IMG/VR virus record: IMGVR_UViG_3300014204_000169
Coordinates: 10,119-74,118 of that record
From: a virus
Lineage: Duplodnaviria > Caudoviricetes
Length of the DNA: 64,000 nt
Strand: one strand, 5' to 3'
Shown: positions 1 to 64,000 of the stretch, piece by piece
How positions within the stretch are numbered: the first letter of the stretch is position 1
Layout: each line of letters starts with the position of its first letter
Position numbers and translations under genes: made by a program
Notes under the pieces: generated by a model
Seen by the model: only the letters and a program-made list of their open reading frames with translations
What the model was told of the DNA's origin: nothing
Database searches by the model: none

Positions 1-3000
1 GAATCAGCTTCTAAAAAAATTGCAAATACTTCTTGGGCACAAGCAAGATTATTAAAAGCTCAAGCAGAGAGTATGGGGATTGATTTAACTTCAAAAGGAT
101 TAGGTTCAATTAGTCCTAATAATCTTTCTTACTACTCAAATGAGGTTCAAAAAATAATTGATCAATACAAAAAGGAGCATCCTGAGTTAGTAAAAGTAAA
201 TAAGGAACTGAAGAATCAAGTAAATTGGATGAATGAGATTGCTGCTGCTGAAGCTAGGGCTTCAGGGGAATCTGAGAAATTAATACCTTATTTAACTAAA
301 TTAAATGAAGCAAAAACTAATTTAGAAGCTGCAATTAAATCAGCAAGAGAAGGTGTTGGGGATACTAATGAATTAAAAACATTATCTCAAGCAGTAAATT
401 TAGCACAGAAGAAATATGATTTGATGAAAGAGCAAGAAAAACTTAGTAAAAAAATATATAAGATGGAAAACTTATCTGCCCCTATTAGTTCTATTAGAAC
501 TATGCCTAAAGGAACTAAAGAAGGATTAGAACATCTTAGAACTCAAGGTTATCTTGGTCCAGTAGCAGAAGTACTTACTAAAAATGCTTTTGCTGCAATG
601 GATGATTGGATTAAGCAAGTTAGAGAAGCAAGAGAGATGGAGTTAGAGTTAAAGAAGAATATTATTTCTGAACAAATGAAACAATTAGATTTTGAAAAAG
701 AAATGTATCAACAGGGTATGATTTTTACTGCTGAAGAACAAAAAGCAGCAGAAATTAAAAAAGTTAATTTTGATTCAATTAATGAAAAGAAAAAATTAGA
801 ATTGCAATATCAATTAACTTCATTAGACTTGGAAAAAGAATTAGAGAATATAAGAGAACATTCTAAAACTGGTTCTGGATTCTTACCATTTTTACTTGCT
901 CAAGCCCAAGCAAAAGCTAAATTAGCAAAAACTATTTTAGAACAAGAAACAAGTAATCTTGAGATTGCTAGAATAAAGAAAACTATTGATATTGAACAAG
1001 AGTATCGTAAAGAAAAAATAATGGAACTGCGTGAAATCGCAGGAACACTATTTGATGATCTTCTTTCTGGTAATGAAAATATTTGGTCTAATTTACTAAA
1101 TTCCTTTAAGAGAGTTTTTTTAAAACCAGCAAAAGAAGCTTTTCAAAAATACTTTCAATCTCTTTTATTTAATTCAGATGGTTCAGCAAAAGGGGAAGAT
1201 AGTACTAGTACCAGCGGGGGTCTTACTGGATTTATTAGTGGACTTGTTCCAATGGCAACAAAGGTAATGGGACCATTAGCGTTAGCAGGACAAGCTGCTT
1301 TTTCTAAAAATCCTTATCTAAAAACTGCTGGTATAGTAGGTATGGCGGGTGCAGGATTAGCAGCAGCTAGTACACTTATGGTTGGTGGGGGTACTACTTT
1401 ATTCACTACTGTTTTAGCAGCAGCAGCGCCAATGATTGCGGCAGCGGCGGGGGCTGCTATGGCTGGTGTAGCAATTGCAAATGCTGTTATTGGGGATGAT
1501 AGTTATGAATCAGGATCAAAACAAATAAAAAAGGCTTTTGGTGTAAATTTTTCAGCAAAGCAATATCAAGCATTTGTTAATTCATTAGGTATGAATGAAG
1601 CTCAAGCTTGGGGAGTTAGAGCAGATCTTAATTGGTCTCCTAAAATGATTTCTGAAAATATTGCTCCATTAGCTAAAGATGCAGGAAAAATTGATCAGTT
1701 ATTAAAAGCTGCTGAAACAGCATCCGCTGGACATAATGTAGTAAATATGCGTCCTGCAATTGAGATAGGAATACTTACTAATAATTGGGATGCTCTTAAT
1801 AAAGTATTCAAAGAAACTGCTGGTTTTGCAAATCTTATTGAAAGTAAGATTCCTGGCATCACTGAAAAGTTAATGGCTGGAGAAGAAGTATTAAAACCAT
1901 ATGAACAATTAATTGTAAACTTTAATAATTTAGGTACATCTATTAAAGAAACAATTACATCTTCATCAAAGATGTATGACACATTTTTAAGTACAGGAGA
2001 TATTACAGAAAAACTTAGTAAACAAATTCAAGATGTTAATGGTAATCTTGCAGCTTTTGAGAAATTATCTAGTCTTACTAAAATAAGTACTCAGTTTTCT
2101 GAACTTATTACTAATTTTATTAATACTGGAGAGGTCACAGAAGAACTTACAAAGATTATTACTGATTTTGGAGGTAGTGTTGAGTTATTAAGTCAGATGG
2201 ATATTGCTAGTGGGATGTCTGAATCTGTTACTTTTATATCCAATCTTGTTTCTGAGTTAAAGAATCTTGCTCCTGAACTTGACCCAATTAATCAGATTCT
2301 TTCTGGAAAAATTGGTACTGAAGCTTTAGCTGCATTAAATCAAGCTGGGCTTGATGTAGAACAAATTACTAAACTCACTAATGCAATTAATGCTAAAAAT
2401 GTTCTAGGTGATTTAGAAGCTTTCCCTAGAATGACTGAAGATATTAAGAATGCTTTATTAAATTATGGTGGGGATGCTGGAGCTACAGCAATAGCAAATT
2501 ACGCTAATGGTATTAATACTATTACAACAGACTTATTAAAATCTGTTACAGAATCAATGAATGCTGCATTTTATGCAGAACTTAGTAATGTTACTTCCTA
2601 TTTAACTGAAACACAAACAACAATGGAAGATACATTAAAAACATTAATGGAAAACATTAATGCTCAATTTACTACTGTTGGAGATGCTATTACAGCATCG
2701 ATTGATATTGCTAAACAAGCTGTTGTTGATGCAATAAATCAAATAATATTGAGTATTGCAACTACTGAAGGGGGAGCAGCGGCAGCAACATCTTCTTTAT
2801 GGAATGGGGCTATCGCTGTAGGATCAACTAATACAACTTCAGAAAGCACTACATGGCCAGGATATACAATGTCTCCTGAAGAACAAGCTCAAAAACTTTG
2901 GCAGATTCAGAATAATATACCTACTCTTGCTGAAGGTGGTTCTGTTGCAAAAACTGGTTGGGCGGTGGTTCATGAAGGTGAAACATATAGTGGTATTGGG

Positions 3001-3129
3001 AAATCTTTAGGAAAAGGTGATATACATATACACTTAGAAGGTGCTACAATAAATGGTGTAGATGATTTAGATAATAAGTTAATGTTATCAGCAAAGAGAT
3101 TACGAAATCGTGGATTTGCTTTTGCCTAG
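1..3129 (+). CDS. Tail tape measure protein (5' end outside window)
   Basis: Frame open from base 1; long helical Ala/Leu/Lys-rich protein with glycine-rich hydrophobic middle segment and C-terminal IPTLAEGGSV...AVVHEGE motif typical of TMPs; followed by tail-tip gene. Confidence 0.85.
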   Translation, partial: ESASKKIANTSWAQARLLKAQAESMGIDLTSKGLGSISPNNLSYYSNEVQKIIDQYKKEHPELVKVNKELKNQVNWMNEIAAAEARASGESEKLIPYLTKLNEAKTNLEAAIKSAREGVGDTNELKTLSQAVNLAQKKYDLMKEQEKLSKKIYKMENLSAPISSIRTMPKGTKEGLEHLRTQGYLGPVAEVLTKNAFAAMDDWIKQVREAREMELELKKNIISEQMKQLDFEKEMYQQGMIFTAEEQKAAEIKKVNFDSINEKKKLELQYQLTSLDLEKELENIREHSKTGSGFLPFLLAQAQAKAKLAKTILEQETSNLEIARIKKTIDIEQEYRKEKIMELREIAGTLFDDLLSGNENIWSNLLNSFKRVFLKPAKEAFQKYFQSLLFNSDGSAKGEDSTSTSGGLTGFISGLVPMATKVMGPLALAGQAAFSKNPYLKTAGIVGMAGAGLAAASTLMVGGGTTLFTTVLAAAAPMIAAAAGAAMAGVAIANAVIGDDSYESGSKQIKKAFGVNFSAKQYQAFVNSLGMNEAQAWGVRADLNWSPKMISENIAPLAKDAGKIDQLLKAAETASAGHNVVNMRPAIEIGILTNNWDALNKVFKETAGFANLIESKIPGITEKLMAGEEVLKPYEQLIVNFNNLGTSIKETITSSSKMYDTFLSTGDITEKLSKQIQDVNGNLAAFEKLSSLTKISTQFSELITNFINTGEVTEELTKIITDFGGSVELLSQMDIASGMSESVTFISNLVSELKNLAPELDPINQILSGKIGTEALAALNQAGLDVEQITKLTNAINAKNVLGDLEAFPRMTEDIKNALLNYGGDAGATAIANYANGINTITTDLLKSVTESMNAAFYAELSNVTSYLTETQTTMEDTLKTLMENINAQFTTVGDAITASIDIAKQAVVDAINQIILSIATTEGGAAAATSSLWNGAIAVGSTNTTSESTTWPGYTMSPEEQAQKLWQIQNNIPTLAEGGSVAKTGWAVVHEGETYSGIGKSLGKGDIHIHLEGATINGVDDLDNKLMLSAKRLRNRGFAFA

Positions 3130-3138
3130 GATTTAATA

Positions 3139-6100
3139 ATGACTTGGACTCCAGATACAACACCAGCATCTAGGACATTCCCACTATCTGCAAGTGATGA
3201 ACAATTTCCACTTTTACAGGGTGAAGCTAGTGTTGTACCTACACCTACAGGAGCTGAAGCATTAAAATTTTATGTTGATTGGAATAACAATTTAATGTTT
3301 GACCACGCATATTCAGATATTTCTGATTATGTACAAAGTGTGTCTTGGTCAAGAGGTAGATCTGGACCATCTCCTCAATATGATGTTGCTGGAACAATGC
3401 AACTTAACTTATTAAATAATACTGCTATTTTTTCATCTTTTAATACAGCAAGTCCTATTTATGGATTAATACTTCCAAATTTAAGAGTAAAAATTACTTC
3501 TCAAATTGGCAGCGGTTCAATAGAAATAGTAGGTTTATTTAAACTTGATTCTATTATTCCAGAAACAGGCTCTTGTAAAAATGAAGGAACAGCAACACTT
3601 GCTGCATCTGGAGTTATTTCAAGATTTACTAAAGGTAAAGTAAATATAGCTTTACTTAATAATGCTCCTACAGGAAATCATGTTGAATTAATCCTAGATA
3701 ACTATGGTGTCCATCCTTCCGAAAGAATCGTTGACACCGGATTATCTACTATTAGCAAATGGTGGTTTTCTAAAGATAGTTCATACCTTGAAGAACTTCA
3801 TGCAATTCAAGATGCTGAATGTGGTCGTTTTAGAGGAGATCGAAAAGGAAATCATGTTTTTGATGATCGAGCACATTCATATAATCCACCAAATGATGTT
3901 GCTCAAGTAATATATGGTACTAGTGGGCTTGGTTTATGGGATGTTCAGCAATTTGATCCTATTGAAAATATTTATAATTATGCTACTGGAAAAGTAAAAG
4001 TATTTAATACATCAGAAGATATGATCCTTACTATAATTTCTGATGTTGTTGGTAATTCAGGTGGAACTCCTCCTATTGTTCCTGGCAATGGTACTTTAAC
4101 AGTTAGATTTGAATGTCCTTGTCCAGGCAGTCCTTCAGAAGTTAAATCAGTAGATTCTTGGAGTATTGTAGATCTTGAAGGAAACACTAATGCTGCTGGT
4201 ACTGGAACGGATATTACTACAGATTTATCTTATGTAAAAACTGAATATGGTCAAAAATTAGAAGTAGTAATAACAAATGTAAATGCATTACCTGCACATC
4301 TTATTATGTTAAGAGCCCATGGTGTTGCAATTGTTGAAGGTGATGTTACAGAAATTATATCTCAAGATACAACTAGTATTACCAAATATGGGAAAAGAGA
4401 ATTTCCAAATATTAATGAGTGGGACACTAATCTTGAAGATGCTCAAGCTAGATTAGATTATTTAATTGCAATTAATAAAGACCCAAAACCAAGAATACAG
4501 TTTACTGTTAAAGGTGTTAATGAACTCCATCTAGTAGAAATGCAAAAGCGTGAACTAGGAGATAGGATACATGTTAATGCATCTCTTGCGGCTACTGGAT
4601 TAGCCATTGATGCTGATTTTATTGTTGATCATATACAACACGCAAAAGACATAAATTCTTTACATACAATGCAAATTACATGTACTTTTGCTCCAACAAT
4701 ACAACTTGCAAAGAGTGGGACGGCTTACACGCCGAAAGTAATTCCAACGGCTACGAAAGATTTCGTCCTTCCCGGAGTGCCTATTTCGTTGAGCGTTGAG
4801 GCTTCTACCTATAAATTTGTAGTACAGTGGGTAGATCCAGCAACGGGCAATCTGACCCTATTCGATAGTTGCGTGCAATTCGCCTCTGATGCCGCATTCA
4901 CGACCGATGTAACTACTCGTTATGGATTAGGATATGTAAATAATTACACGTTCTCTTTTCCGCTTAAGACTCGCTATTTCCGGGTGGCGATGTACAACGA
5001 GTCTGGACTAGCCTCAAATGCCACTACAAAGGCCGCTATCGTTGCGGCTGGCGGAAGCGCTGATTATGGCTGGGGTCCATTTTGCGCCGTATCTGCGGCT
5101 GTCACAACTGCAGGACTGCTTACAACAGACGTTGCCCCAAACACACTTGTTCCTGCAAATATGAACATTTCCCTGCGCGGGTGGACGCTCACTTGCGTAT
5201 TTTCTGCCCTCGACGCCGATACCGTTCAATGGACATCGGGAACTTTCACGGCAGCGGATGGTACGCCATATGCCATAAGCGCTGGAAATACCGGCAATAT
5301 GGCAGCGGTAACGCATATCTACCTAGACATAAATATATCTACCACGGCATTGCAAGTGACCGCTAATGCAGCGTTATCATTGGGGATTGGTCGCGTACAG
5401 GTTGGGGTGGCTATCAATCAAACATCCCGCGCAACATTCCAAATATTTGGAGGTGTTGGCGGAATTAATCTGCTTGTTGACAATTTGGTCTCCAATGCGG
5501 CCAGCGTGAACGAATTCATATCAAATACGGCCCAAATTGCCAATCTTATTGTGACCAATGCCAAAATAGCGGGACTATCTGTTGATAAGCTGACCGCAGG
5601 GGCGATCACTTCGAAAATCATAGAACTTGTTCTTGATCCAGGTAATGGTGACGCTGCAATCCGATTAGGAAAGACGGATTTTGGAGACGATACGCATTCA
5701 GGATTCATTCTTGGGGCCGACGATAGCGATAGCGATAAGCCAAAGTTTGAAATCGGTTCAAGCGCTACAAAGAAGCTTTCTTATGACGGCACTGACCTTG
5801 CGCTTATCGGTGGAACTGTTACCGGCGGGACGCTCCAGACGGAAGCAACTGCATCCAGGGGTTTTAAAATAACATCGACTGGCTTCAAGGGATACGATGG
5901 GGCTGGCGCTGAAACGCTGTCTTATACAGCATTAACTGGAGCAATCGCGCTCACGGGCTCAATAACCGCAGGAGTAGGATCAACTATTGCAGCGACGTAT
6001 TTATCGGGCCAGATCATTGATAGTCAGATTGCACCGGGAGCCGTTCTTGGTAGCTCTGGAGATCCTGCGGCACCAGATTTTACAGCAGGAACCCTTACTC

Positions 6101-6387
6101 TTGATAATAACTGGCACGATTTAGATCTTAGCGCAATCGTTCCTGCTGGGCGAAATTTTGTTCTTCTTCGCGTCTTTCTTTCCGCCGTATCGACGACGAC
6201 TAAATCGGTGTTCTTTCGAAAAAATGGCAACTCTAATGCCGTAAATGTCAGCAGTATATCGGCCTATGCCGGACAAGTTGCCTATGCGGATGTGATCGTT
6301 CCAATGGACGCCAATCGCGTGATTGAATACGAGGGCGTGGCAAGTCCATATGCTCTTGAAATAACCATTGGTGGATGGTTCACGTAG
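3139..6387 (+). CDS. Tail tip/hub protein fused to receptor-binding or central fibre region
   Basis: 1082 aa directly after TMP; N-half resembles distal tail/hub (WSRGR...GTMQLNLLN); C-half has FN3-like segment and IANLIVTNAKIAGLSVDKLTAG repeat seen in J-like tail proteins. Confidence 0.7.
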   Translation: MTWTPDTTPASRTFPLSASDEQFPLLQGEASVVPTPTGAEALKFYVDWNNNLMFDHAYSDISDYVQSVSWSRGRSGPSPQYDVAGTMQLNLLNNTAIFSSFNTASPIYGLILPNLRVKITSQIGSGSIEIVGLFKLDSIIPETGSCKNEGTATLAASGVISRFTKGKVNIALLNNAPTGNHVELILDNYGVHPSERIVDTGLSTISKWWFSKDSSYLEELHAIQDAECGRFRGDRKGNHVFDDRAHSYNPPNDVAQVIYGTSGLGLWDVQQFDPIENIYNYATGKVKVFNTSEDMILTIISDVVGNSGGTPPIVPGNGTLTVRFECPCPGSPSEVKSVDSWSIVDLEGNTNAAGTGTDITTDLSYVKTEYGQKLEVVITNVNALPAHLIMLRAHGVAIVEGDVTEIISQDTTSITKYGKREFPNINEWDTNLEDAQARLDYLIAINKDPKPRIQFTVKGVNELHLVEMQKRELGDRIHVNASLAATGLAIDADFIVDHIQHAKDINSLHTMQITCTFAPTIQLAKSGTAYTPKVIPTATKDFVLPGVPISLSVEASTYKFVVQWVDPATGNLTLFDSCVQFASDAAFTTDVTTRYGLGYVNNYTFSFPLKTRYFRVAMYNESGLASNATTKAAIVAAGGSADYGWGPFCAVSAAVTTAGLLTTDVAPNTLVPANMNISLRGWTLTCVFSALDADTVQWTSGTFTAADGTPYAISAGNTGNMAAVTHIYLDINISTTALQVTANAALSLGIGRVQVGVAINQTSRATFQIFGGVGGINLLVDNLVSNAASVNEFISNTAQIANLIVTNAKIAGLSVDKLTAGAITSKIIELVLDPGNGDAAIRLGKTDFGDDTHSGFILGADDSDSDKPKFEIGSSATKKLSYDGTDLALIGGTVTGGTLQTEATASRGFKITSTGFKGYDGAGAETLSYTALTGAIALTGSITAGVGSTIAATYLSGQIIDSQIAPGAVLGSSGDPAAPDFTAGTLTLDNNWHDLDLSAIVPAGRNFVLLRVFLSAVSTTTKSVFFRKNGNSNAVNVSSISAYAGQVAYADVIVPMDANRVIEYEGVASPYALEITIGGWFT

Positions 6388-6394
6388 AGGAATT

Positions 6395-6691
6395 ATGAAT
6401 CTTATAGCTAAAGCACAAGACGTGACCATTGGATATATCGAAATTGACAAGTGGACACTAGATCCTATTACGGAACGCCTCGTCATTTGGTTTCATCTAA
6501 ATGACCATCCGATGCTTCATTATCAATTTGGTCAAGATATTACGGCATCTCTTTGGGTTCTACTCGATGTTGACGCCGGAGTCGATGAAGACAAAGCAAA
6601 AGCTTTGTTAATGGCAGAAAAACCTGCATTTAATTCGGTCGCGCGGGTTGCTTGGAATTTACCGTTTCTTATTGTTGAGCAGGAAAATTGA
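6395..6691 (+). CDS. Hypothetical protein (tail-associated)
   Basis: ATG 6395 with AGAGG RBS; inside tail module. Confidence 0.65.
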   Translation: MNLIAKAQDVTIGYIEIDKWTLDPITERLVIWFHLNDHPMLHYQFGQDITASLWVLLDVDAGVDEDKAKALLMAEKPAFNSVARVAWNLPFLIVEQEN

Positions 6692-6710
6692 CAGAAAATA
6701 GGAGAGCACT

Positions 6711-6965
6711 ATGGTTGAACGCAGAAATCACTGGTTGCAGACACTCTCAATAGTAATCCCGCTAATCATCACGATGATCGGGCTGGCGATAGCATCGGAA
6801 CACAGAATCACTATCGTTGAATCCGGTCTGGATGAGATGAAGACTCAAACAGCCATACTTGCCAGCAATCAAAGAATGGTCATGGAAACACTGGCAAAAA
6901 CCACGGCAATCATGGACATGATGTGCAAGAGACACGAAATAGAGGACACGAAAGGAAAACAATGA
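6711..6965 (+). CDS. Single-TM coiled-coil membrane protein (holin/XhlA-like)
   Basis: AGGAG RBS; N-terminal TM helix then heptad pattern. Confidence 0.55.
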   Translation: MVERRNHWLQTLSIVIPLIITMIGLAIASEHRITIVESGLDEMKTQTAILASNQRMVMETLAKTTAIMDMMCKRHEIEDTKGKQ

Positions 6966-7138
6966 TGCTATCAAAAATATTATTAATCTCCTCTCTTCTA
7001 TTCGGCATGGGTGGATGGTTAGCAACATTGCCGACTTGGAGCGCTGCATTGACTCCGATATCCATGGGCGGGTTATTTATGATTATTGGCTCCATAGTTG
7101 CTGCATGGCTTGGGCAATCTCCAATTAAAGGAAAGTAG
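6962..7138 (+). CDS. Small two-TM holin-like protein
   Basis: ATGATG dual start overlapping upstream stop; two hydrophobic helices and basic C-terminus (PIKGK). Confidence 0.55.
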   Translation: MMLSKILLISSLLFGMGGWLATLPTWSAALTPISMGGLFMIIGSIVAAWLGQSPIKGK

Positions 7139-7143
7139 GATTT

Positions 7144-9060
7144 ATGGCTACTCGCTGGACAACGCTGACATATACCACTGCAAGCATTGCCGGGGGCGCA
7201 AGCCTTGTGGTTAATAGCACAATTGATGCCGTGAATATTGACATTGGCCTGATTGCCGTGCTGCCAAGCATAAATTCCGGCACAACCACGTTCGGGATCT
7301 ACAAAAAAGATACCTGTCTTGATTCGGACATGGTTTACCAGAACACAAAGGCAGGAAACCTCTATGACCCCATCCAGCGAGTAGGAGTAACCGAGCAAAC
7401 AAGAAACGAGTTCCTTGTTGCTAAATATGACGACCTGGATGACTCACTGGAACTACATCAGAAGATCACAAACACGAGCGCGGATGCAAAGACCTATGAC
7501 GTAACGATTGTCTATGTCAAGCATTCAGGAGCTGCTGAAACGAAATCTTTGACGGATTTCGGAGCAGACGCAACTGGAACGGTATCGGCTATTGCGGCAT
7601 TGACGGCGGCAGAGGCAGCCGGGAAACCGCTGATTATTCCTTATGGGACATTTTTGATTGACGCTAACATTACGGTGTCAATTTCCTTAATCTACGAAGG
7701 CGGTCAATTTACCTCCTCCAACGCCTCAACCCTAACCCTCACCGACCCTCAGAGTGGGAGTGATGGGCAGAGGTTTGCGGGGAATCTTGTAGTGGCTGGG
7801 CTCACAAAATCAAACCCAGTTTATTTTGGCGCAGTAGGTAATGGCACAACGGACGATAGCGATAAATTGATTTCCGCATTTTCTTCCGTGGCCACCAATC
7901 ATGGCTTAGTGGAATTCGGGATAGGAATATTTCGGATTACCAAAACCATCCCCACAACTAGTATTGTTCTTCGGGGTATTAACAGAGATAAGAGTCTGAT
8001 CTTTTTGGATTATGATGGCATTGGACTAAGCGTAACAACAGATTCATTATCTCATTTCGAAATGCATGATATCGGCATCGTTGGCGAAACAGCATTTACG
8101 TGGTCGTTGACTACAGCAACAAGCCAGATAGCAGTGCTGATATCTAAGAGCCACAAATACATAATTGATAATTGCCAGTTTTATCATCTCGATAATGCGA
8201 TCAAAGTATATGGCGGTGCGTATTATGGGGTTATCGAAAAAAACCTCTTCCGGACAAATAAGACAAGCATGTACCTGTTAGCGGATACTCCCACAGCAGA
8301 TGCCCCTAATGAAGCCAATATAATTTTCAATCAATTCGATATTTGGCCGGTATCCGTCGGAGGTCCAGGATCGACAATTGGGCTAAAGGTTGAAGGCGTA
8401 GCAGCCGCGGCATCCTCACATATCAAGGTTATTGGAAATGGTTTTGAAAATGTTGCTAATGGCATTAAGCTAATTAATGCATGGGATGGGCAGTATTTAG
8501 ATAACAGGTTTGAAGATGTAACAACATATATGGATGGCGACTCGGGAAGTGGGCGGAATTTCGTCCAGAGCAGCATGTATTTAGATCCATTAAAGTTTGT
8601 ATTTGCAATTGGAGCCCCAAATACAAATACTTTAGTTATTCCTAACAGCAATGGAATCTATGACTGGAAAGGAACTGTCAATGGGGAAACAATCCCTCCT
8701 GTCGTAACTGCGTGGACTCCGGTTGACGCGAGCGGCGCATCGCTTGTATTTACAGCTGCAGTGGGAACTTATTTAAAGACAGGCAAACAAGTGACTGCGT
8801 TTTTTTCGGTGGAGTACCCATCTACAGCTGATGCATCTCAAGCAAAAATAGGGGGATTGCCTTTTGCAGCAGTTGCCGGAGCGACCAATCCGTCTGGGGG
8901 GAATCTAGGCATTAACACCTCGGCCTCTCTTGTGTGTCCAATTGTCGTCGGGGGTGAGTCGTATTTTATAATGTCAGTAATATCCACCAGCAGTGGCGCA
9001 ACAAACGCAAATTTAAGTACTGCTTATTTGCGCGGATTTGTGACATACTTTACAAATTAA
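7144..9060 (+). CDS. Tailspike / depolymerase with pectate-lyase-3-like beta-helix
   Basis: Two entry motifs (SLTDFGADATG; NPVYFGAVGNGTTDDS), Asn/Gly-rich beta-helix pattern, C-terminal WTPVDASG...GTYLKTGKQV fibre-tip domain. Confidence 0.8.
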   Translation: MATRWTTLTYTTASIAGGASLVVNSTIDAVNIDIGLIAVLPSINSGTTTFGIYKKDTCLDSDMVYQNTKAGNLYDPIQRVGVTEQTRNEFLVAKYDDLDDSLELHQKITNTSADAKTYDVTIVYVKHSGAAETKSLTDFGADATGTVSAIAALTAAEAAGKPLIIPYGTFLIDANITVSISLIYEGGQFTSSNASTLTLTDPQSGSDGQRFAGNLVVAGLTKSNPVYFGAVGNGTTDDSDKLISAFSSVATNHGLVEFGIGIFRITKTIPTTSIVLRGINRDKSLIFLDYDGIGLSVTTDSLSHFEMHDIGIVGETAFTWSLTTATSQIAVLISKSHKYIIDNCQFYHLDNAIKVYGGAYYGVIEKNLFRTNKTSMYLLADTPTADAPNEANIIFNQFDIWPVSVGGPGSTIGLKVEGVAAAASSHIKVIGNGFENVANGIKLINAWDGQYLDNRFEDVTTYMDGDSGSGRNFVQSSMYLDPLKFVFAIGAPNTNTLVIPNSNGIYDWKGTVNGETIPPVVTAWTPVDASGASLVFTAAVGTYLKTGKQVTAFFSVEYPSTADASQAKIGGLPFAAVAGATNPSGGNLGINTSASLVCPIVVGGESYFIMSVISTSSGATNANLSTAYLRGFVTYFTN

Positions 9061-9073
9061 AAGAGAGGATTTT

Positions 9074-9205
9074 ATGAAAAGAATTTTGATGACTTCAGTT
9101 TTATGTTTGTTCTACTGCGGATGTTCACTTCAGGCCCAAGAACGTTTTGCTTTCAGCGGTGCCGGATACTATGACGGTGCGCAGGTTAAAGGTGTACTCA
9201 ATTAA
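9074..9205 (+). pseudogene. 43-aa signal-peptide/lipoprotein-like ORF, probably truncated
   Basis: GAGAGG RBS; MKRILMTSVLCLFYCGCSLQAQ... ends where GC content drops back to genome level. Confidence 0.45.
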
Positions 9206-9244
9206 TTATTTTATAGTAAAATAAAGTATTCAAGGAGAATAATC

Positions 9245-9622
9245 ATGTTTTTTCTGTTTAGTTGGTTTTCAAAAATAGGTAAAACTTTTGTAAAGCTATT
9301 CAAATCAAAAGCTGCTCAAAATGTATTAAGTATTATTATTGAGCAAATTCTACCAGAAGCTAAACCCATTGTAGCTTCTATTCAAAATATTATTAATCAC
9401 CCATCTCAAGCAACGATTGCAGATATTATTAATCTATATACTAATTTTAAACAAGAGATTGGTTATATAGAAGATAATGCTCAAGCAAAAGGAAATGCTG
9501 TATTAAATTTAGCGGTTATGTTACTAAAAGATAAACTTGGCCCTAAATATAATACACCATTGCTTGAAGCAGCTATTACTACTGCTTTAGCTTCTTTACG
9601 TGCTGAGTTAGGTTTGAAGTAG
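9245..9622 (+). CDS. Hypothetical protein (last gene of late unit; possible lysis accessory)
   Basis: AAGGAG RBS; amphipathic N-terminus; followed by terminator. Confidence 0.7.
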   Translation: MFFLFSWFSKIGKTFVKLFKSKAAQNVLSIIIEQILPEAKPIVASIQNIINHPSQATIADIINLYTNFKQEIGYIEDNAQAKGNAVLNLAVMLLKDKLGPKYNTPLLEAAITTALASLRAELGLK

Positions 9623-9645
9623 CTTTTATTTACATTCTAAGCAAA

Positions 9646-9686
9646 TAAAAAGAGCACACGGAACTTTGTGTGCTCTTTTCTTTTTG
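9646..9686. terminator. Bidirectional intrinsic terminator at convergence of + and - gene blocks
   Basis: AAAAGAGCACAC-GGAACTTT-GTGTGCTCTTTT 12-bp stem with A-tract before and T-tract after. Confidence 0.9.
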
Positions 9687-9738
9687 AAAGCTCTTAATCG
9701 TTTACAGCAGAGTTATTCAGGCAGTTATTTGATGCCGA

Positions 9739-10134
9739 CTAACACTTTTTGTCACCATGTCGATGTGGCCTAGTAGTATTGTATTCTAATTTTAAATAAA
9801 GTGCATCTATTAGCACTTGTTCAAGTTTATGTTTCCCGATAAAATCACTAATGCGAATTAATTCATCAGCAAGCTCAACACAGAAACCTTCTGGCTTATC
9901 TGGATGTGCTGAGTTTATATTGTAATAGATTTTATCTAGTGGATGTCCTCCACGATATTCTTCCAAAGCTTCAGAAAGTTCTGAATGCATTAAAGCAATT
10001 TTTTCTGGGATATTATGTTTTTTACCATCCCACCAACCATGAGATTTTGCTGTTTTATAAGATTGTTTTACTAACTCTAAAATTGACAAATCATTTCTAT
10101 CAGAACTTCTTAATTTTAATAATTCTTTCTTCAT
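9739..10134 (-). CDS. MazG-like nucleotide pyrophosphohydrolase
   Basis: IALMHSELSEALEEYR ... VELADELIRI ... KLEYNTTR all-alpha NTP-PPase motifs. Confidence 0.8.
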   Translation of the reverse strand: MKKELLKLRSSDRNDLSILELVKQSYKTAKSHGWWDGKKHNIPEKIALMHSELSEALEEYRGGHPLDKIYYNINSAHPDKPEGFCVELADELIRISDFIGKHKLEQVLIDALYLKLEYNTTRPHRHGDKKC

Positions 10135-10472
10135 TTTATCCCCATAATAGGTGTGTAATTTAATTTATTTAACTCTTCAGATATTTTTTGAGCACTTCCT
10201 GCACAAGATATGAGCCCATCAGATAAACTGACAAGTGTCTTGGAGTCATCAATTGGATTGTACCCAATCATCCAAATTTCAGAGCAATTTTCTTTTTTAA
10301 CTCTGAGTCCTCCTTTTACATCAAATAATTCCCATATAATTTTCATCTCTATTCCTTTTATATTGCAAGCTAACAGCCCTACAACACCATAAAGGTAAGA
10401 TCTAAATAATCTGTTGCTTGGCTCTTCTGCATATAGATGCAGATTACAATTCACTGAGTTGAATAGAGACAA
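10131..10472 (-). CDS. Hypothetical protein (true start may be MKIIW)
   Basis: ORF track; stop/start overlap with next gene. Confidence 0.55.
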   Translation of the reverse strand: MSLFNSVNCNLHLYAEEPSNRLFRSYLYGVVGLLACNIKGIEMKIIWELFDVKGGLRVKKENCSEIWMIGYNPIDDSKTLVSLSDGLISCAGSAQKISEELNKLNYTPIMGIK

Positions 10473-10550
10473 GTTTCAAGGCTCCTTGTCAACAGTGAAA
10501 CATTTAGATATTCAAAGAACTGATGGCTGTTAGCTTGCAAACTCATAAAA

Positions 10551-11351
10551 TCATTTTACATATTTACTAAACTGTTCTGTTGACCAAGTTCTGTATTTTA
10601 ATTCAGTATCTTCTATTCTTTTTAGTAATCCTTGAAATTTATTAAGATCTTTCCCATAAATATGATAGCTGTCTGCTTGGTGACAATATCTCCCTACTCT
10701 AACAGGTTCATTTCTCATTCTACCTATTTCATTTGCAATAAACATTTGTAAATGAACAAAAGCATACATATTCATAAATGCTGCTTGATAGGCATCGTTA
10801 GAACGCATCAAAACATTCATATCAAGTTCCCACTTAGGAGAACCTTCTTTATTAACTTGAGTCATTCTGCACCATATTCTTTGTAAGCATGGTGGATCAG
10901 AAGAATATAAATCATATTCAGGAACCCAAGTAATTGCTTGTGCTCTTCTTGAGTATGGAACTCTAGCAAGAATTTTACACATTTCATGGATTTGATCTTT
11001 TGGAACAAATCTAGCTGGGTTATATCTGAATAGTCTTGAATGATAAGTATAGTAAAGTCTTCCAGTATTCTTAGATTCCAGAAAAGAAACTATCTCATTA
11101 TCCTTACTGCCATGAAGAACTTCATTAACATAGTTTACTAAATTTTGAGGTAGCCCAGGAAAGCAGCGATGTACTCTTGGCTCATCAAGAGGATTAGTAA
11201 CCTCAATCATCATAGTGCAATCCTTGCTTGGGGGATCTTCAGGTTTGTCATATTCAGTTTTAATATCACAACCGTGCTTGTGTAATATAATTAATGAATT
11301 CTCCCAAGCTTCTGGAATAGTTTTTCCTCTTACTGATAATACTGGGATCAT
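10551..11351 (-). CDS. thyA: Thymidylate synthase, ThyA family (short archaeal-like type)
   Basis: SRRA, DPPCLQ (catalytic Cys), MRSNDA...FMN, DSYHIY motifs; start MIPVL at 11351 with AAGGTGG RBS. Confidence 0.9.
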   Translation of the reverse strand: MIPVLSVRGKTIPEAWENSLIILHKHGCDIKTEYDKPEDPPSKDCTMMIEVTNPLDEPRVHRCFPGLPQNLVNYVNEVLHGSKDNEIVSFLESKNTGRLYYTYHSRLFRYNPARFVPKDQIHEMCKILARVPYSRRAQAITWVPEYDLYSSDPPCLQRIWCRMTQVNKEGSPKWELDMNVLMRSNDAYQAAFMNMYAFVHLQMFIANEIGRMRNEPVRVGRYCHQADSYHIYGKDLNKFQGLLKRIEDTELKYRTWSTEQFSKYVK

Positions 11352-11611
11352 AAAGAATCCACCTTTCCTAACATTCTTAAAATACAAAGATTTACTTCAT
11401 CTTGTAAAACTCTAGCGCTTTCAATATTTTTAAATGTTATTACTAAATCTTGTTCTTTTGGAATAAAAGTACCACTATTTTCTTCTTTTGGTACAGCAGC
11501 ACCAATGGGGTAAGATTTTTCACTGTGTTCAAAAATAATACTTTCATCATTATTTTCAATTTCTTTTCCTACAGTTATTAAATATTTTCCATCCCCTAAA
11601 ATTACGTGCAT
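11348..11611 (-). CDS. Hypothetical protein
   Basis: ORF track; coupled to thyA. Confidence 0.65.
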   Translation of the reverse strand: MHVILGDGKYLITVGKEIENNDESIIFEHSEKSYPIGAAVPKEENSGTFIPKEQDLVITFKNIESARVLQDEVNLCILRMLGKVDSL

Positions 11612-11740
11612 TTCTTCACCTTTAATGATTTAATCTTCTTTAGTAAAAACATCACTTTTTGCTTTAGTAATTTATTCTGCTTTTTCAAAAACTCAATTTT
11701 CTTTTCCAACATTGTTATTTTAAAATGTTGATTTTGAAAT

Positions 11741-11971
11741 TCATTCATTATATTTTACCGGATAGTAACAATCAGGCCAAGAAATAGATTCATTTGGTAT
11801 GATATCATTTAAAATTGCTGACCCAATAAAATAAGTATGATCTACACAAGCTTTGATTGCTTTTCTTTTTGTTGTAAAAACCCCTTGAAATTCCCAAGCA
11901 ACTACTTTTGATTTTTTATCAAAACCTTTATTTTGCCCAACAATCCATAATTTAATTTTCTTTGACATCAC
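11741..11971 (-). CDS. Hypothetical protein
   Basis: ORF track; AGGA RBS. Confidence 0.65.
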   Translation of the reverse strand: MMSKKIKLWIVGQNKGFDKKSKVVAWEFQGVFTTKRKAIKACVDHTYFIGSAILNDIIPNESISWPDCYYPVKYNE

Positions 11972-12563
11972 TAATTCCTTTTTTAATTGTTACATTAAAT
12001 ACTTTATCTGCACATTCAGCTAATTCTGTACTGTGCGTAACCACAATAACTTGCAATGAAAGTTTTTTACTAATTTCAGATAACATAGCACTAGCTAAAT
12101 TCATTCTTACAGGATCTAACCCAGGAAAAGGTTCATCTAATAATAAAACATTATTAGTTCTTGGATTTTGTAATACCCATGAAACAACTCTTAATGCAAA
12201 TGCAGCTATATGCACTGTTCCTCCACCAGAAGAATCCATTGGCTCATCTATCTCTTGCCCCTTACGGGAAAATAACAAATCACACTCACTCTTATTCCTA
12301 CGCTGAATAAACCTTGCCATGAATTCATAAGGGTCATCATATACAGAAGATAAAGCCATGCTTACTAAATCAGATATTTTGAATTCAAGGGACTGTTGTG
12401 TGCGTAGACCTACAAGCTTTACGCACTCTAAGGCTTTTTCTAAATTATGTGATTTACTAACTAGTTTAGCATTTTCCAGAGTGACGGATTCAAGGAGATT
12501 ATTAAGAGTCAGTTTTTGGCCTTTCCGTTGCTCTAACCTGTTTCGTAATTCTTGAATAGTCAT
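11952..12563 (-). CDS. sbcC: SbcC/Rad50 (gp46-like) C-terminal half: coiled coil, ABC signature, Walker B
   Basis: DSSGGG signature, VLLLDEPF Walker B/D-loop, IVVTHS H-loop; no Walker A. Confidence 0.85.
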   Translation of the reverse strand: MTIQELRNRLEQRKGQKLTLNNLLESVTLENAKLVSKSHNLEKALECVKLVGLRTQQSLEFKISDLVSMALSSVYDDPYEFMARFIQRRNKSECDLLFSRKGQEIDEPMDSSGGGTVHIAAFALRVVSWVLQNPRTNNVLLLDEPFPGLDPVRMNLASAMLSEISKKLSLQVIVVTHSTELAECADKVFNVTIKKGISDVKEN

Positions 12564-12752
12564 TTATGGCTCAAATACATAAAGTTTATAATCATCAGAT
12601 TTTACAATAAAATAATCTTCTGCTTGATCACCTCCATATTTTGTATTTAAAGCATCACAAATAGTATTAGCATAATAAAGAGGAACATTTTCTACAACTG
12701 TTCGTTCTGATATATGCTCTCTTGCAAAATTATCTGTGCAAATTATTTTCAT
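12564..12752 (-). CDS. Conserved-looking small phage protein
   Basis: ORF track; MKIICTDNFARE. Confidence 0.65.
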   Translation of the reverse strand: MKIICTDNFAREHISERTVVENVPLYYANTICDALNTKYGGDQAEDYFIVKSDDYKLYVFEP

Positions 12753-12909
12753 TAGCTTTCCCTTTTTTAATAATGAAGTATCCTAATCCAATAAATGCTA
12801 TTACCCCACCACGGATAACCCAACCATTATAAATAATACCAATACCTAATATTATATTTACAAAAGCACAGTAAGGTGTTATGCGTTCAATTAACGTAAT
12901 CCATTTCAT
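12730..12909 (-). CDS. Small membrane protein
   Basis: Read by eye: MKWITLIER...LGIGIIYIMVGLSVVGVIAFIGLGYFIIKK, one long TM helix. Confidence 0.55.
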   Translation of the reverse strand: MKWITLIERITPYCAFVNIILGIGIIYNGWVIRGGVIAFIGLGYFIIKKGKANENNLHR

Positions 12910-13148
12910 TAGTCTTCCCCTAATTCAGATTCAATCTTTTCTGAAAGTTTAGTAATTTTTTTAGTAATATCTTCCAATTCAGTTTCAAGAGATTCAATCT
13001 TTTCTTGTGCCTCAGACACATCCTTACACTTGAAATCCATTTTTAGTGTATTTAGTAAAGCCGTCTTCTGGCCTTGCAACTGCTGCTCCTGATTCTTAGC
13101 AGAATCAATTTTGTCCTTCAGATCAAATAATTGTTTTTCGGTTAGCAT
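12909..13148 (-). CDS. Small coiled-coil protein
   Basis: Heptad pattern throughout; lies between the two SbcC halves. Confidence 0.7.
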   Translation of the reverse strand: MLTEKQLFDLKDKIDSAKNQEQQLQGQKTALLNTLKMDFKCKDVSEAQEKIESLETELEDITKKITKLSEKIESELGED

Positions 13149-13440
13149 ATTTATACTTCCTTAATTCATAATCAGTAAAATCTCTTGTACTCCAATCAGG
13201 GCAATGCTTTTGCCAATTTTTAAATTCTATATCTCCTGAATGATAAAATACATCGGGTCTTTTTTCACAAGCTAAATGAGTTTTATCAGTAACAATAAAA
13301 GTTAAATATTTACAACTATCACATCTAGCAGCAATATTACTAAATTTGCATGTGTTATTTTCATGATTAGTTGCTGCTGATTTGCTTTGTAAAATTTTAT
13401 TACAAAATTTACAAGCATAAGCTTCAACTTTATTTGGCAT
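13123..13440 (-). CDS. C2HC/C2H2-like zinc-finger protein (paralog A)
   Basis: YACKFCNKILQSKSAATNHENNTC plus CDSC. Confidence 0.7.
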   Translation of the reverse strand: MPNKVEAYACKFCNKILQSKSAATNHENNTCKFSNIAARCDSCKYLTFIVTDKTHLACEKRPDVFYHSGDIEFKNWQKHCPDWSTRDFTDYELRKYKYANRKTII

Positions 13441-13705
13441 TACCTACTATTCTCCATTCAAAGAACGCGCTAATATGAGCATCATCCACCATACTTTCAG
13501 GATGCACATCCTCATACCCTTCGGGCCTTTTTACTGCAATTAATATTTCATCTGATTTTGGTTCAAATTGTTTTAACCGTTTAATTTCTTTCTGTTCCCA
13601 ATCTGTCCAAATAGAATCACAGTCCTCACAATGAAATCCTGTGTGTTTTCTTTTTGGTGTTTTTTCACTTGTTACATTTTTACTTTTGCAAAAAATGCAC
13701 TTCAT
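13430..13705 (-). CDS. Zinc-ribbon hypothetical protein
   Basis: CIFC ... CEDC. Confidence 0.65.
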   Translation of the reverse strand: MKCIFCKSKNVTSEKTPKRKHTGFHCEDCDSIWTDWEQKEIKRLKQFEPKSDEILIAVKRPEGYEDVHPESMVDDAHISAFFEWRIVGNAK

Positions 13706-14586
13706 AATCTCTCCAATGCCTTATATATATAGTTTACTACAGATTTCTTTAAAGGATTTTGTGACAAAAATTGCTTTAGATTATCTTGAAAATTTACATC
13801 CGTAATAGATTCATCCGTAAGTTTTTCAATGAATGCTTGAATACGGGAATCCCTTGCTTCATCTTTTTCTATGTGTTCACGAGTTATTACTAAATTTCCT
13901 GGTTCTATTGGAAGAAACACTTGTTCAATTTTATTTGTAGAAGCTTCCCAAAGGAACACACACGGCTTATGATCTATCTGATCTGATTTCTGTCTTGTCA
14001 TAGAACCAGGATTTATTAAATATCTTCCCTGATACTCTTCAACAAAAGTCTGATGGTTGTCAGACGTAATAATCAACGGAAATTGAGGGTATTTTTTTAG
14101 TAATACTCTTGCTGATGATTCCTTACACCCAGGAAAAGGTAGTTTTTTTGAATATGTTAATATATGCCAAACTAAAATAGATTTATGAATTTCAGGAATA
14201 TAAAACCCTTTATCTGGAGTTTGACCCCAACTACAATCAGGTAAAACTTCTAACTTACCGGCTTCTTTTAATGTATTAATTCCAGATTTATAAGCTAAAT
14301 CTAAGTTGTGGTTTGGTAAATCATGGTTTCCATACACGGTGTAAAATTGGTTGGGTAAATGTTTTATTGTTTCTGTAAGTAAGTAAGGACTAGGCTTCCA
14401 GTTTTCAAAAAGATCCCCACCACATAAAACAAGACAGTCATATTGTTTTTGTAGTTGCCAAATGAAATCTAATTTTCTCCATTGAGCATCTAAGAATGAA
14501 TCTGTTCTACAGATTGGTTGATCCTCACGTAAGTGAATATCCCCGCAAATAATAATTGTAGGTTTGAAAGATTGTTTATTTTTCAT
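13702..14586 (-). CDS. sbcD: SbcD/Mre11 (gp47-like) metallophosphoesterase nuclease
   Basis: GDIH, GGDLF, GNHD, SDNH, INPGS motifs. Confidence 0.9.
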   Translation of the reverse strand: MKNKQSFKPTIIICGDIHLREDQPICRTDSFLDAQWRKLDFIWQLQKQYDCLVLCGGDLFENWKPSPYLLTETIKHLPNQFYTVYGNHDLPNHNLDLAYKSGINTLKEAGKLEVLPDCSWGQTPDKGFYIPEIHKSILVWHILTYSKKLPFPGCKESSARVLLKKYPQFPLIITSDNHQTFVEEYQGRYLINPGSMTRQKSDQIDHKPCVFLWEASTNKIEQVFLPIEPGNLVITREHIEKDEARDSRIQAFIEKLTDESITDVNFQDNLKQFLSQNPLKKSVVNYIYKALERL

Positions 14587-14872
14587 AAAAATTTACATTT
14601 ATCTCCCAAGAAGAACAATGTTTTCTCCAAATTTTATTATGTATTGGTGTAAGAGAATCCATATTGAGATAAAGACTATTCGTATTTATTAATTGTATTC
14701 CTTTATCACAAGATATTTCTTCTCTAAAAAGTATTAAGTTTTTACAACCTTTACAACGTCTTGCGATTGGACTTTTGTTACAATGATTATTTTCATGATT
14801 TTTAGCATCAGACAATCTACTAAAAATTCTTTTACAATAATCACAGGCATGAGCTTCAATTTTGTGTGTCAT
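14576..14872 (-). CDS. C2HC/C2H2-like zinc-finger protein (paralog B)
   Basis: [24 protein letters not shown] plus CKGC; start MTHK with GAAG RBS. Confidence 0.7.
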
Positions 14873-15906
14873 TTCTTCTTCCCGCACAAATAACAATAAT
14901 TTGGAAAACCTTTATCAAACTCTTTTTGTAACATTATAATCTTATTTTTACTTTTAGTAATCAACTCTTCTGTCATTTTTATTGCGCTGACATGTTCTTC
15001 TAATCTATCTTTTTTATTTTTTAGTAATTTTAAATCTTTATACCAAACTAATGCTTGATCTACAGTATCTTCCAGTTTAGTAAGCTTTTGAAGCTCTTTC
15101 TGATTCACAGTAATAGATTTTAGCTGTTTTACTGTCTTTATAAGGCTATTTTTCTGCTCTGTAATCGTTTCTAAGGCTTTATAAAGTCCCAAACAAGTAT
15201 TTACACCATCTTTATGCTTTAACTTGTTCTGGACCTTCTCAATGAGTGAATCCAGCACAGAAGATCTTGTTATTAGATTAGTAATAACTTTTACTTTAGT
15301 TTCTATCTCTTGTTTTCTTTGATCTAACTTTTCCAGTTCACTTACTTGATACTCAAGTGATTCAAGATTACTATACTTTTTAAGATCCTTAGTATAATTA
15401 GTAATTTGATTATTAGTAACCTCAATTTCCTGATTTGTTTTTCTGATCCATGATTGGATATTTTTAGTAGCATAATCAATATCATCAATATGTGCTATTT
15501 CATTAAAATGCCTTGCTACTTCTCCAGGGGAATCAGAAAACAGAAATACTTTATCATGTTGCCTTTGAATATTAATCTCAGACATATTAAGGGCTTTACT
15601 AACTTCATCAGGAACATCCGACCGGACAGCTTCTAGTAATTTGCCATTAAGGAAATACCCATTCTGCTTTCCACGTATACGAGTGATCTTTTGATCATTA
15701 GTAAATATAGTAGCTTTAGTTGTACCACCCCACCATGAACGAAAAGATTCTCCAGAAGGACGATTAAACAAAACCCATCTGATTGCTCTTAGTAAACTAG
15801 ATTTTCCCGCATCGGAATTTCCAATAATGCAGTTCACCGATGGGGAGAATTCCAGTTCAGAATGCTTATGTGATTGAAAGTTTTTTACTATTAATTTATT
15901 TATCAT
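14869..15906 (-). CDS. sbcC: SbcC/Rad50 (gp46-like) N-terminal half: Walker A, Q-loop, coiled coil, zinc hook
   Basis: [14 protein letters not shown] Walker A, IQRQHD Q-loop, terminal CYLCG hook. Confidence 0.9.
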
Positions 15907-16036
15907 TTTTAGTAATTTTCTTTACTAAACTAATAACATTAGATGCAAGACCATTATGTTCTTTTTTACAATGAAGTTCCCAAGATTTTTTATCTTGTTT
16001 GAAATCTTTCAAACAAAAAGGACATTTAAATCCCAT
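15896..16036 (-). CDS. 46-aa classical C2H2 zinc-finger protein
   Basis: Read by eye: [27 protein letters not shown]. Confidence 0.6.
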
Positions 16037-16039
16037 AAT

Positions 16040-16240
16040 TTATAACCCTGCAAGCAAATCATTAGTAATATATTCAAGAAAAGCTGCACTAAGTTCTTTT
16101 ATTAATCTTTCTTTATTTGCAGTATAATAATCTGGATAAACGCCACCAAACTTATCTACATTTAATCTTATTAGTTTATTAATTTTTTTTGAGTCAACAG
16201 TTATAACAACTTCTTTTTTATCTTTATTAACTTCTGCCAT
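16040..16240 (-). CDS. Hypothetical protein
   Basis: ORF track; GAGGAG RBS. Confidence 0.7.
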   Translation of the reverse strand: MAEVNKDKKEVVITVDSKKINKLIRLNVDKFGGVYPDYYTANKERLIKELSAAFLEYITNDLLAGL

Positions 16241-16370
16241 ATTTTCTCCTCAATATAAATGTACTAATTGTTCTAACCCATCTAACCGTTTACTAAAAGT
16301 TTCAAATGTTATTTTTTCTTCTTCATATTCATTTTGTAATTTTACTAAACTTTTATGTGCTTCTTCTAAT

Positions 16371-16835
16371 CTAGCCATTCGGGGGTTTTGTTCGCAACAT
16401 CTTCTTAGGCTTTTTTCCATCTCCATGTACTTGCGTGTTTTGTGTATTGGTATTTTTTAACTTTCTTCGATCTTGAATATGTTGACCCACCATTTCAAAA
16501 AAATTATTAGCATCCATAACCACAACAGGTACTTGATGTGATGAACGTACAACAAGAAGCCAATTAGTATTTGGTTGTTCATTAGTAATTGCTTGTTTAA
16601 TCCAAGCAGGGATAGACCACGTTTCTTGACGCTTACATTCAATTGAAAAAGGCGCAAGCTTTCTTGCTTTACCTCTTAAAATTACGTCTACGCCTGAACT
16701 GCCCATTGGACGTGAACTTATTAAACTTTCATCATCTGGTCCCCAAGGAATACCTGTAATTTCACTGATTTTTTGGCAGCAAAATTGCTGTAGAAGACGG
16801 CCTTTTTGTTTTCTCGCTGCTACTGAAATAGTCAT
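16371..16835 (-). CDS. Holliday junction resolvase (PD-(D/E)xK, Hjc-like)
   Basis: RKQKGRLLQ, SRPMGSSGVDV, FSIECKRQE. Confidence 0.8.
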   Translation of the reverse strand: MTISVAARKQKGRLLQQFCCQKISEITGIPWGPDDESLISSRPMGSSGVDVILRGKARKLAPFSIECKRQETWSIPAWIKQAITNEQPNTNWLLVVRSSHQVPVVVMDANNFFEMVGQHIQDRRKLKNTNTQNTQVHGDGKKPKKMLRTKPPNG

Positions 16836-17028
16836 TTCTCACCATTTGTAATAAGTTTATTAATTCTGGTAAATCCGCTTTATTCATTACTAAACTACCA
16901 TGTGATCTTAATGCATTTTGTTCAATGATACAGAACTTATTATTCTTTTGAATAGACAATCCTTTTTCTGTATGAGATGCATAGTAAGTAAAATTACCGT
17001 AATCATCTTCTTTAACAATTTTAATCAT
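16762..17028 (-). CDS. Hypothetical protein
   Basis: ORF track; coupled to recA stop. Confidence 0.55.
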   Translation of the reverse strand: MIKIVKEDDYGNFTYYASHTEKGLSIQKNNKFCIIEQNALRSHGSLVMNKADLPELINLLQMVRNDYFSSSEKTKRPSSTAILLPKNQ

Positions 17029-18116
17029 CGTATCTTCTTCTTTCTACTCTTATGAAAGGAAGACTCAATAGCTTCCCATGTATCTATAACTTCTTCTTTT
17101 AGTTCATTTTCTAAATTAGAATCCTCAATCATAGTACATGCTTTGTCTAAATCATTACTAAGTTTTTCTCCACCAATAGTATAAAATTTATCAGTAGAAT
17201 TACTTTTAATAAATTGAAGATTTTGTCTCAAATTGTCAATGCCATATGAAAATACTATTGGTATTACAGCAGTTCTATGTGGAACATCAATACTGCTTTT
17301 TGCAACAGTAATAGTTGTTTCCACACCAATAACTCTTGATATCTTTTTCCCACCATTTATGGTTTTTTCTTTTTTAATCTTAGTTGGGTTAGAACATTGT
17401 AAACGCAAAGAAGCGTAAAAAGGTATGCCCATACCACCAGACGATTTATATTTAGCTTCATATAATCCCCCACCAACATTTTCCCTAATCTGATTTGAAC
17501 ATACTAATAGTAAATTTCGTTCTTTAATAATTCGACAAGTTTTCCTAAGTTCTTCTGAAAACTCTTTGGCTCTACGCATCCCATATTTATCTTCACCATC
17601 CATTTCCATATTAGTGGAAAGTGCAGCTAAAGAATCTGTTAAAATTCCTGTAATTGTACTTGTATCTTCTGGAGCTATTTTACGAATATGTTGAAATACT
17701 TCTGTTACGGTATTGGGTGTAAAGTATTGATCTTCTTTTATATGAAAATCAAATACTTTTGCAAACTGTTTTCCCAATCGCGCCTCTGGGTCAAAAAAGT
17801 AAGTTTCACCACCTTGACGCTCAATGGCTCCAGCTAATTCACAAAGAAGGATTGTTTTTCCTGCTCCGCTAGGTCCAAAGATTTCTACTAATATTCCTCC
17901 AGGTATACCACCACCTCTAACAGCAGTTCCACTTATGGCAAGATCCAACAAAGTTGATCCTGTAGAAATTACTTTACCAAAATCAAATTCTTTTTCTTCT
18001 TCCACTAAGTCTGTGTTTTGGTGTGTGTGTGTTCTCTTCTTTAGTTTCTTCTCTCGTTGTTCTACTAATGTTGGGGTTTCCTCTTCTGACTCTGAGTGAT
18101 GTTTTGTTCGTAACAT
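17025..18116 (-). CDS. recA: RecA/UvsX-like recombinase
   Basis: EIFGPSGAGKT Walker A, DPEARL, DSLAAL, NQIR, GGMGIPFYASLR; start placed at MLRTK (18116). Confidence 0.92.
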   Translation of the reverse strand: MLRTKHHSESEEETPTLVEQREKKLKKRTHTHQNTDLVEEEKEFDFGKVISTGSTLLDLAISGTAVRGGGIPGGILVEIFGPSGAGKTILLCELAGAIERQGGETYFFDPEARLGKQFAKVFDFHIKEDQYFTPNTVTEVFQHIRKIAPEDTSTITGILTDSLAALSTNMEMDGEDKYGMRRAKEFSEELRKTCRIIKERNLLLVCSNQIRENVGGGLYEAKYKSSGGMGIPFYASLRLQCSNPTKIKKEKTINGGKKISRVIGVETTITVAKSSIDVPHRTAVIPIVFSYGIDNLRQNLQFIKSNSTDKFYTIGGEKLSNDLDKACTMIEDSNLENELKEEVIDTWEAIESSFHKSRKKKIR

Positions 18117-18459
18117 ATTTTTCCTTATGGAGGGATTCGATATCCGCACATACTTGTTCAATGTATCCGGTTAGTATATTTTTCTTCTTTAGGCTTATTC
18201 GTACTTCATCAAGAAATGCGTGTAGTATATCTACAGAATTATTTTCCTTAAAAATCTTATCTCCAAATTTAATAAATTCTTCTGCAATCTTTCTTATAGC
18301 AGTCATTTCAGAATGTGACTTTACATAATCCGTAACCATTTTTCTTAACACACCAGATTTATCTGTACCAAGAGAAATGGTTATTAAACTAAAGGCTTCT
18401 GCAATTTCTGTAGGAAGATATGCGCCTACTAGTTTTTCCTGTATAGCTATTAGTGACAT
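17983..18459 (-). CDS. Ribbon-helix-helix-like DNA-binding protein
   Basis: N-terminal LVGAYLPTEIAEAF...KSGVLRKMVTDYV pattern. Confidence 0.5.
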   Translation of the reverse strand: MSLIAIQEKLVGAYLPTEIAEAFSLITISLGTDKSGVLRKMVTDYVKSHSEMTAIRKIAEEFIKFGDKIFKENNSVDILHAFLDEVRISLKKKNILTGYIEQVCADIESLHKEKYVTNKTSLRVRRGNPNISRTTREETKEENTHTPKHRLSGRRKRI

Positions 18460-18653
18460 AATTTTGCTCTTTCTAATTGTTTATATGGATTATTATTTTT
18501 ATCCCCAGAAGGTTTAACCCATTTAGTGTTTGGACATACACCATCATCTTTTAAAAATTTCATTTCTCTAAATGCCCCACAAACATAACACCATTCAATA
18601 AAACCATTATAAATTAACCAACTGTTTCTTTCATGTCTGCATCTTGTTTTCAT
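18450..18653 (-). CDS. Hypothetical protein (CYVC)
   Basis: ORF track. Confidence 0.6.
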   Translation of the reverse strand: MKTRCRHERNSWLIYNGFIEWCYVCGAFREMKFLKDDGVCPNTKWVKPSGDKNNNPYKQLERAKLCH

Positions 18654-18890
18654 ATTGAACCTTTTAGTAATATGTAGTATAGGGCTTGAGTACCTACTCT
18701 TAGTCTTGGTGCTAAGTCTACGGTTAAATCAACAGATCTTAATCCCCGTTATGTGTCCTTCCACATCGACTACATTTTATTTATCTCCTATAGCCTTCCC
18801 CGTTACAGGGAATACAAACAAAGCCTTTACTGCTTTTCCCTGTACCGGAGCAAGCTACACATCTTTTATTAAGAGAGTTATGAATTTTAT

Positions 18891-20024
18891 TTAACGTCTT
18901 AGCTTCTTCTTTACGAGTGAATTTTTTTTTACTACAACTGGTTCTTCATCATCTTCATCCTCATCTTCAGGCTCTTCATCCTCATCTTCATCTTCGTCTT
19001 CATCATTGTCAGTAAAGTCAGCATCATCTTCATCTTCGTCTTCATCATCGTCAGTAATAGGTTTCTTTTTGGACTTAGGTTTTGCTACACGCTCATCCTC
19101 CTCATCTTCATCTTCAGGCTCTTCATCCTCATCTTCTACTTCAACTGCTTTTTTACTGGTTTTCTTTGGTTTAGTGTTTAATTCAAAATCTTCATCCTCA
19201 TCTTCAACTTCTGCTACTACAGATTTCTTACTAGATTTCTTTACTGGAACATCTTCTTCATCGTCGTCATTTATCTCTTTGAACTTCTTATCAAGCTCTT
19301 CATAAGAGAGTACAACAAGCAAATCATCAAGCTTTGGAACAGTCTTCAAAATGTCATCAGTAAAAGCTTTCTTTCTTGGAACAAAATCTATCCTACTTGC
19401 TTCAGGAAAATTCTTACCAGCAAATTCACCTTTAGCAAAACGAACCTTCAATGTAAAACCTTCTTCAGAAGGATCAAAGAAAAGTAGATTCTCAGGATTC
19501 TCTTCAAGCTCATCCAGTAACATCTTTTGAAGTCCATATTGAGTAATATCTAAAATACTTAACTTTGATTCAAGATCCATATTTACTTTAGGATCAGAAC
19601 TCTTACGGGGAATAATCACATAAAGGTTCATTTCCTGATATTTCAGAGCCTTTATTTCATCAGATTTATAATCAGCCCCTTCTTTTAGTAATTTTGCCTT
19701 GTATTCACAAATAGGGCATTTCTTACCATAAGTTGAAGGGCAAATTACATATTCATTAGCAGCACCAACCCCACGATGCCTACGATATGGTTTCCGATAC
19801 CACATAGTCCCAGGAGTAGCAATTTCATTCTCTTCATCCCGGCACATATGACGCTTATCCGTCACTGTATAAGGAAGGACATCAAATAAAACTGTTTCCC
19901 CACCTTTAAGCTGTATTACTGGAATATCTGAAGGTACTCTAAGATACTTAGACCCCCCTTTAGTTTTTTCTCGTTTGTTATCTGCACTTACTTTTGATTT
20001 GTACTTATCAGAAAATTTACTCAT
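18891..20024 (-). CDS. Single-stranded DNA-binding protein, gp32-like, with long acidic tail
   Basis: Zn-site ICPSTYGKKCPICEY, aromatic OB-fold pattern, Asp/Glu-rich C-terminal third. Confidence 0.8.
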   Translation of the reverse strand: MSKFSDKYKSKVSADNKREKTKGGSKYLRVPSDIPVIQLKGGETVLFDVLPYTVTDKRHMCRDEENEIATPGTMWYRKPYRRHRGVGAANEYVICPSTYGKKCPICEYKAKLLKEGADYKSDEIKALKYQEMNLYVIIPRKSSDPKVNMDLESKLSILDITQYGLQKMLLDELEENPENLLFFDPSEEGFTLKVRFAKGEFAGKNFPEASRIDFVPRKKAFTDDILKTVPKLDDLLVVLSYEELDKKFKEINDDDEEDVPVKKSSKKSVVAEVEDEDEDFELNTKPKKTSKKAVEVEDEDEEPEDEDEEDERVAKPKSKKKPITDDDEDEDEDDADFTDNDEDEDEDEDEEPEDEDEDDEEPVVVKKNSLVKKKLRR

Positions 20025-20055
20025 GTAATACTTTCTCCTTTAATTGTTAAACTGA

Positions 20056-20328
20056 TTACTTAAATTGTTGAAAAACATGACCTACAAAATTACCAGATTC
20101 TAATTGATATGTACCAATATAATGTAGATTAGTGCCACTATCAATTTCAAACCCAGTACCTTTTATAATAATATTAAGTGTCTCTTTTTCTATTTCATTT
20201 AAATCAACAAGAATCCAAATATTTGGTTGATTATATTGAACTTGAACACAAAGTATTCTTGAATTAACAGGAACTTCAATTTCCTGCAACCCTGTTGTTT
20301 GAAGAGTGTATTTATAAATTGAATACAT
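20056..20328 (-). CDS. Conserved phage protein (DUF7352-like)
   Basis: SIYKY...ILCVQVQ...IKGTG...YIGTYQ...GHVF pattern recalled from this family. Confidence 0.55.
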   Translation of the reverse strand: MYSIYKYTLQTTGLQEIEVPVNSRILCVQVQYNQPNIWILVDLNEIEKETLNIIIKGTGFEIDSGTNLHYIGTYQLESGNFVGHVFQQFK

Positions 20329-20338
20329 AGTTTCCTTT

Positions 20339-20548
20339 CTAAACTACTTTCACAACTGTTACTTCAGTTCCCCAAGGTAATAATCCTGCTGTTGTTTTTA
20401 TTAAAATACTTTTTTGTGGTTGAATAGCACAAATATGATGAATACTTTTATCATTTTTAACAGTAAAAGATTCTCTAATAATAACAGCTTCAATCTTTTT
20501 AATATACGGAAAATCTTTTAATGTTGGTTTCTTTTTAGGTTTAGTCAT
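20339..20548 (-). CDS. Hypothetical protein
   Basis: ORF track. Confidence 0.6.
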   Translation of the reverse strand: MTKPKKKPTLKDFPYIKKIEAVIIRESFTVKNDKSIHHICAIQPQKSILIKTTAGLLPWGTEVTVVKVV

Positions 20549-20774
20549 TTACATCAACCTCTGGGATAAACATAAAATGAATATTGTTTTGTGCAGCTAC
20601 ATTAATAATAAATTCATATACAGTAAGATTTAATAACTCTTCTGGTTCAAAAAATCCTCCAGCAGAATTTATAACGTGATCTAATTCCATAAAAGTCTTT
20701 GCGCGCTTAAATTGAATTCTTTGTTCTGCCTTATTCTGTTCACTTTGAATCTTGCTTGGTTTAGTATTTTCCAT
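20541..20774 (-). CDS. Hypothetical protein
   Basis: ORF track. Confidence 0.65.
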   Translation of the reverse strand: MENTKPSKIQSEQNKAEQRIQFKRAKTFMELDHVINSAGGFFEPEELLNLTVYEFIINVAAQNNIHFMFIPEVDVND

Positions 20775-20783
20775 ATTTATTTC

Positions 20784-21113
20784 CTAAGCTTTATAAGTTA
20801 AATCTTCTACAGTACAAATACTTTCAGCCCCATCATATTCTTCAATTCTAAAAATTGTACCTATAGGAAGCCATGCTATTACTAAATCAGAAGTTCCCCC
20901 TGTATAAGCATCAACACCTAAATTTTCCTTAACCCACACATCATTAATTTCACTTTGTCTATTTGCTAAAATTAGCTCAATTACTTTTGGTTCAAATGGG
21001 TTTATTTTTTTATTCCATGTAGTCCAACCAGCACCAAAAGAAGGAGAATATGCAACAGCAACTTTTCCTTTTTTAATTACTCTATCTTTAGTAATCTCAA
21101 TCTTTGCTTTCAT
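20784..21113 (-). CDS. Conserved phage hypothetical protein
   Basis: KVAVAYSPSFGAGWTTWN ... FRIEEYDGAESI. Confidence 0.75.
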   Translation of the reverse strand: MKAKIEITKDRVIKKGKVAVAYSPSFGAGWTTWNKKINPFEPKVIELILANRQSEINDVWVKENLGVDAYTGGTSDLVIAWLPIGTIFRIEEYDGAESICTVEDLTYKA

Positions 21114-21117
21114 TGTT

Positions 21118-21621
21118 TTATTTCCTTACTAATTTCTTCTTCATTTTAGATGCAGTTTCAATATCACTCTTTTGCTGCCTTTGCTTATTCTCCCACTCCT
21201 TGCCTAAATCCCTTGGAACAGATGGGCCAGCGAAATAATTTGCACTATAGAGTTTTACTAAATTCTCTAATGCAGCTTTTCTACCAAAGCTCATTTCCAT
21301 ATAAATTGAATGTGCTACTTCAGCATCATAGGTAGCTTGTATAAAAGCATCTTTAGCAGCAATATGATCTTTATGAGTGCGATAGAAAGCTTCTATATCT
21401 ATAGCTGTTGGCTTCTCCTTCCTAATATATTTCATTGGATTATCATTAGCCATTTTTACTAATTTAGATCTAATGATCTTAATATCTTCTTCTGCTTCAG
21501 CAGCAAGCCTTTTCATCTTAGCAGCATACTTGCCATATTTGATACCTATACTGCTCTGTTCTAACCAGCAGGTATCCAGGGATAACGGATCAATCTGTTT
21601 GTCTTTTTCGTAATCTAACAT
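21118..21621 (-). CDS. UvsY-like recombination mediator
   Basis: Helical bundle, IDPLSLDTCWLEQSS ... RKAALENLVKLYSANYF; near SSB and RecA. Confidence 0.6.
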   Translation of the reverse strand: MLDYEKDKQIDPLSLDTCWLEQSSIGIKYGKYAAKMKRLAAEAEEDIKIIRSKLVKMANDNPMKYIRKEKPTAIDIEAFYRTHKDHIAAKDAFIQATYDAEVAHSIYMEMSFGRKAALENLVKLYSANYFAGPSVPRDLGKEWENKQRQQKSDIETASKMKKKLVRK

Positions 21622-21832
21622 ATTTTTACACACCTTTTGATATGTATTGCTCAAACTCTTTTGCTCTTTCAATAATTGCATTTGTTGTAGCTAGACTTAA
21701 AATACCAGATTTGCACGTATTTTCAAAAACAGTACTTTGAATACTGCAAACAGCTAAATCTAATGCTTGTCTCCTAATCATCTTTTTTGTAGGTTCATCT
21801 TCCATTTTGTTCTCCGTTTGAGGCTGTATTTT

Positions 21833-22075
21833 TTATTTCTCTGGTTTCTTAGGTTTAGATGATGTTTCTCGTTCATATTTATCTAATTCTGATTTTTGTT
21901 CAGGTGTTAATTTCCCTGTTAAAATAAAATTTGCTAATACAGAATAACCATCATCTTGCGTTTTCTTTTTGTTTTTCATATTTATATTATACACTAAATC
22001 AAGGAAAGTTTTAAAGGTTTTTAAAGTAACCTCAAGATTTATTTTTAGGACTTCACTATTTTGTAGCAATTCCAA
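21833..22075 (-). CDS. Hypothetical protein
   Basis: ORF track. Confidence 0.5.
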   Translation of the reverse strand: MELLQNSEVLKINLEVTLKTFKTFLDLVYNINMKNKKKTQDDGYSVLANFILTGKLTPEQKSELDKYERETSSKPKKPEK

Positions 22076-22977
22076 GTAATCATAGGCATACCACTATCAT
22101 AGGTATTAGACATAAACTCATCCAGGATACACGCAGCACGATTATTTTCACCATTGAGCAGAACAGCACTAAAATATCCCAAAATGACTCTGCGAATGCT
22201 CTCAGGTTCTTCTTCCTTCAAACCTTTTAGTATCCCCGCAACCGTTTTCCAGTTGGACTTTGATAACAATGCTCTACACAAGTCAATAATTTGATTCGTA
22301 CTCTCAGCAGATCTTTTAGCAATAGCAAGCCTATCTTGTCCATCAGCAGCAAGAACCTGATCCAAAATCTGTAAAGCATTTCTTGGGTGGCCTTGACTAT
22401 CTTGGATAATTTGATCATAAATTTCCTGTTCTAACTTTTGTCCTTCTTTTTTTACTATAGATTTTAGTAAACTTAACATCTCAGAATCAGATAATACTGT
22501 CATAGTGTATTGGGTACAACGATTTCTGACAGTTAGTAAAAGCTTTTGAGGATCAGTTGTAGCAAGTATATAGTAAACATGGCTTGGTGTATCTTCTAAA
22601 GCTTTTAGTAAGGCACTCATTGCATCAGATGATAATTTGTGGCATTCATCAATAAAGAATATTCGGCAACCCCCTTTTGTGGGTTTAAATTGACTCTTGC
22701 TACGAATATCCCGGATTTGATCAATCCCACGAAAACTAGCAGAATCAAGTTCTGTAAAATCAGTATCTACACAACCCAAGGCTGATGCAATAATTCTTGC
22801 TAGTGTTGTCTTTCCTGTACCACTTGGGCCAGTTAGTAAAAAAGATCGAGGCCTCTTATCTTCTGGTTTTTTAAGCATTATCTGCAAGTTAGTAATTGCA
22901 GATTTATTACCAATTACTTCTTCAAATGTTTTTGGCCTATACCTTTTATACAAAGGGCCAACATCTTCACTTTTCAT
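22045..22977 (-). CDS. dnaX: Clamp-loader AAA+ subunit (DnaX gamma/tau-like)
   Basis: LYKRYRPKTFEEVIGN, GPSGTGKTT, FIDECHKL, ALLKALED, RNRC sensor. Confidence 0.9.
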   Translation of the reverse strand: MKSEDVGPLYKRYRPKTFEEVIGNKSAITNLQIMLKKPEDKRPRSFLLTGPSGTGKTTLARIIASALGCVDTDFTELDSASFRGIDQIRDIRSKSQFKPTKGGCRIFFIDECHKLSSDAMSALLKALEDTPSHVYYILATTDPQKLLLTVRNRCTQYTMTVLSDSEMLSLLKSIVKKEGQKLEQEIYDQIIQDSQGHPRNALQILDQVLAADGQDRLAIAKRSAESTNQIIDLCRALLSKSNWKTVAGILKGLKEEEPESIRRVILGYFSAVLLNGENNRAACILDEFMSNTYDSGMPMITWNCYKIVKS

Positions 22978-23141
22978 TAATCCCCCAATTTATAAAAATA
23001 TCTTGCCCCAATAAAAATTGCAATTATACTAGTCCCAATAATTTCTATTGCATACCAAGAATGAAAATCAAAAATAATAATTGATATTAGTGAAAATATA
23101 CCCAATATTATAAATGAAAGCGCTAGTGCAGAAGTTAGCAT
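22977..23141 (-). CDS. Small two-TM membrane protein
   Basis: Read by eye: MLTSALALSFIILGIFSLISIIIF...IIGTSIIAIFIGARYF. Confidence 0.55.
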   Translation of the reverse strand: MLTSALALSFIILGIFSLISIIIFDFHSWYAIEIIGTSIIAIFIGARYFYKLGD

Positions 23142-23149
23142 ATTAGGTT

Positions 23150-23437
23150 TCATTCACACCTCCTAAATACTAATAAAAGCAAATCACATTGAACTTGGTT
23201 TAACTTCCCATATTTTTTATATGATGCTGATGTATTTTTTGCCCAGTCTAAATCTACTGGAGTAATTTTACTAGAGTTACTAATAATATGTTTAAGCATG
23301 AGTTTTACTTGTTCATGTTCTTCTTCAGTCATTTTAACTCTCTTCTTTATATACTTTTGTTTACATGGGTAAACCCCTACTTCATTTAGTATAAGTTCTT
23401 CTTCAATAGGTTTCTTTTTTCTAATAAACTGTTTCAT
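23150..23437 (-). CDS. Hypothetical protein
   Basis: ORF track. Confidence 0.65.
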   Translation of the reverse strand: MKQFIRKKKPIEEELILNEVGVYPCKQKYIKKRVKMTEEEHEQVKLMLKHIISNSSKITPVDLDWAKNTSASYKKYGKLNQVQCDLLLLVFRRCE

Positions 23438-23534
23438 TAATATTTTCTTTTCTTAATAATTGAACAAAGGCAATCTAAAACAATTCCGATGCAAATAATA
23501 CATAGTAAAATTTTAGATAAACTCATAAAAATCC

Positions 23535-24932
23535 TTATGCAGCTATTTTCTTCTTCATTGACCAAGGCTCATCAATTCCAGCTATTTCAAAATCCACACT
23601 AAAAGGTATGGTAATCCAATCCCAATGTTTTGGTAAATCAATAGTAACAACTTTTTTAATACTACTAATAATATAACTTAACTCAGAAGGGGCAATATCC
23701 CAAACCATGCTGTCATGCACTTGCCCTAAAAGACGCGACTCTAACTTCTCTTTTCTTTGTAGTTTGTCCAACTTAATAAAACTATATAAAAGGGTATGGA
23801 AAGATGGCCCCTGTATAGGGTAATTACAAACTTGCTTTTTATCCATCAATCCAGAACAACGAAATCCAGTAACAGTATCAAAGTACCCTTTTTTTTGATA
23901 CTCTGCCCAAAATGAATCTTTCCATTTATTATATACCCTGAATCGTCTTTGCCAAAAGTCTTTTTCAACTGATTGTAAATGATTTACAAAATCTTCAAAA
24001 CACTTAATCCCATTTTTTATTAAATGATCTGAAATATAAGAACTACCTAATTTAATACCTTGTCCCGGTTTCCATTTCCCTTCAGAAAGCTTACACCAGT
24101 CTAAAGCTAAGTATCCTGCACAAGATCTATACCAATCACCATAAAACTGAGCAAATACAAATCCATTTTTAGCTGCTTGTCTAAGTAGTTCAAATCCTTC
24201 TAATTTTCCATCAAAGGTTTTTAGTAAAAATATTTGCATTGCCATATCACGATGCATATCTGTAGTAGGATCAGTAACATACTTTTCCATAACAGGATCA
24301 TGATGGACACACACCGAAGTTTTCACTTCTGCTCCCTTCCAATCGGCTTCCAGCAGTTGATGTCCTGGCCTTGGAATAATCCCACTACGTACAACCTGCA
24401 TTGATTCTTCATCCCGTTTTGGAATATTTTGAAAATTTGGATTTGAGCTGCTTGAACGAAAACTTACTACATTATGAAGATTAAAAAAAGGGTGTACAAT
24501 ACCATCTACAGCTTCCCTAATATAAGCATCAAGATAAGTATCTCGAAGTTTCTTTAATTTTCTCATTTGTAGTAATCCAGACATTTCTGGAATCCTAAGT
24601 TGCATTAAAGCATCTTCATCTGTTGAACCATAACCTTTTTCTGTGAAAGATTTTGGAGTTATCTTTTTTACTTTATAAAGAAATGATGCAAGTTGAGCAT
24701 TGGAATTAATATTAACTTTACCATGAAATGCGTGACTCCATTGCTTATAAAAATTACTTTGCTTAAATTCTTTTTCTAAATTAGTAATTCTTTCAGTTAG
24801 AATTTCTTTCTGTTCAATACAGTATTTTTGGTCCGTAAGCATCCCATAGTTTTCTGCTCTAAAAAATGCTAAAGAACCTTGCTGAAGAAGTTGTAAAGCA
24901 TCAAGTCGTGAAGATTGCATTTTCATATCCAA
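23535..24932 (-). CDS. polA: DNA polymerase family A, polymerase domain only
   Basis: RSSSSNPNFQNIP, LEADWKGAE (motif A), RQAAKNGFVFAQFYG (motif B), NYPIQG, QVHDS (motif C). Confidence 0.93.
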   Translation of the reverse strand: MDMKMQSSRLDALQLLQQGSLAFFRAENYGMLTDQKYCIEQKEILTERITNLEKEFKQSNFYKQWSHAFHGKVNINSNAQLASFLYKVKKITPKSFTEKGYGSTDEDALMQLRIPEMSGLLQMRKLKKLRDTYLDAYIREAVDGIVHPFFNLHNVVSFRSSSSNPNFQNIPKRDEESMQVVRSGIIPRPGHQLLEADWKGAEVKTSVCVHHDPVMEKYVTDPTTDMHRDMAMQIFLLKTFDGKLEGFELLRQAAKNGFVFAQFYGDWYRSCAGYLALDWCKLSEGKWKPGQGIKLGSSYISDHLIKNGIKCFEDFVNHLQSVEKDFWQRRFRVYNKWKDSFWAEYQKKGYFDTVTGFRCSGLMDKKQVCNYPIQGPSFHTLLYSFIKLDKLQRKEKLESRLLGQVHDSMVWDIAPSELSYIISSIKKVVTIDLPKHWDWITIPFSVDFEIAGIDEPWSMKKKIAA

Positions 24933-25156
24933 GTTTTAGTAAAACAATCCCATGTACAATTACATCTATCACATAACATTTTATTATGTGGTGCTTGTAT
25001 AGCATTGTACACAGACTCAACTACAACATATTTACAGGAAGGGCATTTATAAACAGGTAAAGGTGGGTGTCCATATTCCGTTCCATCACAAAAAGAACAA
25101 CCTTTTCCTGTAATAGATTTTTCAAAACCTTCAGATTTACATATATCACATTGCAT
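24923..25156 (-). CDS. Cys-rich zinc-binding protein
   Basis: Four CxxC pairs. Confidence 0.65.
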   Translation of the reverse strand: MQCDICKSEGFEKSITGKGCSFCDGTEYGHPPLPVYKCPSCKYVVVESVYNAIQAPHNKMLCDRCNCTWDCFTKTWI

Positions 25157-25158
25157 AT

Positions 25159-25545
25159 TTACACCAAATATAACTCTTTCTTTCCAAGTTTAGTAAATTT
25201 ATTAATAGTATCTTCAGTTCCACCAGTACGATCTTTTGCTACACAAGCTATAAGTATATCAGAAGTATTTGCAATATCAGTATTCCGAATAAAACCAGCA
25301 AGATTTTTATGCCTATCCCAATCGGCTGGAAAGATTAGTAAAGGTAAACAATAGAGCTTTGCCAATAACTCCGCAAACCTATCTGCACCTTTAGGACACC
25401 CACCAGAACAAATAATTAGTTCATGTTGATCTTTCATGAACTTCTTGAGTGTTTGATGTACTAATAAATAAGCTTCCTTAGAATCTCTTCGTCTTGTTCC
25501 CACAATTCCAATTACTGTTTTTCCATTTATCATAATGATTCCCAA
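25159..25545 (-). CDS. SLOG-superfamily protein (DprA/YspA/DUF2493-like)
   Basis: IGIVGTR, SGGCPKGAD, ADWDRH..AGFIRN, GGTEDTI. Confidence 0.8.
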   Translation of the reverse strand: MGIIMINGKTVIGIVGTRRRDSKEAYLLVHQTLKKFMKDQHELIICSGGCPKGADRFAELLAKLYCLPLLIFPADWDRHKNLAGFIRNTDIANTSDILIACVAKDRTGGTEDTINKFTKLGKKELYLV

Positions 25546-25853
25546 TCTGTATTTACTTTATGCATTATTTCTTTTTCTGACATCCCTTCAATAGCATAAA
25601 CAATAAAATGATTAGTTCCCCCATATTTACTCTTTTGCCATATTTGTTTACGAATATATAGTTCTGAAATTATTATATTTGATGGTTCTTCATATTCATC
25701 AGGAATAGTGAATTTAGGTATTGACTTTATATCTAATTGTATAAAATATAATTCCTGATCTAAACAAATAGTTTCTTTATCATGTGCCCCACCAATTAAG
25801 GCATACATAATTAATCCTTTCATGAATACTGCCATCCTTCCTTTTCCGCACAT
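25530..25853 (-). CDS. Hypothetical protein
   Basis: ORF track (start probably MYALIGG). Confidence 0.55.
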   Translation of the reverse strand: MCGKGRMAVFMKGLIMYALIGGAHDKETICLDQELYFIQLDIKSIPKFTIPDEYEEPSNIIISELYIRKQIWQKSKYGGTNHFIVYAIEGMSEKEIMHKVNTDWESL

Positions 25854-26065
25854 TCATCACATATAGCAAACTTTTTTGTTGTATTAGATTTATTAAAAGT
25901 AATAACTTTAGTATGCCCACAATCAAGGTCATAAGACATAGTTACTACTTTTACTGTATGCATATTACCCATTATTTGTTTAGTGACTAACTCTTCTACT
26001 CTATTTACTTTTAGTATATTTCGATAGAAATCTTTTCTGGTTTTTCGCATAAACACCTTTAACAA
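25820..26065 (-). CDS. Hypothetical protein (CGH...CDEC)
   Basis: ORF track. Confidence 0.6.
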   Translation of the reverse strand: MLKVFMRKTRKDFYRNILKVNRVEELVTKQIMGNMHTVKVVTMSYDLDCGHTKVITFNKSNTTKKFAICDECAEKEGWQYS

Positions 26066-26367
26066 ACTGTATTACAACTGAGTATAGATGGATTATTAAA
26101 AAAAGTAGTACAATTATATTTAAAATGAAATTTTTCCATTTCTTTTTTTCTTAATTCTCTTTGTAGTTTTTCCCACACAACAGGATGCATTATTAAAGAA
26201 TCGTTGCCTATTTGAAGTATATAATCTTTTGGTACGTTCTTATAATTTTTTTGATTTTTACTAAACTTCTTTTGTATTCGTTTCTTTTTACTTCTTGGAA
26301 AAATTACTTGAACTCGATCAAACATATTTTGATCTAAGATTACATGTAATCCATTAAAAGTAAGCAT
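26059..26367 (-). CDS. Conserved phage hypothetical protein
   Basis: FPRSKKKRIQKKF motif. Confidence 0.7.
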   Translation of the reverse strand: MLTFNGLHVILDQNMFDRVQVIFPRSKKKRIQKKFSKNQKNYKNVPKDYILQIGNDSLIMHPVVWEKLQRELRKKEMEKFHFKYNCTTFFNNPSILSCNTVC

Positions 26368-26493
26368 TAAATATCACCTCTAGTAATTTATTTAATAAAT
26401 TATATGCGCTTCTACAAATTGTATATGCCAGTAAGAAATCTATAAAATTCCAATCTCCAACTTTTTTACCATATACATTATTTTTGATACTCA

Positions 26494-26877
26494 TTAAATA
26501 GTTCCTCTTCGTTCTTCTTGAAAATGACAATCAGCACAAGTGAAAATATATCTTGGTTCTGGAGATAATGTAGTAAGAACTATTTTTTGAATATTAATAC
26601 TTTTACACTTAGGACATTTTTCTTGTAGTAAAGATTTTGCATACTCAATTTCTTCTTGAGTTAATGAATTTATTTTATTTGCAAATTGTTGATCTATTTG
26701 TTTATCGGCTTCTTCTAATTTCTTTCGTTCTTTATACTCTAAAATTGTTTCTGCTATGTTATATGCGAGAGTAACCTGAGATTTCAAATCATTTTTAGGA
26801 AATCCCGTAACAATATAATCTTTTAAGTAAAACGAAGCAATAATATCCACAACACCAAACTGATTTTCATCTTTCAT
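26494..26877 (-). CDS. Zinc-ribbon protein
   Basis: CPKC ... CADC. Confidence 0.65.
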   Translation of the reverse strand: MKDENQFGVVDIIASFYLKDYIVTGFPKNDLKSQVTLAYNIAETILEYKERKKLEEADKQIDQQFANKINSLTQEEIEYAKSLLQEKCPKCKSINIQKIVLTTLSPEPRYIFTCADCHFQEERRGTI

Positions 26878-28063
26878 ATCCCAACTCTTTCATCTGTAGA
26901 AGGGCTAAACGCCTTTCCAAAATTGAATCAACACCACAGTAAATTAATAAATCTCTTTTACCTTTTTCTGTTTTAATAAGTGTTTCTATTTGATTAACAG
27001 CATTCCCATTTTTATTATCTTTAGCTTTAAGAAATGGGGCAATATGGCTGTTGTAGTCCGTTATCCCAAATTTTACAAAACTACTAAATTTTAATCCTGT
27101 AATACCTCTACGATTATCCAGAACATGAGTAGCCAACATGGTATCCCATATCCATTTCCTAACCGTTGTCTTTAGTATATTTTTTGCCCAATTAGTTTCA
27201 TACTTCAGATTAGCTGCTATTTTTTCTATATCAGATTTAAGAAAATCTTTTACATTTTGTAATTGCTGCCCTTTAGTGGGCATCATAAATGAATATGCTT
27301 TGTCATTTGCTGCACTAACACTCATACATATTATTTTATGAATTTTAGTATTATTGGGTTTTAAGCCCGTTGCCTCTACGTCCCAGGCTACCGGACCTTT
27401 CAAGTCTTTCAAGAACGAAGTATCCTCAACAATCTCTACTTGTGTTGCTTCATCTACAAATACAGGAAACTTTTTATCTAAATGTTTTATTGCTTTAGCT
27501 AAATCTTGTTTTACTATAGTTTTTACTTCAACATCACTTTCATTTACAAAATCCAGATTATAGGTAGCCATCACCCAACATTTAGTATCCCTATCCGGTA
27601 TTACAAATCCTCTTAGTTGATCTAGTGAAGGTGTTTTTTCATCATGCCATCTATGATCTATCAAACTTGAAACAGCACAAGATCCGAATAGTAAAATAAG
27701 CTTTGGTTTTAGTTCATTAATAACTTGAAATACTTTGGTTCTACAACAAGCAATTTGTTTGCTTGTAGGGTCTTTTTTCTCTTCTGTACGGCACGCTACG
27801 GCGTTAATACAAGCACAATCAACCTCTAAGTCAATATCTAGGTTCTGGAGCAACCTACGCAGTAAATGACCTTTATCACCAGTAAAAGATTTCTTCTTAT
27901 GATCATCTAATTCATCTGGAAAATCCCCTATGCAAAGTATCTTCTTTTGAAACTCTCCTGAAGGCTCAAGTTTAGGATTAGTGGAATTATGATAAAGTCC
28001 ACAAGTAACACAAGAAAGGCGTTTACTAACTTTTTGGGGTTTTACTTCAAAGAAACCTTGCAT
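26867..28063 (-). CDS. Family-4 UDG-like domain fused to 3'-5' proofreading exonuclease (N-terminal half of SPO1-type PolA)
   Basis: Fe-S Cys pattern (CVTC, CACINAVACR, CCR); ExoI WDVEATG, ExoII ANLKYE, WDTMLATHVLD, ExoIII YCGVD. Confidence 0.85.
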   Translation of the reverse strand: MQGFFEVKPQKVSKRLSCVTCGLYHNSTNPKLEPSGEFQKKILCIGDFPDELDDHKKKSFTGDKGHLLRRLLQNLDIDLEVDCACINAVACRTEEKKDPTSKQIACCRTKVFQVINELKPKLILLFGSCAVSSLIDHRWHDEKTPSLDQLRGFVIPDRDTKCWVMATYNLDFVNESDVEVKTIVKQDLAKAIKHLDKKFPVFVDEATQVEIVEDTSFLKDLKGPVAWDVEATGLKPNNTKIHKIICMSVSAANDKAYSFMMPTKGQQLQNVKDFLKSDIEKIAANLKYETNWAKNILKTTVRKWIWDTMLATHVLDNRRGITGLKFSSFVKFGITDYNSHIAPFLKAKDNKNGNAVNQIETLIKTEKGKRDLLIYCGVDSILERRLALLQMKELGYER

Positions 28064-28281
28064 TATTTTATCTCAAGATTTAGTAACATAGTAAATTGAA
28101 TTGTAGAATGTAATGTTAAGTCTTTATTAATAGAATATTCATAAGAGGTAATTTTACTTTGTTTAAATTTAATAAACCCATCCTCATATTTTCTTCCAAG
28201 TATAAGATATGTTGCTGTATTAAAATGATGAATATAAATTGGAATCCATTTAGATTTTTTCATGAATAATTTTTTGAACAT
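28063..28281 (-). CDS. Hypothetical protein
   Basis: ORF track. Confidence 0.65.
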   Translation of the reverse strand: MFKKLFMKKSKWIPIYIHHFNTATYLILGRKYEDGFIKFKQSKITSYEYSINKDLTLHSTIQFTMLLNLEIK

Positions 28282-28283
28282 AT

Positions 28284-28475
28284 TTATGTCCTTCTCTTAT
28301 ATATCTCTTCGAGAACAATCATTTGATTGGATGAAAGTATTCCTTTTTTCTTGAATTGTTCTTCAAAAGAAATTAGTAAATTAATCTCACTAGCAGAAAG
28401 ATTTGTTCCTTGTTCTGTTAGGCATTTTAATTGCCAATCGATAATAGTTTTAGCATCAGCAGTTTTGTATTGCAT
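28284..28475 (-). CDS. Hypothetical protein
   Basis: ORF track. Confidence 0.65.
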   Translation of the reverse strand: MQYKTADAKTIIDWQLKCLTEQGTNLSASEINLLISFEEQFKKKGILSSNQMIVLEEIYKRRT

Positions 28476-28492
28476 TAAATTAAACCTATAAA

Positions 28493-28648
28493 TTTAATAT
28501 TTATAATAATCCCATTAACTATTGCTATATCAATAAGATCTTTCCAAGCATTTATATGTGACTTAGCTTTAACAACAAAAGATCTTTTATCCCCATCATG
28601 ATTTTCTGCATTTGAAATAAAAGTAACTTCAAAATGAAACCTAAACAT
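28493..28648 (-). CDS. Hypothetical 51-aa protein
   Basis: Read by eye: MFRFHFEVTFIS..., GAAGGA RBS inside the repeat. Confidence 0.55.
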
Positions 28649-28727
28649 ATTTATGTCCTTCTCTTATAATTCAATCCCACCAAGCTAAACTTCTTTTAGC
28701 TAAAATATGATGTAAATATTTAATATC

Positions 28728-29075
28728 TTAATTCTTCATATATACAGAATAATGATATGTAGTTTTAGTATTCCATTTAGTAAAATAATTACGTTTCCAT
28801 GGGCCTATTTTTGGAGTATCATCATAATTATCAAGTAACACTCGATCACATAAATAAATACACTGTTTAATATATTTTAATTCATTTGTATTTGTTTCGA
28901 TTTCAGAAAATCTTTTATATATATTTTGTAATTTAAATTTAATAATTATATAAAAATAAAAACAATCCCAGTCAAAATCATTCCAAATAACAGGGAACCA
29001 TCGAATTAAATTTTTAATTTGTTTAATAAATCTCATAATTATTTCTCCGAATAAAGAGCAACTACATGCTCCCAA
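28728..29075 (-). CDS. Hypothetical protein (start probably MRFIKQ)
   Basis: ORF track; WFPVIWNDFDWD motif. Confidence 0.6.
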   Translation of the reverse strand: MGACSCSLFGEIIMRFIKQIKNLIRWFPVIWNDFDWDCFYFYIIIKFKLQNIYKRFSEIETNTNELKYIKQCIYLCDRVLLDNYDDTPKIGPWKRNYFTKWNTKTTYHYSVYMKN

Positions 29076-30040
29076 TTTTCACCAGTGAACTTCAAAGCAC
29101 AATTAGTAATTTCACACTCTTTTGTTTGAGCAAGAATTAATTTCATTAGATTTGGGTTTATTGCAAAACTAATAGGATTGCCGGAATAAGCAATCTTTGC
29201 AGATTCCTCTAGCCACCCTATTTCTGATTCTGATCTTATTTGTAATTTCTTCTCTTCTATTTTAATTACTATTTTTTGTTCATCAGCATCTTTTCCACAT
29301 AATATAGAAGCTCTATCAATTAGATTAGGCATCCTATCAGGAAAGGTTATTTTAATTCCTGATTGTGATAGAAATCCATCAACATTTGGAAATGTGTCTT
29401 CAAAGGTTCGACAAGAATATATAGTGCCAACATCAGATTTAAAAAAGATCCAGTTTTGAGACTCAGCAATAAACTTAATGTTTTGTTTACTAATAATTTT
29501 AGCAGAAGACATTGGAAGAAGAAATGATTTAACTGGTAAATTACTAATTGTGTATCTAGTGATCCTTAATGTATCTGATGCAATGACTGCCCCATCGTCT
29601 TTTACGTAGACACAAGAAAGAACTGGTCTAGTCATATCTCTTACACAGCATGGGATAGCAAATGAAAGAGCTTCACAAAAGTTAATTGGTGCTTCTTTCC
29701 ATTTACTATGTTTACTAATTTGATCTAATGGCATTAATATTTCATTAGTAAAAGTAAGTCCAGATTTTAGTTTACCTGAACTTAATAAAAGTTGATTTTC
29801 TGTAGCTGATATTTCAAATTCATCTTTTTTTATTTTACTAATAAGTTTATAAAAAGCATTGGCCTCAATAGCTCCCACAATATTAAATTCAGGTATAGGG
29901 TGCTTGATAGCTAGTTCATCATTAAAAGTCACTAAATATTTTCCAGTAAAAGCAAACATATTAGTTCCAGCAATACTATCATTTCTTGCTAAAGCAGGTT
30001 TTACTAAATCTAATGCAGATAAAAGTTCAGTCCTCTTCAT
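29039..30040 (-). CDS. dnaN: DNA polymerase III beta-clamp-like sliding clamp
   Basis: RPVLSCV, IASDTLRI, FPNVDGF, INPNLM; three-domain length. Confidence 0.85.
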   Translation of the reverse strand: MKRTELLSALDLVKPALARNDSIAGTNMFAFTGKYLVTFNDELAIKHPIPEFNIVGAIEANAFYKLISKIKKDEFEISATENQLLLSSGKLKSGLTFTNEILMPLDQISKHSKWKEAPINFCEALSFAIPCCVRDMTRPVLSCVYVKDDGAVIASDTLRITRYTISNLPVKSFLLPMSSAKIISKQNIKFIAESQNWIFFKSDVGTIYSCRTFEDTFPNVDGFLSQSGIKITFPDRMPNLIDRASILCGKDADEQKIVIKIEEKKLQIRSESEIGWLEESAKIAYSGNPISFAINPNLMKLILAQTKECEITNCALKFTGENWEHVVALYSEK

Positions 30041-30360
30041 AAATCCCTATCTTCATATGAATAAAGTTTTCCTTTATAAATAAACAAAGTCTCAAATGCA
30101 TGTCCTGTACCAAAATCAGTATAGTAATTTCCTTGATCCCTCCAAGCTACTTCTGTATGCAAATCATAATGGGTTTTTATTAAATCTTCTTCATGCCATC
30201 TATTTAGTAATAATAAAATAGTTGCATAAACAGCATATTTTTTATCTACAATATAATAATGATTTTCTTCTTCAAACTGAGCAATTTGATGTGTCCAAAT
30301 ATGATTAAACCAAGATTTATTATCTTCCCCACGAATAAACATCTCTATTAATTTAAGCAT
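30037..30360 (-). CDS. Hypothetical protein
   Basis: ORF track. Confidence 0.65.
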   Translation of the reverse strand: MLKLIEMFIRGEDNKSWFNHIWTHQIAQFEEENHYYIVDKKYAVYATILLLLNRWHEEDLIKTHYDLHTEVAWRDQGNYYTDFGTGHAFETLFIYKGKLYSYEDRDL

Positions 30361-30390
30361 TTTTATACCTAAGTAAAGGAAGGATACTTT

Positions 30391-30415
30391 AGGGGCTAGA
30401 AGTCTAGCCCCTTTT
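30391..30415 (+). terminator. GC-rich hairpin; T-tract on + strand
   Basis: AGGGGCTAG-AAGT-CTAGCCCCT-TTT just downstream of the 30427..31239 stop. Confidence 0.6.
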
Positions 30416-30426
30416 ACTAAACTAAA

Positions 30427-31239
30427 TTACGCAACTTTAGGAGTACGCAACAGCTTCATAGCTTTGAGTGTACGGAGAACACCCATAACCGTTGCACGTT
30501 GAACTAGAACAGTTCCAAGAGCAACTTGATAGCCTTCTTGTTCCATCTTCTTCACAAGAGCAGCAGCAGTAATCTCTTGATTCTCACAAATCAATTCACG
30601 AATTCGTACTGTACTTTTAGGCTTACCTGTTTTTTCTACTTTCTTCTCAACAGGCTTTGCCTTCTCTACAACCTTTTCAACCTTTGCAGGTTTTACTTCT
30701 TTTTCTACTTTAGCATTACGTGTATTTTTGTTCATTTCTTTTATGACAACTTTTTCTTCCTTAACAGGCTTTACTACTTTTGAAGCTTTCTTTGATTTAG
30801 CTGGCATTTCATCTTCCTCTTCTTCCTCTTCGGTTTCTACAACCTTTTTAGAAGCCTTTCCTTTCTTAACTGGCTCATCTTCCTCTTCTTCTTCCTCATC
30901 TTCAAAAGGAAGTTCATCTTGTTCCGGTTCGTCTTCTTCCTCTTCCTCTTCTTCGTCCTCTTCTTCTACTTCATCCTCTTCTTCCTCTTCCTCTTCATTA
31001 TCATCAGGATCTTTCTTGTATGCAGCTTCAACATCAAACCCTAATGTAGTAAGTGTAGCTACTACAGGTTTACTAATTTTACCTTTATCATCCTTACAAA
31101 TCAATTCAGCAGCTTCAAGAATCTCTGCTTTTAGTGGAGCATCTTTTGCATCCACATTAATTTCTCCTTCTCCTTGAAAAAGGAGAGTATTCAATTCCTT
31201 TGCTGCCTTTACCATATCTTTACGTTCAAGTTTAGCCAT
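30427..31239 (-). CDS. Acidic/basic low-complexity protein with C-terminal putative winged-helix DNA-binding domain
   Basis: Poly-Glu linker, Lys-rich segment, C-terminal STVRIRELICENQEITAAALVKKME...; own promoter and flanking hairpins. Confidence 0.65.
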   Translation of the reverse strand: MAKLERKDMVKAAKELNTLLFQGEGEINVDAKDAPLKAEILEAAELICKDDKGKISKPVVATLTTLGFDVEAAYKKDPDDNEEEEEEEDEVEEEDEEEEEEEDEPEQDELPFEDEEEEEEDEPVKKGKASKKVVETEEEEEEDEMPAKSKKASKVVKPVKEEKVVIKEMNKNTRNAKVEKEVKPAKVEKVVEKAKPVEKKVEKTGKPKSTVRIRELICENQEITAAALVKKMEQEGYQVALGTVLVQRATVMGVLRTLKAMKLLRTPKVA

Positions 31240-31366
31240 AAAATCATTTTCCTCTTTAATTTAGTAAGTCTAAAGTTTTTCAGTCTCAGGGGTTGTTCAT
31301 CGGCCCGAACAATTTCCCTGAGACTTTATGCATTGGTGTTTTTGCACTCATGATCAAACACATAAT

Positions 31367-31396
31367 ACTATATCAGAATGGTTTAATAATTTTCAA
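31367..31396 (-). promoter_or_regulatory. Sigma70-type promoter
   Basis: TTGAAA-18-TATAGT with TG extension on - strand. Confidence 0.6.
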
Positions 31397-31413
31397 GGTA
31401 ATTTAGTATATTT

Positions 31414-31905
31414 TTACTTGAAAAATTCTTCTAAACTTAATTTTCTTTTATATTGCCTTGTCTTGATTCCTGCTTTTATAAATAAAAGCTTTGCAGCATC
31501 AAATATAGACCCACCTCTATCTTCTTCAAAAATAACTTCTATGATTCCTGTTTGAATAATTGTCTTAGCACATTCATTGCAAGGATGAAGAGTGCAATAA
31601 ATTTTACAACCAGTTACAGACATACTTGCATTATAAATTGCGTTCTCTTCGGCATGGACCACGTAAAAATATTTTGTATTCATTAAATCTACAGCATCTC
31701 TATCCCAAGGAAATTCCCAAGCTTCAATACCTCTAGGCCAACCATTGTATCCTGTCCCAATTACTACATTTTTATCATTTACTACAACACCACCATTTTG
31801 TGTAGATGGATCTTTAGATCTTTTACTAACTAAAACTGCCATCCACATAAAAGATTCATCCCATGAAGGTGTGTTTTGTCTAAAACCATCATAAATAATA
31901 TTCAT
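31414..31905 (-). CDS. dCMP deaminase (ComEB family)
   Basis: RSKDPSTQNG, GTGYNG, VVHAEENAI, TLHPCNECAK. Confidence 0.92.
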   Translation of the reverse strand: MNIIYDGFRQNTPSWDESFMWMAVLVSKRSKDPSTQNGGVVVNDKNVVIGTGYNGWPRGIEAWEFPWDRDAVDLMNTKYFYVVHAEENAIYNASMSVTGCKIYCTLHPCNECAKTIIQTGIIEVIFEEDRGGSIFDAAKLLFIKAGIKTRQYKRKLSLEEFFK

Positions 31906-31907
31906 AA

Positions 31908-32228
31908 TTAATCCTCTGGTTCCCATATTGGGCCTGCCCAATATAATTCATCAACAGAACAATTACCTGTTATTTCATCAGAATGTTTATCTAGCTTCAT
32001 AATATAGGGCATACCAATATCACTATCCCCATGACGAATCCAACACCAACCAAGTGTTTTAGGAATTCCTTGTTGCCATTTTAATTTATTAATTAATTTT
32101 GGTCTATATTTTTCAACACCATATTTTCTACCTTCAGGGTACTTACAAGCTTCCTGAGTGCAAGCACATCTTTCTTCCATTTTACATTCACCACAAAATA
32201 ATGGTTCTGGTTTAAATTCATTATCCAT
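31908..32228 (-). CDS. Hypothetical protein
   Basis: ORF track. Confidence 0.65.
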   Translation of the reverse strand: MDNEFKPEPLFCGECKMEERCACTQEACKYPEGRKYGVEKYRPKLINKLKWQQGIPKTLGWCWIRHGDSDIGMPYIMKLDKHSDEITGNCSVDELYWAGPIWEPED

Positions 32229-32237
32229 AATTATCCT

Positions 32238-33776
32238 TTACTTCAAAAAGCTGCCTAAAATTGGTGTTCCTTGTTGTATACTTTGTAATATTGTTACAGG
32301 ACGATTTTTATCCCCTTCCCCTTCTCTAACAGCTACTAAATTTAATCTCATAAGACCTGTAGCCTTCTCTTTATCATTTTGATTCATCCCGATAAAAGCC
32401 GAAACATGAGCCATTTTAGTTTTTGACTCAGAAAAATTACTCATATCAAGTAACTCTTTCCCATAACTATCAGCATCAGCTTGGGAAGCAGTTAATACAA
32501 TGATATGTCTATCTTGACTAAGCTTTCTTAATCGTTGCCATTTCTTGTTTTCCTGGTGCCTAAAATCCATTCGTAGGCAATCTGCATCAGGAGCCATGAT
32601 ATCACTGTAATCTATTACGCAAAGGTCACAAACAAACATTTCACTACGTTCCCAATTATCTAAAACAGTACAAATCTCTTTAGTTGTTAATGTTTCATTT
32701 GAATATGTTGCTAACTTAAATTTTTTACTAAACTTTTTCTTAAACTTTTTTACTAATCTATAAGCTTCAGATTTAGTAAGAGGATCTACAGCAGCTTTTA
32801 TTTTATACCAATTTGTCGGACTTCTCTTTTTACAATATTCATTTCTACAAGTTTTATAGTTTGGATTGTCTTTAATAATTTCCAAAATCTTTGTCTTATC
32901 TAAATCTTCAAATTGCCCACCAATATATAAACCAACAGTTCCTTCTCTATCAAGTTCATTGCAAGAGTCAGTTTGATTATTAATACAATCAATAACCGGA
33001 ATTAATAATTCCCCACAATATTTTTCATCATAAGATTTTCTAGCTATCCTGGTACAGATTCTTTTTACTTGTGAATTTTCCCCCATATCTCCAGCTTGGA
33101 AATATGCAACATTAAGATTCTCCATTAATCCTCTCAAGGCAATTTCAAGAAGAATCCAGCTTTTACCGATTTTCTCTCTACCAAGTAAAGATATAAATGA
33201 TTCCCTTACAAAATGACTATCTAACATTTGTCCTAAAGCTTTACCAAACTTTATTAATGGTTTTGCTTGATCAGAAAAAGCATTATAGATTGCATCTTTA
33301 GTAAATGGATCAATACATTTGCTATCAAGTTCTTTTATTTTATTATATCCGATTGCAAGTTTCTCAGCTTCAGATACATTTTCAGAATCAAGTTCCCCTT
33401 CAATAGCTTTAACGTGATTAGTAAGATTCCTTATACTAAAATACTTTAATGTTTCATCCAATAAATAATCCACATTAAAAGAATCACGATCATAATCACT
33501 TGAGAGATCGGATAGTATTTCTTCGATATCTGCTGCTTGATCATCCGAAATAGCTCCTTTCTTAATATGCGCCAAATACACAGATTGAATATTTTTATTA
33601 ATTGCAGTGTTATACTGTTGAAAATAATCTAAACACCATCTTGCTATGGTTTTGGCAGTTGAAGATTGTAAAAGGTCATTATTCCATATCGAGGCAATCC
33701 TCCTTAAAAAATCTTGACTGACCGCTAACCCTATGCAAATTCTGCGTTCTATAAACCCGAAATCATCTTTAGACAT
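32238..33776 (-). CDS. dnaB: Replicative DnaB-like helicase
   Basis: GREKIGKS Walker A, VIDYSDIM Walker B, ASQ, AVREG; start placed at MSKDD. Confidence 0.85.
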   Translation of the reverse strand: MSKDDFGFIERRICIGLAVSQDFLRRIASIWNNDLLQSSTAKTIARWCLDYFQQYNTAINKNIQSVYLAHIKKGAISDDQAADIEEILSDLSSDYDRDSFNVDYLLDETLKYFSIRNLTNHVKAIEGELDSENVSEAEKLAIGYNKIKELDSKCIDPFTKDAIYNAFSDQAKPLIKFGKALGQMLDSHFVRESFISLLGREKIGKSWILLEIALRGLMENLNVAYFQAGDMGENSQVKRICTRIARKSYDEKYCGELLIPVIDCINNQTDSCNELDREGTVGLYIGGQFEDLDKTKILEIIKDNPNYKTCRNEYCKKRSPTNWYKIKAAVDPLTKSEAYRLVKKFKKKFSKKFKLATYSNETLTTKEICTVLDNWERSEMFVCDLCVIDYSDIMAPDADCLRMDFRHQENKKWQRLRKLSQDRHIIVLTASQADADSYGKELLDMSNFSESKTKMAHVSAFIGMNQNDKEKATGLMRLNLVAVREGEGDKNRPVTILQSIQQGTPILGSFLK

Positions 33777-34026
33777 TAGGAATACCATATTCAAAATTAA
33801 TATCAGATTCAAGTTGTTTCACTTTTTCTATTAGTAAACAATTTTCCTTAAATTCATCTGCAAAAGCTTTTCTCATTTTCCTTAATCCAATATTAGTTTG
33901 CTCAAGTTGTTCTTTTAATAATTTAATTTCATTTTCTAATTTCTCAATATCATCCCCAATACAATCATGGCAGGAATTGCACTCTTCACAAAAATTATTA
34001 CTCCCACAATAGTTACATTTACTCAT
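33769..34026 (-). CDS. Cys-rich N-terminus plus coiled coil
   Basis: ORF track. Confidence 0.65.
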   Translation of the reverse strand: MSKCNYCGSNNFCEECNSCHDCIGDDIEKLENEIKLLKEQLEQTNIGLRKMRKAFADEFKENCLLIEKVKQLESDINFEYGIPNV

Positions 34027-34453
34027 TTTCCTCCTTTACACAGACACAATATTTTTTTATATTAGTCAATTCCCAAATCCAGCGATATAAAACAGTTCGA
34101 GATAAATTCATTTCTTTACAAACTAAATAAACTGTTTTCCCTGTCTGAACCTCTTTTATAGCAGCTTCTTTTGATTTATTAATTTCAATTTGACGTTCTG
34201 TTGGTTTGAATTGCCGAATACCACCACAAATTTTACATATGCGTGTATTATATCTTGTTTTATCCTTTTTTACTATAATTTTCGGTTCTTTTAATATTTG
34301 CTTATTAAGAACTTCTTCAGAAATATTATCATATTTACTAAGTCTGTTTATTGCTTCCATTAGATCCGATCTGACATCTTTATTTATAGTAAAAATTAAT
34401 GCTTGTTCAAAAGTTGCTTTTGTTTCTTGGGCCTCTTGCCTATATGAACTCAT
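34019..34453 (-). CDS. HTH-containing protein
   Basis: CKIC plus C-terminal KTVYLVCKEMNLSRTVLYRWI. Confidence 0.6.
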   Translation of the reverse strand: MSSYRQEAQETKATFEQALIFTINKDVRSDLMEAINRLSKYDNISEEVLNKQILKEPKIIVKKDKTRYNTRICKICGGIRQFKPTERQIEINKSKEAAIKEVQTGKTVYLVCKEMNLSRTVLYRWIWELTNIKKYCVCVKEENE

Positions 34454-34466
34454 TTATTTCCTTTTA

Positions 34467-34745
34467 TTAAAATGGTGTATCCTCTTTTGTTGGTTGAAGT
34501 ATTTTATTACAATGACTGCATAGTAATCTTAATTCTCCAGCTAGAAATTCTTTCTCATATCTTTTAATTCGTAAATGACTTGCTGTTAATCTTGGGGTTT
34601 TAGGCCAATGTCTTCCATATGGATGATGGGACTCTAATTTTTCTGTAGCCCCACAATTACTACATTTATTTCCCATATCTTCTTTTAGTTTAGTAAATCT
34701 ACGTTCACACATTCTGCGAACTCTAACATTCCAAGGAAGACACAT
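34467..34745 (-). CDS. HNH endonuclease
   Basis: CSNCG...LESHH...LRLLCSHCN. Confidence 0.75.
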   Translation of the reverse strand: MCLPWNVRVRRMCERRFTKLKEDMGNKCSNCGATEKLESHHPYGRHWPKTPRLTASHLRIKRYEKEFLAGELRLLCSHCNKILQPTKEDTPF

Positions 34746-34760
34746 GTTTAGTAATCCCTT

Positions 34761-35975
34761 TTAGTAATTATTTTGTTTTCCAGTTTGAAAATCATATACA
34801 TGGTTCTTTTTAGTAAACTTAACAAAAAGATCGAATGTTTTACTATTTGGCTCAAAACTTCCAGGACCAATATCTGTGAAATGAGCTTCATTAATAATCC
34901 AAGTAACATACAATTTTAGTAAGCTGAAAGGAGAATGGATTTGAGCAGGGGTTCTCAAATCTTTTCCTGGCAGTTTAAATCGACTAGGAACGATTTTCTT
35001 TTGTTTTTCGACAAAATACTCGAATAGGTCAATTACTTTTGATTGTAGGGCATCTGAGAGGTCATGGTAGGCATATCTGAGAGGCCGCAAAACGTCTTTT
35101 TGGAAGTTTTCAGTAAGATCCCCACCATAACACTTACTAAATACAGAATTAATACGGGCGGAAATATCAGGTTTGGAATCAGGAGAATTGGATTTCTTCT
35201 TAATAAAAATATTTTCAGGGAAAACTCCAGGCCAATTACAGGTAATTGAATTGTCAATTGCTTGTAAACAGGAATCAACAGGAAATTTTTGCAATTTGGT
35301 TGCTAATCTTTTTATAGCATCATTAGTAAATGGGATTAGTTTACTATTTTTAGTACAGGATGTTCTTCTAAATTCATAAAAATCTTCTATTGCTTTACAA
35401 AACTCAGAATCATTTTTATATTCAGAAGAAAACATGTCTTTGAATTCCTGAAAACTAAAAATTTTCTCTAATACATTATTTTGTTCTTTATTGTTTTTAG
35501 TCTTTATATTGTTTTTATTATTATGAGCTTGAAATTCTGAAGCTCCAGAGCTTGAAATTTTCGAGTTCTTGAGCTTGAAATTCTGAAGCTTTGGAAGAAG
35601 GTCAGTTTCTTCTGCTAATTGATCTGTATTTAGTATGTAATACTCTTTATACGGGAGTCCAACTTTCTTAATTTTTAGTAAACCTGATTCAATTAATGTT
35701 TTCTTATATTTACGTATTGCATGATCTGATAAACCGACACACTCAGCTAATTGTTTTTCATGTGAAAAAAAGAAACCCCCAAATTTCAATTTATTTATAG
35801 AATCATAATACCCTAATTTACTTACTAAAACAGAGATATATGCAGCAAGATTAAAACCATAAACTTGTATTAAGTTTTTATTTATCTGAAAAAAAGCATC
35901 TTTATTATATGCTGCAAGGATAACTTTTCTTGAGAATGATTCTTGTTCTGGTTTTTCAAGTTTAGTACGTTTCAT
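34761..35975 (-). CDS. Replication initiator / replisome organizer (lambda O-like architecture)
   Basis: N-terminal wHTH (LAECVGLSDHAIRKYKKTLIESGLL), Asn/Lys linker encoding repeats, C-terminal FYEFRR...AIDNSITCNWPGVF domain. Confidence 0.75.
   Translation of the reverse strand: MKRTKLEKPEQESFSRKVILAAYNKDAFFQINKNLIQVYGFNLAAYISVLVSKLGYYDSINKLKFGGFFFSHEKQLAECVGLSDHAIRKYKKTLIESGLLKIKKVGLPYKEYYILNTDQLAEETDLLPKLQNFKLKNSKISSSGASEFQAHNNKNNIKTKNNKEQNNVLEKIFSFQEFKDMFSSEYKNDSEFCKAIEDFYEFRRTSCTKNSKLIPFTNDAIKRLATKLQKFPVDSCLQAIDNSITCNWPGVFPENIFIKKKSNSPDSKPDISARINSVFSKCYGGDLTENFQKDVLRPLRYAYHDLSDALQSKVIDLFEYFVEKQKKIVPSRFKLPGKDLRTPAQIHSPFSLLKLYVTWIINEAHFTDIGPGSFEPNSKTFDLFVKFTKKNHVYDFQTGKQNNY
35461..35590. 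promoter_or_regulatory. Putative replication origin: three iterons plus AT-rich tract
   Basis: GAGCTTGAAATT at 35525, 35548, 35571 (23-bp period; copies 1 and 3 identical over 20 bp) next to a very AT-rich run. Confidence 0.75.
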
Positions 35976-35978
35976 ATA

Positions 35979-36359
35979 TTACTCCTGAGAATAAGATAAA
36001 TATTCTTGAAGGGTTTTCCAGTTAAATTTATATTCATATAAATCAGGAGATGTTGTATTTTTTGAACAAGTAAATATTCCAGATTCCTGGCAGTGTTTTC
36101 GTAATTTGTTTATTTCATTTTTAGTAATTCTAAAATTTTGTATAAATACATAATCATCAAAGATAATACTTCCTGTTTTATCTTGACTAATCACTTGTTC
36201 ATAATACTCACGCATTAAAATATTGAAACATTCCCAATGGGAGCTTTCTAATGGAAATCCTAATTTATAGAAATTTCTTTCCATATATTCAGGTTCATCA
36301 TTTTTAAGAATGTCTTTTAGAATGTCTTGTAATTCTTTTTGTAAGAACTCATTAATCAT
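35979..36359 (-). CDS. wHTH-like protein resembling the initiator N-domain
   Basis: ITKNEINKLRKHCQESGIF...YEYKFNW parallels initiator wHTH. Confidence 0.6.
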   Translation of the reverse strand: MINEFLQKELQDILKDILKNDEPEYMERNFYKLGFPLESSHWECFNILMREYYEQVISQDKTGSIIFDDYVFIQNFRITKNEINKLRKHCQESGIFTCSKNTTSPDLYEYKFNWKTLQEYLSYSQE

Positions 36360-36469
36360 CTCTCTAATCCTCCCGTAAAGGTTTAGGGCTGGAAGTTACG
36401 GGCAACCAGCCCTCTTAATTTCCTTGCTAAGGAATATTTGAGATACCCTTAGCTATTAGCGTGGTTTGA

Positions 36470-36498
36470 ATTATACACAACTATTCAATTTTTGTTAA
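36470..36498 (-). promoter_or_regulatory. Sigma70-type promoter for initiator operon
   Basis: TTAACA-17-TATAAT on - strand. Confidence 0.7.
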
Positions 36499-36950
36499 TC
36501 TATTTCTCAATATTCCGTTAGCATCTTCAAGTTTCATAATTTTTGTATTTAAATCATGAATTATTTTTATATGTTTTTCTTCATTAGATTTTGTTGATTT
36601 TGGAATAAAGAAATTTTGTAAATCAGAATCATAAATACACCGACAACCATCTTTAAATATACCATACTCAGAAGATTTTTCTTGTTGTTTACCACAATAA
36701 ACTGCCCCATCTCTTACTCTAATTTCTTGATGTTGACAAAAATTACAAATAGCATTAATTTTAGTAAACCTTTCTAAAGATATTTTTCAAACCAACATTT
36801 ATTTCTGTCTAAGCTGGTATCATCATAATGCAGTAAATGATATATTTTGTGATATATGGATTCATAATGCCTTTGTGGGTCAGTTGTTTCAGGAACTTCT
36901 TCTATTATTTTTTTGATAATCTTTATTTTTATTTCATTTGTCCATTCCAT
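36481..36950 (-). pseudogene. Frameshifted hypothetical gene (about 156 codons if one A restored)
   Basis: MEWTNE...WFEKYL* continues in shifted frame as ISLERFTKINAICNFC...; span 470 nt. Confidence 0.5.
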
Positions 36951-36951
36951 T

Positions 36952-37209
36952 TTAATGATCCTTTCTTTTTCTAATTAAATCTAAAGTCTCATTAATTGAC
37001 TCTATTTGTTGTTCTAAATTAGTAATCACCATTTCTTTAATCACTTTGACAGGATCTTTAAGGGAAACATCATATGTACTACAAATACATTTATCCATAT
37101 AGTAAATTCTGAATTTAGCGTGGTATCCCTCTCCTGGAGATTCATATTTATAAATAAAATCTTGTGTTTTTTTATTTAATTCTTTAGTTGCTTTTTCAAA
37201 GTTATTCAT
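36952..37209 (-). CDS. Hypothetical protein
   Basis: ORF track. Confidence 0.65.
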   Translation of the reverse strand: MNNFEKATKELNKKTQDFIYKYESPGEGYHAKFRIYYMDKCICSTYDVSLKDPVKVIKEMVITNLEQQIESINETLDLIRKRKDH

Positions 37210-37442
37210 TTTAGTTTCTCCTTTTTATATTTTATGTAAGAGTGCTTTGGATTATATTTTTTATAAAAATTATATTCTTTTTCCGTGCAGGGCATACATA
37301 ATACTAATTCTGCTGATTGAAAATTATTAGATTGTCTTTTCAAGAAACATTCAAATGATTCATTAATTGCAACTGTGTAACTTATTGTGCTGCACATATA
37401 TGGAATAATGTTTATAGCTACTCTATAGAATTGTTTTTTCAT
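37206..37442 (-). CDS. Hypothetical protein
   Basis: ORF track. Confidence 0.65.
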   Translation of the reverse strand: MKKQFYRVAINIIPYMCSTISYTVAINESFECFLKRQSNNFQSAELVLCMPCTEKEYNFYKKYNPKHSYIKYKKEKLK

Positions 37443-37457
37443 TTTAGTGAGCCTTTC

Positions 37458-37748
37458 TTACTCAATATCTTTTAATAAATCTAATTTTTCTTGAATTTCT
37501 TTTTCTGCTTCCTCAGCAGCATCAATTTTATATTTTACTTGGTATTGATTTTTTGGATTTAATTTTAGTAATACTTCATGAGTTCTTTTTGTTAATATAT
37601 CTTTTGTTTCCAGTATATATTCAAATATGTGTTGAAGATCAGCCTGTATGGATTCATCTGTACCGCTAATAGATATATAAGGAGTTAGTCCTGTTTTATA
37701 ATTTATTTCTACTACAGCAAATTCAAGATCTTCTCTTAATATAAACAT
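37458..37748 (-). CDS. Hypothetical protein
   Basis: ORF track. Confidence 0.65.
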   Translation of the reverse strand: MFILREDLEFAVVEINYKTGLTPYISISGTDESIQADLQHIFEYILETKDILTKRTHEVLLKLNPKNQYQVKYKIDAAEEAEKEIQEKLDLLKDIE

Positions 37749-37749
37749 T

Positions 37750-38664
37750 TTAGTAAACCTTTCTCATATATTCTTTCACAATAATATTTGCCTCATTCTG
37801 ATCAAGTGCACCGGGATCACCAACTATAGGAATAATTTCAGATTCAATTCCACGGAACAACATTTCGCTGCGTAACTTTTGTGCCTTCGCTTGAGCTTGG
37901 GACTCATCATCAAATGCTATGAACACTCTTTTGAAGAATTTTTTCAAGCACCGTACTTGCTCTGGCCGGTATTCTATGCCAAAAGTACAGACAGAATTTT
38001 TAGGGCCAAACCGCCACACGTCTGTTATACCCTCTGTTACAATAATACTATCCCCCCAGCATTCTTGCTTACCATACAAAATGTGTTTGTGATGGTAAAT
38101 TTCTCTGCTGCGTGGTGCTGTAATATATCTCAATTCGGATTTCCCTGTCCAGTCCCGACATTGGAATGATACTGCTTTTCCTTCCCAAAATATAGGGGCG
38201 AGAATACGATGCTTGTAAGAAATCCCGTCAAGTAAGCTACACACCCCACAAGCAAGCAAACCCCAAGTATGTTGTAAGTATTCTGCATTGAATCCTCTCC
38301 CTTCTAAATATTGTTTATGTTGTTTCTGCATCGGCCCTATATCACTTGGATACTTAAATTTCTTAGTACCAATTTTTACTACAATTTCTTTTCTTTTAGT
38401 ATGGGATTGTCCACCATACTGTCTGATTACCGAATAAGCTTCATGTAAATTTATTCTTAGTAATTTTACAATAAGATCAGGTAAAGAATGCTTGCCACAT
38501 TTCCAACAAAAACACGTTGTTCCATCGGGGGGAATTCCTAAATGCCATGAATTATCGTTTGGGCAAAATGGGCAGTTTATACCTTGCCAGCCAGCGGAAA
38601 TATTCTTTCCATGATTACTAAAATTTATGTTGTTATCAATAAAGAACTTTTCAAAATTGAACAT
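37750..38664 (-). CDS. DNA primase (Zn finger plus TOPRIM)
   Basis: CPFC...HLG...CWKCG; IVTEGITDVW, FDDE, DPG. Confidence 0.88.
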   Translation of the reverse strand: MFNFEKFFIDNNINFSNHGKNISAGWQGINCPFCPNDNSWHLGIPPDGTTCFCWKCGKHSLPDLIVKLLRINLHEAYSVIRQYGGQSHTKRKEIVVKIGTKKFKYPSDIGPMQKQHKQYLEGRGFNAEYLQHTWGLLACGVCSLLDGISYKHRILAPIFWEGKAVSFQCRDWTGKSELRYITAPRSREIYHHKHILYGKQECWGDSIIVTEGITDVWRFGPKNSVCTFGIEYRPEQVRCLKKFFKRVFIAFDDESQAQAKAQKLRSEMLFRGIESEIIPIVGDPGALDQNEANIIVKEYMRKVY

Positions 38665-38665
38665 T

Positions 38666-39031
38666 TTATTTTTTAAACTTAAATATTAGTGTAGATATAA
38701 ATCTATCAGCAGCAGCCTCACATATACCTGCGATATTAGGGAACCTATATCTTCTATAATCAAATTCATTAAGAAAATCAGCACCCATATAGGATGCAAA
38801 TGTTTCTCTTACTACGTCACTTTCAGTAAATATTTTTACTAAGTTCTGCATAGTCTTTTGGTAATCTTTATTAATTTCTTTTTCTGTTCTTTTTATTTTA
38901 GTAATTTTAGTTTTCCTTGTGTTGTAGTTATTACAATTACATTTTGGACAATATTTAACTTTATTAAAAGAAGGCCATTGAGATAATTGAATTTCATCAT
39001 AACCACACCATGTACATGTATATTTTTTCAT
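38666..39031 (-). CDS. Zinc-ribbon protein
   Basis: CTWC...CPKC. Confidence 0.65.
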   Translation of the reverse strand: MKKYTCTWCGYDEIQLSQWPSFNKVKYCPKCNCNNYNTRKTKITKIKRTEKEINKDYQKTMQNLVKIFTESDVVRETFASYMGADFLNEFDYRRYRFPNIAGICEAAADRFISTLIFKFKK

Positions 39032-39399
39032 TTTATATTCTCCTGTAATTTTTTAACCATATCCGTCAATTTATATATTAATCTATGTGGTTTATCTGCC
39101 CATTCATAACTCAATGGGCCTTCCCCATAAACAGCTTTACTAAAATCTTCTAAAGTATATTCTTCTTTAGATTCTAAAATACTCTGCATAAAGGTTTTAA
39201 TTTCTAAAATTTCATTTTCTTTATCTTCTTGCCCTAATTGAAATATTTCATTAATAAAATTTAATTCCAGTAAAGCATCATCATAAGAAATGAAGTTGTG
39301 CGGGCCTTCTTTTATTAAATTTTCATCTACTATGTAGTAATAAACTTCTTGTGTTTCTATGTCTTTTTCTTCTTTAATGCAAAAGTTGGTTTGTTTCAT
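39028..39399 (-). CDS. Hypothetical protein
   Basis: ORF track. Confidence 0.65.
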   Translation of the reverse strand: MKQTNFCIKEEKDIETQEVYYYIVDENLIKEGPHNFISYDDALLELNFINEIFQLGQEDKENEILEIKTFMQSILESKEEYTLEDFSKAVYGEGPLSYEWADKPHRLIYKLTDMVKKLQENIK

Positions 39400-39854
39400 T
39401 TCAAAACCTTTCTAATTTCTTCATAACTTTTACGGATTTTTGGCCAAGACCAATTTTTTTCTCTAAGCGTTTTAGTAATTTCTGACATATTAATTGTGCT
39501 ATACACATCAGGATTGTTTAGTATTTTACTACATAACAATTTTGCGTCACTCCCTAGTTTATTAAGTTTGTCCAAAAATAAAATTGATTGATCTGGAGTA
39601 TTAAAACTAACTTCACTAAAATCTGTATTAAGTACAGTTCTCTGCTTCATGGAATACTGTACTAAATGATTATATGTTACAGCATTGAGGAATGTGCTAA
39701 TTGCACCTCTTGAAGCGTCAAATTGATCAATTTTTCGGACAGCTTGAAGTACTGATTCCCCATAAAGATCATCTACATCTACATTGCATCTTTTACTAAA
39801 GTTCCATGCAATTTGATGTAAAATTTTAAGATGTTCATTCTGCAAAGTTTCCAT
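39396..39854 (-). CDS. Short sigma-70-like factor (region 2)
   Basis: IAWNF...VDDLYGE...QFDASRGAISTFL region-2 pattern. Confidence 0.7.
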   Translation of the reverse strand: METLQNEHLKILHQIAWNFSKRCNVDVDDLYGESVLQAVRKIDQFDASRGAISTFLNAVTYNHLVQYSMKQRTVLNTDFSEVSFNTPDQSILFLDKLNKLGSDAKLLCSKILNNPDVYSTINMSEITKTLREKNWSWPKIRKSYEEIRKVLK

Positions 39855-39866
39855 GGTTATTCCCCC

Positions 39867-40139
39867 TTATAACTTTCCTACATTAAGTTTTTTAATTACT
39901 ATAAATTCTTTTAACATATCTTTCATTTCATAACTTTCTTCATCCCCAGTAAATAACCAAAGATTATCACAAAATTTTACAATTACTTTTTCATTGCATT
40001 CTATTCCCCGCACTAAATAAAAACCGTCTTCATATTTAGGAGTTAATTTTTCAGCACAGTAAGGGCAGTAAGAATAATTGATATCTAAAGACTTTGCCTT
40101 AGTTGTTCCTTTACAATAATGTGGCTTAAATTCAGTCAT
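39867..40139 (-). CDS. Hypothetical protein (CPYC)
   Basis: ORF track. Confidence 0.65.
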   Translation of the reverse strand: MTEFKPHYCKGTTKAKSLDINYSYCPYCAEKLTPKYEDGFYLVRGIECNEKVIVKFCDNLWLFTGDEESYEMKDMLKEFIVIKKLNVGKL

Positions 40140-40151
40140 ACTTATTCTCCT

Positions 40152-40625
40152 TTATAATGTTTTTCTTCTTCTTAGTTTTATTCTTTTAATTGATACTTCA
40201 TGGTGTTTTCGTTTTTTAGTAATTTTCTCAATTGGCGTACTTCCTTCTGAAGTTTTTATAACAATTGTCCCAGATGAAATATCTGTAGTTTGAGGAATAT
40301 TCTTATACGAATATTCTTTTGGGTCGTCTAAATCTAATGATTGATCCATTACTACATGAGCACGGCAATCATTTACATAAATCACTTTTCCTGTCATTTT
40401 ACTAAATGGCAATAAAAAGGTATTCCCAGGTTTTAATGATAATATTTTTACTAATTTTTGTTTTCTTACAAATTTCTTTTTTTTCGGCATTGTTGAAAAT
40501 TTTCTTACAAATTTTTTTCTTTCTGGTATTTCTTCTTTTACTAATTTTCTTATAAATACTTTTTTTATTCTAGTGTGTTCTCGAAATTTTAGTAATTGTT
40601 TCTTGCTAAGTTGAATTTCTTGCAT
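40152..40625 (-). CDS. Highly basic hypothetical protein
   Basis: Repeated KKFVRK; basic C-tail. Confidence 0.65.
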   Translation of the reverse strand: MQEIQLSKKQLLKFREHTRIKKVFIRKLVKEEIPERKKFVRKFSTMPKKKKFVRKQKLVKILSLKPGNTFLLPFSKMTGKVIYVNDCRAHVVMDQSLDLDDPKEYSYKNIPQTTDISSGTIVIKTSEGSTPIEKITKKRKHHEVSIKRIKLRRRKTL

Positions 40626-40634
40626 GATTGAACC

Positions 40635-41993
40635 TTATAAAGAGTATAGTTTTTCCCGCTCTCTAAATGCTCTTACTAATTTTGGGACGTTCCAATCTAC
40701 AAAGTCATATACGGTAGCTTTTGTTTTTCCAGATTTTGATCTAACAACTCGACCAACGGTTTGTTGCACCCGAATTGATTTTCCTAAAGGTGTACATTGA
40801 AACAGGTCCGTCCAACCAGGGCAATCAATTCCCTCACCCAACAAGCTTGTAGTTGCAATAGTTAATTTACATCCTGAGCGTACTTTAGCAAAGCCTTTTT
40901 CTCTTTTTATTTTATCCATCGTGCCAGTAAGCAATACCGGATTATGAGCCTTTAGAAGCTCACAGAGAATTTCTGCATGTTTCACTCTATCAGTAAGAAT
41001 TAAGCCCTCAGAATTGGCTACAAGAGCTTTATTAACCGTTTTACATATGAGTTTGTTTCTATTCTTATCCTCAGTTAGCTTAGTGATCAGTTGTCCCCAA
41101 TCAGCAGGACCAGTGCTTTGATAATTGAAATCTGTGTCAACTGTGATGATTGTAGGTTTAATGGTTCTCCCTGCATTTCTTACTTCTTCATTAGTAACCG
41201 TATGTCTGATAGGTCCGATGAGATTCCAGATCATAAATTCCATACCATCTTTACGCCATGGCGTAGCTGAGAATCCATATTTATATCTTGCTTGAAGATT
41301 ATTTACCACTTTCCACCAAGTAGTACAAGATCCGTGATGGACTTCATCACAGAGAACTAAGCCCCACTTCTTACTAAAAGCAGAATCCTTAATATCAAGA
41401 TTAGTAAGAGTTTGAATCATTGCTACTGTAATTATCTGTTCATCCCATTTTCCATCCCCAATTATACCAACATAAATATTTAGTAATTCACTATATCTTT
41501 TCTGAGTCTGGTATAGCAGTTCTTTTGTATGCACTAGGATTAATGTAGGGGTCATAAGATAAGGAGCAGCAGCTATTGCAATATTTGTCTTTCCTGATCC
41601 TGTTGGGCTTACTAAACAACCTGTTTTATATTTGGTAAGTTGTTTAAATGCATTTTCCTGAAATTTATCTAAATAACAACCTAAATACCATTGTTCCTCT
41701 TTTGCTTCTGGATAAACCGTCTTATCTTTCCATTCTATTTTAATATTAAATAATTTAGCTGTTTTATTTACTAAATTTATATCCCCTCTTGGTACACAGA
41801 AATTCTCACCATCTAATTCCCAAGTGAATACTTTCTTAGGAATTCCAAAAGTACGTTTCTTCAATCTAAGTTGCATAGTAAATTTTGGATTTATGTGAGT
41901 GTTTAGTACTTTTAGTTCATTAATAAATTTACTAAGCTTTGGCGTGTTCGGGATATAAATTTTATCTTTGACGATGCACTTTATATTTTGCAT
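40635..41993 (-). CDS. Superfamily 2 DExH helicase (UvsW/T5 D10-like)
   Basis: SPTGSGKT, DEVHH, SAT, LGEGID, QTVGRVVR. Confidence 0.92.
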   Translation of the reverse strand: MQNIKCIVKDKIYIPNTPKLSKFINELKVLNTHINPKFTMQLRLKKRTFGIPKKVFTWELDGENFCVPRGDINLVNKTAKLFNIKIEWKDKTVYPEAKEEQWYLGCYLDKFQENAFKQLTKYKTGCLVSPTGSGKTNIAIAAAPYLMTPTLILVHTKELLYQTQKRYSELLNIYVGIIGDGKWDEQIITVAMIQTLTNLDIKDSAFSKKWGLVLCDEVHHGSCTTWWKVVNNLQARYKYGFSATPWRKDGMEFMIWNLIGPIRHTVTNEEVRNAGRTIKPTIITVDTDFNYQSTGPADWGQLITKLTEDKNRNKLICKTVNKALVANSEGLILTDRVKHAEILCELLKAHNPVLLTGTMDKIKREKGFAKVRSGCKLTIATTSLLGEGIDCPGWTDLFQCTPLGKSIRVQQTVGRVVRSKSGKTKATVYDFVDWNVPKLVRAFREREKLYSL

Positions 41994-42181
41994 TTTGGTT
42001 TTATCCCTGCTTCTAACATCATTAGATCATTTTGTAGTTTATTAAATTCACTCATAATTCTAATATATTTATTAAAAAATTGCTCTGTAATTAAAATAAA
42101 ATCTTTATATTTAGTAGTCTCTATTTCTCTTACAGGGTACCATTCTGTTTTAGTAATTTCTATTCTTTTCATATCATGCAC
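41981..42181 (-). CDS. Hypothetical protein
   Basis: ORF track. Confidence 0.55.
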   Translation of the reverse strand: MHDMKRIEITKTEWYPVREIETTKYKDFILITEQFFNKYIRIMSEFNKLQNDLMMLEAGIKPKCKI

Positions 42182-42292
42182 TCTGTTCTGTTGAAAAATC
42201 GGAAACTCTAATATACTTAGTTAGTGGGCTGTATTGTTTTTTCCATATATTTTTTATATTACAATAAAGGTCATAAATTAAGTAAGTATACA

Positions 42293-42463
42293 TTATCTTT
42301 TTCCTTTCGATTTTCTTCTTGCATTATTCTTAGTAAGGTTATCCTTTTTAATTCTTTTCAATTGAGCATCTAATGGAAGATTGCAGCTTTCAATAAGTTT
42401 ACTAATGTTTTTAGAATTTGGTATATAAATTTTATCTTTGATTAGACAAGTTACAGTGTTCAT
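42293..42463 (-). CDS. 56-aa ORF duplicating the helicase N-terminus
   Basis: MNTVTCLIKDKIYIPNSKNISKLI versus helicase MQNIKCIVKDKIYIPNTPKLSKFI. Confidence 0.6.
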   Translation of the reverse strand: MNTVTCLIKDKIYIPNSKNISKLIESCNLPLDAQLKRIKKDNLTKNNARRKSKGKR

Positions 42464-42672
42464 CTTGGATTGTTCCTTTGATAGTTTCTCATATCTTCAT
42501 CTATACCACTTTCAAAAGTATCTAAATCTATAGCAATATTTTTTATTGCTATTGCATGTTCATCCACAATGATAGAAAGCTCAGAATAAAGTTTTAAAAT
42601 ATTTTGAGCTGTTTTATTTTGTTCTCTTAATTCTTGATCAACCCCAAGCCATTTTCTTAGTAGTTTTTTCAT
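42460..42672 (-). CDS. Hypothetical protein
   Basis: ORF track; GAAAGGA RBS. Confidence 0.7.
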   Translation of the reverse strand: MKKLLRKWLGVDQELREQNKTAQNILKLYSELSIIVDEHAIAIKNIAIDLDTFESGIDEDMRNYQRNNPR

Positions 42673-42853
42673 TTACATTTTCCTTTCCGTTATTAAACCC
42701 TCAATCTCTGAGAGCTTAAATAATGGGCCAGAATCTTAAACTACATTCGCCTTTAGTAGTGTTCTGGCCCTTGTTATTTTGGTAGCTGGCTTTAGTAAAT
42801 CCAGCGCATATTGTTTACCTCCCTAGTTTTTATGTTAGGTTTATTCTCGCTAC

Positions 42854-42883
42854 ATTATATATTAAATCTTAAAGTATTTTCAA
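42854..42883 (-). promoter_or_regulatory. Sigma70-type promoter
   Basis: TTGAAA-18-TATAAT on - strand. Confidence 0.6.
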
Positions 42884-42893
42884 AGAATATTTA

Positions 42894-43229
42894 CTAAATT
42901 ATGAAAGTTTCATTCCCTTTCCATGCATTTTGACGTTTTTTAATAGCAATCATAATTTCATGCAACCGATCACCACATTTTTTTACTACTTCTAATCTTT
43001 TTTGAAAAGCTGATTCTTCAATATAATCATTTTCTATTATTGAAGGGATAGGTTCAGAAAACACAATATGATTATTTTGTCCAATTGGGATACCTAATCT
43101 TATATTATTTCCATCAGTATATTCTTTAGGTAACTTATTTTGAGAATATACACCTGTAATTTTTATAATTCTTCTCATTTCACCTTGTTGCATGTCATAA
43201 ACTTTTTCTGTTTCAATTTTTATACTCAT
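42894..43229 (-). CDS. Hypothetical protein
   Basis: ORF track; GGAGA RBS. Confidence 0.7.
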   Translation of the reverse strand: MSIKIETEKVYDMQQGEMRRIIKITGVYSQNKLPKEYTDGNNIRLGIPIGQNNHIVFSEPIPSIIENDYIEESAFQKRLEVVKKCGDRLHEIMIAIKKRQNAWKGNETFII

Positions 43230-43426
43230 TTGATTATTCTCCTAATGATTTACTAAACTTTTTGTGTTCATTAATAGTTGTTTGGGTACTATGCAAAAAT
43301 GATTCTGATAGGTTAGGTTTCTTGCTAAGTTCTTCAAGTTTTTCTATTCTTGATTTCTTAATTTGATATTGTTTCTTAATACTATAGCTAGTCCATTTGC
43401 TTGAATTCCCCATTATTACCCCTTTC

Positions 43427-43657
43427 TTAATTATGGTTTATTGTTGCTTTTGCTTTGTTGTAGGCTTGCCTTACTAAATCAAAAACACCTAAAGGCAGTC
43501 TAATTTCATCTTTAGTGATAGTCCCTTCACAAAGAATACTTTCTAATGCTAAAAACATTTCATTTGCAGCAAGGCATTTTAAATTAGTACATTGCTTATC
43601 TGCGTGATAGGCTTGAACTGCAAAATTTAGCTTTTGTTTTGTTTCTTTATCTAGCAT
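43427..43657 (-). CDS. Hypothetical protein
   Basis: Start moved to MLDKE (GGAGA RBS). Confidence 0.6.
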   Translation of the reverse strand: MLDKETKQKLNFAVQAYHADKQCTNLKCLAANEMFLALESILCEGTITKDEIRLPLGVFDLVRQAYNKAKATINHN

Positions 43658-43658
43658 C

Positions 43659-43958
43659 TTAATTCTCCATTTCATAAAGATCATATTTATTACAAATTTC
43701 TTCTGTATGCTCTTGAAGAAATATTTTAGCTTCATTAATTGTTTCAAAACCTTTATTAAAAAATATCCACTTAAATGGTGCTGGATATTCTTTAGTAACT
43801 TCTTTTTTAATCATAAAACTAAAGTACCAACTAGTACTTAAAGATCTTTGTGTAATTGAGCCTACACATTTCTTTTTTAGTTTAATATCACATTGATCTG
43901 GATAAAAAGATCTGCATCTCCCAGTTTCTTTATTAATTTTAAAAGTAAATTTTCTCAT
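43659..43958 (-). CDS. Conserved phage hypothetical protein
   Basis: ORF track. Confidence 0.7.
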   Translation of the reverse strand: MRKFTFKINKETGRCRSFYPDQCDIKLKKKCVGSITQRSLSTSWYFSFMIKKEVTKEYPAPFKWIFFNKGFETINEAKIFLQEHTEEICNKYDLYEMEN

Positions 43959-44146
43959 TTCTCAAATTTCCATGTAATTATTAATTTGCCTTGGTTTATT
44001 TGTAAATGCTCTTGTAATTCTGTTGCAATTGTTTTCCCAATATCTTGATGTCGTTTACAAGTTTTTATTATATTCTTAGGACAAATAATATAGTATTCAT
44101 CCCCATCGAATTCAATGTAAAATTTATTGTCTCTTGGAGCTGACAT
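43955..44146 (-). CDS. Hypothetical protein
   Basis: Start moved to MSAPR. Confidence 0.55.
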   Translation of the reverse strand: MSAPRDNKFYIEFDGDEYYIICPKNIIKTCKRHQDIGKTIATELQEHLQINQGKLIITWKFEK

Positions 44147-44324
44147 ATTCTTTTTCCTTTTGTTTTGATACTGCACCAAAAACTTCAAAATGCATTGTTC
44201 CAGAAAAGTCCTTTTGAATTAAACCTAAATTCATTAATGTGTGAGCATCTTTTAGGTTTGATTCATTTAATTCTACAGAACCAATTCTGCCATTATTTTT
44301 CCAAAAGACAATATAAGGTGTCAT
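44124..44324 (-). CDS. Hypothetical protein
   Basis: ORF track. Confidence 0.55.
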   Translation of the reverse strand: MTPYIVFWKNNGRIGSVELNESNLKDAHTLMNLGLIQKDFSGTMHFEVFGAVSKQKEKEYVSSKRQ

Positions 44325-44327
44325 GAT

Positions 44328-44600
44328 CTAGTTTTTCTCATCTGGAACATTTAGTATTGTGGCAAATGCTTTCTCCATAGCTTCTTGGGATTCTTTTAAT
44401 TTTATATCTAAATCTTTTACATAATTTTTATGTAAGTTTTCAGTAGCTATTTGTAAATTCTCAGAACAAGTATTTAAAACATTGCTAATTTTATCTAAAC
44501 CAATACTATCTAATTTTAGTGACCATGATTCTAAAACATTGGCTATGTTGTTTATTAAATGTAATTCATCTTGTAATGTTTTACAGAAGTTTTCTGGCAT
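44328..44600 (-). CDS. Coiled-coil hypothetical protein
   Basis: ORF track. Confidence 0.65.
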   Translation of the reverse strand: MPENFCKTLQDELHLINNIANVLESWSLKLDSIGLDKISNVLNTCSENLQIATENLHKNYVKDLDIKLKESQEAMEKAFATILNVPDEKN

Positions 44601-44624
44601 TTTATTAACCCCTTATTTGTATTC

Positions 44625-44948
44625 TTAACTAATAAAAATTGCTTCTCCTTTTTCTAGTAAATCCTCTAGGAATGACCTTACTTGATAATCCATAAAAGCC
44701 CATGCATATATAACTTCATTATTTTCATTCCTAATGCCTAAAATTGGAGCATCAGTTAAAGCCATGATTTCTTCAGAAGAAACCCAATCTAATTCAGAAT
44801 TAGCTATCAATTGCTCAAGCGCTTCACATTCAGCATTAGTGGTAAAATAATTACCTTCAAATGAAAGTTCTGCAATCTTCACTTTGTCGGCTTCATCGGC
44901 AATTAGTTTTAGCACTCCATTTTTATTCAAATCATAGGTATATTTCAT
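44625..44948 (-). CDS. Hypothetical protein
   Basis: ORF track; AGGAG RBS. Confidence 0.7.
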   Translation of the reverse strand: MKYTYDLNKNGVLKLIADEADKVKIAELSFEGNYFTTNAECEALEQLIANSELDWVSSEEIMALTDAPILGIRNENNEVIYAWAFMDYQVRSFLEDLLEKGEAIFIS

Positions 44949-44985
44949 TTTTTATTCTCCTTTTTGTATTCTTAGATAAAATAAC

Positions 44986-45288
44986 TTACATTTTTCCGGT
45001 TATTCTTGCATACCATTCATAAAATTCTCTGACGGTTCTGTTTTTAATAATATTGTGCAATTCTATTTCAGGAATATATGACATACTTTGGTTATTATAT
45101 TCCCATCGAACAGCAACTACTTTCAAAGATAGTCGAAAATCACCCCTACAATAATGATTTGTTTGTGATTGGATTTCTTCACCTACACAGGGCACTCTTG
45201 ATAATTCTTTGGGCCAAACTTCATTTAGTAAGTCAAGATTAGTATGGCAATGTATTCTTTCCATTTTTACTAACTCCTTATTTTGCAT
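44986..45288 (-). CDS. Hypothetical protein
   Basis: ORF track. Confidence 0.65.
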   Translation of the reverse strand: MQNKELVKMERIHCHTNLDLLNEVWPKELSRVPCVGEEIQSQTNHYCRGDFRLSLKVVAVRWEYNNQSMSYIPEIELHNIIKNRTVREFYEWYARITGKM

Positions 45289-45665
45289 TTTTCAGCGATT
45301 AGTTTATTCATTAGTGTGTATGCTGATAAAACTGGAATTGCTAAAAATTTTTCAATTGTATCTGGCATCAAGTCTTCATTCTCTGTGAAATTTGCGGATC
45401 TTTGATATTTTTTATTCTGATATGGGCAAATTTTAGTTTTTTTCCAATTAATAAAATCCATAGGATTTTCATGGTTTTCTGCATCATATCTCATTAATTC
45501 TAAGCATAGTGAATCTGATGTAGTTTGCCAATTAGCTAATAATACCATTGTTGGACTAGGCAAATTGGCCCCATGCAAATCGGCCCCATGCAAATTGGCC
45601 CCACACAAATTTTTGGCATTAATTTCTTTTAGTAATGTGCCATTAATATTTTTAATTTGAATCAT
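45270..45665 (-). CDS. Pentapeptide-repeat protein (short repeat run)
   Basis: NLCGANLHGADLHGANL encoded by three 15-bp tandem units at 45562-45606. Confidence 0.75.
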   Translation of the reverse strand: MIQIKNINGTLLKEINAKNLCGANLHGADLHGANLPSPTMVLLANWQTTSDSLCLELMRYDAENHENPMDFINWKKTKICPYQNKKYQRSANFTENEDLMPDTIEKFLAIPVLSAYTLMNKLIAEKCKIRS

Positions 45666-45679
45666 TTTAATTACCCTCC

Positions 45680-46768
45680 TTATTTGATCACAGTTAATTT
45701 TCCCGGGGCAATCACAATAACCTTTTTGATTTTTTCAAATTTTACCCGCAGATAGGGTAAACCCAAATTGTAAGTATAGCCAACAATCACTCCAAACTTG
45801 CCATATTTAGATACACAATTGCCCATATATTCCACTTTAGCTCTTAATGGGAACTTTTCAGCTTGTGGGAAGGCATTTAATTCTTCTGTAAGGGCTTTAG
45901 AGGCTTTTTTAGTCACAGATTCGACCTGTAAGGTCAATTCTTTGCTATTGGCCTTTAAGAGTGAGTTATAGAGCAATGTTTTTTCCTGCATTGCTTTCAG
46001 ATTCTTGATTCTTATTTCTAGAACTCCGGTTCTCTTCTTTTCATTCTTACTAAGATGCTTTTGAAGATCTTTTGCAGCTATCTGTATTTCTGATTCTATT
46101 TCATTCTTAATGATAGAACTCATTGTATTCTTATCTTTAGGGGAATCAGGAACACCCAAAGCATAGAATGAGCCCCCATTTAATACAATGAATTTTCTTA
46201 GATTATCTTCTAGCTCTTTTGAGTTAGTAAAATAAATTCCTCCAGTATCTCGCATTGTGATTGCGTGATTCTTGTGAAGATAATCCAGGATTATTAATCG
46301 TAAATCGGAATCCGTGTAGATAGTTGAATATTTTTCAATCATATCTATAATTTCTTGTTTCCTATAACTGTCTTTGACTTCAATTGTATTCTTAGATTTA
46401 TTAAAAATAATAGTATTGTTTTTTAGTAAATCTAAGTCAACATTTTTCCTATCAATATCTTTTCTATGAAGTGTGAAAGCCACAATATTGGAATCATCGG
46501 AAGGGATTCTTGTAATAATTCCAGTGGATTCTAACGATTCAATCCCTCTTTTGATTGCCTTGCCAGTGCTAGGACTGTTAGGCATAAAATTCATACCTAA
46601 TGTATTTGTAATTCTTGATTCTAATTCTTCTGGCGTTATCTCAACGTCTCGAATTGTCCACCAAAGCATTGAGCCAATCGTAGGATAGAATTGCTTATTT
46701 TTAGTAAGTGAATTAATCCTAGATTTTTGTGCTACTTGTGTATTGGTTTTTTCGTATGTTTTAGACAT
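45680..46768 (-). CDS. Conserved phage early protein (DUF6744-like, uncertain)
   Basis: IGSMLWWTIRDVEIT ... MRDTGGIYF pattern recalled. Confidence 0.55.
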   Translation of the reverse strand: MSKTYEKTNTQVAQKSRINSLTKNKQFYPTIGSMLWWTIRDVEITPEELESRITNTLGMNFMPNSPSTGKAIKRGIESLESTGIITRIPSDDSNIVAFTLHRKDIDRKNVDLDLLKNNTIIFNKSKNTIEVKDSYRKQEIIDMIEKYSTIYTDSDLRLIILDYLHKNHAITMRDTGGIYFTNSKELEDNLRKFIVLNGGSFYALGVPDSPKDKNTMSSIIKNEIESEIQIAAKDLQKHLSKNEKKRTGVLEIRIKNLKAMQEKTLLYNSLLKANSKELTLQVESVTKKASKALTEELNAFPQAEKFPLRAKVEYMGNCVSKYGKFGVIVGYTYNLGLPYLRVKFEKIKKVIVIAPGKLTVIK

Positions 46769-46775
46769 AATCTCC

Positions 46776-47069
46776 TTAGTCTTTCTGTAGTATTTTTAAA
46801 TATAAAGGCAGTGCTCCAAAAAGAAACCAGCCTTCATATATTTTTAGCACTTTTCCATATTTTGTTTTTGTCCAAAATCTATAAACAATCATAGTCACCC
46901 CTTTCAAGTTAGTAAAAACATTCAATGTATCGGGCATTAGTAACTTTTGCCCGATTGATTCAATATTCTTAATAAGCTGCCAGATATAAATTCTTTCCTC
47001 TAAATCATCTATTACTAAGTCAGTTGGGGTCATTTTAGTATATTCCTTTTTCCCATTGCATGGTTTCAC
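46776..47069 (-). CDS. Hypothetical protein
   Basis: ORF track; start uncertain. Confidence 0.45.
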   Translation of the reverse strand: MKPCNGKKEYTKMTPTDLVIDDLEERIYIWQLIKNIESIGQKLLMPDTLNVFTNLKGVTMIVYRFWTKTKYGKVLKIYEGWFLFGALPLYLKILQKD

Positions 47070-47223
47070 AAGGATCTAAAGTAGATTTTAGGATATTCCC
47101 ACAATCATCAAGCAATACCCATTTTATCCAATTCATTTTTTGATGTTTCAATGGATATTGCAAAGGTTTTAAATTTTTAAAAGTTGTATCTTTATTTGGT
47201 TTTTGCAATTCTAGTATTTTCAT
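47035..47223 (-). CDS. Hypothetical protein
   Basis: ORF track. Confidence 0.55.
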   Translation of the reverse strand: MKILELQKPNKDTTFKNLKPLQYPLKHQKMNWIKWVLLDDCGNILKSTLDPCETMQWEKGIY

Positions 47224-48092
47224 AACATCATTCCGATTCTATTTATCTCGTCAAATTCAATTACATGGCATCCTGCATGAATAGTGCCATTAGTTTCTAT
47301 TCTATCCACGCTGTATTGACCTATATGGAATGTTTTTCCGTTTTTGATCCATTCTATGCTGGATTCCATAACTTTGAGCACAAGAGCATATAGAAGCTTT
47401 GCATGGGTAACAGGCACATTAATGCCTTTTGACGTTTCAATATTATCATTTTTTATTCTTAGAAAGGTTTTTTCACAGTAAGGCAAACTGTTAATTTCAC
47501 CTTGTTTCCATAAGTCAATTTTTTCCTTTAGTTCCTCTTGTCTTTTTGCCTCTTGAATTTTCTCTTGTTCTTTTTGCAGTTTTAGATTCTCTTCTATTGC
47601 TAATCGAAGGGTTTTAATTTTATTTTCGTCTATCCTGTAGTCTATCCCAAAGTAATCACAAAATTGATTACATTCTTCCATTTTACTAATCATGGATCTT
47701 TCAATCCTGGTTTTATTTTTCCTTGCTCTCTTTGCCTTATTACTAAGTTCTACAATCTGTTTCTCATATTCTGTTATTTGGCATTTAATCCAAACTTCGG
47801 ATAAGTTCCCGGCGTTTTGACTTACTAAATCATGAACAGAAAAAACAAGCATGTCAGAAGGGATTGACCGGCTAACATAACTTTGATGCTTTGATGTAGA
47901 AGAAGAATAACTTTTGTCATTCCATAAAACAGCTTTGCCTTTGTCATTATTAATTATTCTGGCAATTGGAAAATGGTAACCATAAGAATAAATGGTTTTA
48001 TTCTCAAAGAACATATTAGAACCTTTGCCAGATTCTTGTTGCTCATGTATCCAAATATGTGGTAATTCCGAATTACTAAATTTAGTTTTCAT
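47220..48092 (-). CDS. Conserved phage early protein
   Basis: IYSYGYHFPIARI ... YSSSTSKHQS ... AGCHVI; GGGAG RBS. Confidence 0.75.
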   Translation of the reverse strand: MKTKFSNSELPHIWIHEQQESGKGSNMFFENKTIYSYGYHFPIARIINNDKGKAVLWNDKSYSSSTSKHQSYVSRSIPSDMLVFSVHDLVSQNAGNLSEVWIKCQITEYEKQIVELSNKAKRARKNKTRIERSMISKMEECNQFCDYFGIDYRIDENKIKTLRLAIEENLKLQKEQEKIQEAKRQEELKEKIDLWKQGEINSLPYCEKTFLRIKNDNIETSKGINVPVTHAKLLYALVLKVMESSIEWIKNGKTFHIGQYSVDRIETNGTIHAGCHVIEFDEINRIGMML

Positions 48093-48144
48093 TTTGATTA
48101 TTCTCCCATTGATTTTCTGTTAGTTTACTAAATTATCCTAAGTA

Positions 48145-48339
48145 TTACAAGCAATAATCAATAAGCTCATTCTGTCTAAATGCTACATTTTGTTCTGAGT
48201 GAGCTATTCTTGCATGAATTATTGCCCTGCCATTGTCATCATATCTGATTTTAGTAATCTCCACGAAATTTTCATACATTGGAGAATACGCCGTTTTATA
48301 TAGTTCTAGTTTGTTTACCATATTAGTAATCCCTTTCAA
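48145..48339 (-). CDS. Hypothetical protein
   Basis: ORF track. Confidence 0.6.
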   Translation of the reverse strand: MKGITNMVNKLELYKTAYSPMYENFVEITKIRYDDNGRAIIHARIAHSEQNVAFRQNELIDYCL

Positions 48340-48557
48340 ATTATCCGTTGCTTGTATTGGTCAAAATGATACCAGATACTAAAATCATCATTAGAAAGTA
48401 TTAATATTCTATTTTTCATTCTCCGATGCTTTTTCAAAGGATTGACAGGATAATTTTCTGCTATCCATTTTTCCGCTTGTTTTTTACTAATTCTATTCTT
48501 GTAAAAATTATTTACTAATGTTTCCATGGTTTTGATGCTTTCGATTCTTGATGCCAT
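48336..48557 (-). CDS. Hypothetical protein
   Basis: ORF track. Confidence 0.65.
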   Translation of the reverse strand: MASRIESIKTMETLVNNFYKNRISKKQAEKWIAENYPVNPLKKHRRMKNRILILSNDDFSIWYHFDQYKQRII

Positions 48558-48584
48558 AGTATTCTTATCCTTTCTGATTAGTAA

Positions 48585-48959
48585 TTAATCTTCATATCCG
48601 AATCTATCACATACAGTCATGCTTAATGCTTCGGCATGATTATCCCGATAATCCAACTGTATAAGGCTATAATCATCGAAGTATTCTTGATCGGTATCAC
48701 CTTGCCTTAAAGTTAAAAATCCCATGAGGGTCTTTATACACTCATTAGAATCTATTGCATGAGATGGACTACAAAAAAAGTCATTACCATTAAATACTTC
48801 AATGGTTTTTTTATTCTCATGCATACTTAGGCTATAGCCTATTCTTTCCTTACCGTGGGAATAATCATAGCCTAATGCATAAGTTATTAAAGTAAATGTT
48901 GGGCCCATATTTTTACGATAGGGACGAAAATAACATTTTTTGAGATATTTTTGTTGCAT
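48585..48959 (-). CDS. Conserved phage early protein
   Basis: ORF track; FLTLRQGDTDQEYF. Confidence 0.7.
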   Translation of the reverse strand: MQQKYLKKCYFRPYRKNMGPTFTLITYALGYDYSHGKERIGYSLSMHENKKTIEVFNGNDFFCSPSHAIDSNECIKTLMGFLTLRQGDTDQEYFDDYSLIQLDYRDNHAEALSMTVCDRFGYED

Positions 48960-48962
48960 TGA

Positions 48963-49274
48963 TTAGCTTTTCAATGCCGGATTTTTATATTCTACTATTC
49001 CGAATTCGCTACCATTAATTATTAATTTTGACCCATATACATTTCTCCAATTTCTAACAAAGTTTTTTAAAACAGTATAACTTGCAAAGTTTGTCTCAAA
49101 AGAACACCCATTAGTAAACAGAATGCAAAGTTTGCCTTCATAATTGCTAATAGCATCCATTGCTAGAATTTTGATGATATTCTTACTAACATAGCGCCGA
49201 ATTCCAGCAAGGTTTTTACTACGTTGAATTATAAAACCTTGGGAATTCCTAATTACATTCATTTCATCCTGCAT
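48963..49274 (-). CDS. Hypothetical protein
   Basis: ORF track. Confidence 0.7.
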   Translation of the reverse strand: MQDEMNVIRNSQGFIIQRSKNLAGIRRYVSKNIIKILAMDAISNYEGKLCILFTNGCSFETNFASYTVLKNFVRNWRNVYGSKLIINGSEFGIVEYKNPALKS

Positions 49275-49367
49275 GATATTCTATCCTTTCAAGTTTAGTA
49301 ATTAATCCAAAACTTTATAGCATTAGTAATCTAAAATATTTTTAGGCTAACACTATAAAGTTAAAAA

Positions 49368-49607
49368 TTAATCCTCTTGTGTCAAGGTTCCGAGATATTC
49401 TTTATATATTTCTCCATTCTTTAGTAATGTTACAGGTTCGCCACTTGCTCTGCTACAATTCCCTTTGGATAGCCTAATTCCCTGATTATATTCTTTTATT
49501 GCTTGAAATCCATTAGTACCAGAATAGATGGTACCGATATTACCTATAATTGTTTCCCATTGATTTTTCATATTAGTAACTCCTATTAGTAAATGGTTTA
49601 ATAACAA
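49368..49607 (-). CDS. Hypothetical protein (start probably MKNQW)
   Basis: ORF track; AGGAG RBS. Confidence 0.6.
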   Translation of the reverse strand: MLLNHLLIGVTNMKNQWETIIGNIGTIYSGTNGFQAIKEYNQGIRLSKGNCSRASGEPVTLLKNGEIYKEYLGTLTQED

Positions 49608-49834
49608 TAATTTTCATAATACAATCGTCCCAGCGCTTCTGTTAATGTAGTGCCATAACTGGTAGTCACTTGAACTTTTGCAAAAGTTCTAATATGTAAT
49701 GAACAGCAATATTGTTTGCTTGCGGAATAATATTCTATGTGTACTGCACCCATAGTTAATAATGCATCTAAAAATTCCATAATTTTATTCTCCAGTGAAT
49801 GATATTGTGTAGCATTCTGGTAAAGGTAGCTCAA
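49598..49834 (-). CDS. Hypothetical protein
   Basis: ORF track. Confidence 0.5.
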   Translation of the reverse strand: MSYLYQNATQYHSLENKIMEFLDALLTMGAVHIEYYSASKQYCCSLHIRTFAKVQVTTSYGTTLTEALGRLYYENYCY

Positions 49835-49976
49835 TTAATCCCCATGATGTTAATACAGCCGAATCACTAGCATGTTGAAAATGCCTACTAATTACTTTTT
49901 TGTTTACATCGAGAAATAGTGTAAAGCCATTGAGCGTTTTTATAAAGTAATGTGCCATTTTATTCATCCCTTTCAA
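49785..49976 (-). CDS. Hypothetical protein
   Basis: ORF track. Confidence 0.5.
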   Translation of the reverse strand: MKGMNKMAHYFIKTLNGFTLFLDVNKKVISRHFQHASDSAVLTSWGLIELPLPECYTISFTGE

Positions 49977-50048
49977 TTTAGTTTAATAAAAACTGTTAAT
50001 CTATCGGCCTAAATTACTAATAGGCCGATAAACAAACAATTTACTAAA

Positions 50049-50246
50049 CTAAGTTAATTCCTCCCATGCTAGCGCAAAATCAGTTTGAAAAACTATATAG
50101 TGTAATTTTTCTACATATGTACCATTCAAAGCGTTTTTATATTCTTGAATTATTTTGTTATTCTTGTATAAAAAGGCTTTTCTTACTAACTTTATCTGCT
50201 TTTCTTCTGATAATTCTTTGAAAGTCTCAAATTTATTAATGTTCAT
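50049..50246 (-). CDS. Hypothetical protein
   Basis: ORF track; GAGGTG RBS. Confidence 0.65.
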   Translation of the reverse strand: MNINKFETFKELSEEKQIKLVRKAFLYKNNKIIQEYKNALNGTYVEKLHYIVFQTDFALAWEELT

Positions 50247-50677
50247 TATTTCACCTCTTTATTCTTGATTGTTCGAGCGAATATCTCAGAGATATTAACT
50301 AGTTTGTCGTTATATTCGATCATAAATGAACTGGTAAATGCCGAATGGTACTTTCCACCAATACTGACAAAGCCCTCCAATTCATATCCAGATTGCCCTA
50401 CATGGTTCAAAGTACGCAATCCATAAACCCGCAATTTAGTATAATATGGTTCATAGTGGGAATTATCTATGCTGTTTTCATCCTGTTGGGTAGCACAGGC
50501 TTGAAATTTACTAATAATTCCCCATGGCCCCCTTGTTTCAATTTTTCCAGGTATGTCATCTTGTGCCGGATTAGTAAAATTCAGTCCAATAGTTTTCCAG
50601 ATAGGACTATCAATATTATCTGGTATCCAGGTGGAGCTAGGCCATACTCTATGACATGTAGTAAAATTTTCTTTCAT
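50246..50677 (-). CDS. Hypothetical protein
   Basis: ORF track. Confidence 0.7.
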   Translation of the reverse strand: MKENFTTCHRVWPSSTWIPDNIDSPIWKTIGLNFTNPAQDDIPGKIETRGPWGIISKFQACATQQDENSIDNSHYEPYYTKLRVYGLRTLNHVGQSGYELEGFVSIGGKYHSAFTSSFMIEYNDKLVNISEIFARTIKNKEVK

Positions 50678-50723
50678 TGTGGCTCTCTTTCATATTACTA
50701 AATGTTAAATTTGCCTTTAATTT

Positions 50724-50763
50724 TATAACACATGTTATAGCAGGTGTTATAACACATGTTATA
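50724..50763. promoter_or_regulatory. Tandem palindromic operator-like sites
   Basis: TATAACACATGTTATA at 50724-50739 and 50748-50763. Confidence 0.55.
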
Positions 50764-51116
50764 TAAACCAAAATTTACTAATAATTTCATAACAATTACA
50801 TTAATAGGCTCATAAACAAACAAGAACAATCAACACTAAAGCTTATAAGACTATTAATAGGATAGTCAGAGTATTTAATAGGTAGAGTAGAGGTATTAAA
50901 GAGTATAACTACTCTACCTGTATATGTAATGTATGGTTTATGTGTGTTTTGCTCCTTATATTGTGTGTTATTTTATTAATTTTACGCTTTGAGCCATGCT
51001 CATTACGTTGTTTTTATTAATAATACGTTGTTTTGCGTTATCCGACCAACGCTATTCTTAGTAAACTATTCTTACTAAAAATAGATTACTAAATAAAAAG
51101 GTTAAAAATTACTAAA

Positions 51117-51335
51117 CTATTTGTAAACCGTGGTAAAAACAGTTCTATCCGGTTTATCCTGATAAATGTTAGTAAAAAATACTTCAATTCAAATCATACG
51201 ATTGGCAAATTGTTCCCCAATACCATAACGCAATAGGCTCTTAATTGATTTATACTCGCTTCTGAGCATTCGATTATTTATGCCTACTTCATCATATGTG
51301 CCATCGGCGTTTTGTCTTGTGATAATTGCCTTCAT
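51117..51335 (-). pseudogene. 72-codon ORF with one in-frame TGA
   Basis: GGGAGGGG RBS; MKAIITRQ...NRMI*IEVFFTNIYQ...; TGA at 51189-51191. Confidence 0.55.
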
Positions 51336-51365
51336 TGTTTTCCCCTCCCAAAATTACTAAACTAA

Positions 51366-51596
51366 TTAGGCATAATATTCTGATATCCTGCAATTGGTAG
51401 CATCTACCCAACGTATGCTAGTTCTCTCATGGGATAACCATGGTGGAATCTCAACAAGTGCAAACAATATGCCTTTTTGAGTCTTTACCTGGTAAACTTT
51501 TAGTTTTTCTTCTTGCATTGTTCCTGATATCGGTCGGAACAAAAAAAGGTTTCCAGATTGTTTTAGTAATTTATTAATAGCTTTCGCTGTTTTCAT
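51366..51596 (-). CDS. Hypothetical early protein
   Basis: ORF track; GGAGGT RBS. Confidence 0.7.
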   Translation of the reverse strand: MKTAKAINKLLKQSGNLFLFRPISGTMQEEKLKVYQVKTQKGILFALVEIPPWLSHERTSIRWVDATNCRISEYYA

Positions 51597-51615
51597 TTCT
51601 TGACCTCCAAAATTA

Positions 51616-51774
51616 CTAAACTATATGCAGTATTCCCAATTCCAGCATTTTGGAAAAGGATCGTAGGGACATGAAAAACAAGGCACAATTAAAGCCAGAA
51701 GAGCAATAGACTTTATCTTCTGATACTGTAAGGCCATAAATGGTGCAATCGTTCTTATATCTAGCCGCAAACAT
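51616..51774 (-). CDS. Hypothetical 52-aa early protein
   Basis: Read by eye: MFAARYKNDCTIYG...; AAGGAGA RBS. Confidence 0.55.
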   Translation of the reverse strand: MFAARYKNDCTIYGLTVSEDKVYCSSGFNCALFFMSLRSFSKMLELGILHIV

Positions 51775-51999
51775 GGTTTATCTCCTTTGATTTAGTTTAT
51801 TAAAAAAGCACTCTATAGAATGCACAAGCTTTATAGCGTATGCACTCTAACAATGCTTTTCAGTTCATATAACCTCGCTTTTTAGTTTACTAAACAATCA
51901 AGTCTATACAGGTTAAAGTCGCATAATATCACCTCCAATTAGTTTAATAAATTAATTCAACATATATGCGCTCAAATTACTAAGCGCATAAATGCGGAA

Positions 52000-52176
52000 T
52001 TAATTATTAATATAATAATCGTACGCTATTGACGCTGTCTTAACTGATATATTGCATTTTTTTGCAGCAATGGCAATTTCTGATTTTTTAGGATGAAATG
52101 GTTTATGGTTTATAGGCATTTCTTGTGCAACGGAACGCCCTTGATACCATTTTTTTCTTTCTTCTATTGTAGGCAT
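52000..52176 (-). CDS. First early gene, 58 aa, possible HTH
   Basis: Read by eye: ...IAIAAKKCNISVKTASIAYDY; GAGGA RBS. Confidence 0.55.
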   Translation of the reverse strand: MPTIEERKKWYQGRSVAQEMPINHKPFHPKKSEIAIAAKKCNISVKTASIAYDYYINN

Positions 52177-52225
52177 TGTCTTATCCTCTCTTTATCTATC
52201 GTCATTAACTCTCAATCACATTATT

Positions 52226-52254
52226 ATAATAATTGATTTATATAATTGTGTCAA
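52226..52254 (-). promoter_or_regulatory. Strong sigma70-type early promoter
   Basis: TTGACA-17-TATTAT with AT-rich upstream element; heads leftward early block. Confidence 0.8.
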
Positions 52255-52412
52255 TACTTATTTCATTAAATAATGCATTTTTATTTGATTAATTTATTAA
52301 ATTAATTTGGTCCTAATCGCTTGACTTCTTTCCTGTCCTATGAGTCATTATTTCATTAAATGAAACATTGTCACGTTCACAAGACATATCATTTAATACA
52401 ATATTGCATATC

Positions 52413-52483
52413 ATCCCATTTACTAAACTAATATGCAAACGTGCTTTCAGCACGCATACGCACATATCCCATTTACTAAACTA
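52413..52483. repeat. 18-bp direct repeat
   Basis: ATCCCATTTACTAAACTA at 52413-52430 and 52466-52483. Confidence 0.85.
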
Positions 52484-52987
52484 CCACAGAACATGACACT
52501 AAACATACCTGCATACATACAGTAGGCATAGGTAGTTCATAGCCTATTAGTTTACTAAATCAAATTTACTAAAATAATACACAACAAGACATTCATTATA
52601 CTGCATTCATAGTGTGGAACCCTATTCTGTTATGTTGCAATCTCACCCCACCCCCCGGCCTATTGGCGGATGGGGTTGTGTGGAGGGGTGCCATGACGTC
52701 CGAAATATTACTAATTAAAATTTACTAAAAATACTAATATCGTTTACTAAACTAAATTGAATAATCGTGCAGGACACACAGAATATAAAAGCGCTGATTA
52801 TAAACAACGTGATTTCACTACACAGTACAAAACACTAATAACGTGTGGAACGCGATAGTATTAATATATATTCAAAAAATATTACTAAAAATTTTATTAA
52901 GAAAACACAAAAATAGGTTACTAAAACAACAATAACCCTTTACTATCTCTACTAGTGTATTTACTGTTGTTAATTTTTAGTATTTTA

Positions 52988-53176
52988 TTAATAATCAGTT
53001 CTACTGGCTTCTGGGTAATAATGTTTTGGTATAATTCTGATTGTAGTATATTTTTTACCTTCTTTTACTAATTTATCAATAAACTCTTTACTAAATGTCA
53101 CATAAGTAAAATGATTTGGTTTTTTGTTATAACAATCAGTTGAATTATCTTTTCTCATAAATCCTCCAATAATCAT
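52988..53176 (-). CDS. Hypothetical protein (start probably MRKDN)
   Basis: ORF track; GGAGG RBS. Confidence 0.5.
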   Translation of the reverse strand: MIIGGFMRKDNSTDCYNKKPNHFTYVTFSKEFIDKLVKEGKKYTTIRIIPKHYYPEASRTDY

Positions 53177-53286
53177 TATATCATAACTCTTCTGTAATGG
53201 GTTCTATCAGTAATACCATACAATGAGCCAATAATAAGTTTATATAGGCTTAGAATTGATTATACAAGGGATAAAGTGCTAATAAG

Positions 53287-53316
53287 TTGACAATTATCCT
53301 GAACAATGAGTAATAT
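53287..53316 (+). promoter_or_regulatory. Sigma70-type rightward promoter
   Basis: TTGACA-18-TAATAT ahead of + strand block. Confidence 0.5.
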
Positions 53317-53357
53317 TGAGCTGGAATATGAATTAATTACTATTTAAGAGGTTAATT

Positions 53358-53579
53358 ATGGATGTAGGTAGAATAAATTTTAGTAATAACTCAAATTATT
53401 TATGTTGTAGAGGTTTAGTAAATTGTATGGAGAAATCTAAACCTGAGACTATTACAGTGGAATGTAATTCTGAAAACAGTAGACAGATAAAAGAGATATT
53501 TAGTAATCTGCAAGTACCTGTAATTACTAAAAGGAGAAATAATCATGGAAGACACAATTACTATACAACAAGTTATTGA
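53358..53579 (+). CDS. Hypothetical protein
   Basis: ORF track; GAGGT RBS. Confidence 0.5.
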   Translation: MDVGRINFSNNSNYLCCRGLVNCMEKSKPETITVECNSENSRQIKEIFSNLQVPVITKRRNNHGRHNYYTTSY

Positions 53580-53844
53580 TTTAATGAATGAGGCACTTAA
53601 TTTGGATAGAGAAGCTATTACTAATTTAGTGCGCACAAGAGTTGTCTGTAATAAAGCTCTTACAGAGCACCCTACTATTCAGGTTGGGGGAGAAGATCCT
53701 AATATTGGTGAAGTTGGACTATTGGGAATAATAAATGGTTTATTTAGTAAAACTAAAGGTGGTTGGGGTAAAATATGCACTATCTCTGAAAATGGCTTTA
53801 TTGAAAGGTTCTCATTGACTGAAAAAGAAACAAAAGGAAAATAA
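53545..53844 (+). CDS. Conserved phage hypothetical protein
   Basis: LMNEALNLDREAITNLV...HPTIQV; AAGGAG RBS. Confidence 0.75.
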   Translation: MEDTITIQQVIDLMNEALNLDREAITNLVRTRVVCNKALTEHPTIQVGGEDPNIGEVGLLGIINGLFSKTKGGWGKICTISENGFIERFSLTEKETKGK

Positions 53845-53846
53845 TC

Positions 53847-54032
53847 ATGGAAATTACTATAAAGCTATCAACTGGAAAAGAAGTTAAAGTCACTCTTGCT
53901 GAATTAAGAGAATTAAGTGAAATGTTTACTGTAAATAGTAAAGGGGAAGAAACACTTACTATAAAAAATACTATGGGCAATACTTACCATGATTCCTCTC
54001 GTTGGTGGGGACAGAAAGAAGTAGTATTATGA
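53847..54032 (+). CDS. Hypothetical protein
   Basis: ORF track. Confidence 0.6.
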   Translation: MEITIKLSTGKEVKVTLAELRELSEMFTVNSKGEETLTIKNTMGNTYHDSSRWWGQKEVVL

Positions 54033-54409
54033 ATATAAGAATAAAAAGAGTGGGTATTACTAATGCAGGTTGCTTTGGTGTGTTACTAATAAATGAGATA
54101 CCAATCTGCGTTACTCTGGAACACACGTATGAGAATAATTTAGTAAAAATACCAGTTGGAGAATATAAATGTACTAAATCTCATTACCATAAAGGTGGGT
54201 ATAACACTTATGAGATAAAAGTTCCAGGGCATGAAAGAATCCTGTTTCATAAAGGTAATGTTGAAAATGATCTTGATGGTTGTATTGCAATTGGTGAGAA
54301 TTTTGGATTTATTAATAATCAACCAGCCATACTACAAAGTGGGAATGGTTTTATAGAATTTATTACTAAACTAAATGGTGTAAATGAGTTTTTACTAAAA
54401 GTTGAATAA
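54029..54409 (+). CDS. DUF5675-family protein (L,D-peptidase-like endolysin candidate)
   Basis: GVLL...CVTLE...KIPVGEY...ILFHKGN...DGCIAIG. Confidence 0.75.
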   Translation: MNIRIKRVGITNAGCFGVLLINEIPICVTLEHTYENNLVKIPVGEYKCTKSHYHKGGYNTYEIKVPGHERILFHKGNVENDLDGCIAIGENFGFINNQPAILQSGNGFIEFITKLNGVNEFLLKVE

Positions 54410-54532
54410 AGGAGAAATAATCATGTGTAAACAAGGAACATATGAAACAGTATTTTTACATCTTCCAAATAATTATATTAGGAAACTTACTACTATACCT
54501 CCAGTACCACCTAAAAAGAGGTCTATTTAATT

Positions 54533-55270
54533 ATGACAGTATCACTTACTAAAACAATGAAACTTACCAAATTACTGGCAAGACATGCTCCTGGTGCTAG
54601 AACAATAATAAGGAAAAGAAAACTAAAGAGAACTAGATTTAATAAAGATGGGCATGAACCATTACTACCCCCAGCTAAAGGGGCATTCGGTGAAAAGGGT
54701 GATCCAAATAAAGAATCCATGTATGACAAAAAATATCATCCAAGATTACTATATCGTCTTGCACTACTAGGACATACTGATAAAGAAATGTGTGTAGTAA
54801 TTGATGTCCCTCATACTACATTAAAAAACTGGTTGATAGTTCATCCTGAAACAAGATTAGCAATTAGTAAAGGTAGAGAACAGGCAGATGCTAAAGTAGC
54901 ACAGGCATTATATAGATCTGCAATCGGCTGGGGCCATCTTGAAGAAGAGATAGTAACTCGTAAAATAAAAACTGTTGATGAAAAAGGTGTAGTAACAGAG
55001 GATTTGAAAATACTAAGAATTCCAGTTAGAAAGAAATTTCCTCCAAATGTTCATGCTGCTGAATACTGGATGAATAATAGACAAAGAGGTAAATGGGGTA
55101 GATCTGAATCAAAAGAAACTCCACCACCTGTTTCTGTTACATTTAATTTAGGTTCACTTACTACAGAGGAATTACGAATTGCTCAAAAACTTGGGCAGGG
55201 AAAAATAGTAAAACAAATTGAAGCTGGGTTTATAGAAGCAGAGGCAACCGATGTTACGAACGAGAACTAA
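54533..55270 (+). CDS. terS: Terminase small subunit
   Basis: HTH (HTDKEMCVVIDVPHTTLKNW), ADAKVAQALYRSAIG, PPNVHAAEYWMNNRQ; precedes TerL. Confidence 0.85.
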   Translation: MTVSLTKTMKLTKLLARHAPGARTIIRKRKLKRTRFNKDGHEPLLPPAKGAFGEKGDPNKESMYDKKYHPRLLYRLALLGHTDKEMCVVIDVPHTTLKNWLIVHPETRLAISKGREQADAKVAQALYRSAIGWGHLEEEIVTRKIKTVDEKGVVTEDLKILRIPVRKKFPPNVHAAEYWMNNRQRGKWGRSESKETPPPVSVTFNLGSLTTEELRIAQKLGQGKIVKQIEAGFIEAEATDVTNEN

Positions 55271-56942
55271 TAGTAGTAATAAATTAATAAGAGAAAAAAA
55301 GTTATTTGGCCCAAAGCTTCATCTGGGTCCAGTAAAGAAACATTCCAAATTCAGAAGGAAAAGAGGTAGATGGCCTGTAGAACCAACAGGCTTTGTACCT
55401 GAGTCTGAGGAAACAGATTTATCTGAAGTTGATGAATCCTTTTTAGATGAACCTGAAGTAGTAAATGACAAGGAGAAAGTATTTCAGTTTGCTGTTGAAA
55501 ATTCTTTAGCCGTTACAAAAGCTTTAGTGCAAAGAGAATTTACTGATTTTGTAAAGTATTTCTGGGATTGTGTTAGTCATGATGAACTTCACTGGAACTG
55601 GCACATGGATGTTATCTCAGAACAATTGATGCTTATTGCTAAACAAGTAGCAATAATGAAACCTAAGTTGTATGATTTATTAGTAAATGTACCTCCAGGA
55701 ATGACTAAATCAGTGTTAATTACTATAATGTTCCCTGTTTGGTGCTGGCTCCCTGAGAACTGGCCCTGGATGAAGTTTATTTGTGCCTCATATGGTGCTG
55801 ATTTATCTCTTGAACAGTCAGATTTGTCTAGAGATTTAATAAAATCACCTAAATTTAAGCAAATGTTCCCTGAAATACAGATAAGAGAGGATAAAAATAC
55901 TAAATCTAATTATAAAATACAGTATTTAGATGGTAAAGGCCACATGCGTAATGGTGGTGCTAGATTTAGTACATCTGTAGGTGGAACTGTTACAGGTATG
56001 CATGGGCATATACTAATTGTTGATGACCCACTAAAACCTGATGAAGCTGTTTCTGAGAAAGGACTAAAAACAGCAAATAGTTGGATGGATCAAACACTTA
56101 GTATGAGAAAAGTTGATAAAGAGATTGTACCTACTATTACAGTAATGCAGAGATTGCATGAAGATGACCCTGCTGGGCATATGCTGGCTAAGAAGAAAGC
56201 TAATCTCTATCACATATGTCTTCCTGGGGAATTAGGGGAATATGAGAAATATGTAAAACCATCAGAATTAGTAAAGAGATATAAAAATGGTTTATTAGAT
56301 GAAAAGAGATTATCAAGGAAAGCTTTAGAAGAGTCTTTAGTAAATTTAGGTCAATATGGGTATGCAGGACAGATTGGGCAGAATCCTGTTCCTCCAGGTG
56401 GAGGTATGTTTCAAGTAGAGATGTTCCAGATAATAGATGTAAAGCCTCATATTACTCAGACTATACGTGCGTGGGACAAAGCAGGTTCCGAAAGTTCTGG
56501 GGCATATACTGCTGGTGTAAAGATGTCTAGGCTTACTAATGGTAAATTTTTAATAGAAGATGTAAAGAGAAAACAATTAGCAGCATATCAACGTGAAAGA
56601 TTAATGAGGTCTACTGCTGAAGCTGATGGTAAAGATGTAATAGTGTTTCATGAAATAGAACCTGGATCGGGGGGTAAAGATTCTGCAAAAGCAACTACAC
56701 TTAATCTTGCTGGATTTAATGTGATCGCAGAACGCCCTACAGGGGATAAAATATTTCGTGCAGATCCTTATTCAGTACAAGTGAATGAAGGTAATGTATT
56801 ATTAATGCGTGGTGAGTGGAATAAAGATTTTATTAATGAACATCAGATATTTCCATTTGGGAAGTTTAAGGATCAGGTTGATGCTTCTTCTGCTGCATTT
56901 AATAAGTTAGCACAGAAGCGTATGGTAAGAAGAATATATTGA
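55251..56942 (+). CDS. terL: Terminase large subunit
   Basis: VPPGMTKS Walker A, ILIVDDP Walker B, VMQRLHEDD, AWDKAG and DQVDA nuclease motifs. Confidence 0.95.
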   Translation: MLRTRTNSSNKLIREKKLFGPKLHLGPVKKHSKFRRKRGRWPVEPTGFVPESEETDLSEVDESFLDEPEVVNDKEKVFQFAVENSLAVTKALVQREFTDFVKYFWDCVSHDELHWNWHMDVISEQLMLIAKQVAIMKPKLYDLLVNVPPGMTKSVLITIMFPVWCWLPENWPWMKFICASYGADLSLEQSDLSRDLIKSPKFKQMFPEIQIREDKNTKSNYKIQYLDGKGHMRNGGARFSTSVGGTVTGMHGHILIVDDPLKPDEAVSEKGLKTANSWMDQTLSMRKVDKEIVPTITVMQRLHEDDPAGHMLAKKKANLYHICLPGELGEYEKYVKPSELVKRYKNGLLDEKRLSRKALEESLVNLGQYGYAGQIGQNPVPPGGGMFQVEMFQIIDVKPHITQTIRAWDKAGSESSGAYTAGVKMSRLTNGKFLIEDVKRKQLAAYQRERLMRSTAEADGKDVIVFHEIEPGSGGKDSAKATTLNLAGFNVIAERPTGDKIFRADPYSVQVNEGNVLLMRGEWNKDFINEHQIFPFGKFKDQVDASSAAFNKLAQKRMVRRIY

Positions 56943-56968
56943 CATGATTAAGTTATTGTGTATAAATA
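56939..56968 (+). promoter_or_regulatory. Possible promoter for head genes
   Basis: TTGACA-16-TATAAA(TA) between terL and portal. Confidence 0.4.
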
Positions 56969-56994
56969 AATTGAGTACTTTATAAAGGGGTGTT

Positions 56995-58437
56995 ATGCAG
57001 AGAACAAAATTTACTACTAATAAGAGTAAAGACGACAAACTATCTCAGTATAGCACCTTGCTTGCTAGAGTTGATTTATTTAATCGTTTGGGGACTCAGT
57101 ATGCAGGTAAAAGAGATATATACAAAGCTCTTGGGTACCCTACTAATTTAACTTTTGAAGATTATGCTGCACGATATCAAAGGCAAGATATTGCTAAAGC
57201 AATTATTGATCGACCAATAAATGCTGTGTGGCGGGGACAAGTTAAATTATCACAAGGAAAGCGTGATAAAGATACACGCTTTGAAAAAGCGTGGAAAGAA
57301 CTTTGGAAGAAATATCATTTAAAATCTAAATTTATTAGACTTCATAAATTAGCTAATATTGGTCGATATGCTATTTTATTATTTGGATTTAATGATGTTA
57401 AAAGTCCTAATGATTGGCAGAAACCTGTAGGAAAAACCCCTAAACTTATTTATTTAAACCCAATTAGTGAGGGCAATGCCACAATAAGTTCTTTTGATCA
57501 AAAATCTACTAGTGAAAGATTTGGGCTTCCTGAATTTTATAATATCACTCTTTCAAATGATGATATGGATTCTGCCCAAGCAGTTTCAAGGACAATGATT
57601 GTTCATTATACAAGAATACTACATGTAACAAGTGATTTATTAGAATCTGATATATATGGGACGCCTTCATTGCGCCCTGTATATAATAGATTAATGGATC
57701 TTGAAAAACTTGTTGGTGGTTCTGCTGAAATGTTCTGGCGTGGTGCAAGACCTGGGTATACTGGAGAAGTAGATAAAGAACATTTCATGAATGATACAAT
57801 GAAAGCTGATTTAGTTAATCAGTTGGATGAATATGAAAATGAACTTAGGAGATTTTTAATAAATGAAGGTGTAAAAATAACATCATTAGATACACAAATT
57901 TCAGACCCCATAAATCATGTGGGCATCCAGTTACAAATGATATCCGCTGAAAAAGGAATTCCTCTTCGTATATTACTTGGAAGTGAACGTGGGGAATTAG
58001 CTAGTTCAGAAGATAAAAGTAATTGGCTTGAATCTGTTCAAAATATACAGAGTGATGTTGTCGAAGACAGAATACTAAATCCATTTATAGATAAATGTCT
58101 TACTTATAGTATTCTTCCTGATACAAGTGAAAATTATAATTTTATTTGGCCTGATTTATTTGCACCTTCTATAAAAGAACGTGCAGATATTGGAGCCATT
58201 AGAGCAAAAGCTGTAATGTCATATATGAATAATCCCGCTGCTGCTATTGTATGTCCTCCACATATGTTTTATGAATTTATGCTTGGGCTTACTACAGAAG
58301 AAATTAAATATTGGAAAGATACTAATAATTTATCTCCTGAAGCAATATTAGAAGCAATTATTAAGCAAACTCAAGCAACACAAAAAGCTGGTACTGCTCA
58401 GGGCCGTGGAGTAAAAGATTCTAATAAAGGAAAGTAA
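56995..58437 (+). CDS. Portal protein (DUF1073-type)
   Basis: IAKAIIDRP, IHYTRILH, LVGGSAEMFWRGA, IPLRILLGSERGELASSED; position after TerL. Confidence 0.9.
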   Translation: MQRTKFTTNKSKDDKLSQYSTLLARVDLFNRLGTQYAGKRDIYKALGYPTNLTFEDYAARYQRQDIAKAIIDRPINAVWRGQVKLSQGKRDKDTRFEKAWKELWKKYHLKSKFIRLHKLANIGRYAILLFGFNDVKSPNDWQKPVGKTPKLIYLNPISEGNATISSFDQKSTSERFGLPEFYNITLSNDDMDSAQAVSRTMIVHYTRILHVTSDLLESDIYGTPSLRPVYNRLMDLEKLVGGSAEMFWRGARPGYTGEVDKEHFMNDTMKADLVNQLDEYENELRRFLINEGVKITSLDTQISDPINHVGIQLQMISAEKGIPLRILLGSERGELASSEDKSNWLESVQNIQSDVVEDRILNPFIDKCLTYSILPDTSENYNFIWPDLFAPSIKERADIGAIRAKAVMSYMNNPAAAIVCPPHMFYEFMLGLTTEEIKYWKDTNNLSPEAILEAIIKQTQATQKAGTAQGRGVKDSNKGK

Positions 58438-58442
58438 TTATT

Positions 58443-59894
58443 ATGGCTAAAATCGTAACTCACCAATCTTGTATAAAAGCGATTCAAGTTAATGGATACA
58501 CTATTAGAACAGAGATGTTTGAAGGTAAAGAGCACATTGTTGTTCCTGTAGTAATGATGGTAGAAGGGATTCACAATGGGTCTGGTGGACCTGTGTTTCA
58601 TTCTGCTGAAGAATTAGGGCATATAGTACCTTCATGGAATGGTATACCTGTAGTAATTTATCATCCGCAAGACCCTAATGAGAATTATATAAGTGCAAAT
58701 TCTCCTGAAGTATTAGAGAAAGAAAATGTAGGTAGGATTTTTAATGCTTTTATGGATGGAGTTAAGTTAAAAGCGGAAGCTTGGATTGATGTAAATAAAC
58801 TCAGTATAGTTAATCCGCAAACACTCGCTATGTTGAAAAGACAAGAGCCAATAGAAGTTTCCGTAGGTGTATTTACTGATAATAAATATGTAGAAGGTAA
58901 TTGGCATGATGAACATTATACATCTATTGCTACTAATCATAGGCCAGATCATTTAGCGCTTTTACCTGGAGAAGTAGGGGCTTGTTCTATAAAGGACGGT
59001 TGTGGGATAAGAGTTAATAAGAAAGGGGAACAATTGAGTATAAAAGATAATGTTTTGGCTTTACTAAAAGAAGGTTTTATATCCTTCCATGTTAATCAGG
59101 AAGGTTATAGTGAAGTAATGAGTGCAATACAAAGTAAACTAAATAGTATGGATAGTGGTAGCAAATATCATTATCTTGTAGATTGTTTTCCTGATAATTT
59201 TGTTTATTCAGTTAGAGGTAGTGATGATGAGAAACTTTGTAGACAAAATTATTCCGTTGCAAACGATGGTAGTATAGTATTTAATGGAGAAGCAATTAAA
59301 GTAAAAAGAGATGTTAGTTATATAGAAGTTAATAAGTTGGAGGTTAATAAGATGGCAGATGATAAAGATAAGAAATGCAAAGGCTGTCCTGCAAAAGTTT
59401 TGGCCCTGATTGCAAATACTAGTAATCCATATACGGATAATGATCAGGAATTTCTTAACACTCTTGAAGAAGATCGACTTGATCAATTACTCGATATGAC
59501 AAGAACGCTACAAACTAATTCTGATAATATTAAAACACTTCAGATAAATTCGGAGAAACCTGTGACTATTACTAAAGAACAGATTTTAGCAGCTTGTGCG
59601 GGAATGTCTAAAGCAGAGTATCTTGCTTTTGCTCCTGCTGAGATTCGTGAACAGCTTGAGATTGGGGATCGAATGCAAACAAACAAGAAAGCAGAAATTG
59701 TTACTAAAATTACTGCTAATTCCAAAGCTTTTACTAAAGAAGAGCTTGATGGCAAGTCTTTAGTTGAACTTGATAAGATTGCAAGTCTTATTCAAGACCC
59801 AGTTGATTACTCTGGCAATCTTGGAGCTAATTTTAATGTTAATCGTGGAAGTGATAAGGCTATTCCTGTGTTGCTTCCTGGCAACATTCAGTAA
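58443..59894 (+). CDS. Prohead protease/scaffold fusion (DUF2213-type)
   Basis: WNGIPVVIYHP, EVSVG, PDHLALLP..GACSI.DGCG; helical C-terminal scaffold. Confidence 0.85.
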   Translation: MAKIVTHQSCIKAIQVNGYTIRTEMFEGKEHIVVPVVMMVEGIHNGSGGPVFHSAEELGHIVPSWNGIPVVIYHPQDPNENYISANSPEVLEKENVGRIFNAFMDGVKLKAEAWIDVNKLSIVNPQTLAMLKRQEPIEVSVGVFTDNKYVEGNWHDEHYTSIATNHRPDHLALLPGEVGACSIKDGCGIRVNKKGEQLSIKDNVLALLKEGFISFHVNQEGYSEVMSAIQSKLNSMDSGSKYHYLVDCFPDNFVYSVRGSDDEKLCRQNYSVANDGSIVFNGEAIKVKRDVSYIEVNKLEVNKMADDKDKKCKGCPAKVLALIANTSNPYTDNDQEFLNTLEEDRLDQLLDMTRTLQTNSDNIKTLQINSEKPVTITKEQILAACAGMSKAEYLAFAPAEIREQLEIGDRMQTNKKAEIVTKITANSKAFTKEELDGKSLVELDKIASLIQDPVDYSGNLGANFNVNRGSDKAIPVLLPGNIQ

Positions 59895-59919
59895 CTAATA
59901 AATTTGGAGGAAATATATT

Positions 59920-60411
59920 ATGGCTGTTAAGAAAACAATTAAGTTAAAACGGTATAACGAAATTGAGATTGAGCGTCTTGCAGGAGCGGCAATTACACCT
60001 GGCATGATTCTTCAACTTGGTTCGGGCAATACTGTAGTGGCTCATGCAACTGCTGGTGGAAACATCCTTGGAAATATGGTCGCTCTTGAAGATGAGCTTC
60101 AGGGTGGGACTATTGATACGGCTTATGATGCTGCTGATGTAGTAAAAATTGGTATATTTAGAACAGGTGATGTGGTTTATGCAATTCTGACTGATGGTGT
60201 TAGCGTATCCATTGGGGATGCTTTGGAATCTGCTGGCAATGGTATGCTTACTAAACACACAGCAGATATTGAATCTCCTGGTGTTTTGTCTGTTTACCCT
60301 AAACAAATATTTGGTTTCGCTCAGGAAGCAGTAGACACATCTGACTCTTCTGGTGGGGAATCGTCTGGTACGTTAGAGTTTGCTAAACGTATTGCTGTCA
60401 TCGTTGCTTAA
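59920..60411 (+). CDS. Capsid decoration / head cement protein
   Basis: Between protease and MCP; ITPG...LESAGNGML pattern. Confidence 0.7.
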   Translation: MAVKKTIKLKRYNEIEIERLAGAAITPGMILQLGSGNTVVAHATAGGNILGNMVALEDELQGGTIDTAYDAADVVKIGIFRTGDVVYAILTDGVSVSIGDALESAGNGMLTKHTADIESPGVLSVYPKQIFGFAQEAVDTSDSSGGESSGTLEFAKRIAVIVA

Positions 60412-60429
60412 TGAAAGGAATTTATAAAT

Positions 60430-61512
60430 ATGAAGGTTAACACTGATTTTATTGGAAATAATCAAGCTCAAGGAGCTATTGCAACAATGTTGCTTAATAG
60501 TAAAAAGCTTGATGTTGGGAGACTTAGACCTTTTGAATATGATGGGCGTTCCTATGTTTCTATTTATAAAGGTCATGGGGATATCAAAGATGAAAAATTT
60601 TATGATGTTATCCAGGTAAATGCTAATAGCACTCTTAGACGTGAAGAGTGGATGCAGCTTGATAAAGCCTTGCTGGACATCTCTCGTAGTCGTCTTGGTG
60701 GTGTTGAAGATCTTGTTAGTAAAGGACTGACTTATAATCTTGGAAATGCCATGGCTACTACAGTTCTTGAGTACCATGATATTTCTGATTCGATGGAAGC
60801 TGAACTTAGTATGGACGGTGTTACCCGTGGTAATGCAGATCGCCCTGAATATGGTTCTACCTTCTTGCCTATCCCGATTATTCATGTTGATTTTGATATT
60901 AATGCTCGTGCATTAGCTGCTAGTCGTAATATGGGAAATCCGCTTGACACTACGATGGTTGAACAAGCTGGACGTAAGGTTAAAGAGAAATTGGAAGCCA
61001 TGTTGTTTACGGATACTTCTTATGCCGCTTTTGGTGGCACAATTTATAGTTATTTGAATGCTCCTAAACGGAACACAGTAACTAGTTCTACTGTTTGGGA
61101 TGATAGTGCAACTGGAGCACAGATTCTTTCTGATGTTCAGAAAATGAAGAAAGCTTCTATTGCTGCAAAGCATTATGGTCCATGGCAGCTTTACATTCCA
61201 ACTGAATATGAAACACGAATAGATGAGGATTATTCCACTTTGTATCCTGGTGTAACTATTCGTGATCGTATTATGAAACTCAACAACATTATGGGTATTA
61301 AAATTGTTGACACCCTTACTGATGGTAAAGTAGTGATGGTTCAAATGACCAGCGATGTTGTTCGTTTAGTAAATGGTATGGCTATGCAAACCGTTCAGTG
61401 GAAAACTGAAGGTGATATGGTTATTAAATTTAAAGTCATGGCAATTCAGGTTCCTCAGATTCGTAATGATCATGATGGAAATTCTGGATTGACTGTTTTG
61501 ACTTTGACTTAG
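60430..61512 (+). CDS. Major capsid protein (HK97 fold, linocin/encapsulin-like)
   Basis: REEWMQLDKA, PIPIIHVDF.INAR.LAASR; position in head operon. Confidence 0.9.
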   Translation: MKVNTDFIGNNQAQGAIATMLLNSKKLDVGRLRPFEYDGRSYVSIYKGHGDIKDEKFYDVIQVNANSTLRREEWMQLDKALLDISRSRLGGVEDLVSKGLTYNLGNAMATTVLEYHDISDSMEAELSMDGVTRGNADRPEYGSTFLPIPIIHVDFDINARALAASRNMGNPLDTTMVEQAGRKVKEKLEAMLFTDTSYAAFGGTIYSYLNAPKRNTVTSSTVWDDSATGAQILSDVQKMKKASIAAKHYGPWQLYIPTEYETRIDEDYSTLYPGVTIRDRIMKLNNIMGIKIVDTLTDGKVVMVQMTSDVVRLVNGMAMQTVQWKTEGDMVIKFKVMAIQVPQIRNDHDGNSGLTVLTLT

Positions 61513-61558
61513 TTTAATAATAAGGAACTAATCAAGTTCCCAAATTAGGAGCATTATT

Positions 61559-61987
61559 ATGAAACGGAAATCAGCCCGTAGTGAAAAAGAAGTTGTGGAA
61601 GAAGTAGTAGAGATTGAAAAAGATGAAGTTGTACAACCTAAAGTTGTTGTAAAAAGTGTAAAAAGTAAAGATTCTCATGATGGTAAAATTAGATATAAAA
61701 ATAATGGGGGTCTTTTTTACCCTTTGAGTGGACCACCAGTAAAATCTGGTGAAATATTTTGGTCTAGGCCAGGGGATATTCCTTCATCTGTAAAAGATAT
61801 TATTAAAGCTTTAGATCCTATAAAAGAAACCCCTCCTCTAGTGGTAGCAAATCCAGAATATAAAATAACCCCTTGCAATTATGAAGAGGATAAATTTAAT
61901 ATTGTTGATTGCCGTGGAAAAATATTAAATGAAACTGCTTTAGCTGAAGATGCGGCAAAAGTAATGTTGGCCCGTCTTCTGGAGTAA
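61559..61987 (+). CDS. Hypothetical head-associated protein
   Basis: ORF track; AGGAG RBS; follows MCP. Confidence 0.7.
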   Translation: MKRKSARSEKEVVEEVVEIEKDEVVQPKVVVKSVKSKDSHDGKIRYKNNGGLFYPLSGPPVKSGEIFWSRPGDIPSSVKDIIKALDPIKETPPLVVANPEYKITPCNYEEDKFNIVDCRGKILNETALAEDAAKVMLARLLE

Positions 61988-61991
61988 TATT

Positions 61992-62732
61992 ATGCTTTGG
62001 ACTGCTCCAGAAATTTGGAAAGATGGTGAGTGTTTTATTATTGGTGGTGGTCCAAGCATCCCTCAACAATTTAATATCCCAAATGATATTGTTTCTCAGG
62101 TAATGGCAGGAAAACTTCCTGCCTCTACCTATTCCCCTTATTTATCTACAATACATAATAAACATATTATTGGTGTAAATAATGCATATACTTTGGGGAG
62201 TTGGGTAGATGTTTGTTTTTTTGGAGATAATTCTTGGTACTTAGTACATAGATTAGGTATTGCCAAATTTGCAGGGTTAAAAGTTACTTGTTGTAATAGG
62301 TTTGCATATAGATCTATAAAAGATATGGAAGGTATTAAATATCTTGCTAAAGATAAAGAATGCACACAGGGGATTAGTAAAAATAAATCTGCTGTAGCTT
62401 GGAATAATAATAGTGGCGCTGCTGCTATAAGTCTTGCTATTCATTTTGGAGTAAAAAGAATTATATTACTTGGCTTTGATATGACTCTTAGTAAAAATCA
62501 AATGAGTCATTGGTTTGGGACACATAATAGAGAAAAAAAGGTAGTACCCCCATTTTTCCGCCATTTGCGTGGATTTCCTATCATCGCAAAACATGCAAAA
62601 GAGCGTGGGGTAGAAATATTAAACTGTAGTTCAACCAGTGCTATAAAAGACTTCCCAATAATGACAGTTGAAGAGGCACTAAATGATCCCAACAAATCAA
62701 CAATTACTAAATCTGAAGCAATCATTAGTTAA
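61992..62732 (+). CDS. CstII/Maf/MptE-like (DUF115-type) nucleotide-sugar transferase candidate 1
   Basis: FIIGGGPS, IIGVNNAY, VCFFGD, NSGAAAISLAIHFGVKRIILLGFDM. Confidence 0.65.
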   Translation: MLWTAPEIWKDGECFIIGGGPSIPQQFNIPNDIVSQVMAGKLPASTYSPYLSTIHNKHIIGVNNAYTLGSWVDVCFFGDNSWYLVHRLGIAKFAGLKVTCCNRFAYRSIKDMEGIKYLAKDKECTQGISKNKSAVAWNNNSGAAAISLAIHFGVKRIILLGFDMTLSKNQMSHWFGTHNREKKVVPPFFRHLRGFPIIAKHAKERGVEILNCSSTSAIKDFPIMTVEEALNDPNKSTITKSEAIIS

Positions 62733-63348
62733 TAATAAGTTACCAAAGGTATTTGAAGGACAAACCGTATTTATTTATGGTGGAGGACCATCTCTACCTA
62801 ATATAGTAAAAGGGAGGAATATTAATCACCCAATAATAGGCGTAAATCATGCAATATTGCTTGGGGTTAGGATTGATATTTGTTTCTTTGGTGATTCCCG
62901 ATTTTATTGGATTATGAAGGATGATTTTATTAAATATGATATTATTAAAATAAGTTGTGATCGTAGGTCTGGAAAAACAACAGATCTACCAATCCCTGAT
63001 TCTGATACTTCAATTATTAAAATACCCTATAGTAATGGGCATGGGGTTCATATAGATAAAAATAAAATTAACTTTAATTCCTCTTCTGGTGGAGCAGCTA
63101 CAGATTTAGCAATTCATCTTGGGGCATCAAGAATAATTTTAGTTGGGTTTGATATGCGTTGGGTCGATGGAGAATCTAATTGGCATCCACATGCTTTTAG
63201 AAAAACAAATAAACCTTATACTAATTTTATTGTTCCTTTTGATTCCCTTGCAAGACAAGCAAAATTCCGTAATGTTGAAATACTAAATGCAACACCAAAT
63301 AGTTTACTCCCTTATTTTAAGTTCACTAATTTTGAGGAATACTTATGA
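62683..63348 (+). CDS. CstII/Maf/MptE-like (DUF115-type) nucleotide-sugar transferase candidate 2
   Basis: FIYGGGPS, IIGVNHA, ICFFGD, SSGGAATDLAIHLGASRIILVGFDM. Confidence 0.65.
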   Translation: MIPTNQQLLNLKQSLVNNKLPKVFEGQTVFIYGGGPSLPNIVKGRNINHPIIGVNHAILLGVRIDICFFGDSRFYWIMKDDFIKYDIIKISCDRRSGKTTDLPIPDSDTSIIKIPYSNGHGVHIDKNKINFNSSSGGAATDLAIHLGASRIILVGFDMRWVDGESNWHPHAFRKTNKPYTNFIVPFDSLARQAKFRNVEILNATPNSLLPYFKFTNFEEYL

Positions 63349-64000
63349 ACGTAATGACAGAAATAGAAACAATTAAGTATATTTCTGATAATAAATGTTC
63401 TGTTGCCAGGTATGGTGATGGGGAATTTAAACTTTGTATTGGGGCTAGTGCTAAGTCTCAAAAAGCCGATAGGAATATGGCGGAACAAATGAGATTTTTA
63501 TTAAGAGATACCAATAATAAAAATTTACTTGTTTGTATTCCAAGAATTTATGAACCAAGAAGTGATTGGCCTACTCAAGAAAAATGGAACTTTTGGAAAC
63601 AGTTTGCACAACAGTCAAGGTACGTTTCTTTACTTAATACTAGGAAAACCTATGGATCTTCATTTATAACCCGTCCTGATTCATCTGGGCAGAGTTCTGT
63701 GACCTTTTATGAGTCAATTAAAGCTCTTTGGAGTGGAAAAAATGTTTTATTAATAAAAGGTGAAGGAACTGGTTTTGATAAAGATAAATCTATTTTTAGT
63801 ACAGCAAGACGATATGAAACTTTATTAGGTCCAGAAAGAGATTCTTTTTCTATGATTGATAGTTTAGTACATAAAGCAATTTATAGAACTAATGAGGACA
63901 CAGTTATAGTTATCTCTTTAGGACCAACTGCAACATTACTTGCTGAACGGCTATCTAAATTTAGACAAACTTTGGATCTTGGGCATCTTGGGATGTTTTA
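63345..64000 (+). CDS. GT-D fold glycosyltransferase (DUF1792-like); runs off window end
   Basis: Translated by eye (not in track): SVARYGDGEF, LLVCIP, SSFITRPD, LWSGKNVLLIKGE, ISLGPTATLLA, LDLGH. Confidence 0.85.
   Translation, partial: MNVMTEIETIKYISDNKCSVARYGDGEFKLCIGASAKSQKADRNMAEQMRFLLRDTNNKNLLVCIPRIYEPRSDWPTQEKWNFWKQFAQQSRYVSLLNTRKTYGSSFITRPDSSGQSSVTFYESIKALWSGKNVLLIKGEGTGFDKDKSIFSTARRYETLLGPERDSFSMIDSLVHKAIYRTNEDTVIVISLGPTATLLAERLSKFRQTLDLGHLGMF

Follow-up and report, generated by a model that had tools for sequence, protein, structure and literature searches.

The exact near-palindrome TTA(C/G)TAA is enriched throughout a low-GC tailed phage genome and conserved in cultured Vibrio phages

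The genome of this phage repeats one word, TTA(C/G)TAA (TTASTAA), which is its own reverse complement except at the centre base. The question raised by the locus is whether these copies are selected and, if so, what reads them. The window, the whole 64,000-nt stretch of DNA that was analysed, contains 212 sites, divided on the + strand between TTACTAA (n = 108) and TTAGTAA (n = 104). The whole 74,118-bp phage genome contains 234 sites, approximately 86% of them intragenic (2.85 per kb in coding DNA versus 7.2 per kb in non-coding DNA). Site density is approximately 1 per 270–310 bp, or 3–4 per kb. Two features describe the distribution across the window:

1..64000, both orientations: dispersed exact heptamer TTA(C/G)TAA, from word count and codon-preserving nulls
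3700..9500, no strand: tail-fibre cassette with 0 sites; GC 43%; approximately 9 sites expected at the genome's enrichment factor

The counts given in the first-pass annotation are exact, with 21 sites in 50690–52925 and 6 in 40200–40690 (mononucleotide expectations of 1.15 and 0.30). The order-2 Markov expectation for the word is 29. The annotation had proposed a codon-preserving shuffle as the refuting test, and the enrichment survives it. When synonymous codons are shuffled with the proteins kept, the two sense-strand orientations are expected 26.8±4.5 and 21.6±4.0 times and are observed 111 and 92 times. When codon order is shuffled within genes, the expectations for the same counts are 15.4 and 14.7. 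Across the codon-preserving shuffles the word is enriched 4–7x (z of 17–25), and its two orientations rank first and second among all 7-mers in both nulls. Both orientations are enriched approximately 4.2x on the sense strand, and the suggested control 7-mers stay at 1–2x (TTATTAA 1.5x, TTAATAA 1.8x, TTCATAA 1.0x). The enrichment of TTASTAA in this phage is confirmed. An explanation through off-frame stop codons is rejected, as a single word heads the k-mer lists and stop-rich k-mers generally do not.

The same word occurs 294 times in Vibrio phage MAR10 and 300 times in Vibrio phage SSP002 (both Mardecavirus, 50% GC), approximately 29x expectation. Their coding DNA contains 214 and 210 sites, compared with 17.9±4.2 and 18.6±3.9 after a codon-level shuffle, and both orientations are enriched on the MAR10 sense strand (10x and 15x). 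In these phages the 19 distinct one-mismatch neighbours, TTA(A/T)TAA included, all occur at 0.5–2.5x, versus 29x for the word itself. MAR10 and SSP002 are 78% identical in nucleotide sequence, and 78% of their TTASTAA sites persist. Among aligned sites, 72% are identical and a further 6% are centre flips, compared with 24% when all 7-mers are counted and 33% for the AT-rich ones. Sites that differ at one position comprise 14 centre C/G flips and no changes to A or T, unlike the genome-wide pattern, in which C/G-to-A/T changes are 3x commoner. These comparisons support purifying selection on the word in the related, cultured phages. Sites in the Vibrio phages are spaced a little more evenly than expected at random (coefficient of variation 0.83–0.87 versus 0.99±0.06), and the largest gap is no more than 1.2 kb. 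In MAR10, 73% of sites are intragenic; as in this phage, intragenic sites occupy two reading frames and both orientations. The word also lies within 25 nt upstream of approximately 40 of approximately 101 MAR10 gene starts, either between the ribosome-binding site and ATG, where it forms the spacer, or immediately 5' of the ribosome-binding site.

In the literature searched, TTASTAA was found only as the yeast Yap1 site, and it goes unmentioned in papers on Mardecavirus genomes. The selected word in cultured Vibrio phages is new here and is described in none of this literature; the earlier remark that no described phage system matches it holds for the same literature.

A two-fold-symmetric reader of double-stranded DNA is the best fit to the word, because C and G can replace each other at the centre, the flanks are roughly mirrored and both sense-strand orientations are equally enriched. 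In all three genomes the flanks favour T 5' of the word and A 3' of it. Their mirror symmetry is approximate (chi-square p of 0.02–0.09), which weighs against this reading. The 7-mer shows no genome-wide orientation skew (108:104 in the window); adjacent sites point the same way at a frequency of 0.52–0.57 versus approximately 0.50 expected. The first-pass annotation had inferred a binding site for a dimeric protein, possibly with Chi- or KOPS-like polarity. The selected site stands and a two-fold-symmetric, probably dimeric reader fits best; the polarity does not stand, as the 7-mer is balanced and not co-oriented.

Orientation is instead a property of an extended 11-mer and of the early region, where the following features are found:

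50690..52925, + strand: motif-saturated early control region; 21 sites, 9.4 per kb
51058..51119, + strand: composite array of sites at 51058, 51072, 51086 and 51109, spaced 14, 14 and 23 bp; the last is the 11-mer
52708..52754, + strand: second composite array, three sites 14 and 22 bp apart (52708, 52722 and 52744), with the 11-mer as the third
51354..51364, + strand: 11-mer TTACTAAACTA, directly upstream of the ribosome-binding site of a small early gene (51189–51335, − strand)
51613..51623, + strand: 11-mer, upstream of the ribosome-binding site of gene 51366–51596 (− strand)
52226..52254, − strand: strong sigma-70-like predicted promoter of the leftward early genes; TTGACA, 17 bp, TATTAT; 11/12 matches
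34686..34922, + strand: cluster of five TTAGTAA sites and the single reverse 11-mer (34686)

The 11-mer is present on the + strand at all 11 positions first reported. It was said to have no reverse copy; one exists, at 34686. Eight of the 12 sites fall within 50.0–54.4 kb, and 11 of the 12 share one strand; they lie mostly between genes and on the sense strand of leftward genes (approximately 0.6 copies per strand are expected from 7-mer counts). In 50690..52925, 18 of the 21 sites are co-oriented, reading TTACTAA on the + strand and hence TTAGTAA in the sense direction of the leftward early genes. The two composite arrays have the same layout, and a further 14-bp-spaced pair is present at 52552/52566. 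The arrays at 52.4–52.9 kb lie upstream of the predicted promoter. The 11-mers at 51354 and 51613 sit 5' of ribosome-binding sites, as first described, and the genes concerned are on the − strand. Read on that strand, 51354..51364 gives TAGTTTAGTAA, followed by TTTT and then GGGAGG, and the copy at 51613..51623 overlaps the TAG stop codon of gene 51616–51774 (−). The cluster with the reverse copy is located at the 3' end of an O/DnaD-like replication initiator gene (34761–35975, −). The most plausible reading of the 11-mer is a local, oriented regulatory form of the word in the early region. No family is assigned in the profile scan to the small early proteins that adjoin the arrays.

The earlier suggestion to compare hosts and related phages separates the two: the word is enriched in MAR10 and SSP002 and depleted in both Vibrio genomes. 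The V. harveyi and V. diabolicus genomes contain 597 and 604 sites versus 1279 and 1167 for the reversed control word, or approximately 600 sites per 5.1–5.7 Mb and a depletion of approximately 2x relative to this composition-matched control. These counts support the conclusion that the word is not a host signal. For the phage of the window, 33% GC and strong GGAGG ribosome-binding sites are the sole host hints.

The word is patchy among phages. ZHS, R5C and Pan1, which have the most similar replication genes, contain 0–2 copies. The Edwardsiella phage ZHS has the replication genes closest to those of MAR10 (primase 31%, polymerase 38%, helicase 30%) and has 2 sites. The portal relatives L011 and L012 (60–65% identity; 43–45% GC) and L009 show no enrichment in their 8–12 kb. 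In IMG/VR, a stricter composite motif pattern identifies the MAR10 and SSP002 records as the sole cases of genome-wide enrichment; among the matches listed for two looser scans are chance occurrences in AT-rich contigs. Unrelated phage contigs carry local arrays of TTASTAA, and in one of them (G002, a different phage) contiguous TTAGTAA heptads in tandem fill the gene junctions.

Several known systems resemble parts of this pattern. Chi (RecBCD/AddAB) and KOPS/SRS (FtsK/SpoIIIE) are likewise short, exact, over-represented words that are dispersed in coding DNA and act through their density. They are strongly polar host words enriched in the host chromosome, whereas TTASTAA is symmetric and unskewed, lacks strand polarity relative to replication or packaging, is depleted in Vibrio and is approximately 10x denser (3–4 per kb). 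The uptake sequences USS/DUS and cyanobacterial HIP1, a palindrome whose function is still debated, are also genome-wide exact words found within genes. They belong to cellular genomes, and the two Vibrio genomes show no such enrichment; TTASTAA occurs in lytic-looking phages without an uptake or transformation context, and a cognate methyltransferase was not found. In the stoperators of cluster A mycobacteriophages and the operators of P1 C1 and phiC31, a phage protein binds many scattered copies, and the oriented, intergenic 11-mer resembles the stoperator layout. However, stoperators are asymmetric, oriented, intergenic 13-mers of temperate phages with approximately 25–35 copies per genome, and the 7-mer is symmetric, numbers 234–300 copies and lies mostly in genes (approximately 86% of the 234 here) of phages without visible lysogeny genes. 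Omega repressor (pSM19035) and MetJ/Arc-type ribbon-helix-helix proteins are small dimers that bind 7–8-bp units, direct or inverted, cooperatively, and the contiguous heptads of contig G002 have exactly the omega-type form. The arrays in the window differ, being spaced 14 and 22–23 bp; no ribbon-helix-helix protein is identified, and the genome-wide spread is unparalleled. In yeast, the AP-1 (Yap1) response element TTACTAA/TTAGTAA is bound through overlapping TTA half-sites by a bZIP dimer (PMC6545440, PMC3111461), so a dimer can read TTASTAA. That element is a eukaryotic transcription factor site; here there is no bZIP protein and no evolutionary link.

The preferred explanation, which is held tentatively, is that TTASTAA is a selected, exact, two-fold-symmetric double-strand DNA site, probably read by a phage protein, and that early arrays are combined with dispersed marks. 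The recognition word would have a weak outer preference (TTTA-S-TAAA), and its reader would be a sequence-specific, probably dimeric factor, probably specified by the phage rather than the host. The close-set, co-oriented arrays at 50.7–53.0 kb may be high-occupancy nucleation or regulatory sites, and the approximately 200 dispersed copies, approximately 1 per 300 bp and mostly within codons, may mark the entire phage chromosome. The factor would act on phage DNA, with organisation, protection or loading as possible effects of binding, and would spare host DNA, where the word is approximately 35x sparser. The local arrays in unrelated phage contigs favour this explanation. The tail-fibre cassette bears on it in both directions: the absence of sites from this GC-rich, apparently foreign DNA, which looks recently acquired with marking yet to come, is in its favour, and against it the 5.9 kb without sites show that the phage has no strict need of full coverage. 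Two further observations weigh against it. Enzymes show all-or-none specificity more typically than regulators do. The two lineages have only a distantly related replication module in common, and the patchy occurrence of the word in them calls for gene transfer, convergence or repeated loss.

Comparison of this phage's proteins with those of MAR10 yields no reader, which also weighs against the preferred explanation. By BLASTP and phmmer, the two phages have seven proteins in common, all for replication or recombination: clamp loader, RecA, polymerase, primase, clamp, DnaB and SNF2 helicase. Among 137 other proteins, pooled scans with PHROG and Pfam find no Pfam or DNA-binding family in common. 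Both phages match the O/DnaD-like initiator PHROGs 428 and 186, in proteins that do not align. The sigma-like protein of this phage (Sigma70_r2) and DUF6744 are not found in MAR10, SSP002, R5C, Pan1 or ZHS; PDDEXK_15 also has no match in these five, and is uninformative since its profile matched nowhere. No integrase or CI-like repressor is matched among the proteins scanned, many of which are small and without a family. A ParB/KorB/Noc-type site was considered and failed: ParB_N and HTH_ParB domains are present in one MAR10 protein, for which no counterpart is found in this genome, and ZHS carries a homologue yet is without motif enrichment.

An enzyme target is a less probable alternative with some claim to attention. 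Here a nicking endonuclease or DNA-modifying enzyme of type II-like specificity would recognise the word, and sites would have gathered because nicks or marks are useful in clamp loading, replication, recombination or protection. An odd-length near-palindrome with a central S, as in CCSGG and GTSAC, and all-or-none specificity are what type II enzymes recognise, and TTASTAA has this form, with S alone at its centre and one-mismatch neighbours at approximately 1x. The centre C/G flips suit such a site. The MAR10 genome has genes for several HNH endonucleases and for one protein with a DNA methyltransferase annotation, and each of the two phages supplies its own sliding clamp and clamp loader. 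However, restriction sites are depleted in phages and TTASTAA is enriched 7–29x. No DNA methyltransferase family is found in this genome, whose methyltransferases are generic FkbM or Methyltransf_11/23 types in a glycosylation cluster; the match of MAR10 gp020 to the phage Dam family is below the cut-off (E 0.02), and no nuclease common to the two lineages is found. To our knowledge, no enzyme has TTASTAA specificity.

It is improbable that the word is a single-stranded replication signal, such as a preferred primase start or helicase-loading site on both strands at Okazaki-fragment spacing. One site per approximately 270–310 bp on both strands, evenly spaced without long gaps, would suit this role, as would the DnaG-type primases (25% identical) and DnaB-type helicases of both lineages. 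It leaves the near-palindrome, the centre C/G equivalence and the mirrored flanks unexplained, ZHS has only 2 sites despite its closeness to MAR10 in replication genes, and known DnaG primases read trinucleotides. An RNA element, UUA(C/G)UAA, acting as a translation enhancer, coupling element or binding site of a message-stabilising phage factor, is more doubtful still. The placement upstream of MAR10 gene starts and of early genes in this phage is consistent with it, as are the tandem heptads at the gene junctions of contig G002. Against this, most sites are intragenic, in two frames and both orientations, dyad symmetry and mirrored flanks would be coincidental, and short intergenic spacers are the cheapest location for a selected DNA word.

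A host signal copied by the phage (Chi-like or USS/DUS-like), or a decoy that titrates a host DNA-binding protein, is very unlikely. Some phages, such as P1, accumulate host Chi sites, and one phage genome holds half the sites of a whole Vibrio genome, which makes titration numerically possible; the word is nonetheless under-represented in both Vibrio genomes and without polarity, and the lineages probably infect very different hosts, given their wide GC difference (33% versus 50%). A neutral origin in codon or dipeptide usage, mutation bias or duplication could draw on the AT-rich genome and the mild enrichment of TTAATAA and TTATTAA (1.5–2x), and is already refuted as far as computation allows by the shortfall of both shuffles, the 29x recurrence at 50% GC, the unrelated site flanks and site conservation far above background.

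A broader proposal is unlikely, though not negligible: TTASTAA would be a 'self' word encoded by the virus, and the first counterpart of Chi that is dyad-symmetric and specified by a phage. By reading the word every approximately 300 bp, a phage factor could tell phage DNA from host DNA, so that phage DNA would be spared from the phage's own host-degrading nucleases or machinery would be loaded on phage DNA only. Related phages might use other signature palindromes, such as GTTTAAAC in R5C and Pan1.

Each of the genome-saturating exact words, such as Chi, KOPS, uptake sequences and HIP1, has brought a DNA-handling machine to light. TTASTAA is phage-owned and symmetric, and is maintained within hundreds of codons at protein-coding cost; it looks like a phage-specific mark on DNA. 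The word is found both in an uncultured phage of low GC and in about 40 cultured Vibrio phages under development for aquaculture biocontrol. Engineering of these phages is affected, as inserted DNA will be without the word. With MAR10 and SSP002 in culture, the reader and function can be found by standard experiments.

TTA(C/G)TAA (TTASTAA) occurs 212 times in the window and 234 times in the whole genome. Recounting gave the same 21 sites in 50690-52925 and the same 6 in 40200-40690 as the first-pass annotation. All 11 of its + strand positions for the extended 11-mer were also reproduced; it had not noticed the one reverse copy, at 34686. The annotation proposed comparing the enrichment with a codon-preserving null and with control 7-mers, and the enrichment survives both. 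Two nulls were used: synonymous codons were shuffled with all proteins retained, or codon order was shuffled inside genes. On the sense strand, TTACTAA is observed 111 times against 26.8±4.5 expected under the synonymous-codon shuffle, and TTAGTAA 92 times against 21.6±4.0; the codon-order shuffle predicts 15.4 and 14.7, respectively. Under both shuffles these two words take the top two places among all 7-mers, and control words reach only 1.0-1.8x. The in-gene sites use both frames that lack an in-frame stop, in both orientations. Site density is 2.5 times higher in non-coding than in coding DNA, and the tail-fibre cassette (3.7-9.5 kb, 43% GC) contains zero sites.

The phage record is 74,118 bp long with 33% GC and a 123-bp end overlap, and the window corresponds to its bases 10119-74118. 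The genes form two blocks:
53.36 kb, across the record ends, to 9.6 kb, + strand: late genes (terminase, portal, capsid, glycosylation cluster, tail genes)
53.2 kb down to 9.7 kb, - strand: about 100 early and replication genes

The early and replication block encodes an SNF2 helicase, a sigma-70 region 2 protein, a DnaG-type primase, an O/DnaD-like initiator, DnaB, a dCMP deaminase, a beta clamp, a split family A polymerase, a clamp loader, RecA, Mre11/SbcC-like nucleases and a divergent thymidylate-synthase homologue. The last of these (10551-11387, - strand; Pfam E 1e-11) co-occurs with the dCMP deaminase (31414-31941, - strand) and could be a pyrimidine hydroxymethylase; if so, it would point to modified bases. 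The sigma-70 protein (39396-39854, - strand) has 152 aa with region 2 only and is a candidate phage sigma factor. Inside the virion-gene block, a cluster of glycosyltransferase, sulfotransferase and SAM methyltransferase genes spans window 59920-64000 and G000:C1:168-5241, which immediately precedes the window; the methyltransferases are of FkbM and other SAM types. The Pfam matches are in keeping with virion glycosylation. Searches of this phage for tRNAs and Rfam families found neither.

In the early control region (50.7-53.0 kb), 18 of the 21 sites are co-oriented. Two composite arrays share a layout of site, 14 bp, site, 22-23 bp and 11-mer, the sense-strand reading of the 11-mer being TAGTTTAGTAA. 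The leftward early genes have a near-consensus sigma-70 promoter, with the arrays at 52.4-52.9 kb upstream of it. Two early genes are preceded by the 11-mer, then TTTT, then the ribosome-binding site. Within the AT-rich array region, 52640-52700 is a GC-rich island of complementary C-runs and G-runs; it has no Rfam match and might form a hairpin at an origin or encode a structured RNA.

Among the matches listed from an IMG/VR pattern scan for paired sites is a record identical to the cultured Vibrio phage vB_VpaS_MAR10 (78,751 bp, 49.7% GC). MAR10 contains 294 sites against about 10 expected, and the related Vibrio phage SSP002, also a Mardecavirus, contains 300. In coding DNA, the synonymous shuffle predicts 17.9±4.2 sites for MAR10 (214 observed) and 18.6±3.9 for SSP002 (210 observed). 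Specificity is all-or-none in these phages, with every one-mismatch neighbour, TTA(A/T)TAA included, at 0.5-2.5x. A weak flank preference, T 5' and A 3' of the word, is common to both phages and the window phage.

MAR10 and SSP002 are 77.7% identical across 65 kb. SSP002 has the identical word at 170 of the 236 MAR10 sites that could be aligned, against a background of 24% for all 7-mers and 33% for AT-rich 7-mers; each phage also has about 50 sites that the other lacks. Sites with exactly one difference include 14 in which the word is kept with its C/G centre flipped and none with a centre change to A/T; genome-wide, C/G-to-A/T changes are three times commoner than C/G flips. The sites are spaced a little more evenly than chance would give, with no gap above 1.2 kb. 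About 40% of MAR10 gene starts bear the word, either between the ribosome-binding site and the ATG or immediately 5' of the ribosome-binding site. We take this placement to reflect mainly the low cost of such positions, though an RNA role is conceivable for these copies. Separately, a 22-bp unit, GGTGCCGCCTTACTAACGAGCT, forms five tandem copies at the extreme right end of MAR10 (78630-78751; L132:38600-38751) and is not found in SSP002. MAR10 gp085 (L132:24999-25688) strongly matches the CBASS inhibitor family Acb3 (E 1e-79), and Tad2-like and Tad5 anti-Thoeris families were also matched among the pooled proteins.

The window phage and MAR10 have in common only distant replication and recombination proteins (22-32% identity), and their structural genes show no relationship. 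The replication genes most similar to those of MAR10 are in Edwardsiella phage ZHS (polymerase 38%, RecA 47%, primase 31%, ParB-like 32%), which despite this has only 2 sites. The word is absent from phages R5C and Pan1 and is not enriched in the 8-12 kb examined from the closest portal relatives of the window phage. It does not track replication genes. When IMG/VR was scanned in full for the composite array, the MAR10 and SSP002 records were the only ones to show genome-wide enrichment, and the genome-wide form seems limited to the window phage and Mardecavirus. In two Vibrio genomes of 5.1-5.7 Mb the word occurs about 600 times, half as often as a control word of matched composition, which speaks against a host signal. 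In a full-text literature search the word appeared only as the yeast Yap1 element, consistent with the earlier remark that no described phage system matches it; it goes unmentioned in the genome papers on Mardecavirus.

Local arrays occur elsewhere. In a 35-kb contig with 59% GC (IMGVR_UViG_3300033070_001131; G002, L257/L258), contiguous TTAGTAA heptads fill gene junctions and create stop codons in every frame on both strands. Examples, in which 2-5 units follow one another directly or inverted, are:
507-527: heptad run
2574-2594: heptad run
12698-12732: heptad run
16856-16883: heptad run

An unrelated contig with 51% GC (IMGVR_UViG_3300006802_010621) has eight sites in 160 bp of one intergenic region (L350:2834-2994), in the extended form TTACTAAGTA; this resembles an array of operators or iterons. 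A different, exact palindrome, GTTTAAAC, has 17 copies in Dinoroseobacter phage R5C (NC_041921) and 16 in Pseudanabaena phage Pan1 (ON968452), both 62% GC (loci L241-L248), with about 0.05 expected. Copies lie inside ORFs in 11 of 17 and 12 of 16 cases, some at orthologous positions. Among phages whose replication module is related, this may be another "signature palindrome".

The near-palindromic form, the interchangeable C/G centre, the roughly mirrored flanks, the equal sense-strand enrichment of both orientations, the exactness and the site conservation together argue that a two-fold-symmetric reader exerts selection on double-stranded DNA. The absence of the word as a host signal and from sister phages argues that this putative reader is specified by the phage. 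No DNA-binding family common to the window phage and MAR10 was found, and a search for DNA methyltransferases found none. Sigma was rejected as reader since the protein is missing from MAR10, with no counterpart in SSP002, R5C, Pan1 or ZHS either. ParB is missing from the window phage, whose initiator gives no alignment with that of MAR10. Because these searches did not identify the reader, the function is inferred. Candidate readers in Mardecavirus are the small proteins of the early genes, PadR-like gp016, ParB-like gp089 and gp057; in the window phage they are a 58-aa protein encoded first among the early genes (52000-52176), the initiator (34761-35975) and a helix-turn-helix protein (34019-34453).

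The reading ranked first, and favoured tentatively, is a binding site that marks the genome, with nucleation arrays. A target for a nicking or modifying enzyme ranks second and is unlikely, followed by a priming or loading signal, which is improbable. An action as an RNA element is less probable again, a host signal or decoy very doubtful, and a neutral by-product scarcely credible. Because the 7-mer is non-polar, the Chi/KOPS-like polarity suggested by the first-pass annotation falls away, and the likeness to Chi/KOPS is limited to that of a dense "self" word. As a genome-marking site, the dispersed copies would mark the phage genome and the arrays would act as nucleation sites.

Follow-up and report, generated by a model that had tools for sequence, protein, structure and literature searches.

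To our knowledge, a sugar coat on virion proteins has so far been measured, among phages, only in mycobacterial phages, whose virion glycosylation was reportedly treated by Freeman and colleagues in Cell Host Microbe in 2023. As summarised in two further reports, the cluster O mycobacteriophages (Corndog and others) and Che8 modify their capsid and tail-tube proteins by means of a phage methyltransferase and glycosyltransferases, and the glycans are located at the C-termini of the proteins (PMC11600133, PMC12619734). The locus described below probably directs a late, cytoplasmic O-glycosylation of virion proteins in a different phage clade, with a coat that is possibly methylated and sulfated.

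The window, i.e. the whole stretch of 64,000 nucleotides that was analysed (G000:C1:10119-74118), ends where its record ends; the record, circularly assembled and from an uncultured tailed phage with a 74-kb genome, measures 74118 bp and carries a 123-bp terminal repeat. The last genes of the window all lie on the plus strand, as the sequence-only reading had described. A head decoration protein (163 aa, 59920..60411; phrog_766 head decoration, E 1e-8) precedes the HK97-type major capsid protein (360 aa, 60430..61512; DUF6260 at E 2.5e-24, Linocin_M18, Major_capside, phrog_771 and phrog_264), which delimits the island on its upstream side. An ORF of 142 aa (61559..61987) separates the capsid gene from the first of two predicted Maf/CstII-like transferases, the single-domain paralog A (246 aa, 61992..62732; phrog_4603, E 2e-35), which is followed by paralog B (221 aa, 62683..63348; phrog_4603, E 1e-24) and by a GT-D (DUF1792) glycosyltransferase of 236 aa (63345..64000; PF08759, E 2.9e-38), 218 codons of which lie within the window. 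The GT-D ORF stays in frame across the record junction and ends at position 181 of locus L003 (G000:C1). The earlier expectation of further genes beyond the window edge was borne out: seven further enzyme genes, additional transferases among them, precede the head-tail adaptor gene (L003 5238-5636). They encode an FkbM methyltransferase (168-770), a second methyltransferase (739-1314), a GT2 (1301-2038), two more methyltransferases (2041-2619 and 2589-3236), a tandem GT8-like transferase (3236-4633) and a TPST-like sulfotransferase (4630-5241). Across the junction the cassette comprises ten enzymes in about 7.1 kb, all in the same orientation and overlapping or nearly abutting from the capsid gene to the adaptor. 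The gene junctions (a 4-nt gap, a 50-nt overlap and an ATGA overlap) are compatible with translational coupling, and the late expression proposed at the outset agrees with the position of the cassette inside the late structural operon. The block has no convincing internal promoter or terminator: promoter-like sites in the cassette showed no excess over shuffled controls, and no strong terminator was found inside the block. In its composition the island is native to the genome, with a GC3 of 0.16-0.22 (0.16-0.26 in the flanking genes) and a density of this genome's TTASTAA motif of 2.5 per kb (1.4-1.7 per kb in the flanks).

Paralogs A and B share 32% identity (E 1e-30), and the translations of both contain the GGGPS, IIGVN and SG.AA..LA.H.G..RIIL.GFD motifs that had been singled out earlier, at positions that are invariant or nearly invariant across 42 homologs. 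Their PF01973 scores of 28.6 bits (paralog A) and 34.2 bits (paralog B) fall just below the Pfam cut-off of 34.6. The predicted model of paralog A (pLDDT 92) matches the flagellin transferase Maf best (5mu5, Z 14.7, 192 residues), followed by the sialyltransferase Cst-I (Z 11.0) and by the MptE-type HPPK 8sd5 (Z 10.4), the latter being level with Cst-I. Foldseek likewise places CstII (E 1.5e-5) and Maf above HPPK. The predicted folds support Maf/CstII-type transferases as the best models for both paralogs, in keeping with the original parallel. A second Maf-like copy, corresponding to paralog B, is rare, with just 2 cases among 80 related loci.

The third gene of the set, read as a GT-D from the outset, is genuine by sequence comparison, with a profile score of 132 bits (cut-off 27) and an alignment to the DUF1792 structures 4phr and 4pfx (E 1.8e-30) that includes the GDGE metal motif. 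None of the 80 related loci yielded a GT-D gene, but Tetraselmis viridis virus S20 has one. The GT8-like transferase shows weak matches to glycogenin and to the Skp1 galactosyltransferase (E 0.005-0.03), and its DxD motif is invariant. The sulfotransferase, usually the last gene of the island, scores 26.5 bits in this phage, just below the Pfam cut-off of 27; its closest solved relatives are the tyrosylprotein sulfotransferases (profile E 2e-7, fold Z 15.3-15.5), and residues R12, G14, K83, R108 and S116, on cofactor and catalytic positions, are invariant. The 142-aa ORF has no Pfam or PHROG match and retrieves only viral hypothetical proteins from the protein atlas; of the 80 related loci, 55 have a recognisable counterpart of its gene in this place.

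Relatives of paralog A were found in more than 513 IMG/VR loci, and the 80 that were fetched for gene-order comparison all follow the order decoration gene, capsid gene, (142-aa gene), paralog A, variable stretch; where they extend far enough downstream, the variable stretch is succeeded by sulfotransferase, adaptor, neck and tail tube. When relatives were sampled by their capsid protein instead, 58 of 61 had paralog A behind the capsid gene. The DNA between the Maf-like gene and the usually terminal sulfotransferase is hypervariable (0-9.6 kb), and the island spans 0.7-9.6 kb in the 45 loci with both borders and 0 kb in L014. After removal of 9 near-duplicates, the remaining 36 loci hold 235 island ORFs, which group into 84 sequence clusters and lie without exception on the plus strand, at a coding density of about 100%. 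Their contents include GT2, NAD epimerase/dehydratase, DegT aminotransferase, NDP-hexose C-methyltransferase, GT9, FkbM and TylF methyltransferases, B12-radical SAM, PfkB kinase, APS kinase, short-chain and zinc dehydrogenases, and transketolase-like enzymes. The island is swapped cleanly between close relatives: loci L062 and L078 have identical capsid proteins and flanking DNA with 93-94% identity on either side, whereas the stretch in between (2.0 versus 2.5 kb) is non-homologous from about 18 nt past the paralog A stop codon, and the two islands have few genes in common (Jaccard index 0.17). Pairwise distances between paralog A proteins do not follow those between the capsid proteins (Spearman 0.02), and the module is thus mosaic and not strictly co-inherited. 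The capsid protein of Brevundimonas phage MaInes is 36% identical to that of this phage, and no island follows the MaInes gene.

Two virion proteins carry segments that could accept a glycan, and both segments co-vary with the Maf-like gene, a relation that is based on three contigs and perhaps only two independent events. The serine-rich stretch of the decoration protein to which the sequence-only reading had drawn attention, DTSDSSGGESSGT, forms a loop about 13 residues before the C-terminus and is conserved across the clade, with at least three serines in the 24-residue tail window in 81 of 90 distinct decoration proteins from loci with a Maf-like gene. In the three loci without paralog A the loop holds 0, 1 and 1 serines against a mean of 4.1. 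Locus L114, devoid of any transferase gene, encodes a 128-aa decoration protein in which the loop is absent, and its tail-tube protein also lacks the Ser/Gly-rich C-terminal tail. A tail of this SG(S/T)G type ends the tail-tube protein in all 36 distinct proteins from paralog-A loci and in none of the three loci without paralog A (Mann-Whitney p 0.003, relatedness ignored). The decoration loop is a candidate glycan acceptor, and the tail-tube C-terminus a second one.

In the reading that we prefer, the flagged genes would be the 5' end of a virion-glycosylation island in a late head-to-tail operon, whose enzymes would be produced in the cytoplasm alongside the structural proteins. Paralog A would act as the initiating protein O-glycosyltransferase and place the first sugar onto Ser/Thr of exposed flexible segments, with the decoration loop and the tail-tube tail as candidate targets. 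The second Maf-like enzyme, GT-D, GT2 and the tandem GT8-like transferase would extend the glycan, and the four SAM methyltransferases and the PAPS-dependent TPST-like sulfotransferase would cap it. The middle of the island is exchanged via recombination, so that closely related phages would display different glycans. Gene content, folds, operon position, the hypervariability with its clean exchange points, the solubility of the enzymes and the co-variation of the acceptor-like segments are shown by the data; the acceptor, the order of steps and the donor sugars we infer. The modified targets would be virion proteins of this clade, and the coat might, for example, act as a shield, aid adhesion or alter the host range. 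Of the earlier virion-glycosylation proposal, the folds, the operon, the downstream transferases and the Ser-rich segment have stood up, but its CMP-activated acidic sugar is unsupported: the idea stems only from fold analogy, and a search of this genome and 5 complete relatives revealed no CMP-sugar synthetase (PF02348).

The paralogs could instead be MptE-type pyrophosphokinases or other nucleotide-binding enzymes, part of a metabolic set whose capsid-adjacent position is meaningless. PF01973, their sole Pfam match, is named 'MptE-like', but it is the former DUF115, Maf proteins included; the alignment to HPPK 8sd5 extends over 157 residues, thiamin pyrophosphokinases reach Z 6-8 and paralog B has a weak sequence match to HPPK (E 0.005), whereas the more extensive Maf match stands 3.7 Z units above the next one. 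The adjoining genes are transferases and not folate or pterin genes, and a Maf-like gene after the capsid gene recurs in the unrelated cultured phages D3, PAJU2 and Tetraselmis viridis virus S20. The models disfavour a kinase identity, which we regard as very improbable. Least probable of all is a role in protection from restriction, in which the transferases would glycosylate hydroxymethylated pyrimidines of the phage DNA; phage transferases that glycosylate 5hmC are well known (10.1101/2023.12.21.572611). The genome has a divergent gene of the thymidylate-synthase family whose product could supply DNA modification (ThyA family, window 10551-11387, minus strand; 44.5 bits, catalytic Cys kept), the nearest solved relative being a CMP hydroxymethylase (E 0.0098). 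However, it lies about 20 kb away in a block on the other strand, while the island is embedded in structural genes; none of 6 relatives (at least 90% complete, islands of 3-9.6 kb) has a PF00303 gene, and no DNA substrates are known for Maf-like, GT-D or TPST-like enzymes.

A target on the host is unlikely too, albeit the alternative that we take most seriously. The island would then modify an envelope glycan (O-antigen, capsule or exopolysaccharide) in infection, its enzymes working on host lipid-linked intermediates or sugar-nucleotide pools, with the effect that superinfection is blocked or progeny are not lost on cell debris. All the island enzymes are soluble: among 247 island proteins there is no multi-pass membrane protein and no priming transferase, flippase, polymerase or transporter. 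O-antigens on lipid carriers are likewise built by transferases that are soluble or peripheral, using host flippases, and the absence of membrane proteins is therefore still compatible with a host-envelope target. The GT2, epimerase/dehydratase, DegT, C-/O-methyltransferase and GT9 content resembles O-antigen clusters, and transferase-rich hypervariable regions of marine myophages are usually interpreted in the field as modifying host glycans (PMC7029224). On the other hand, this phage genome has no integrase, so that lysogenic conversion does not apply, and the genes reside in the late capsid-to-neck operon and not near early or lysogeny genes. In addition, the nearest characterised relatives of the enzymes (Maf, DUF1792 dGT1, TPST and, weakly, glycogenin and the Skp1 galactosyltransferase) act on proteins, an analogy that would favour glycosylation of virion proteins, as does the co-variation of the two acceptor-like segments.

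Among known systems, chloroviruses also glycosylate their capsid protein with virus-encoded enzymes, but they are eukaryotic giant viruses and the enzymes are unrelated (PMC5408694). Pelagimyophages and cyanomyophages resemble this clade in carrying sugar-tailoring genes that differ from one close relative to the next; theirs are located among tail-fibre genes and are read as modifying the host O-antigen (PMC7029224). The sulfotransferase resembles TPST1/2 (3ap3, 5wri, 8w5z) and other Sulfotransfer_3 enzymes in its invariant 5'-phosphosulfate loop, catalytic Lys and 3'-phosphate motif, yet the phage enzyme is soluble, has only 203 aa and could act on a sugar or a protein. GT-D keeps the GDGE of dGT1 from Streptococcus parasanguinis, a cytoplasmic second-step transferase by which the O-glycan on a serine-rich repeat adhesin is lengthened; in the phage it is a stand-alone enzyme in a structural operon and rare within the clade. 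The flagellin Maf (DUF115) islands of Campylobacter, Helicobacter, Aeromonas and Magnetospirillum likewise combine variable adjoining sugar-tailoring genes with soluble enzymes, whose expected substrate is Ser/Thr of a filament or shell protein that has yet to self-assemble, and paralog A matches the central Maf domain. Unlike flagellin Maf (about 630 aa), the phage proteins (221-246 aa) consist of the central domain only, the flanking domains being absent; no genes for nonulosonic-acid synthesis or CMP-activation are present in the phage, and the target would be a virion protein. The mycobacteriophage system, as those two reports summarise it, is similar in its phage-encoded glycosyltransferases and O-methyltransferase, its capsid and tail-tube C-terminal segments and its late cytoplasmic enzymes, features that are here predicted from genes. 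The present clade differs in that the first enzyme is Maf/CstII-like and accompanied by GT-D, that a TPST-like sulfotransferase usually closes the block, that the block sits exactly between the capsid and adaptor genes, that its hypervariable content is swapped between near-identical phages, and that it belongs to low-GC phage genomes with environmental bacterial hosts.

The plus strand between 54.5 and 64 kb of the window encodes a standard head module, comprising the small and large terminase, the portal (PF06381) and a protease/scaffold fusion, followed by the decoration protein (59920-60411) and the HK97-type capsid protein (60430-61512). The first ORF downstream of the capsid gene encodes 142 amino acids (61559-61987); two paralogous Maf/CstII-like genes, paralog A (61992-62732, 246 aa) and paralog B (62683-63348, 221 aa), come next on the same strand, and then a GT-D gene that starts in the window and crosses the record junction. 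The record is 74118 bp long with a 123-bp terminal repeat, the window corresponds to its bases 10119-74118, and bases 1-10200 were retrieved as L003 in order to follow the cassette past the window edge. The GT-D reading frame stays open over the junction and stops at L003:181, and the terminal repeat (window 63878-64000, identical with G000:C1:1-123) sits within this very gene; the 'ends' of the record are thus not physical ends but the place where the assembly of a circular or circularly permuted genome overlaps itself.

Behind GT-D, L003 encodes an FkbM methyltransferase, a class I methyltransferase, a GT2 glycosyltransferase, two further methyltransferases, a 465-aa tandem transferase (phrog_1962) and a 203-aa sulfotransferase-like protein that closes the cassette at L003:5241, all of them on the plus strand in genes that overlap or abut. 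Downstream of the sulfotransferase gene lie those for the head-tail adaptor, neck proteins, tail tube, chaperone and tape measure. With the two paralogs, GT-D and the seven L003 enzyme genes, the cassette totals ten enzyme genes in ~7.1 kb, preceded by the 142-aa gene. Promoter-like sites are no more frequent in it than in shuffled controls, and no strong terminator was found within it. The sequence-only reading had expected additional genes past the window edge, which the seven enzyme genes in L003 bear out: the feature is real and much larger than first described.

The family membership of the two paralogs deserves careful consideration, since the same reading would have given way had they modelled as MptE-type pyrophosphokinases. 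The paralogs share 32% identity (E 1e-30) and match phrog_4603 (E 2e-35 for A, 1e-24 for B), and the motifs originally quoted for them are all present in the ORF translations, in columns that are invariant or nearly so in a 42-sequence alignment. Their scores against PF01973 ('MptE-like') fall just under the curated cut-off of 34.6 bits (A, 28.6 bits, E 1.5e-6; B, 34.2 bits, E 2.7e-8), and searches of the paralog family against the PDB by sequence or profile gave nothing meaningful, with weak HPPK matches (paralog B, E 0.005; family profile, E 0.17), so that the fold search alone was informative. The structure of paralog A, predicted with 41 homologs (pLDDT 92), has as its top match in an all-against-representatives structural search the Maf flagellin glycosyltransferase 5mu5_A (Z 14.7, rmsd 4.1, 192 residues), 3.7 Z units clear of the second match. 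Cst-I (Z 11.0) and, at the same level, the archaeal MptE HPPK 8sd5 (Z 10.4) rank below Maf, ahead of SteA, mammalian sialyltransferases and thiamin pyrophosphokinases. Foldseek likewise places CstII (E 1.5e-5) and Maf above HPPK. A kinase of the MptE type is therefore the less probable reading on fold; Maf ranks best in the structural search, even if HPPK also aligns and the Pfam scores stay below cut-off. The neighbours of the paralogs are all transferases, with no pterin or folate gene among them. Full-length Maf (about 600 aa) differs in having flanking N- and C-terminal domains that the phage proteins lack, the latter aligning to residues 261-515 only of the 632-residue Maf chain. His173, His178 and His191 are nearly invariant in the alignment and are candidates only for the counterpart of CstII His188.

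The GT-D assignment made at the outset is unambiguous: the protein scores 132.3 bits against PF08759 (DUF1792; cut-off 27), is homologous to dGT1, carries the DXE metal motif and aligns GDGE to GDGE with PDB 4phr (E 1.8e-30). The domain of the tandem transferase has an invariant DxD, and proteins of the family contain it singly, in two, three or more copies, or joined to a methyltransferase; its best matches, glycogenin and Skp1 galactosyltransferase, are weak and both belong to GT8, and one family member matches Glyco_transf_8. The analogy with the Maf/CstII fold suggests a CMP-activated sugar as donor, but the CMP-activated acidic sugar proposed earlier found no backing, as no CMP-sugar synthetase was detected in this genome or in five complete relatives. 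It is possible that the host supplies the donor sugar.

Judged by its motifs and predicted fold, the last gene of the island, as we call the variable sugar-tailoring genes between capsid and adaptor, qualifies as a PAPS-dependent sulfotransferase resembling the tyrosylprotein sulfotransferases (TPSTs). R12, G14, K83, R108 and S116 do not vary across the 38 sequences of the family and line up with the TPST motifs, namely the 5'-phosphosulfate loop, the catalytic lysine and the 3'-phosphate motif. The family profile matches TPSTs across almost the full length (E 2e-7), while the phage's own protein scores 26.5 bits against a Sulfotransfer_3 cut-off of 27. The structural model (pLDDT 92.6) matches TPST2 (Z 15.5), TPST1 (Z 15.4) and a tick TPST within Z 15.3-15.5, outranking an olefin-synthase sulfotransferase (Z 13.6) and the mycobacterial Stf1 and Stf9 (Z 12); Foldseek returned E 2e-6. 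No APS kinase scores above cut-off in this phage genome; the islands of six relatives contain one, which in most of them adjoins the terminal sulfotransferase.

Paralog A has 956 database relatives at E <= 1e-5, and more than 513 IMG/VR loci contain one. All 80 loci that were fetched share the order decoration protein, capsid, paralog A and variable stretch, with the 142-aa gene ahead of paralog A in 55, and the sulfotransferase lies downstream of the variable stretch in 43 of the 45 loci with both borders, followed by adaptor, neck and tail tube. When loci were instead chosen by their capsid protein, a criterion that does not depend on the island, paralog A was recovered in 58 of the 61 that extend far enough downstream. 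Among cultured phages the nearest relative by capsid, Brevundimonas phage MaInes (36% identity), arranges its head genes in the same way and has no island. Island length ranges from 0 kb, where paralog A abuts the adaptor gene (L014), to 9.6 kb. After removal of nine near-duplicates, 36 islands were clustered; their 235 ORFs, all on the plus strand at a coding density of ~100%, form 84 sequence clusters, most of them seen once. Pfam matches among the cluster representatives include several GT2 families, one GT9, NAD epimerase/dehydratase (nine loci), DegT aminotransferase, NDP-hexose C-methyltransferase, FkbM, TylF and class I methyltransferases, a B12-radical SAM enzyme, PfkB kinase, short-chain and zinc dehydrogenases, transketolase-like proteins, a cupin and Sulfotransfer_2. 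GT-D, paralog B, the FkbM enzyme and one other methyltransferase of this phage have no detectable counterpart in the 36 clustered loci.

The 142-aa protein matched no family, and its matches in the protein atlas are all viral hypothetical proteins. A small protein between capsid and first Maf-like gene is encountered in three unrelated phages (window 61559-61987; L004:4753-5040, orf6.5 of phage D3; L087:5277-5843, in TvV-S20), each time combining a short folded part with a stretch of low complexity that is charged or rich in Ser/Pro; a role as partner or acceptor of the enzymes is conceivable.

The turnover of the island is evident in pairs of relatives. Relatives L062 and L078 have identical capsid proteins and flanking DNA that is 93-94% identical on either side, and between these lies a non-homologous segment of 2.0 versus 2.5 kb that begins ~18 nt past the paralog A stop codon and stops upstream of a shared GT2 and sulfotransferase; a break of this kind is also seen between L034 and L035. 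The data do not support vertical descent of paralog A together with the capsid gene (Spearman 0.02), with values against the capsid that are also low for the adaptor (0.37) and tail tube (0.21). The island of this phage is compositionally native, both by GC3 and by its density of the genome-wide palindrome TTASTAA. This motif, present in 234 copies in the 74 kb genome (3.2 per kb), is denser in the island (61992 to L003:5241; 2.5 per kb) than in the structural genes on either side (1.4-1.7 per kb). A singleton island ORF of the relatives (alignment A6) matches the homing-endonuclease motifs NUMOD3 and GIY-YIG, and a mobile endonuclease within the island could promote cassette exchange.

What, then, do the island enzymes modify? 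The best explanation, and one that we hold to be somewhat probable, is a putative hypervariable virion-glycosylation island whose product is probably also methylated and sulfated. The island is located within the late capsid-to-neck operon, and for the Maf-like, GT-D, GT8-like and TPST-like enzymes alike the closest characterised relatives have proteins as substrates. An exported polysaccharide of the O-antigen or capsule type would call for a priming phosphoglycosyl transferase together with a flippase and polymerase or an ABC transporter; such a combination is absent from the island proteins, none of which (0/247) has three or more strongly hydrophobic segments, arguing against multi-pass membrane proteins, and the one of 51 singleton island proteins with a Polysacc_synt_C match (E 2e-8) is not itself a full-length transporter. 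Lysogenic conversion is disfavoured because the phage genome has no integrase.

Glycosylation of phage DNA by the transferases draws some credit from a single divergent ThyA-family gene far from the island (window 10551-11387, minus strand, 278 aa, 44.5 bits). Such hypermodification would call for a pyrimidine hydroxymethylase or dioxygenase alongside the transferases, yet a PF00303 gene is found in none of the six island-carrying relatives that are at least 90% complete, which argues against this target. The ThyA-family protein itself retains the catalytic cysteine (PCL), has an asparagine at the dUMP-specifying position and has a CMP 5-hydroxymethylase as its nearest solved relative (E 0.0098); it could be a dUMP hydroxymethylase and thus a sign of modified DNA. 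Elsewhere in the early region, the minus strand at window 11952-18161 encodes an SMC/RecN-like ATPase split into two ORFs, which forms an SbcCD-like pair with a calcineurin-type phosphoesterase, as well as a PD-(D/E)XK nuclease and a RecA homolog.

Two virion proteins are candidate acceptors for the glycan of the putative virion-glycosylation island. The decoration protein has a conserved loop just before the C-terminus, of the type D-(L/T)-S-G-S-S-G-x-E-S-S-G, and at the C-terminus of the tail-tube protein there is a tail of the N-S-G-S-G-P-S type. Among 93 distinct decoration proteins the loop window contains on average 4.1 serines in the presence of paralog A, and 0, 1 and 1 in the three loci without it; the Ser/Gly tail is present in 36/36 distinct tail-tube proteins of paralog-A loci and in 0/3 of the others (p 0.003, relatedness ignored). 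In one of the latter (L114, IMGVR_UViG_3300028602_000139) the decoration protein is 128 aa long and lacks the loop, and the tail tube stops right after its last strand, while its nearest capsid relatives (75-80% identity) carry paralog A. With the L114 decoration protein as query, a search for further transferase-less relatives yielded five loci only, and a capsid search re-centred on L114 yielded the same three contigs without the Maf-like gene and no others. The co-variation of these sequence segments with the Maf-like gene, reflecting perhaps two independent events only, is suggestive of virion proteins as the target. The tyrosine of the decoration motif LGY.KR was considered as a sulfotransferase target and rejected because many sulfotransferase-bearing loci lack it.

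L114 also bears on the relationship between the two enzymes at the ends of the island. Its gene order is capsid, small ORF, sulfotransferase and adaptor, and the TPST-like sulfotransferase (L114:5357-6076) is the sole enzyme between capsid and adaptor genes, with no glycosyltransferase, which suggests that the sulfotransferase can act without a phage-built glycan; the Maf-like gene in turn is found alone in other relatives. A more far-reaching reading, to which we assign a low probability, is that the end genes act independently of each other and directly on virion proteins. On the decoration protein and tail tube, a methylated glycan that varies between strains would be initiated by the Maf-like O-glycosyltransferase, and the TPST-like enzyme would sulfate a virion protein itself and not the glycan alone. 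If true, a very large environmental phage clade would possess a recombining 'serotype' locus for its own particle, and virion sulfation would be seen for the first time.

Smaller versions of the cassette occupy the same slot in cultured phages, which could serve as test beds. In Pseudomonas phage D3 a phrog_4603 gene (orf7) is enclosed by the small gene that follows the capsid and by the adaptor gene, and a methyltransferase is encoded further on; in the neck module of Pseudomonas phage PAJU2, phrog_4603 is accompanied by a hypothetical gene and a methyltransferase gene; and in Tetraselmis viridis virus S20 (TvV-S20) the genes of the capsid region are separated from the head-closure gene by two phrog_4603 genes together with GT-D, one methyltransferase and one further transferase. 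The region has no blastn match in cultured phages, nor does the sulfotransferase by tblastn, and D3, PAJU2 and TvV-S20 all lack the latter.

To our knowledge, glycosylation of the phage particle has been shown only for a few mycobacteriophages, and the present island would carry the idea over to uncultured phages in their hundreds, which encode another set of enzymes and a sulfotransferase. Should its product reside on the virion, phage particles would display recombining surface 'glycotypes' with a bearing on adsorption, aggregation, particle sticking, grazing and antibody recognition, and phage sulfation would become directly testable. We found no literature on Maf-like or sulfotransferase genes in phage structural operons. 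The nearest precedents are mycobacteriophage virion glycosylation (PMC11600133, PMC12619734) and the transferase-rich hypervariable regions of pelagimyophages, which have been read as modifying the host O-antigen (PMC7029224). In its organisation the island resembles a bacterial O-antigen locus, its borders being conserved and its middle exchanged between nearly identical genomes.
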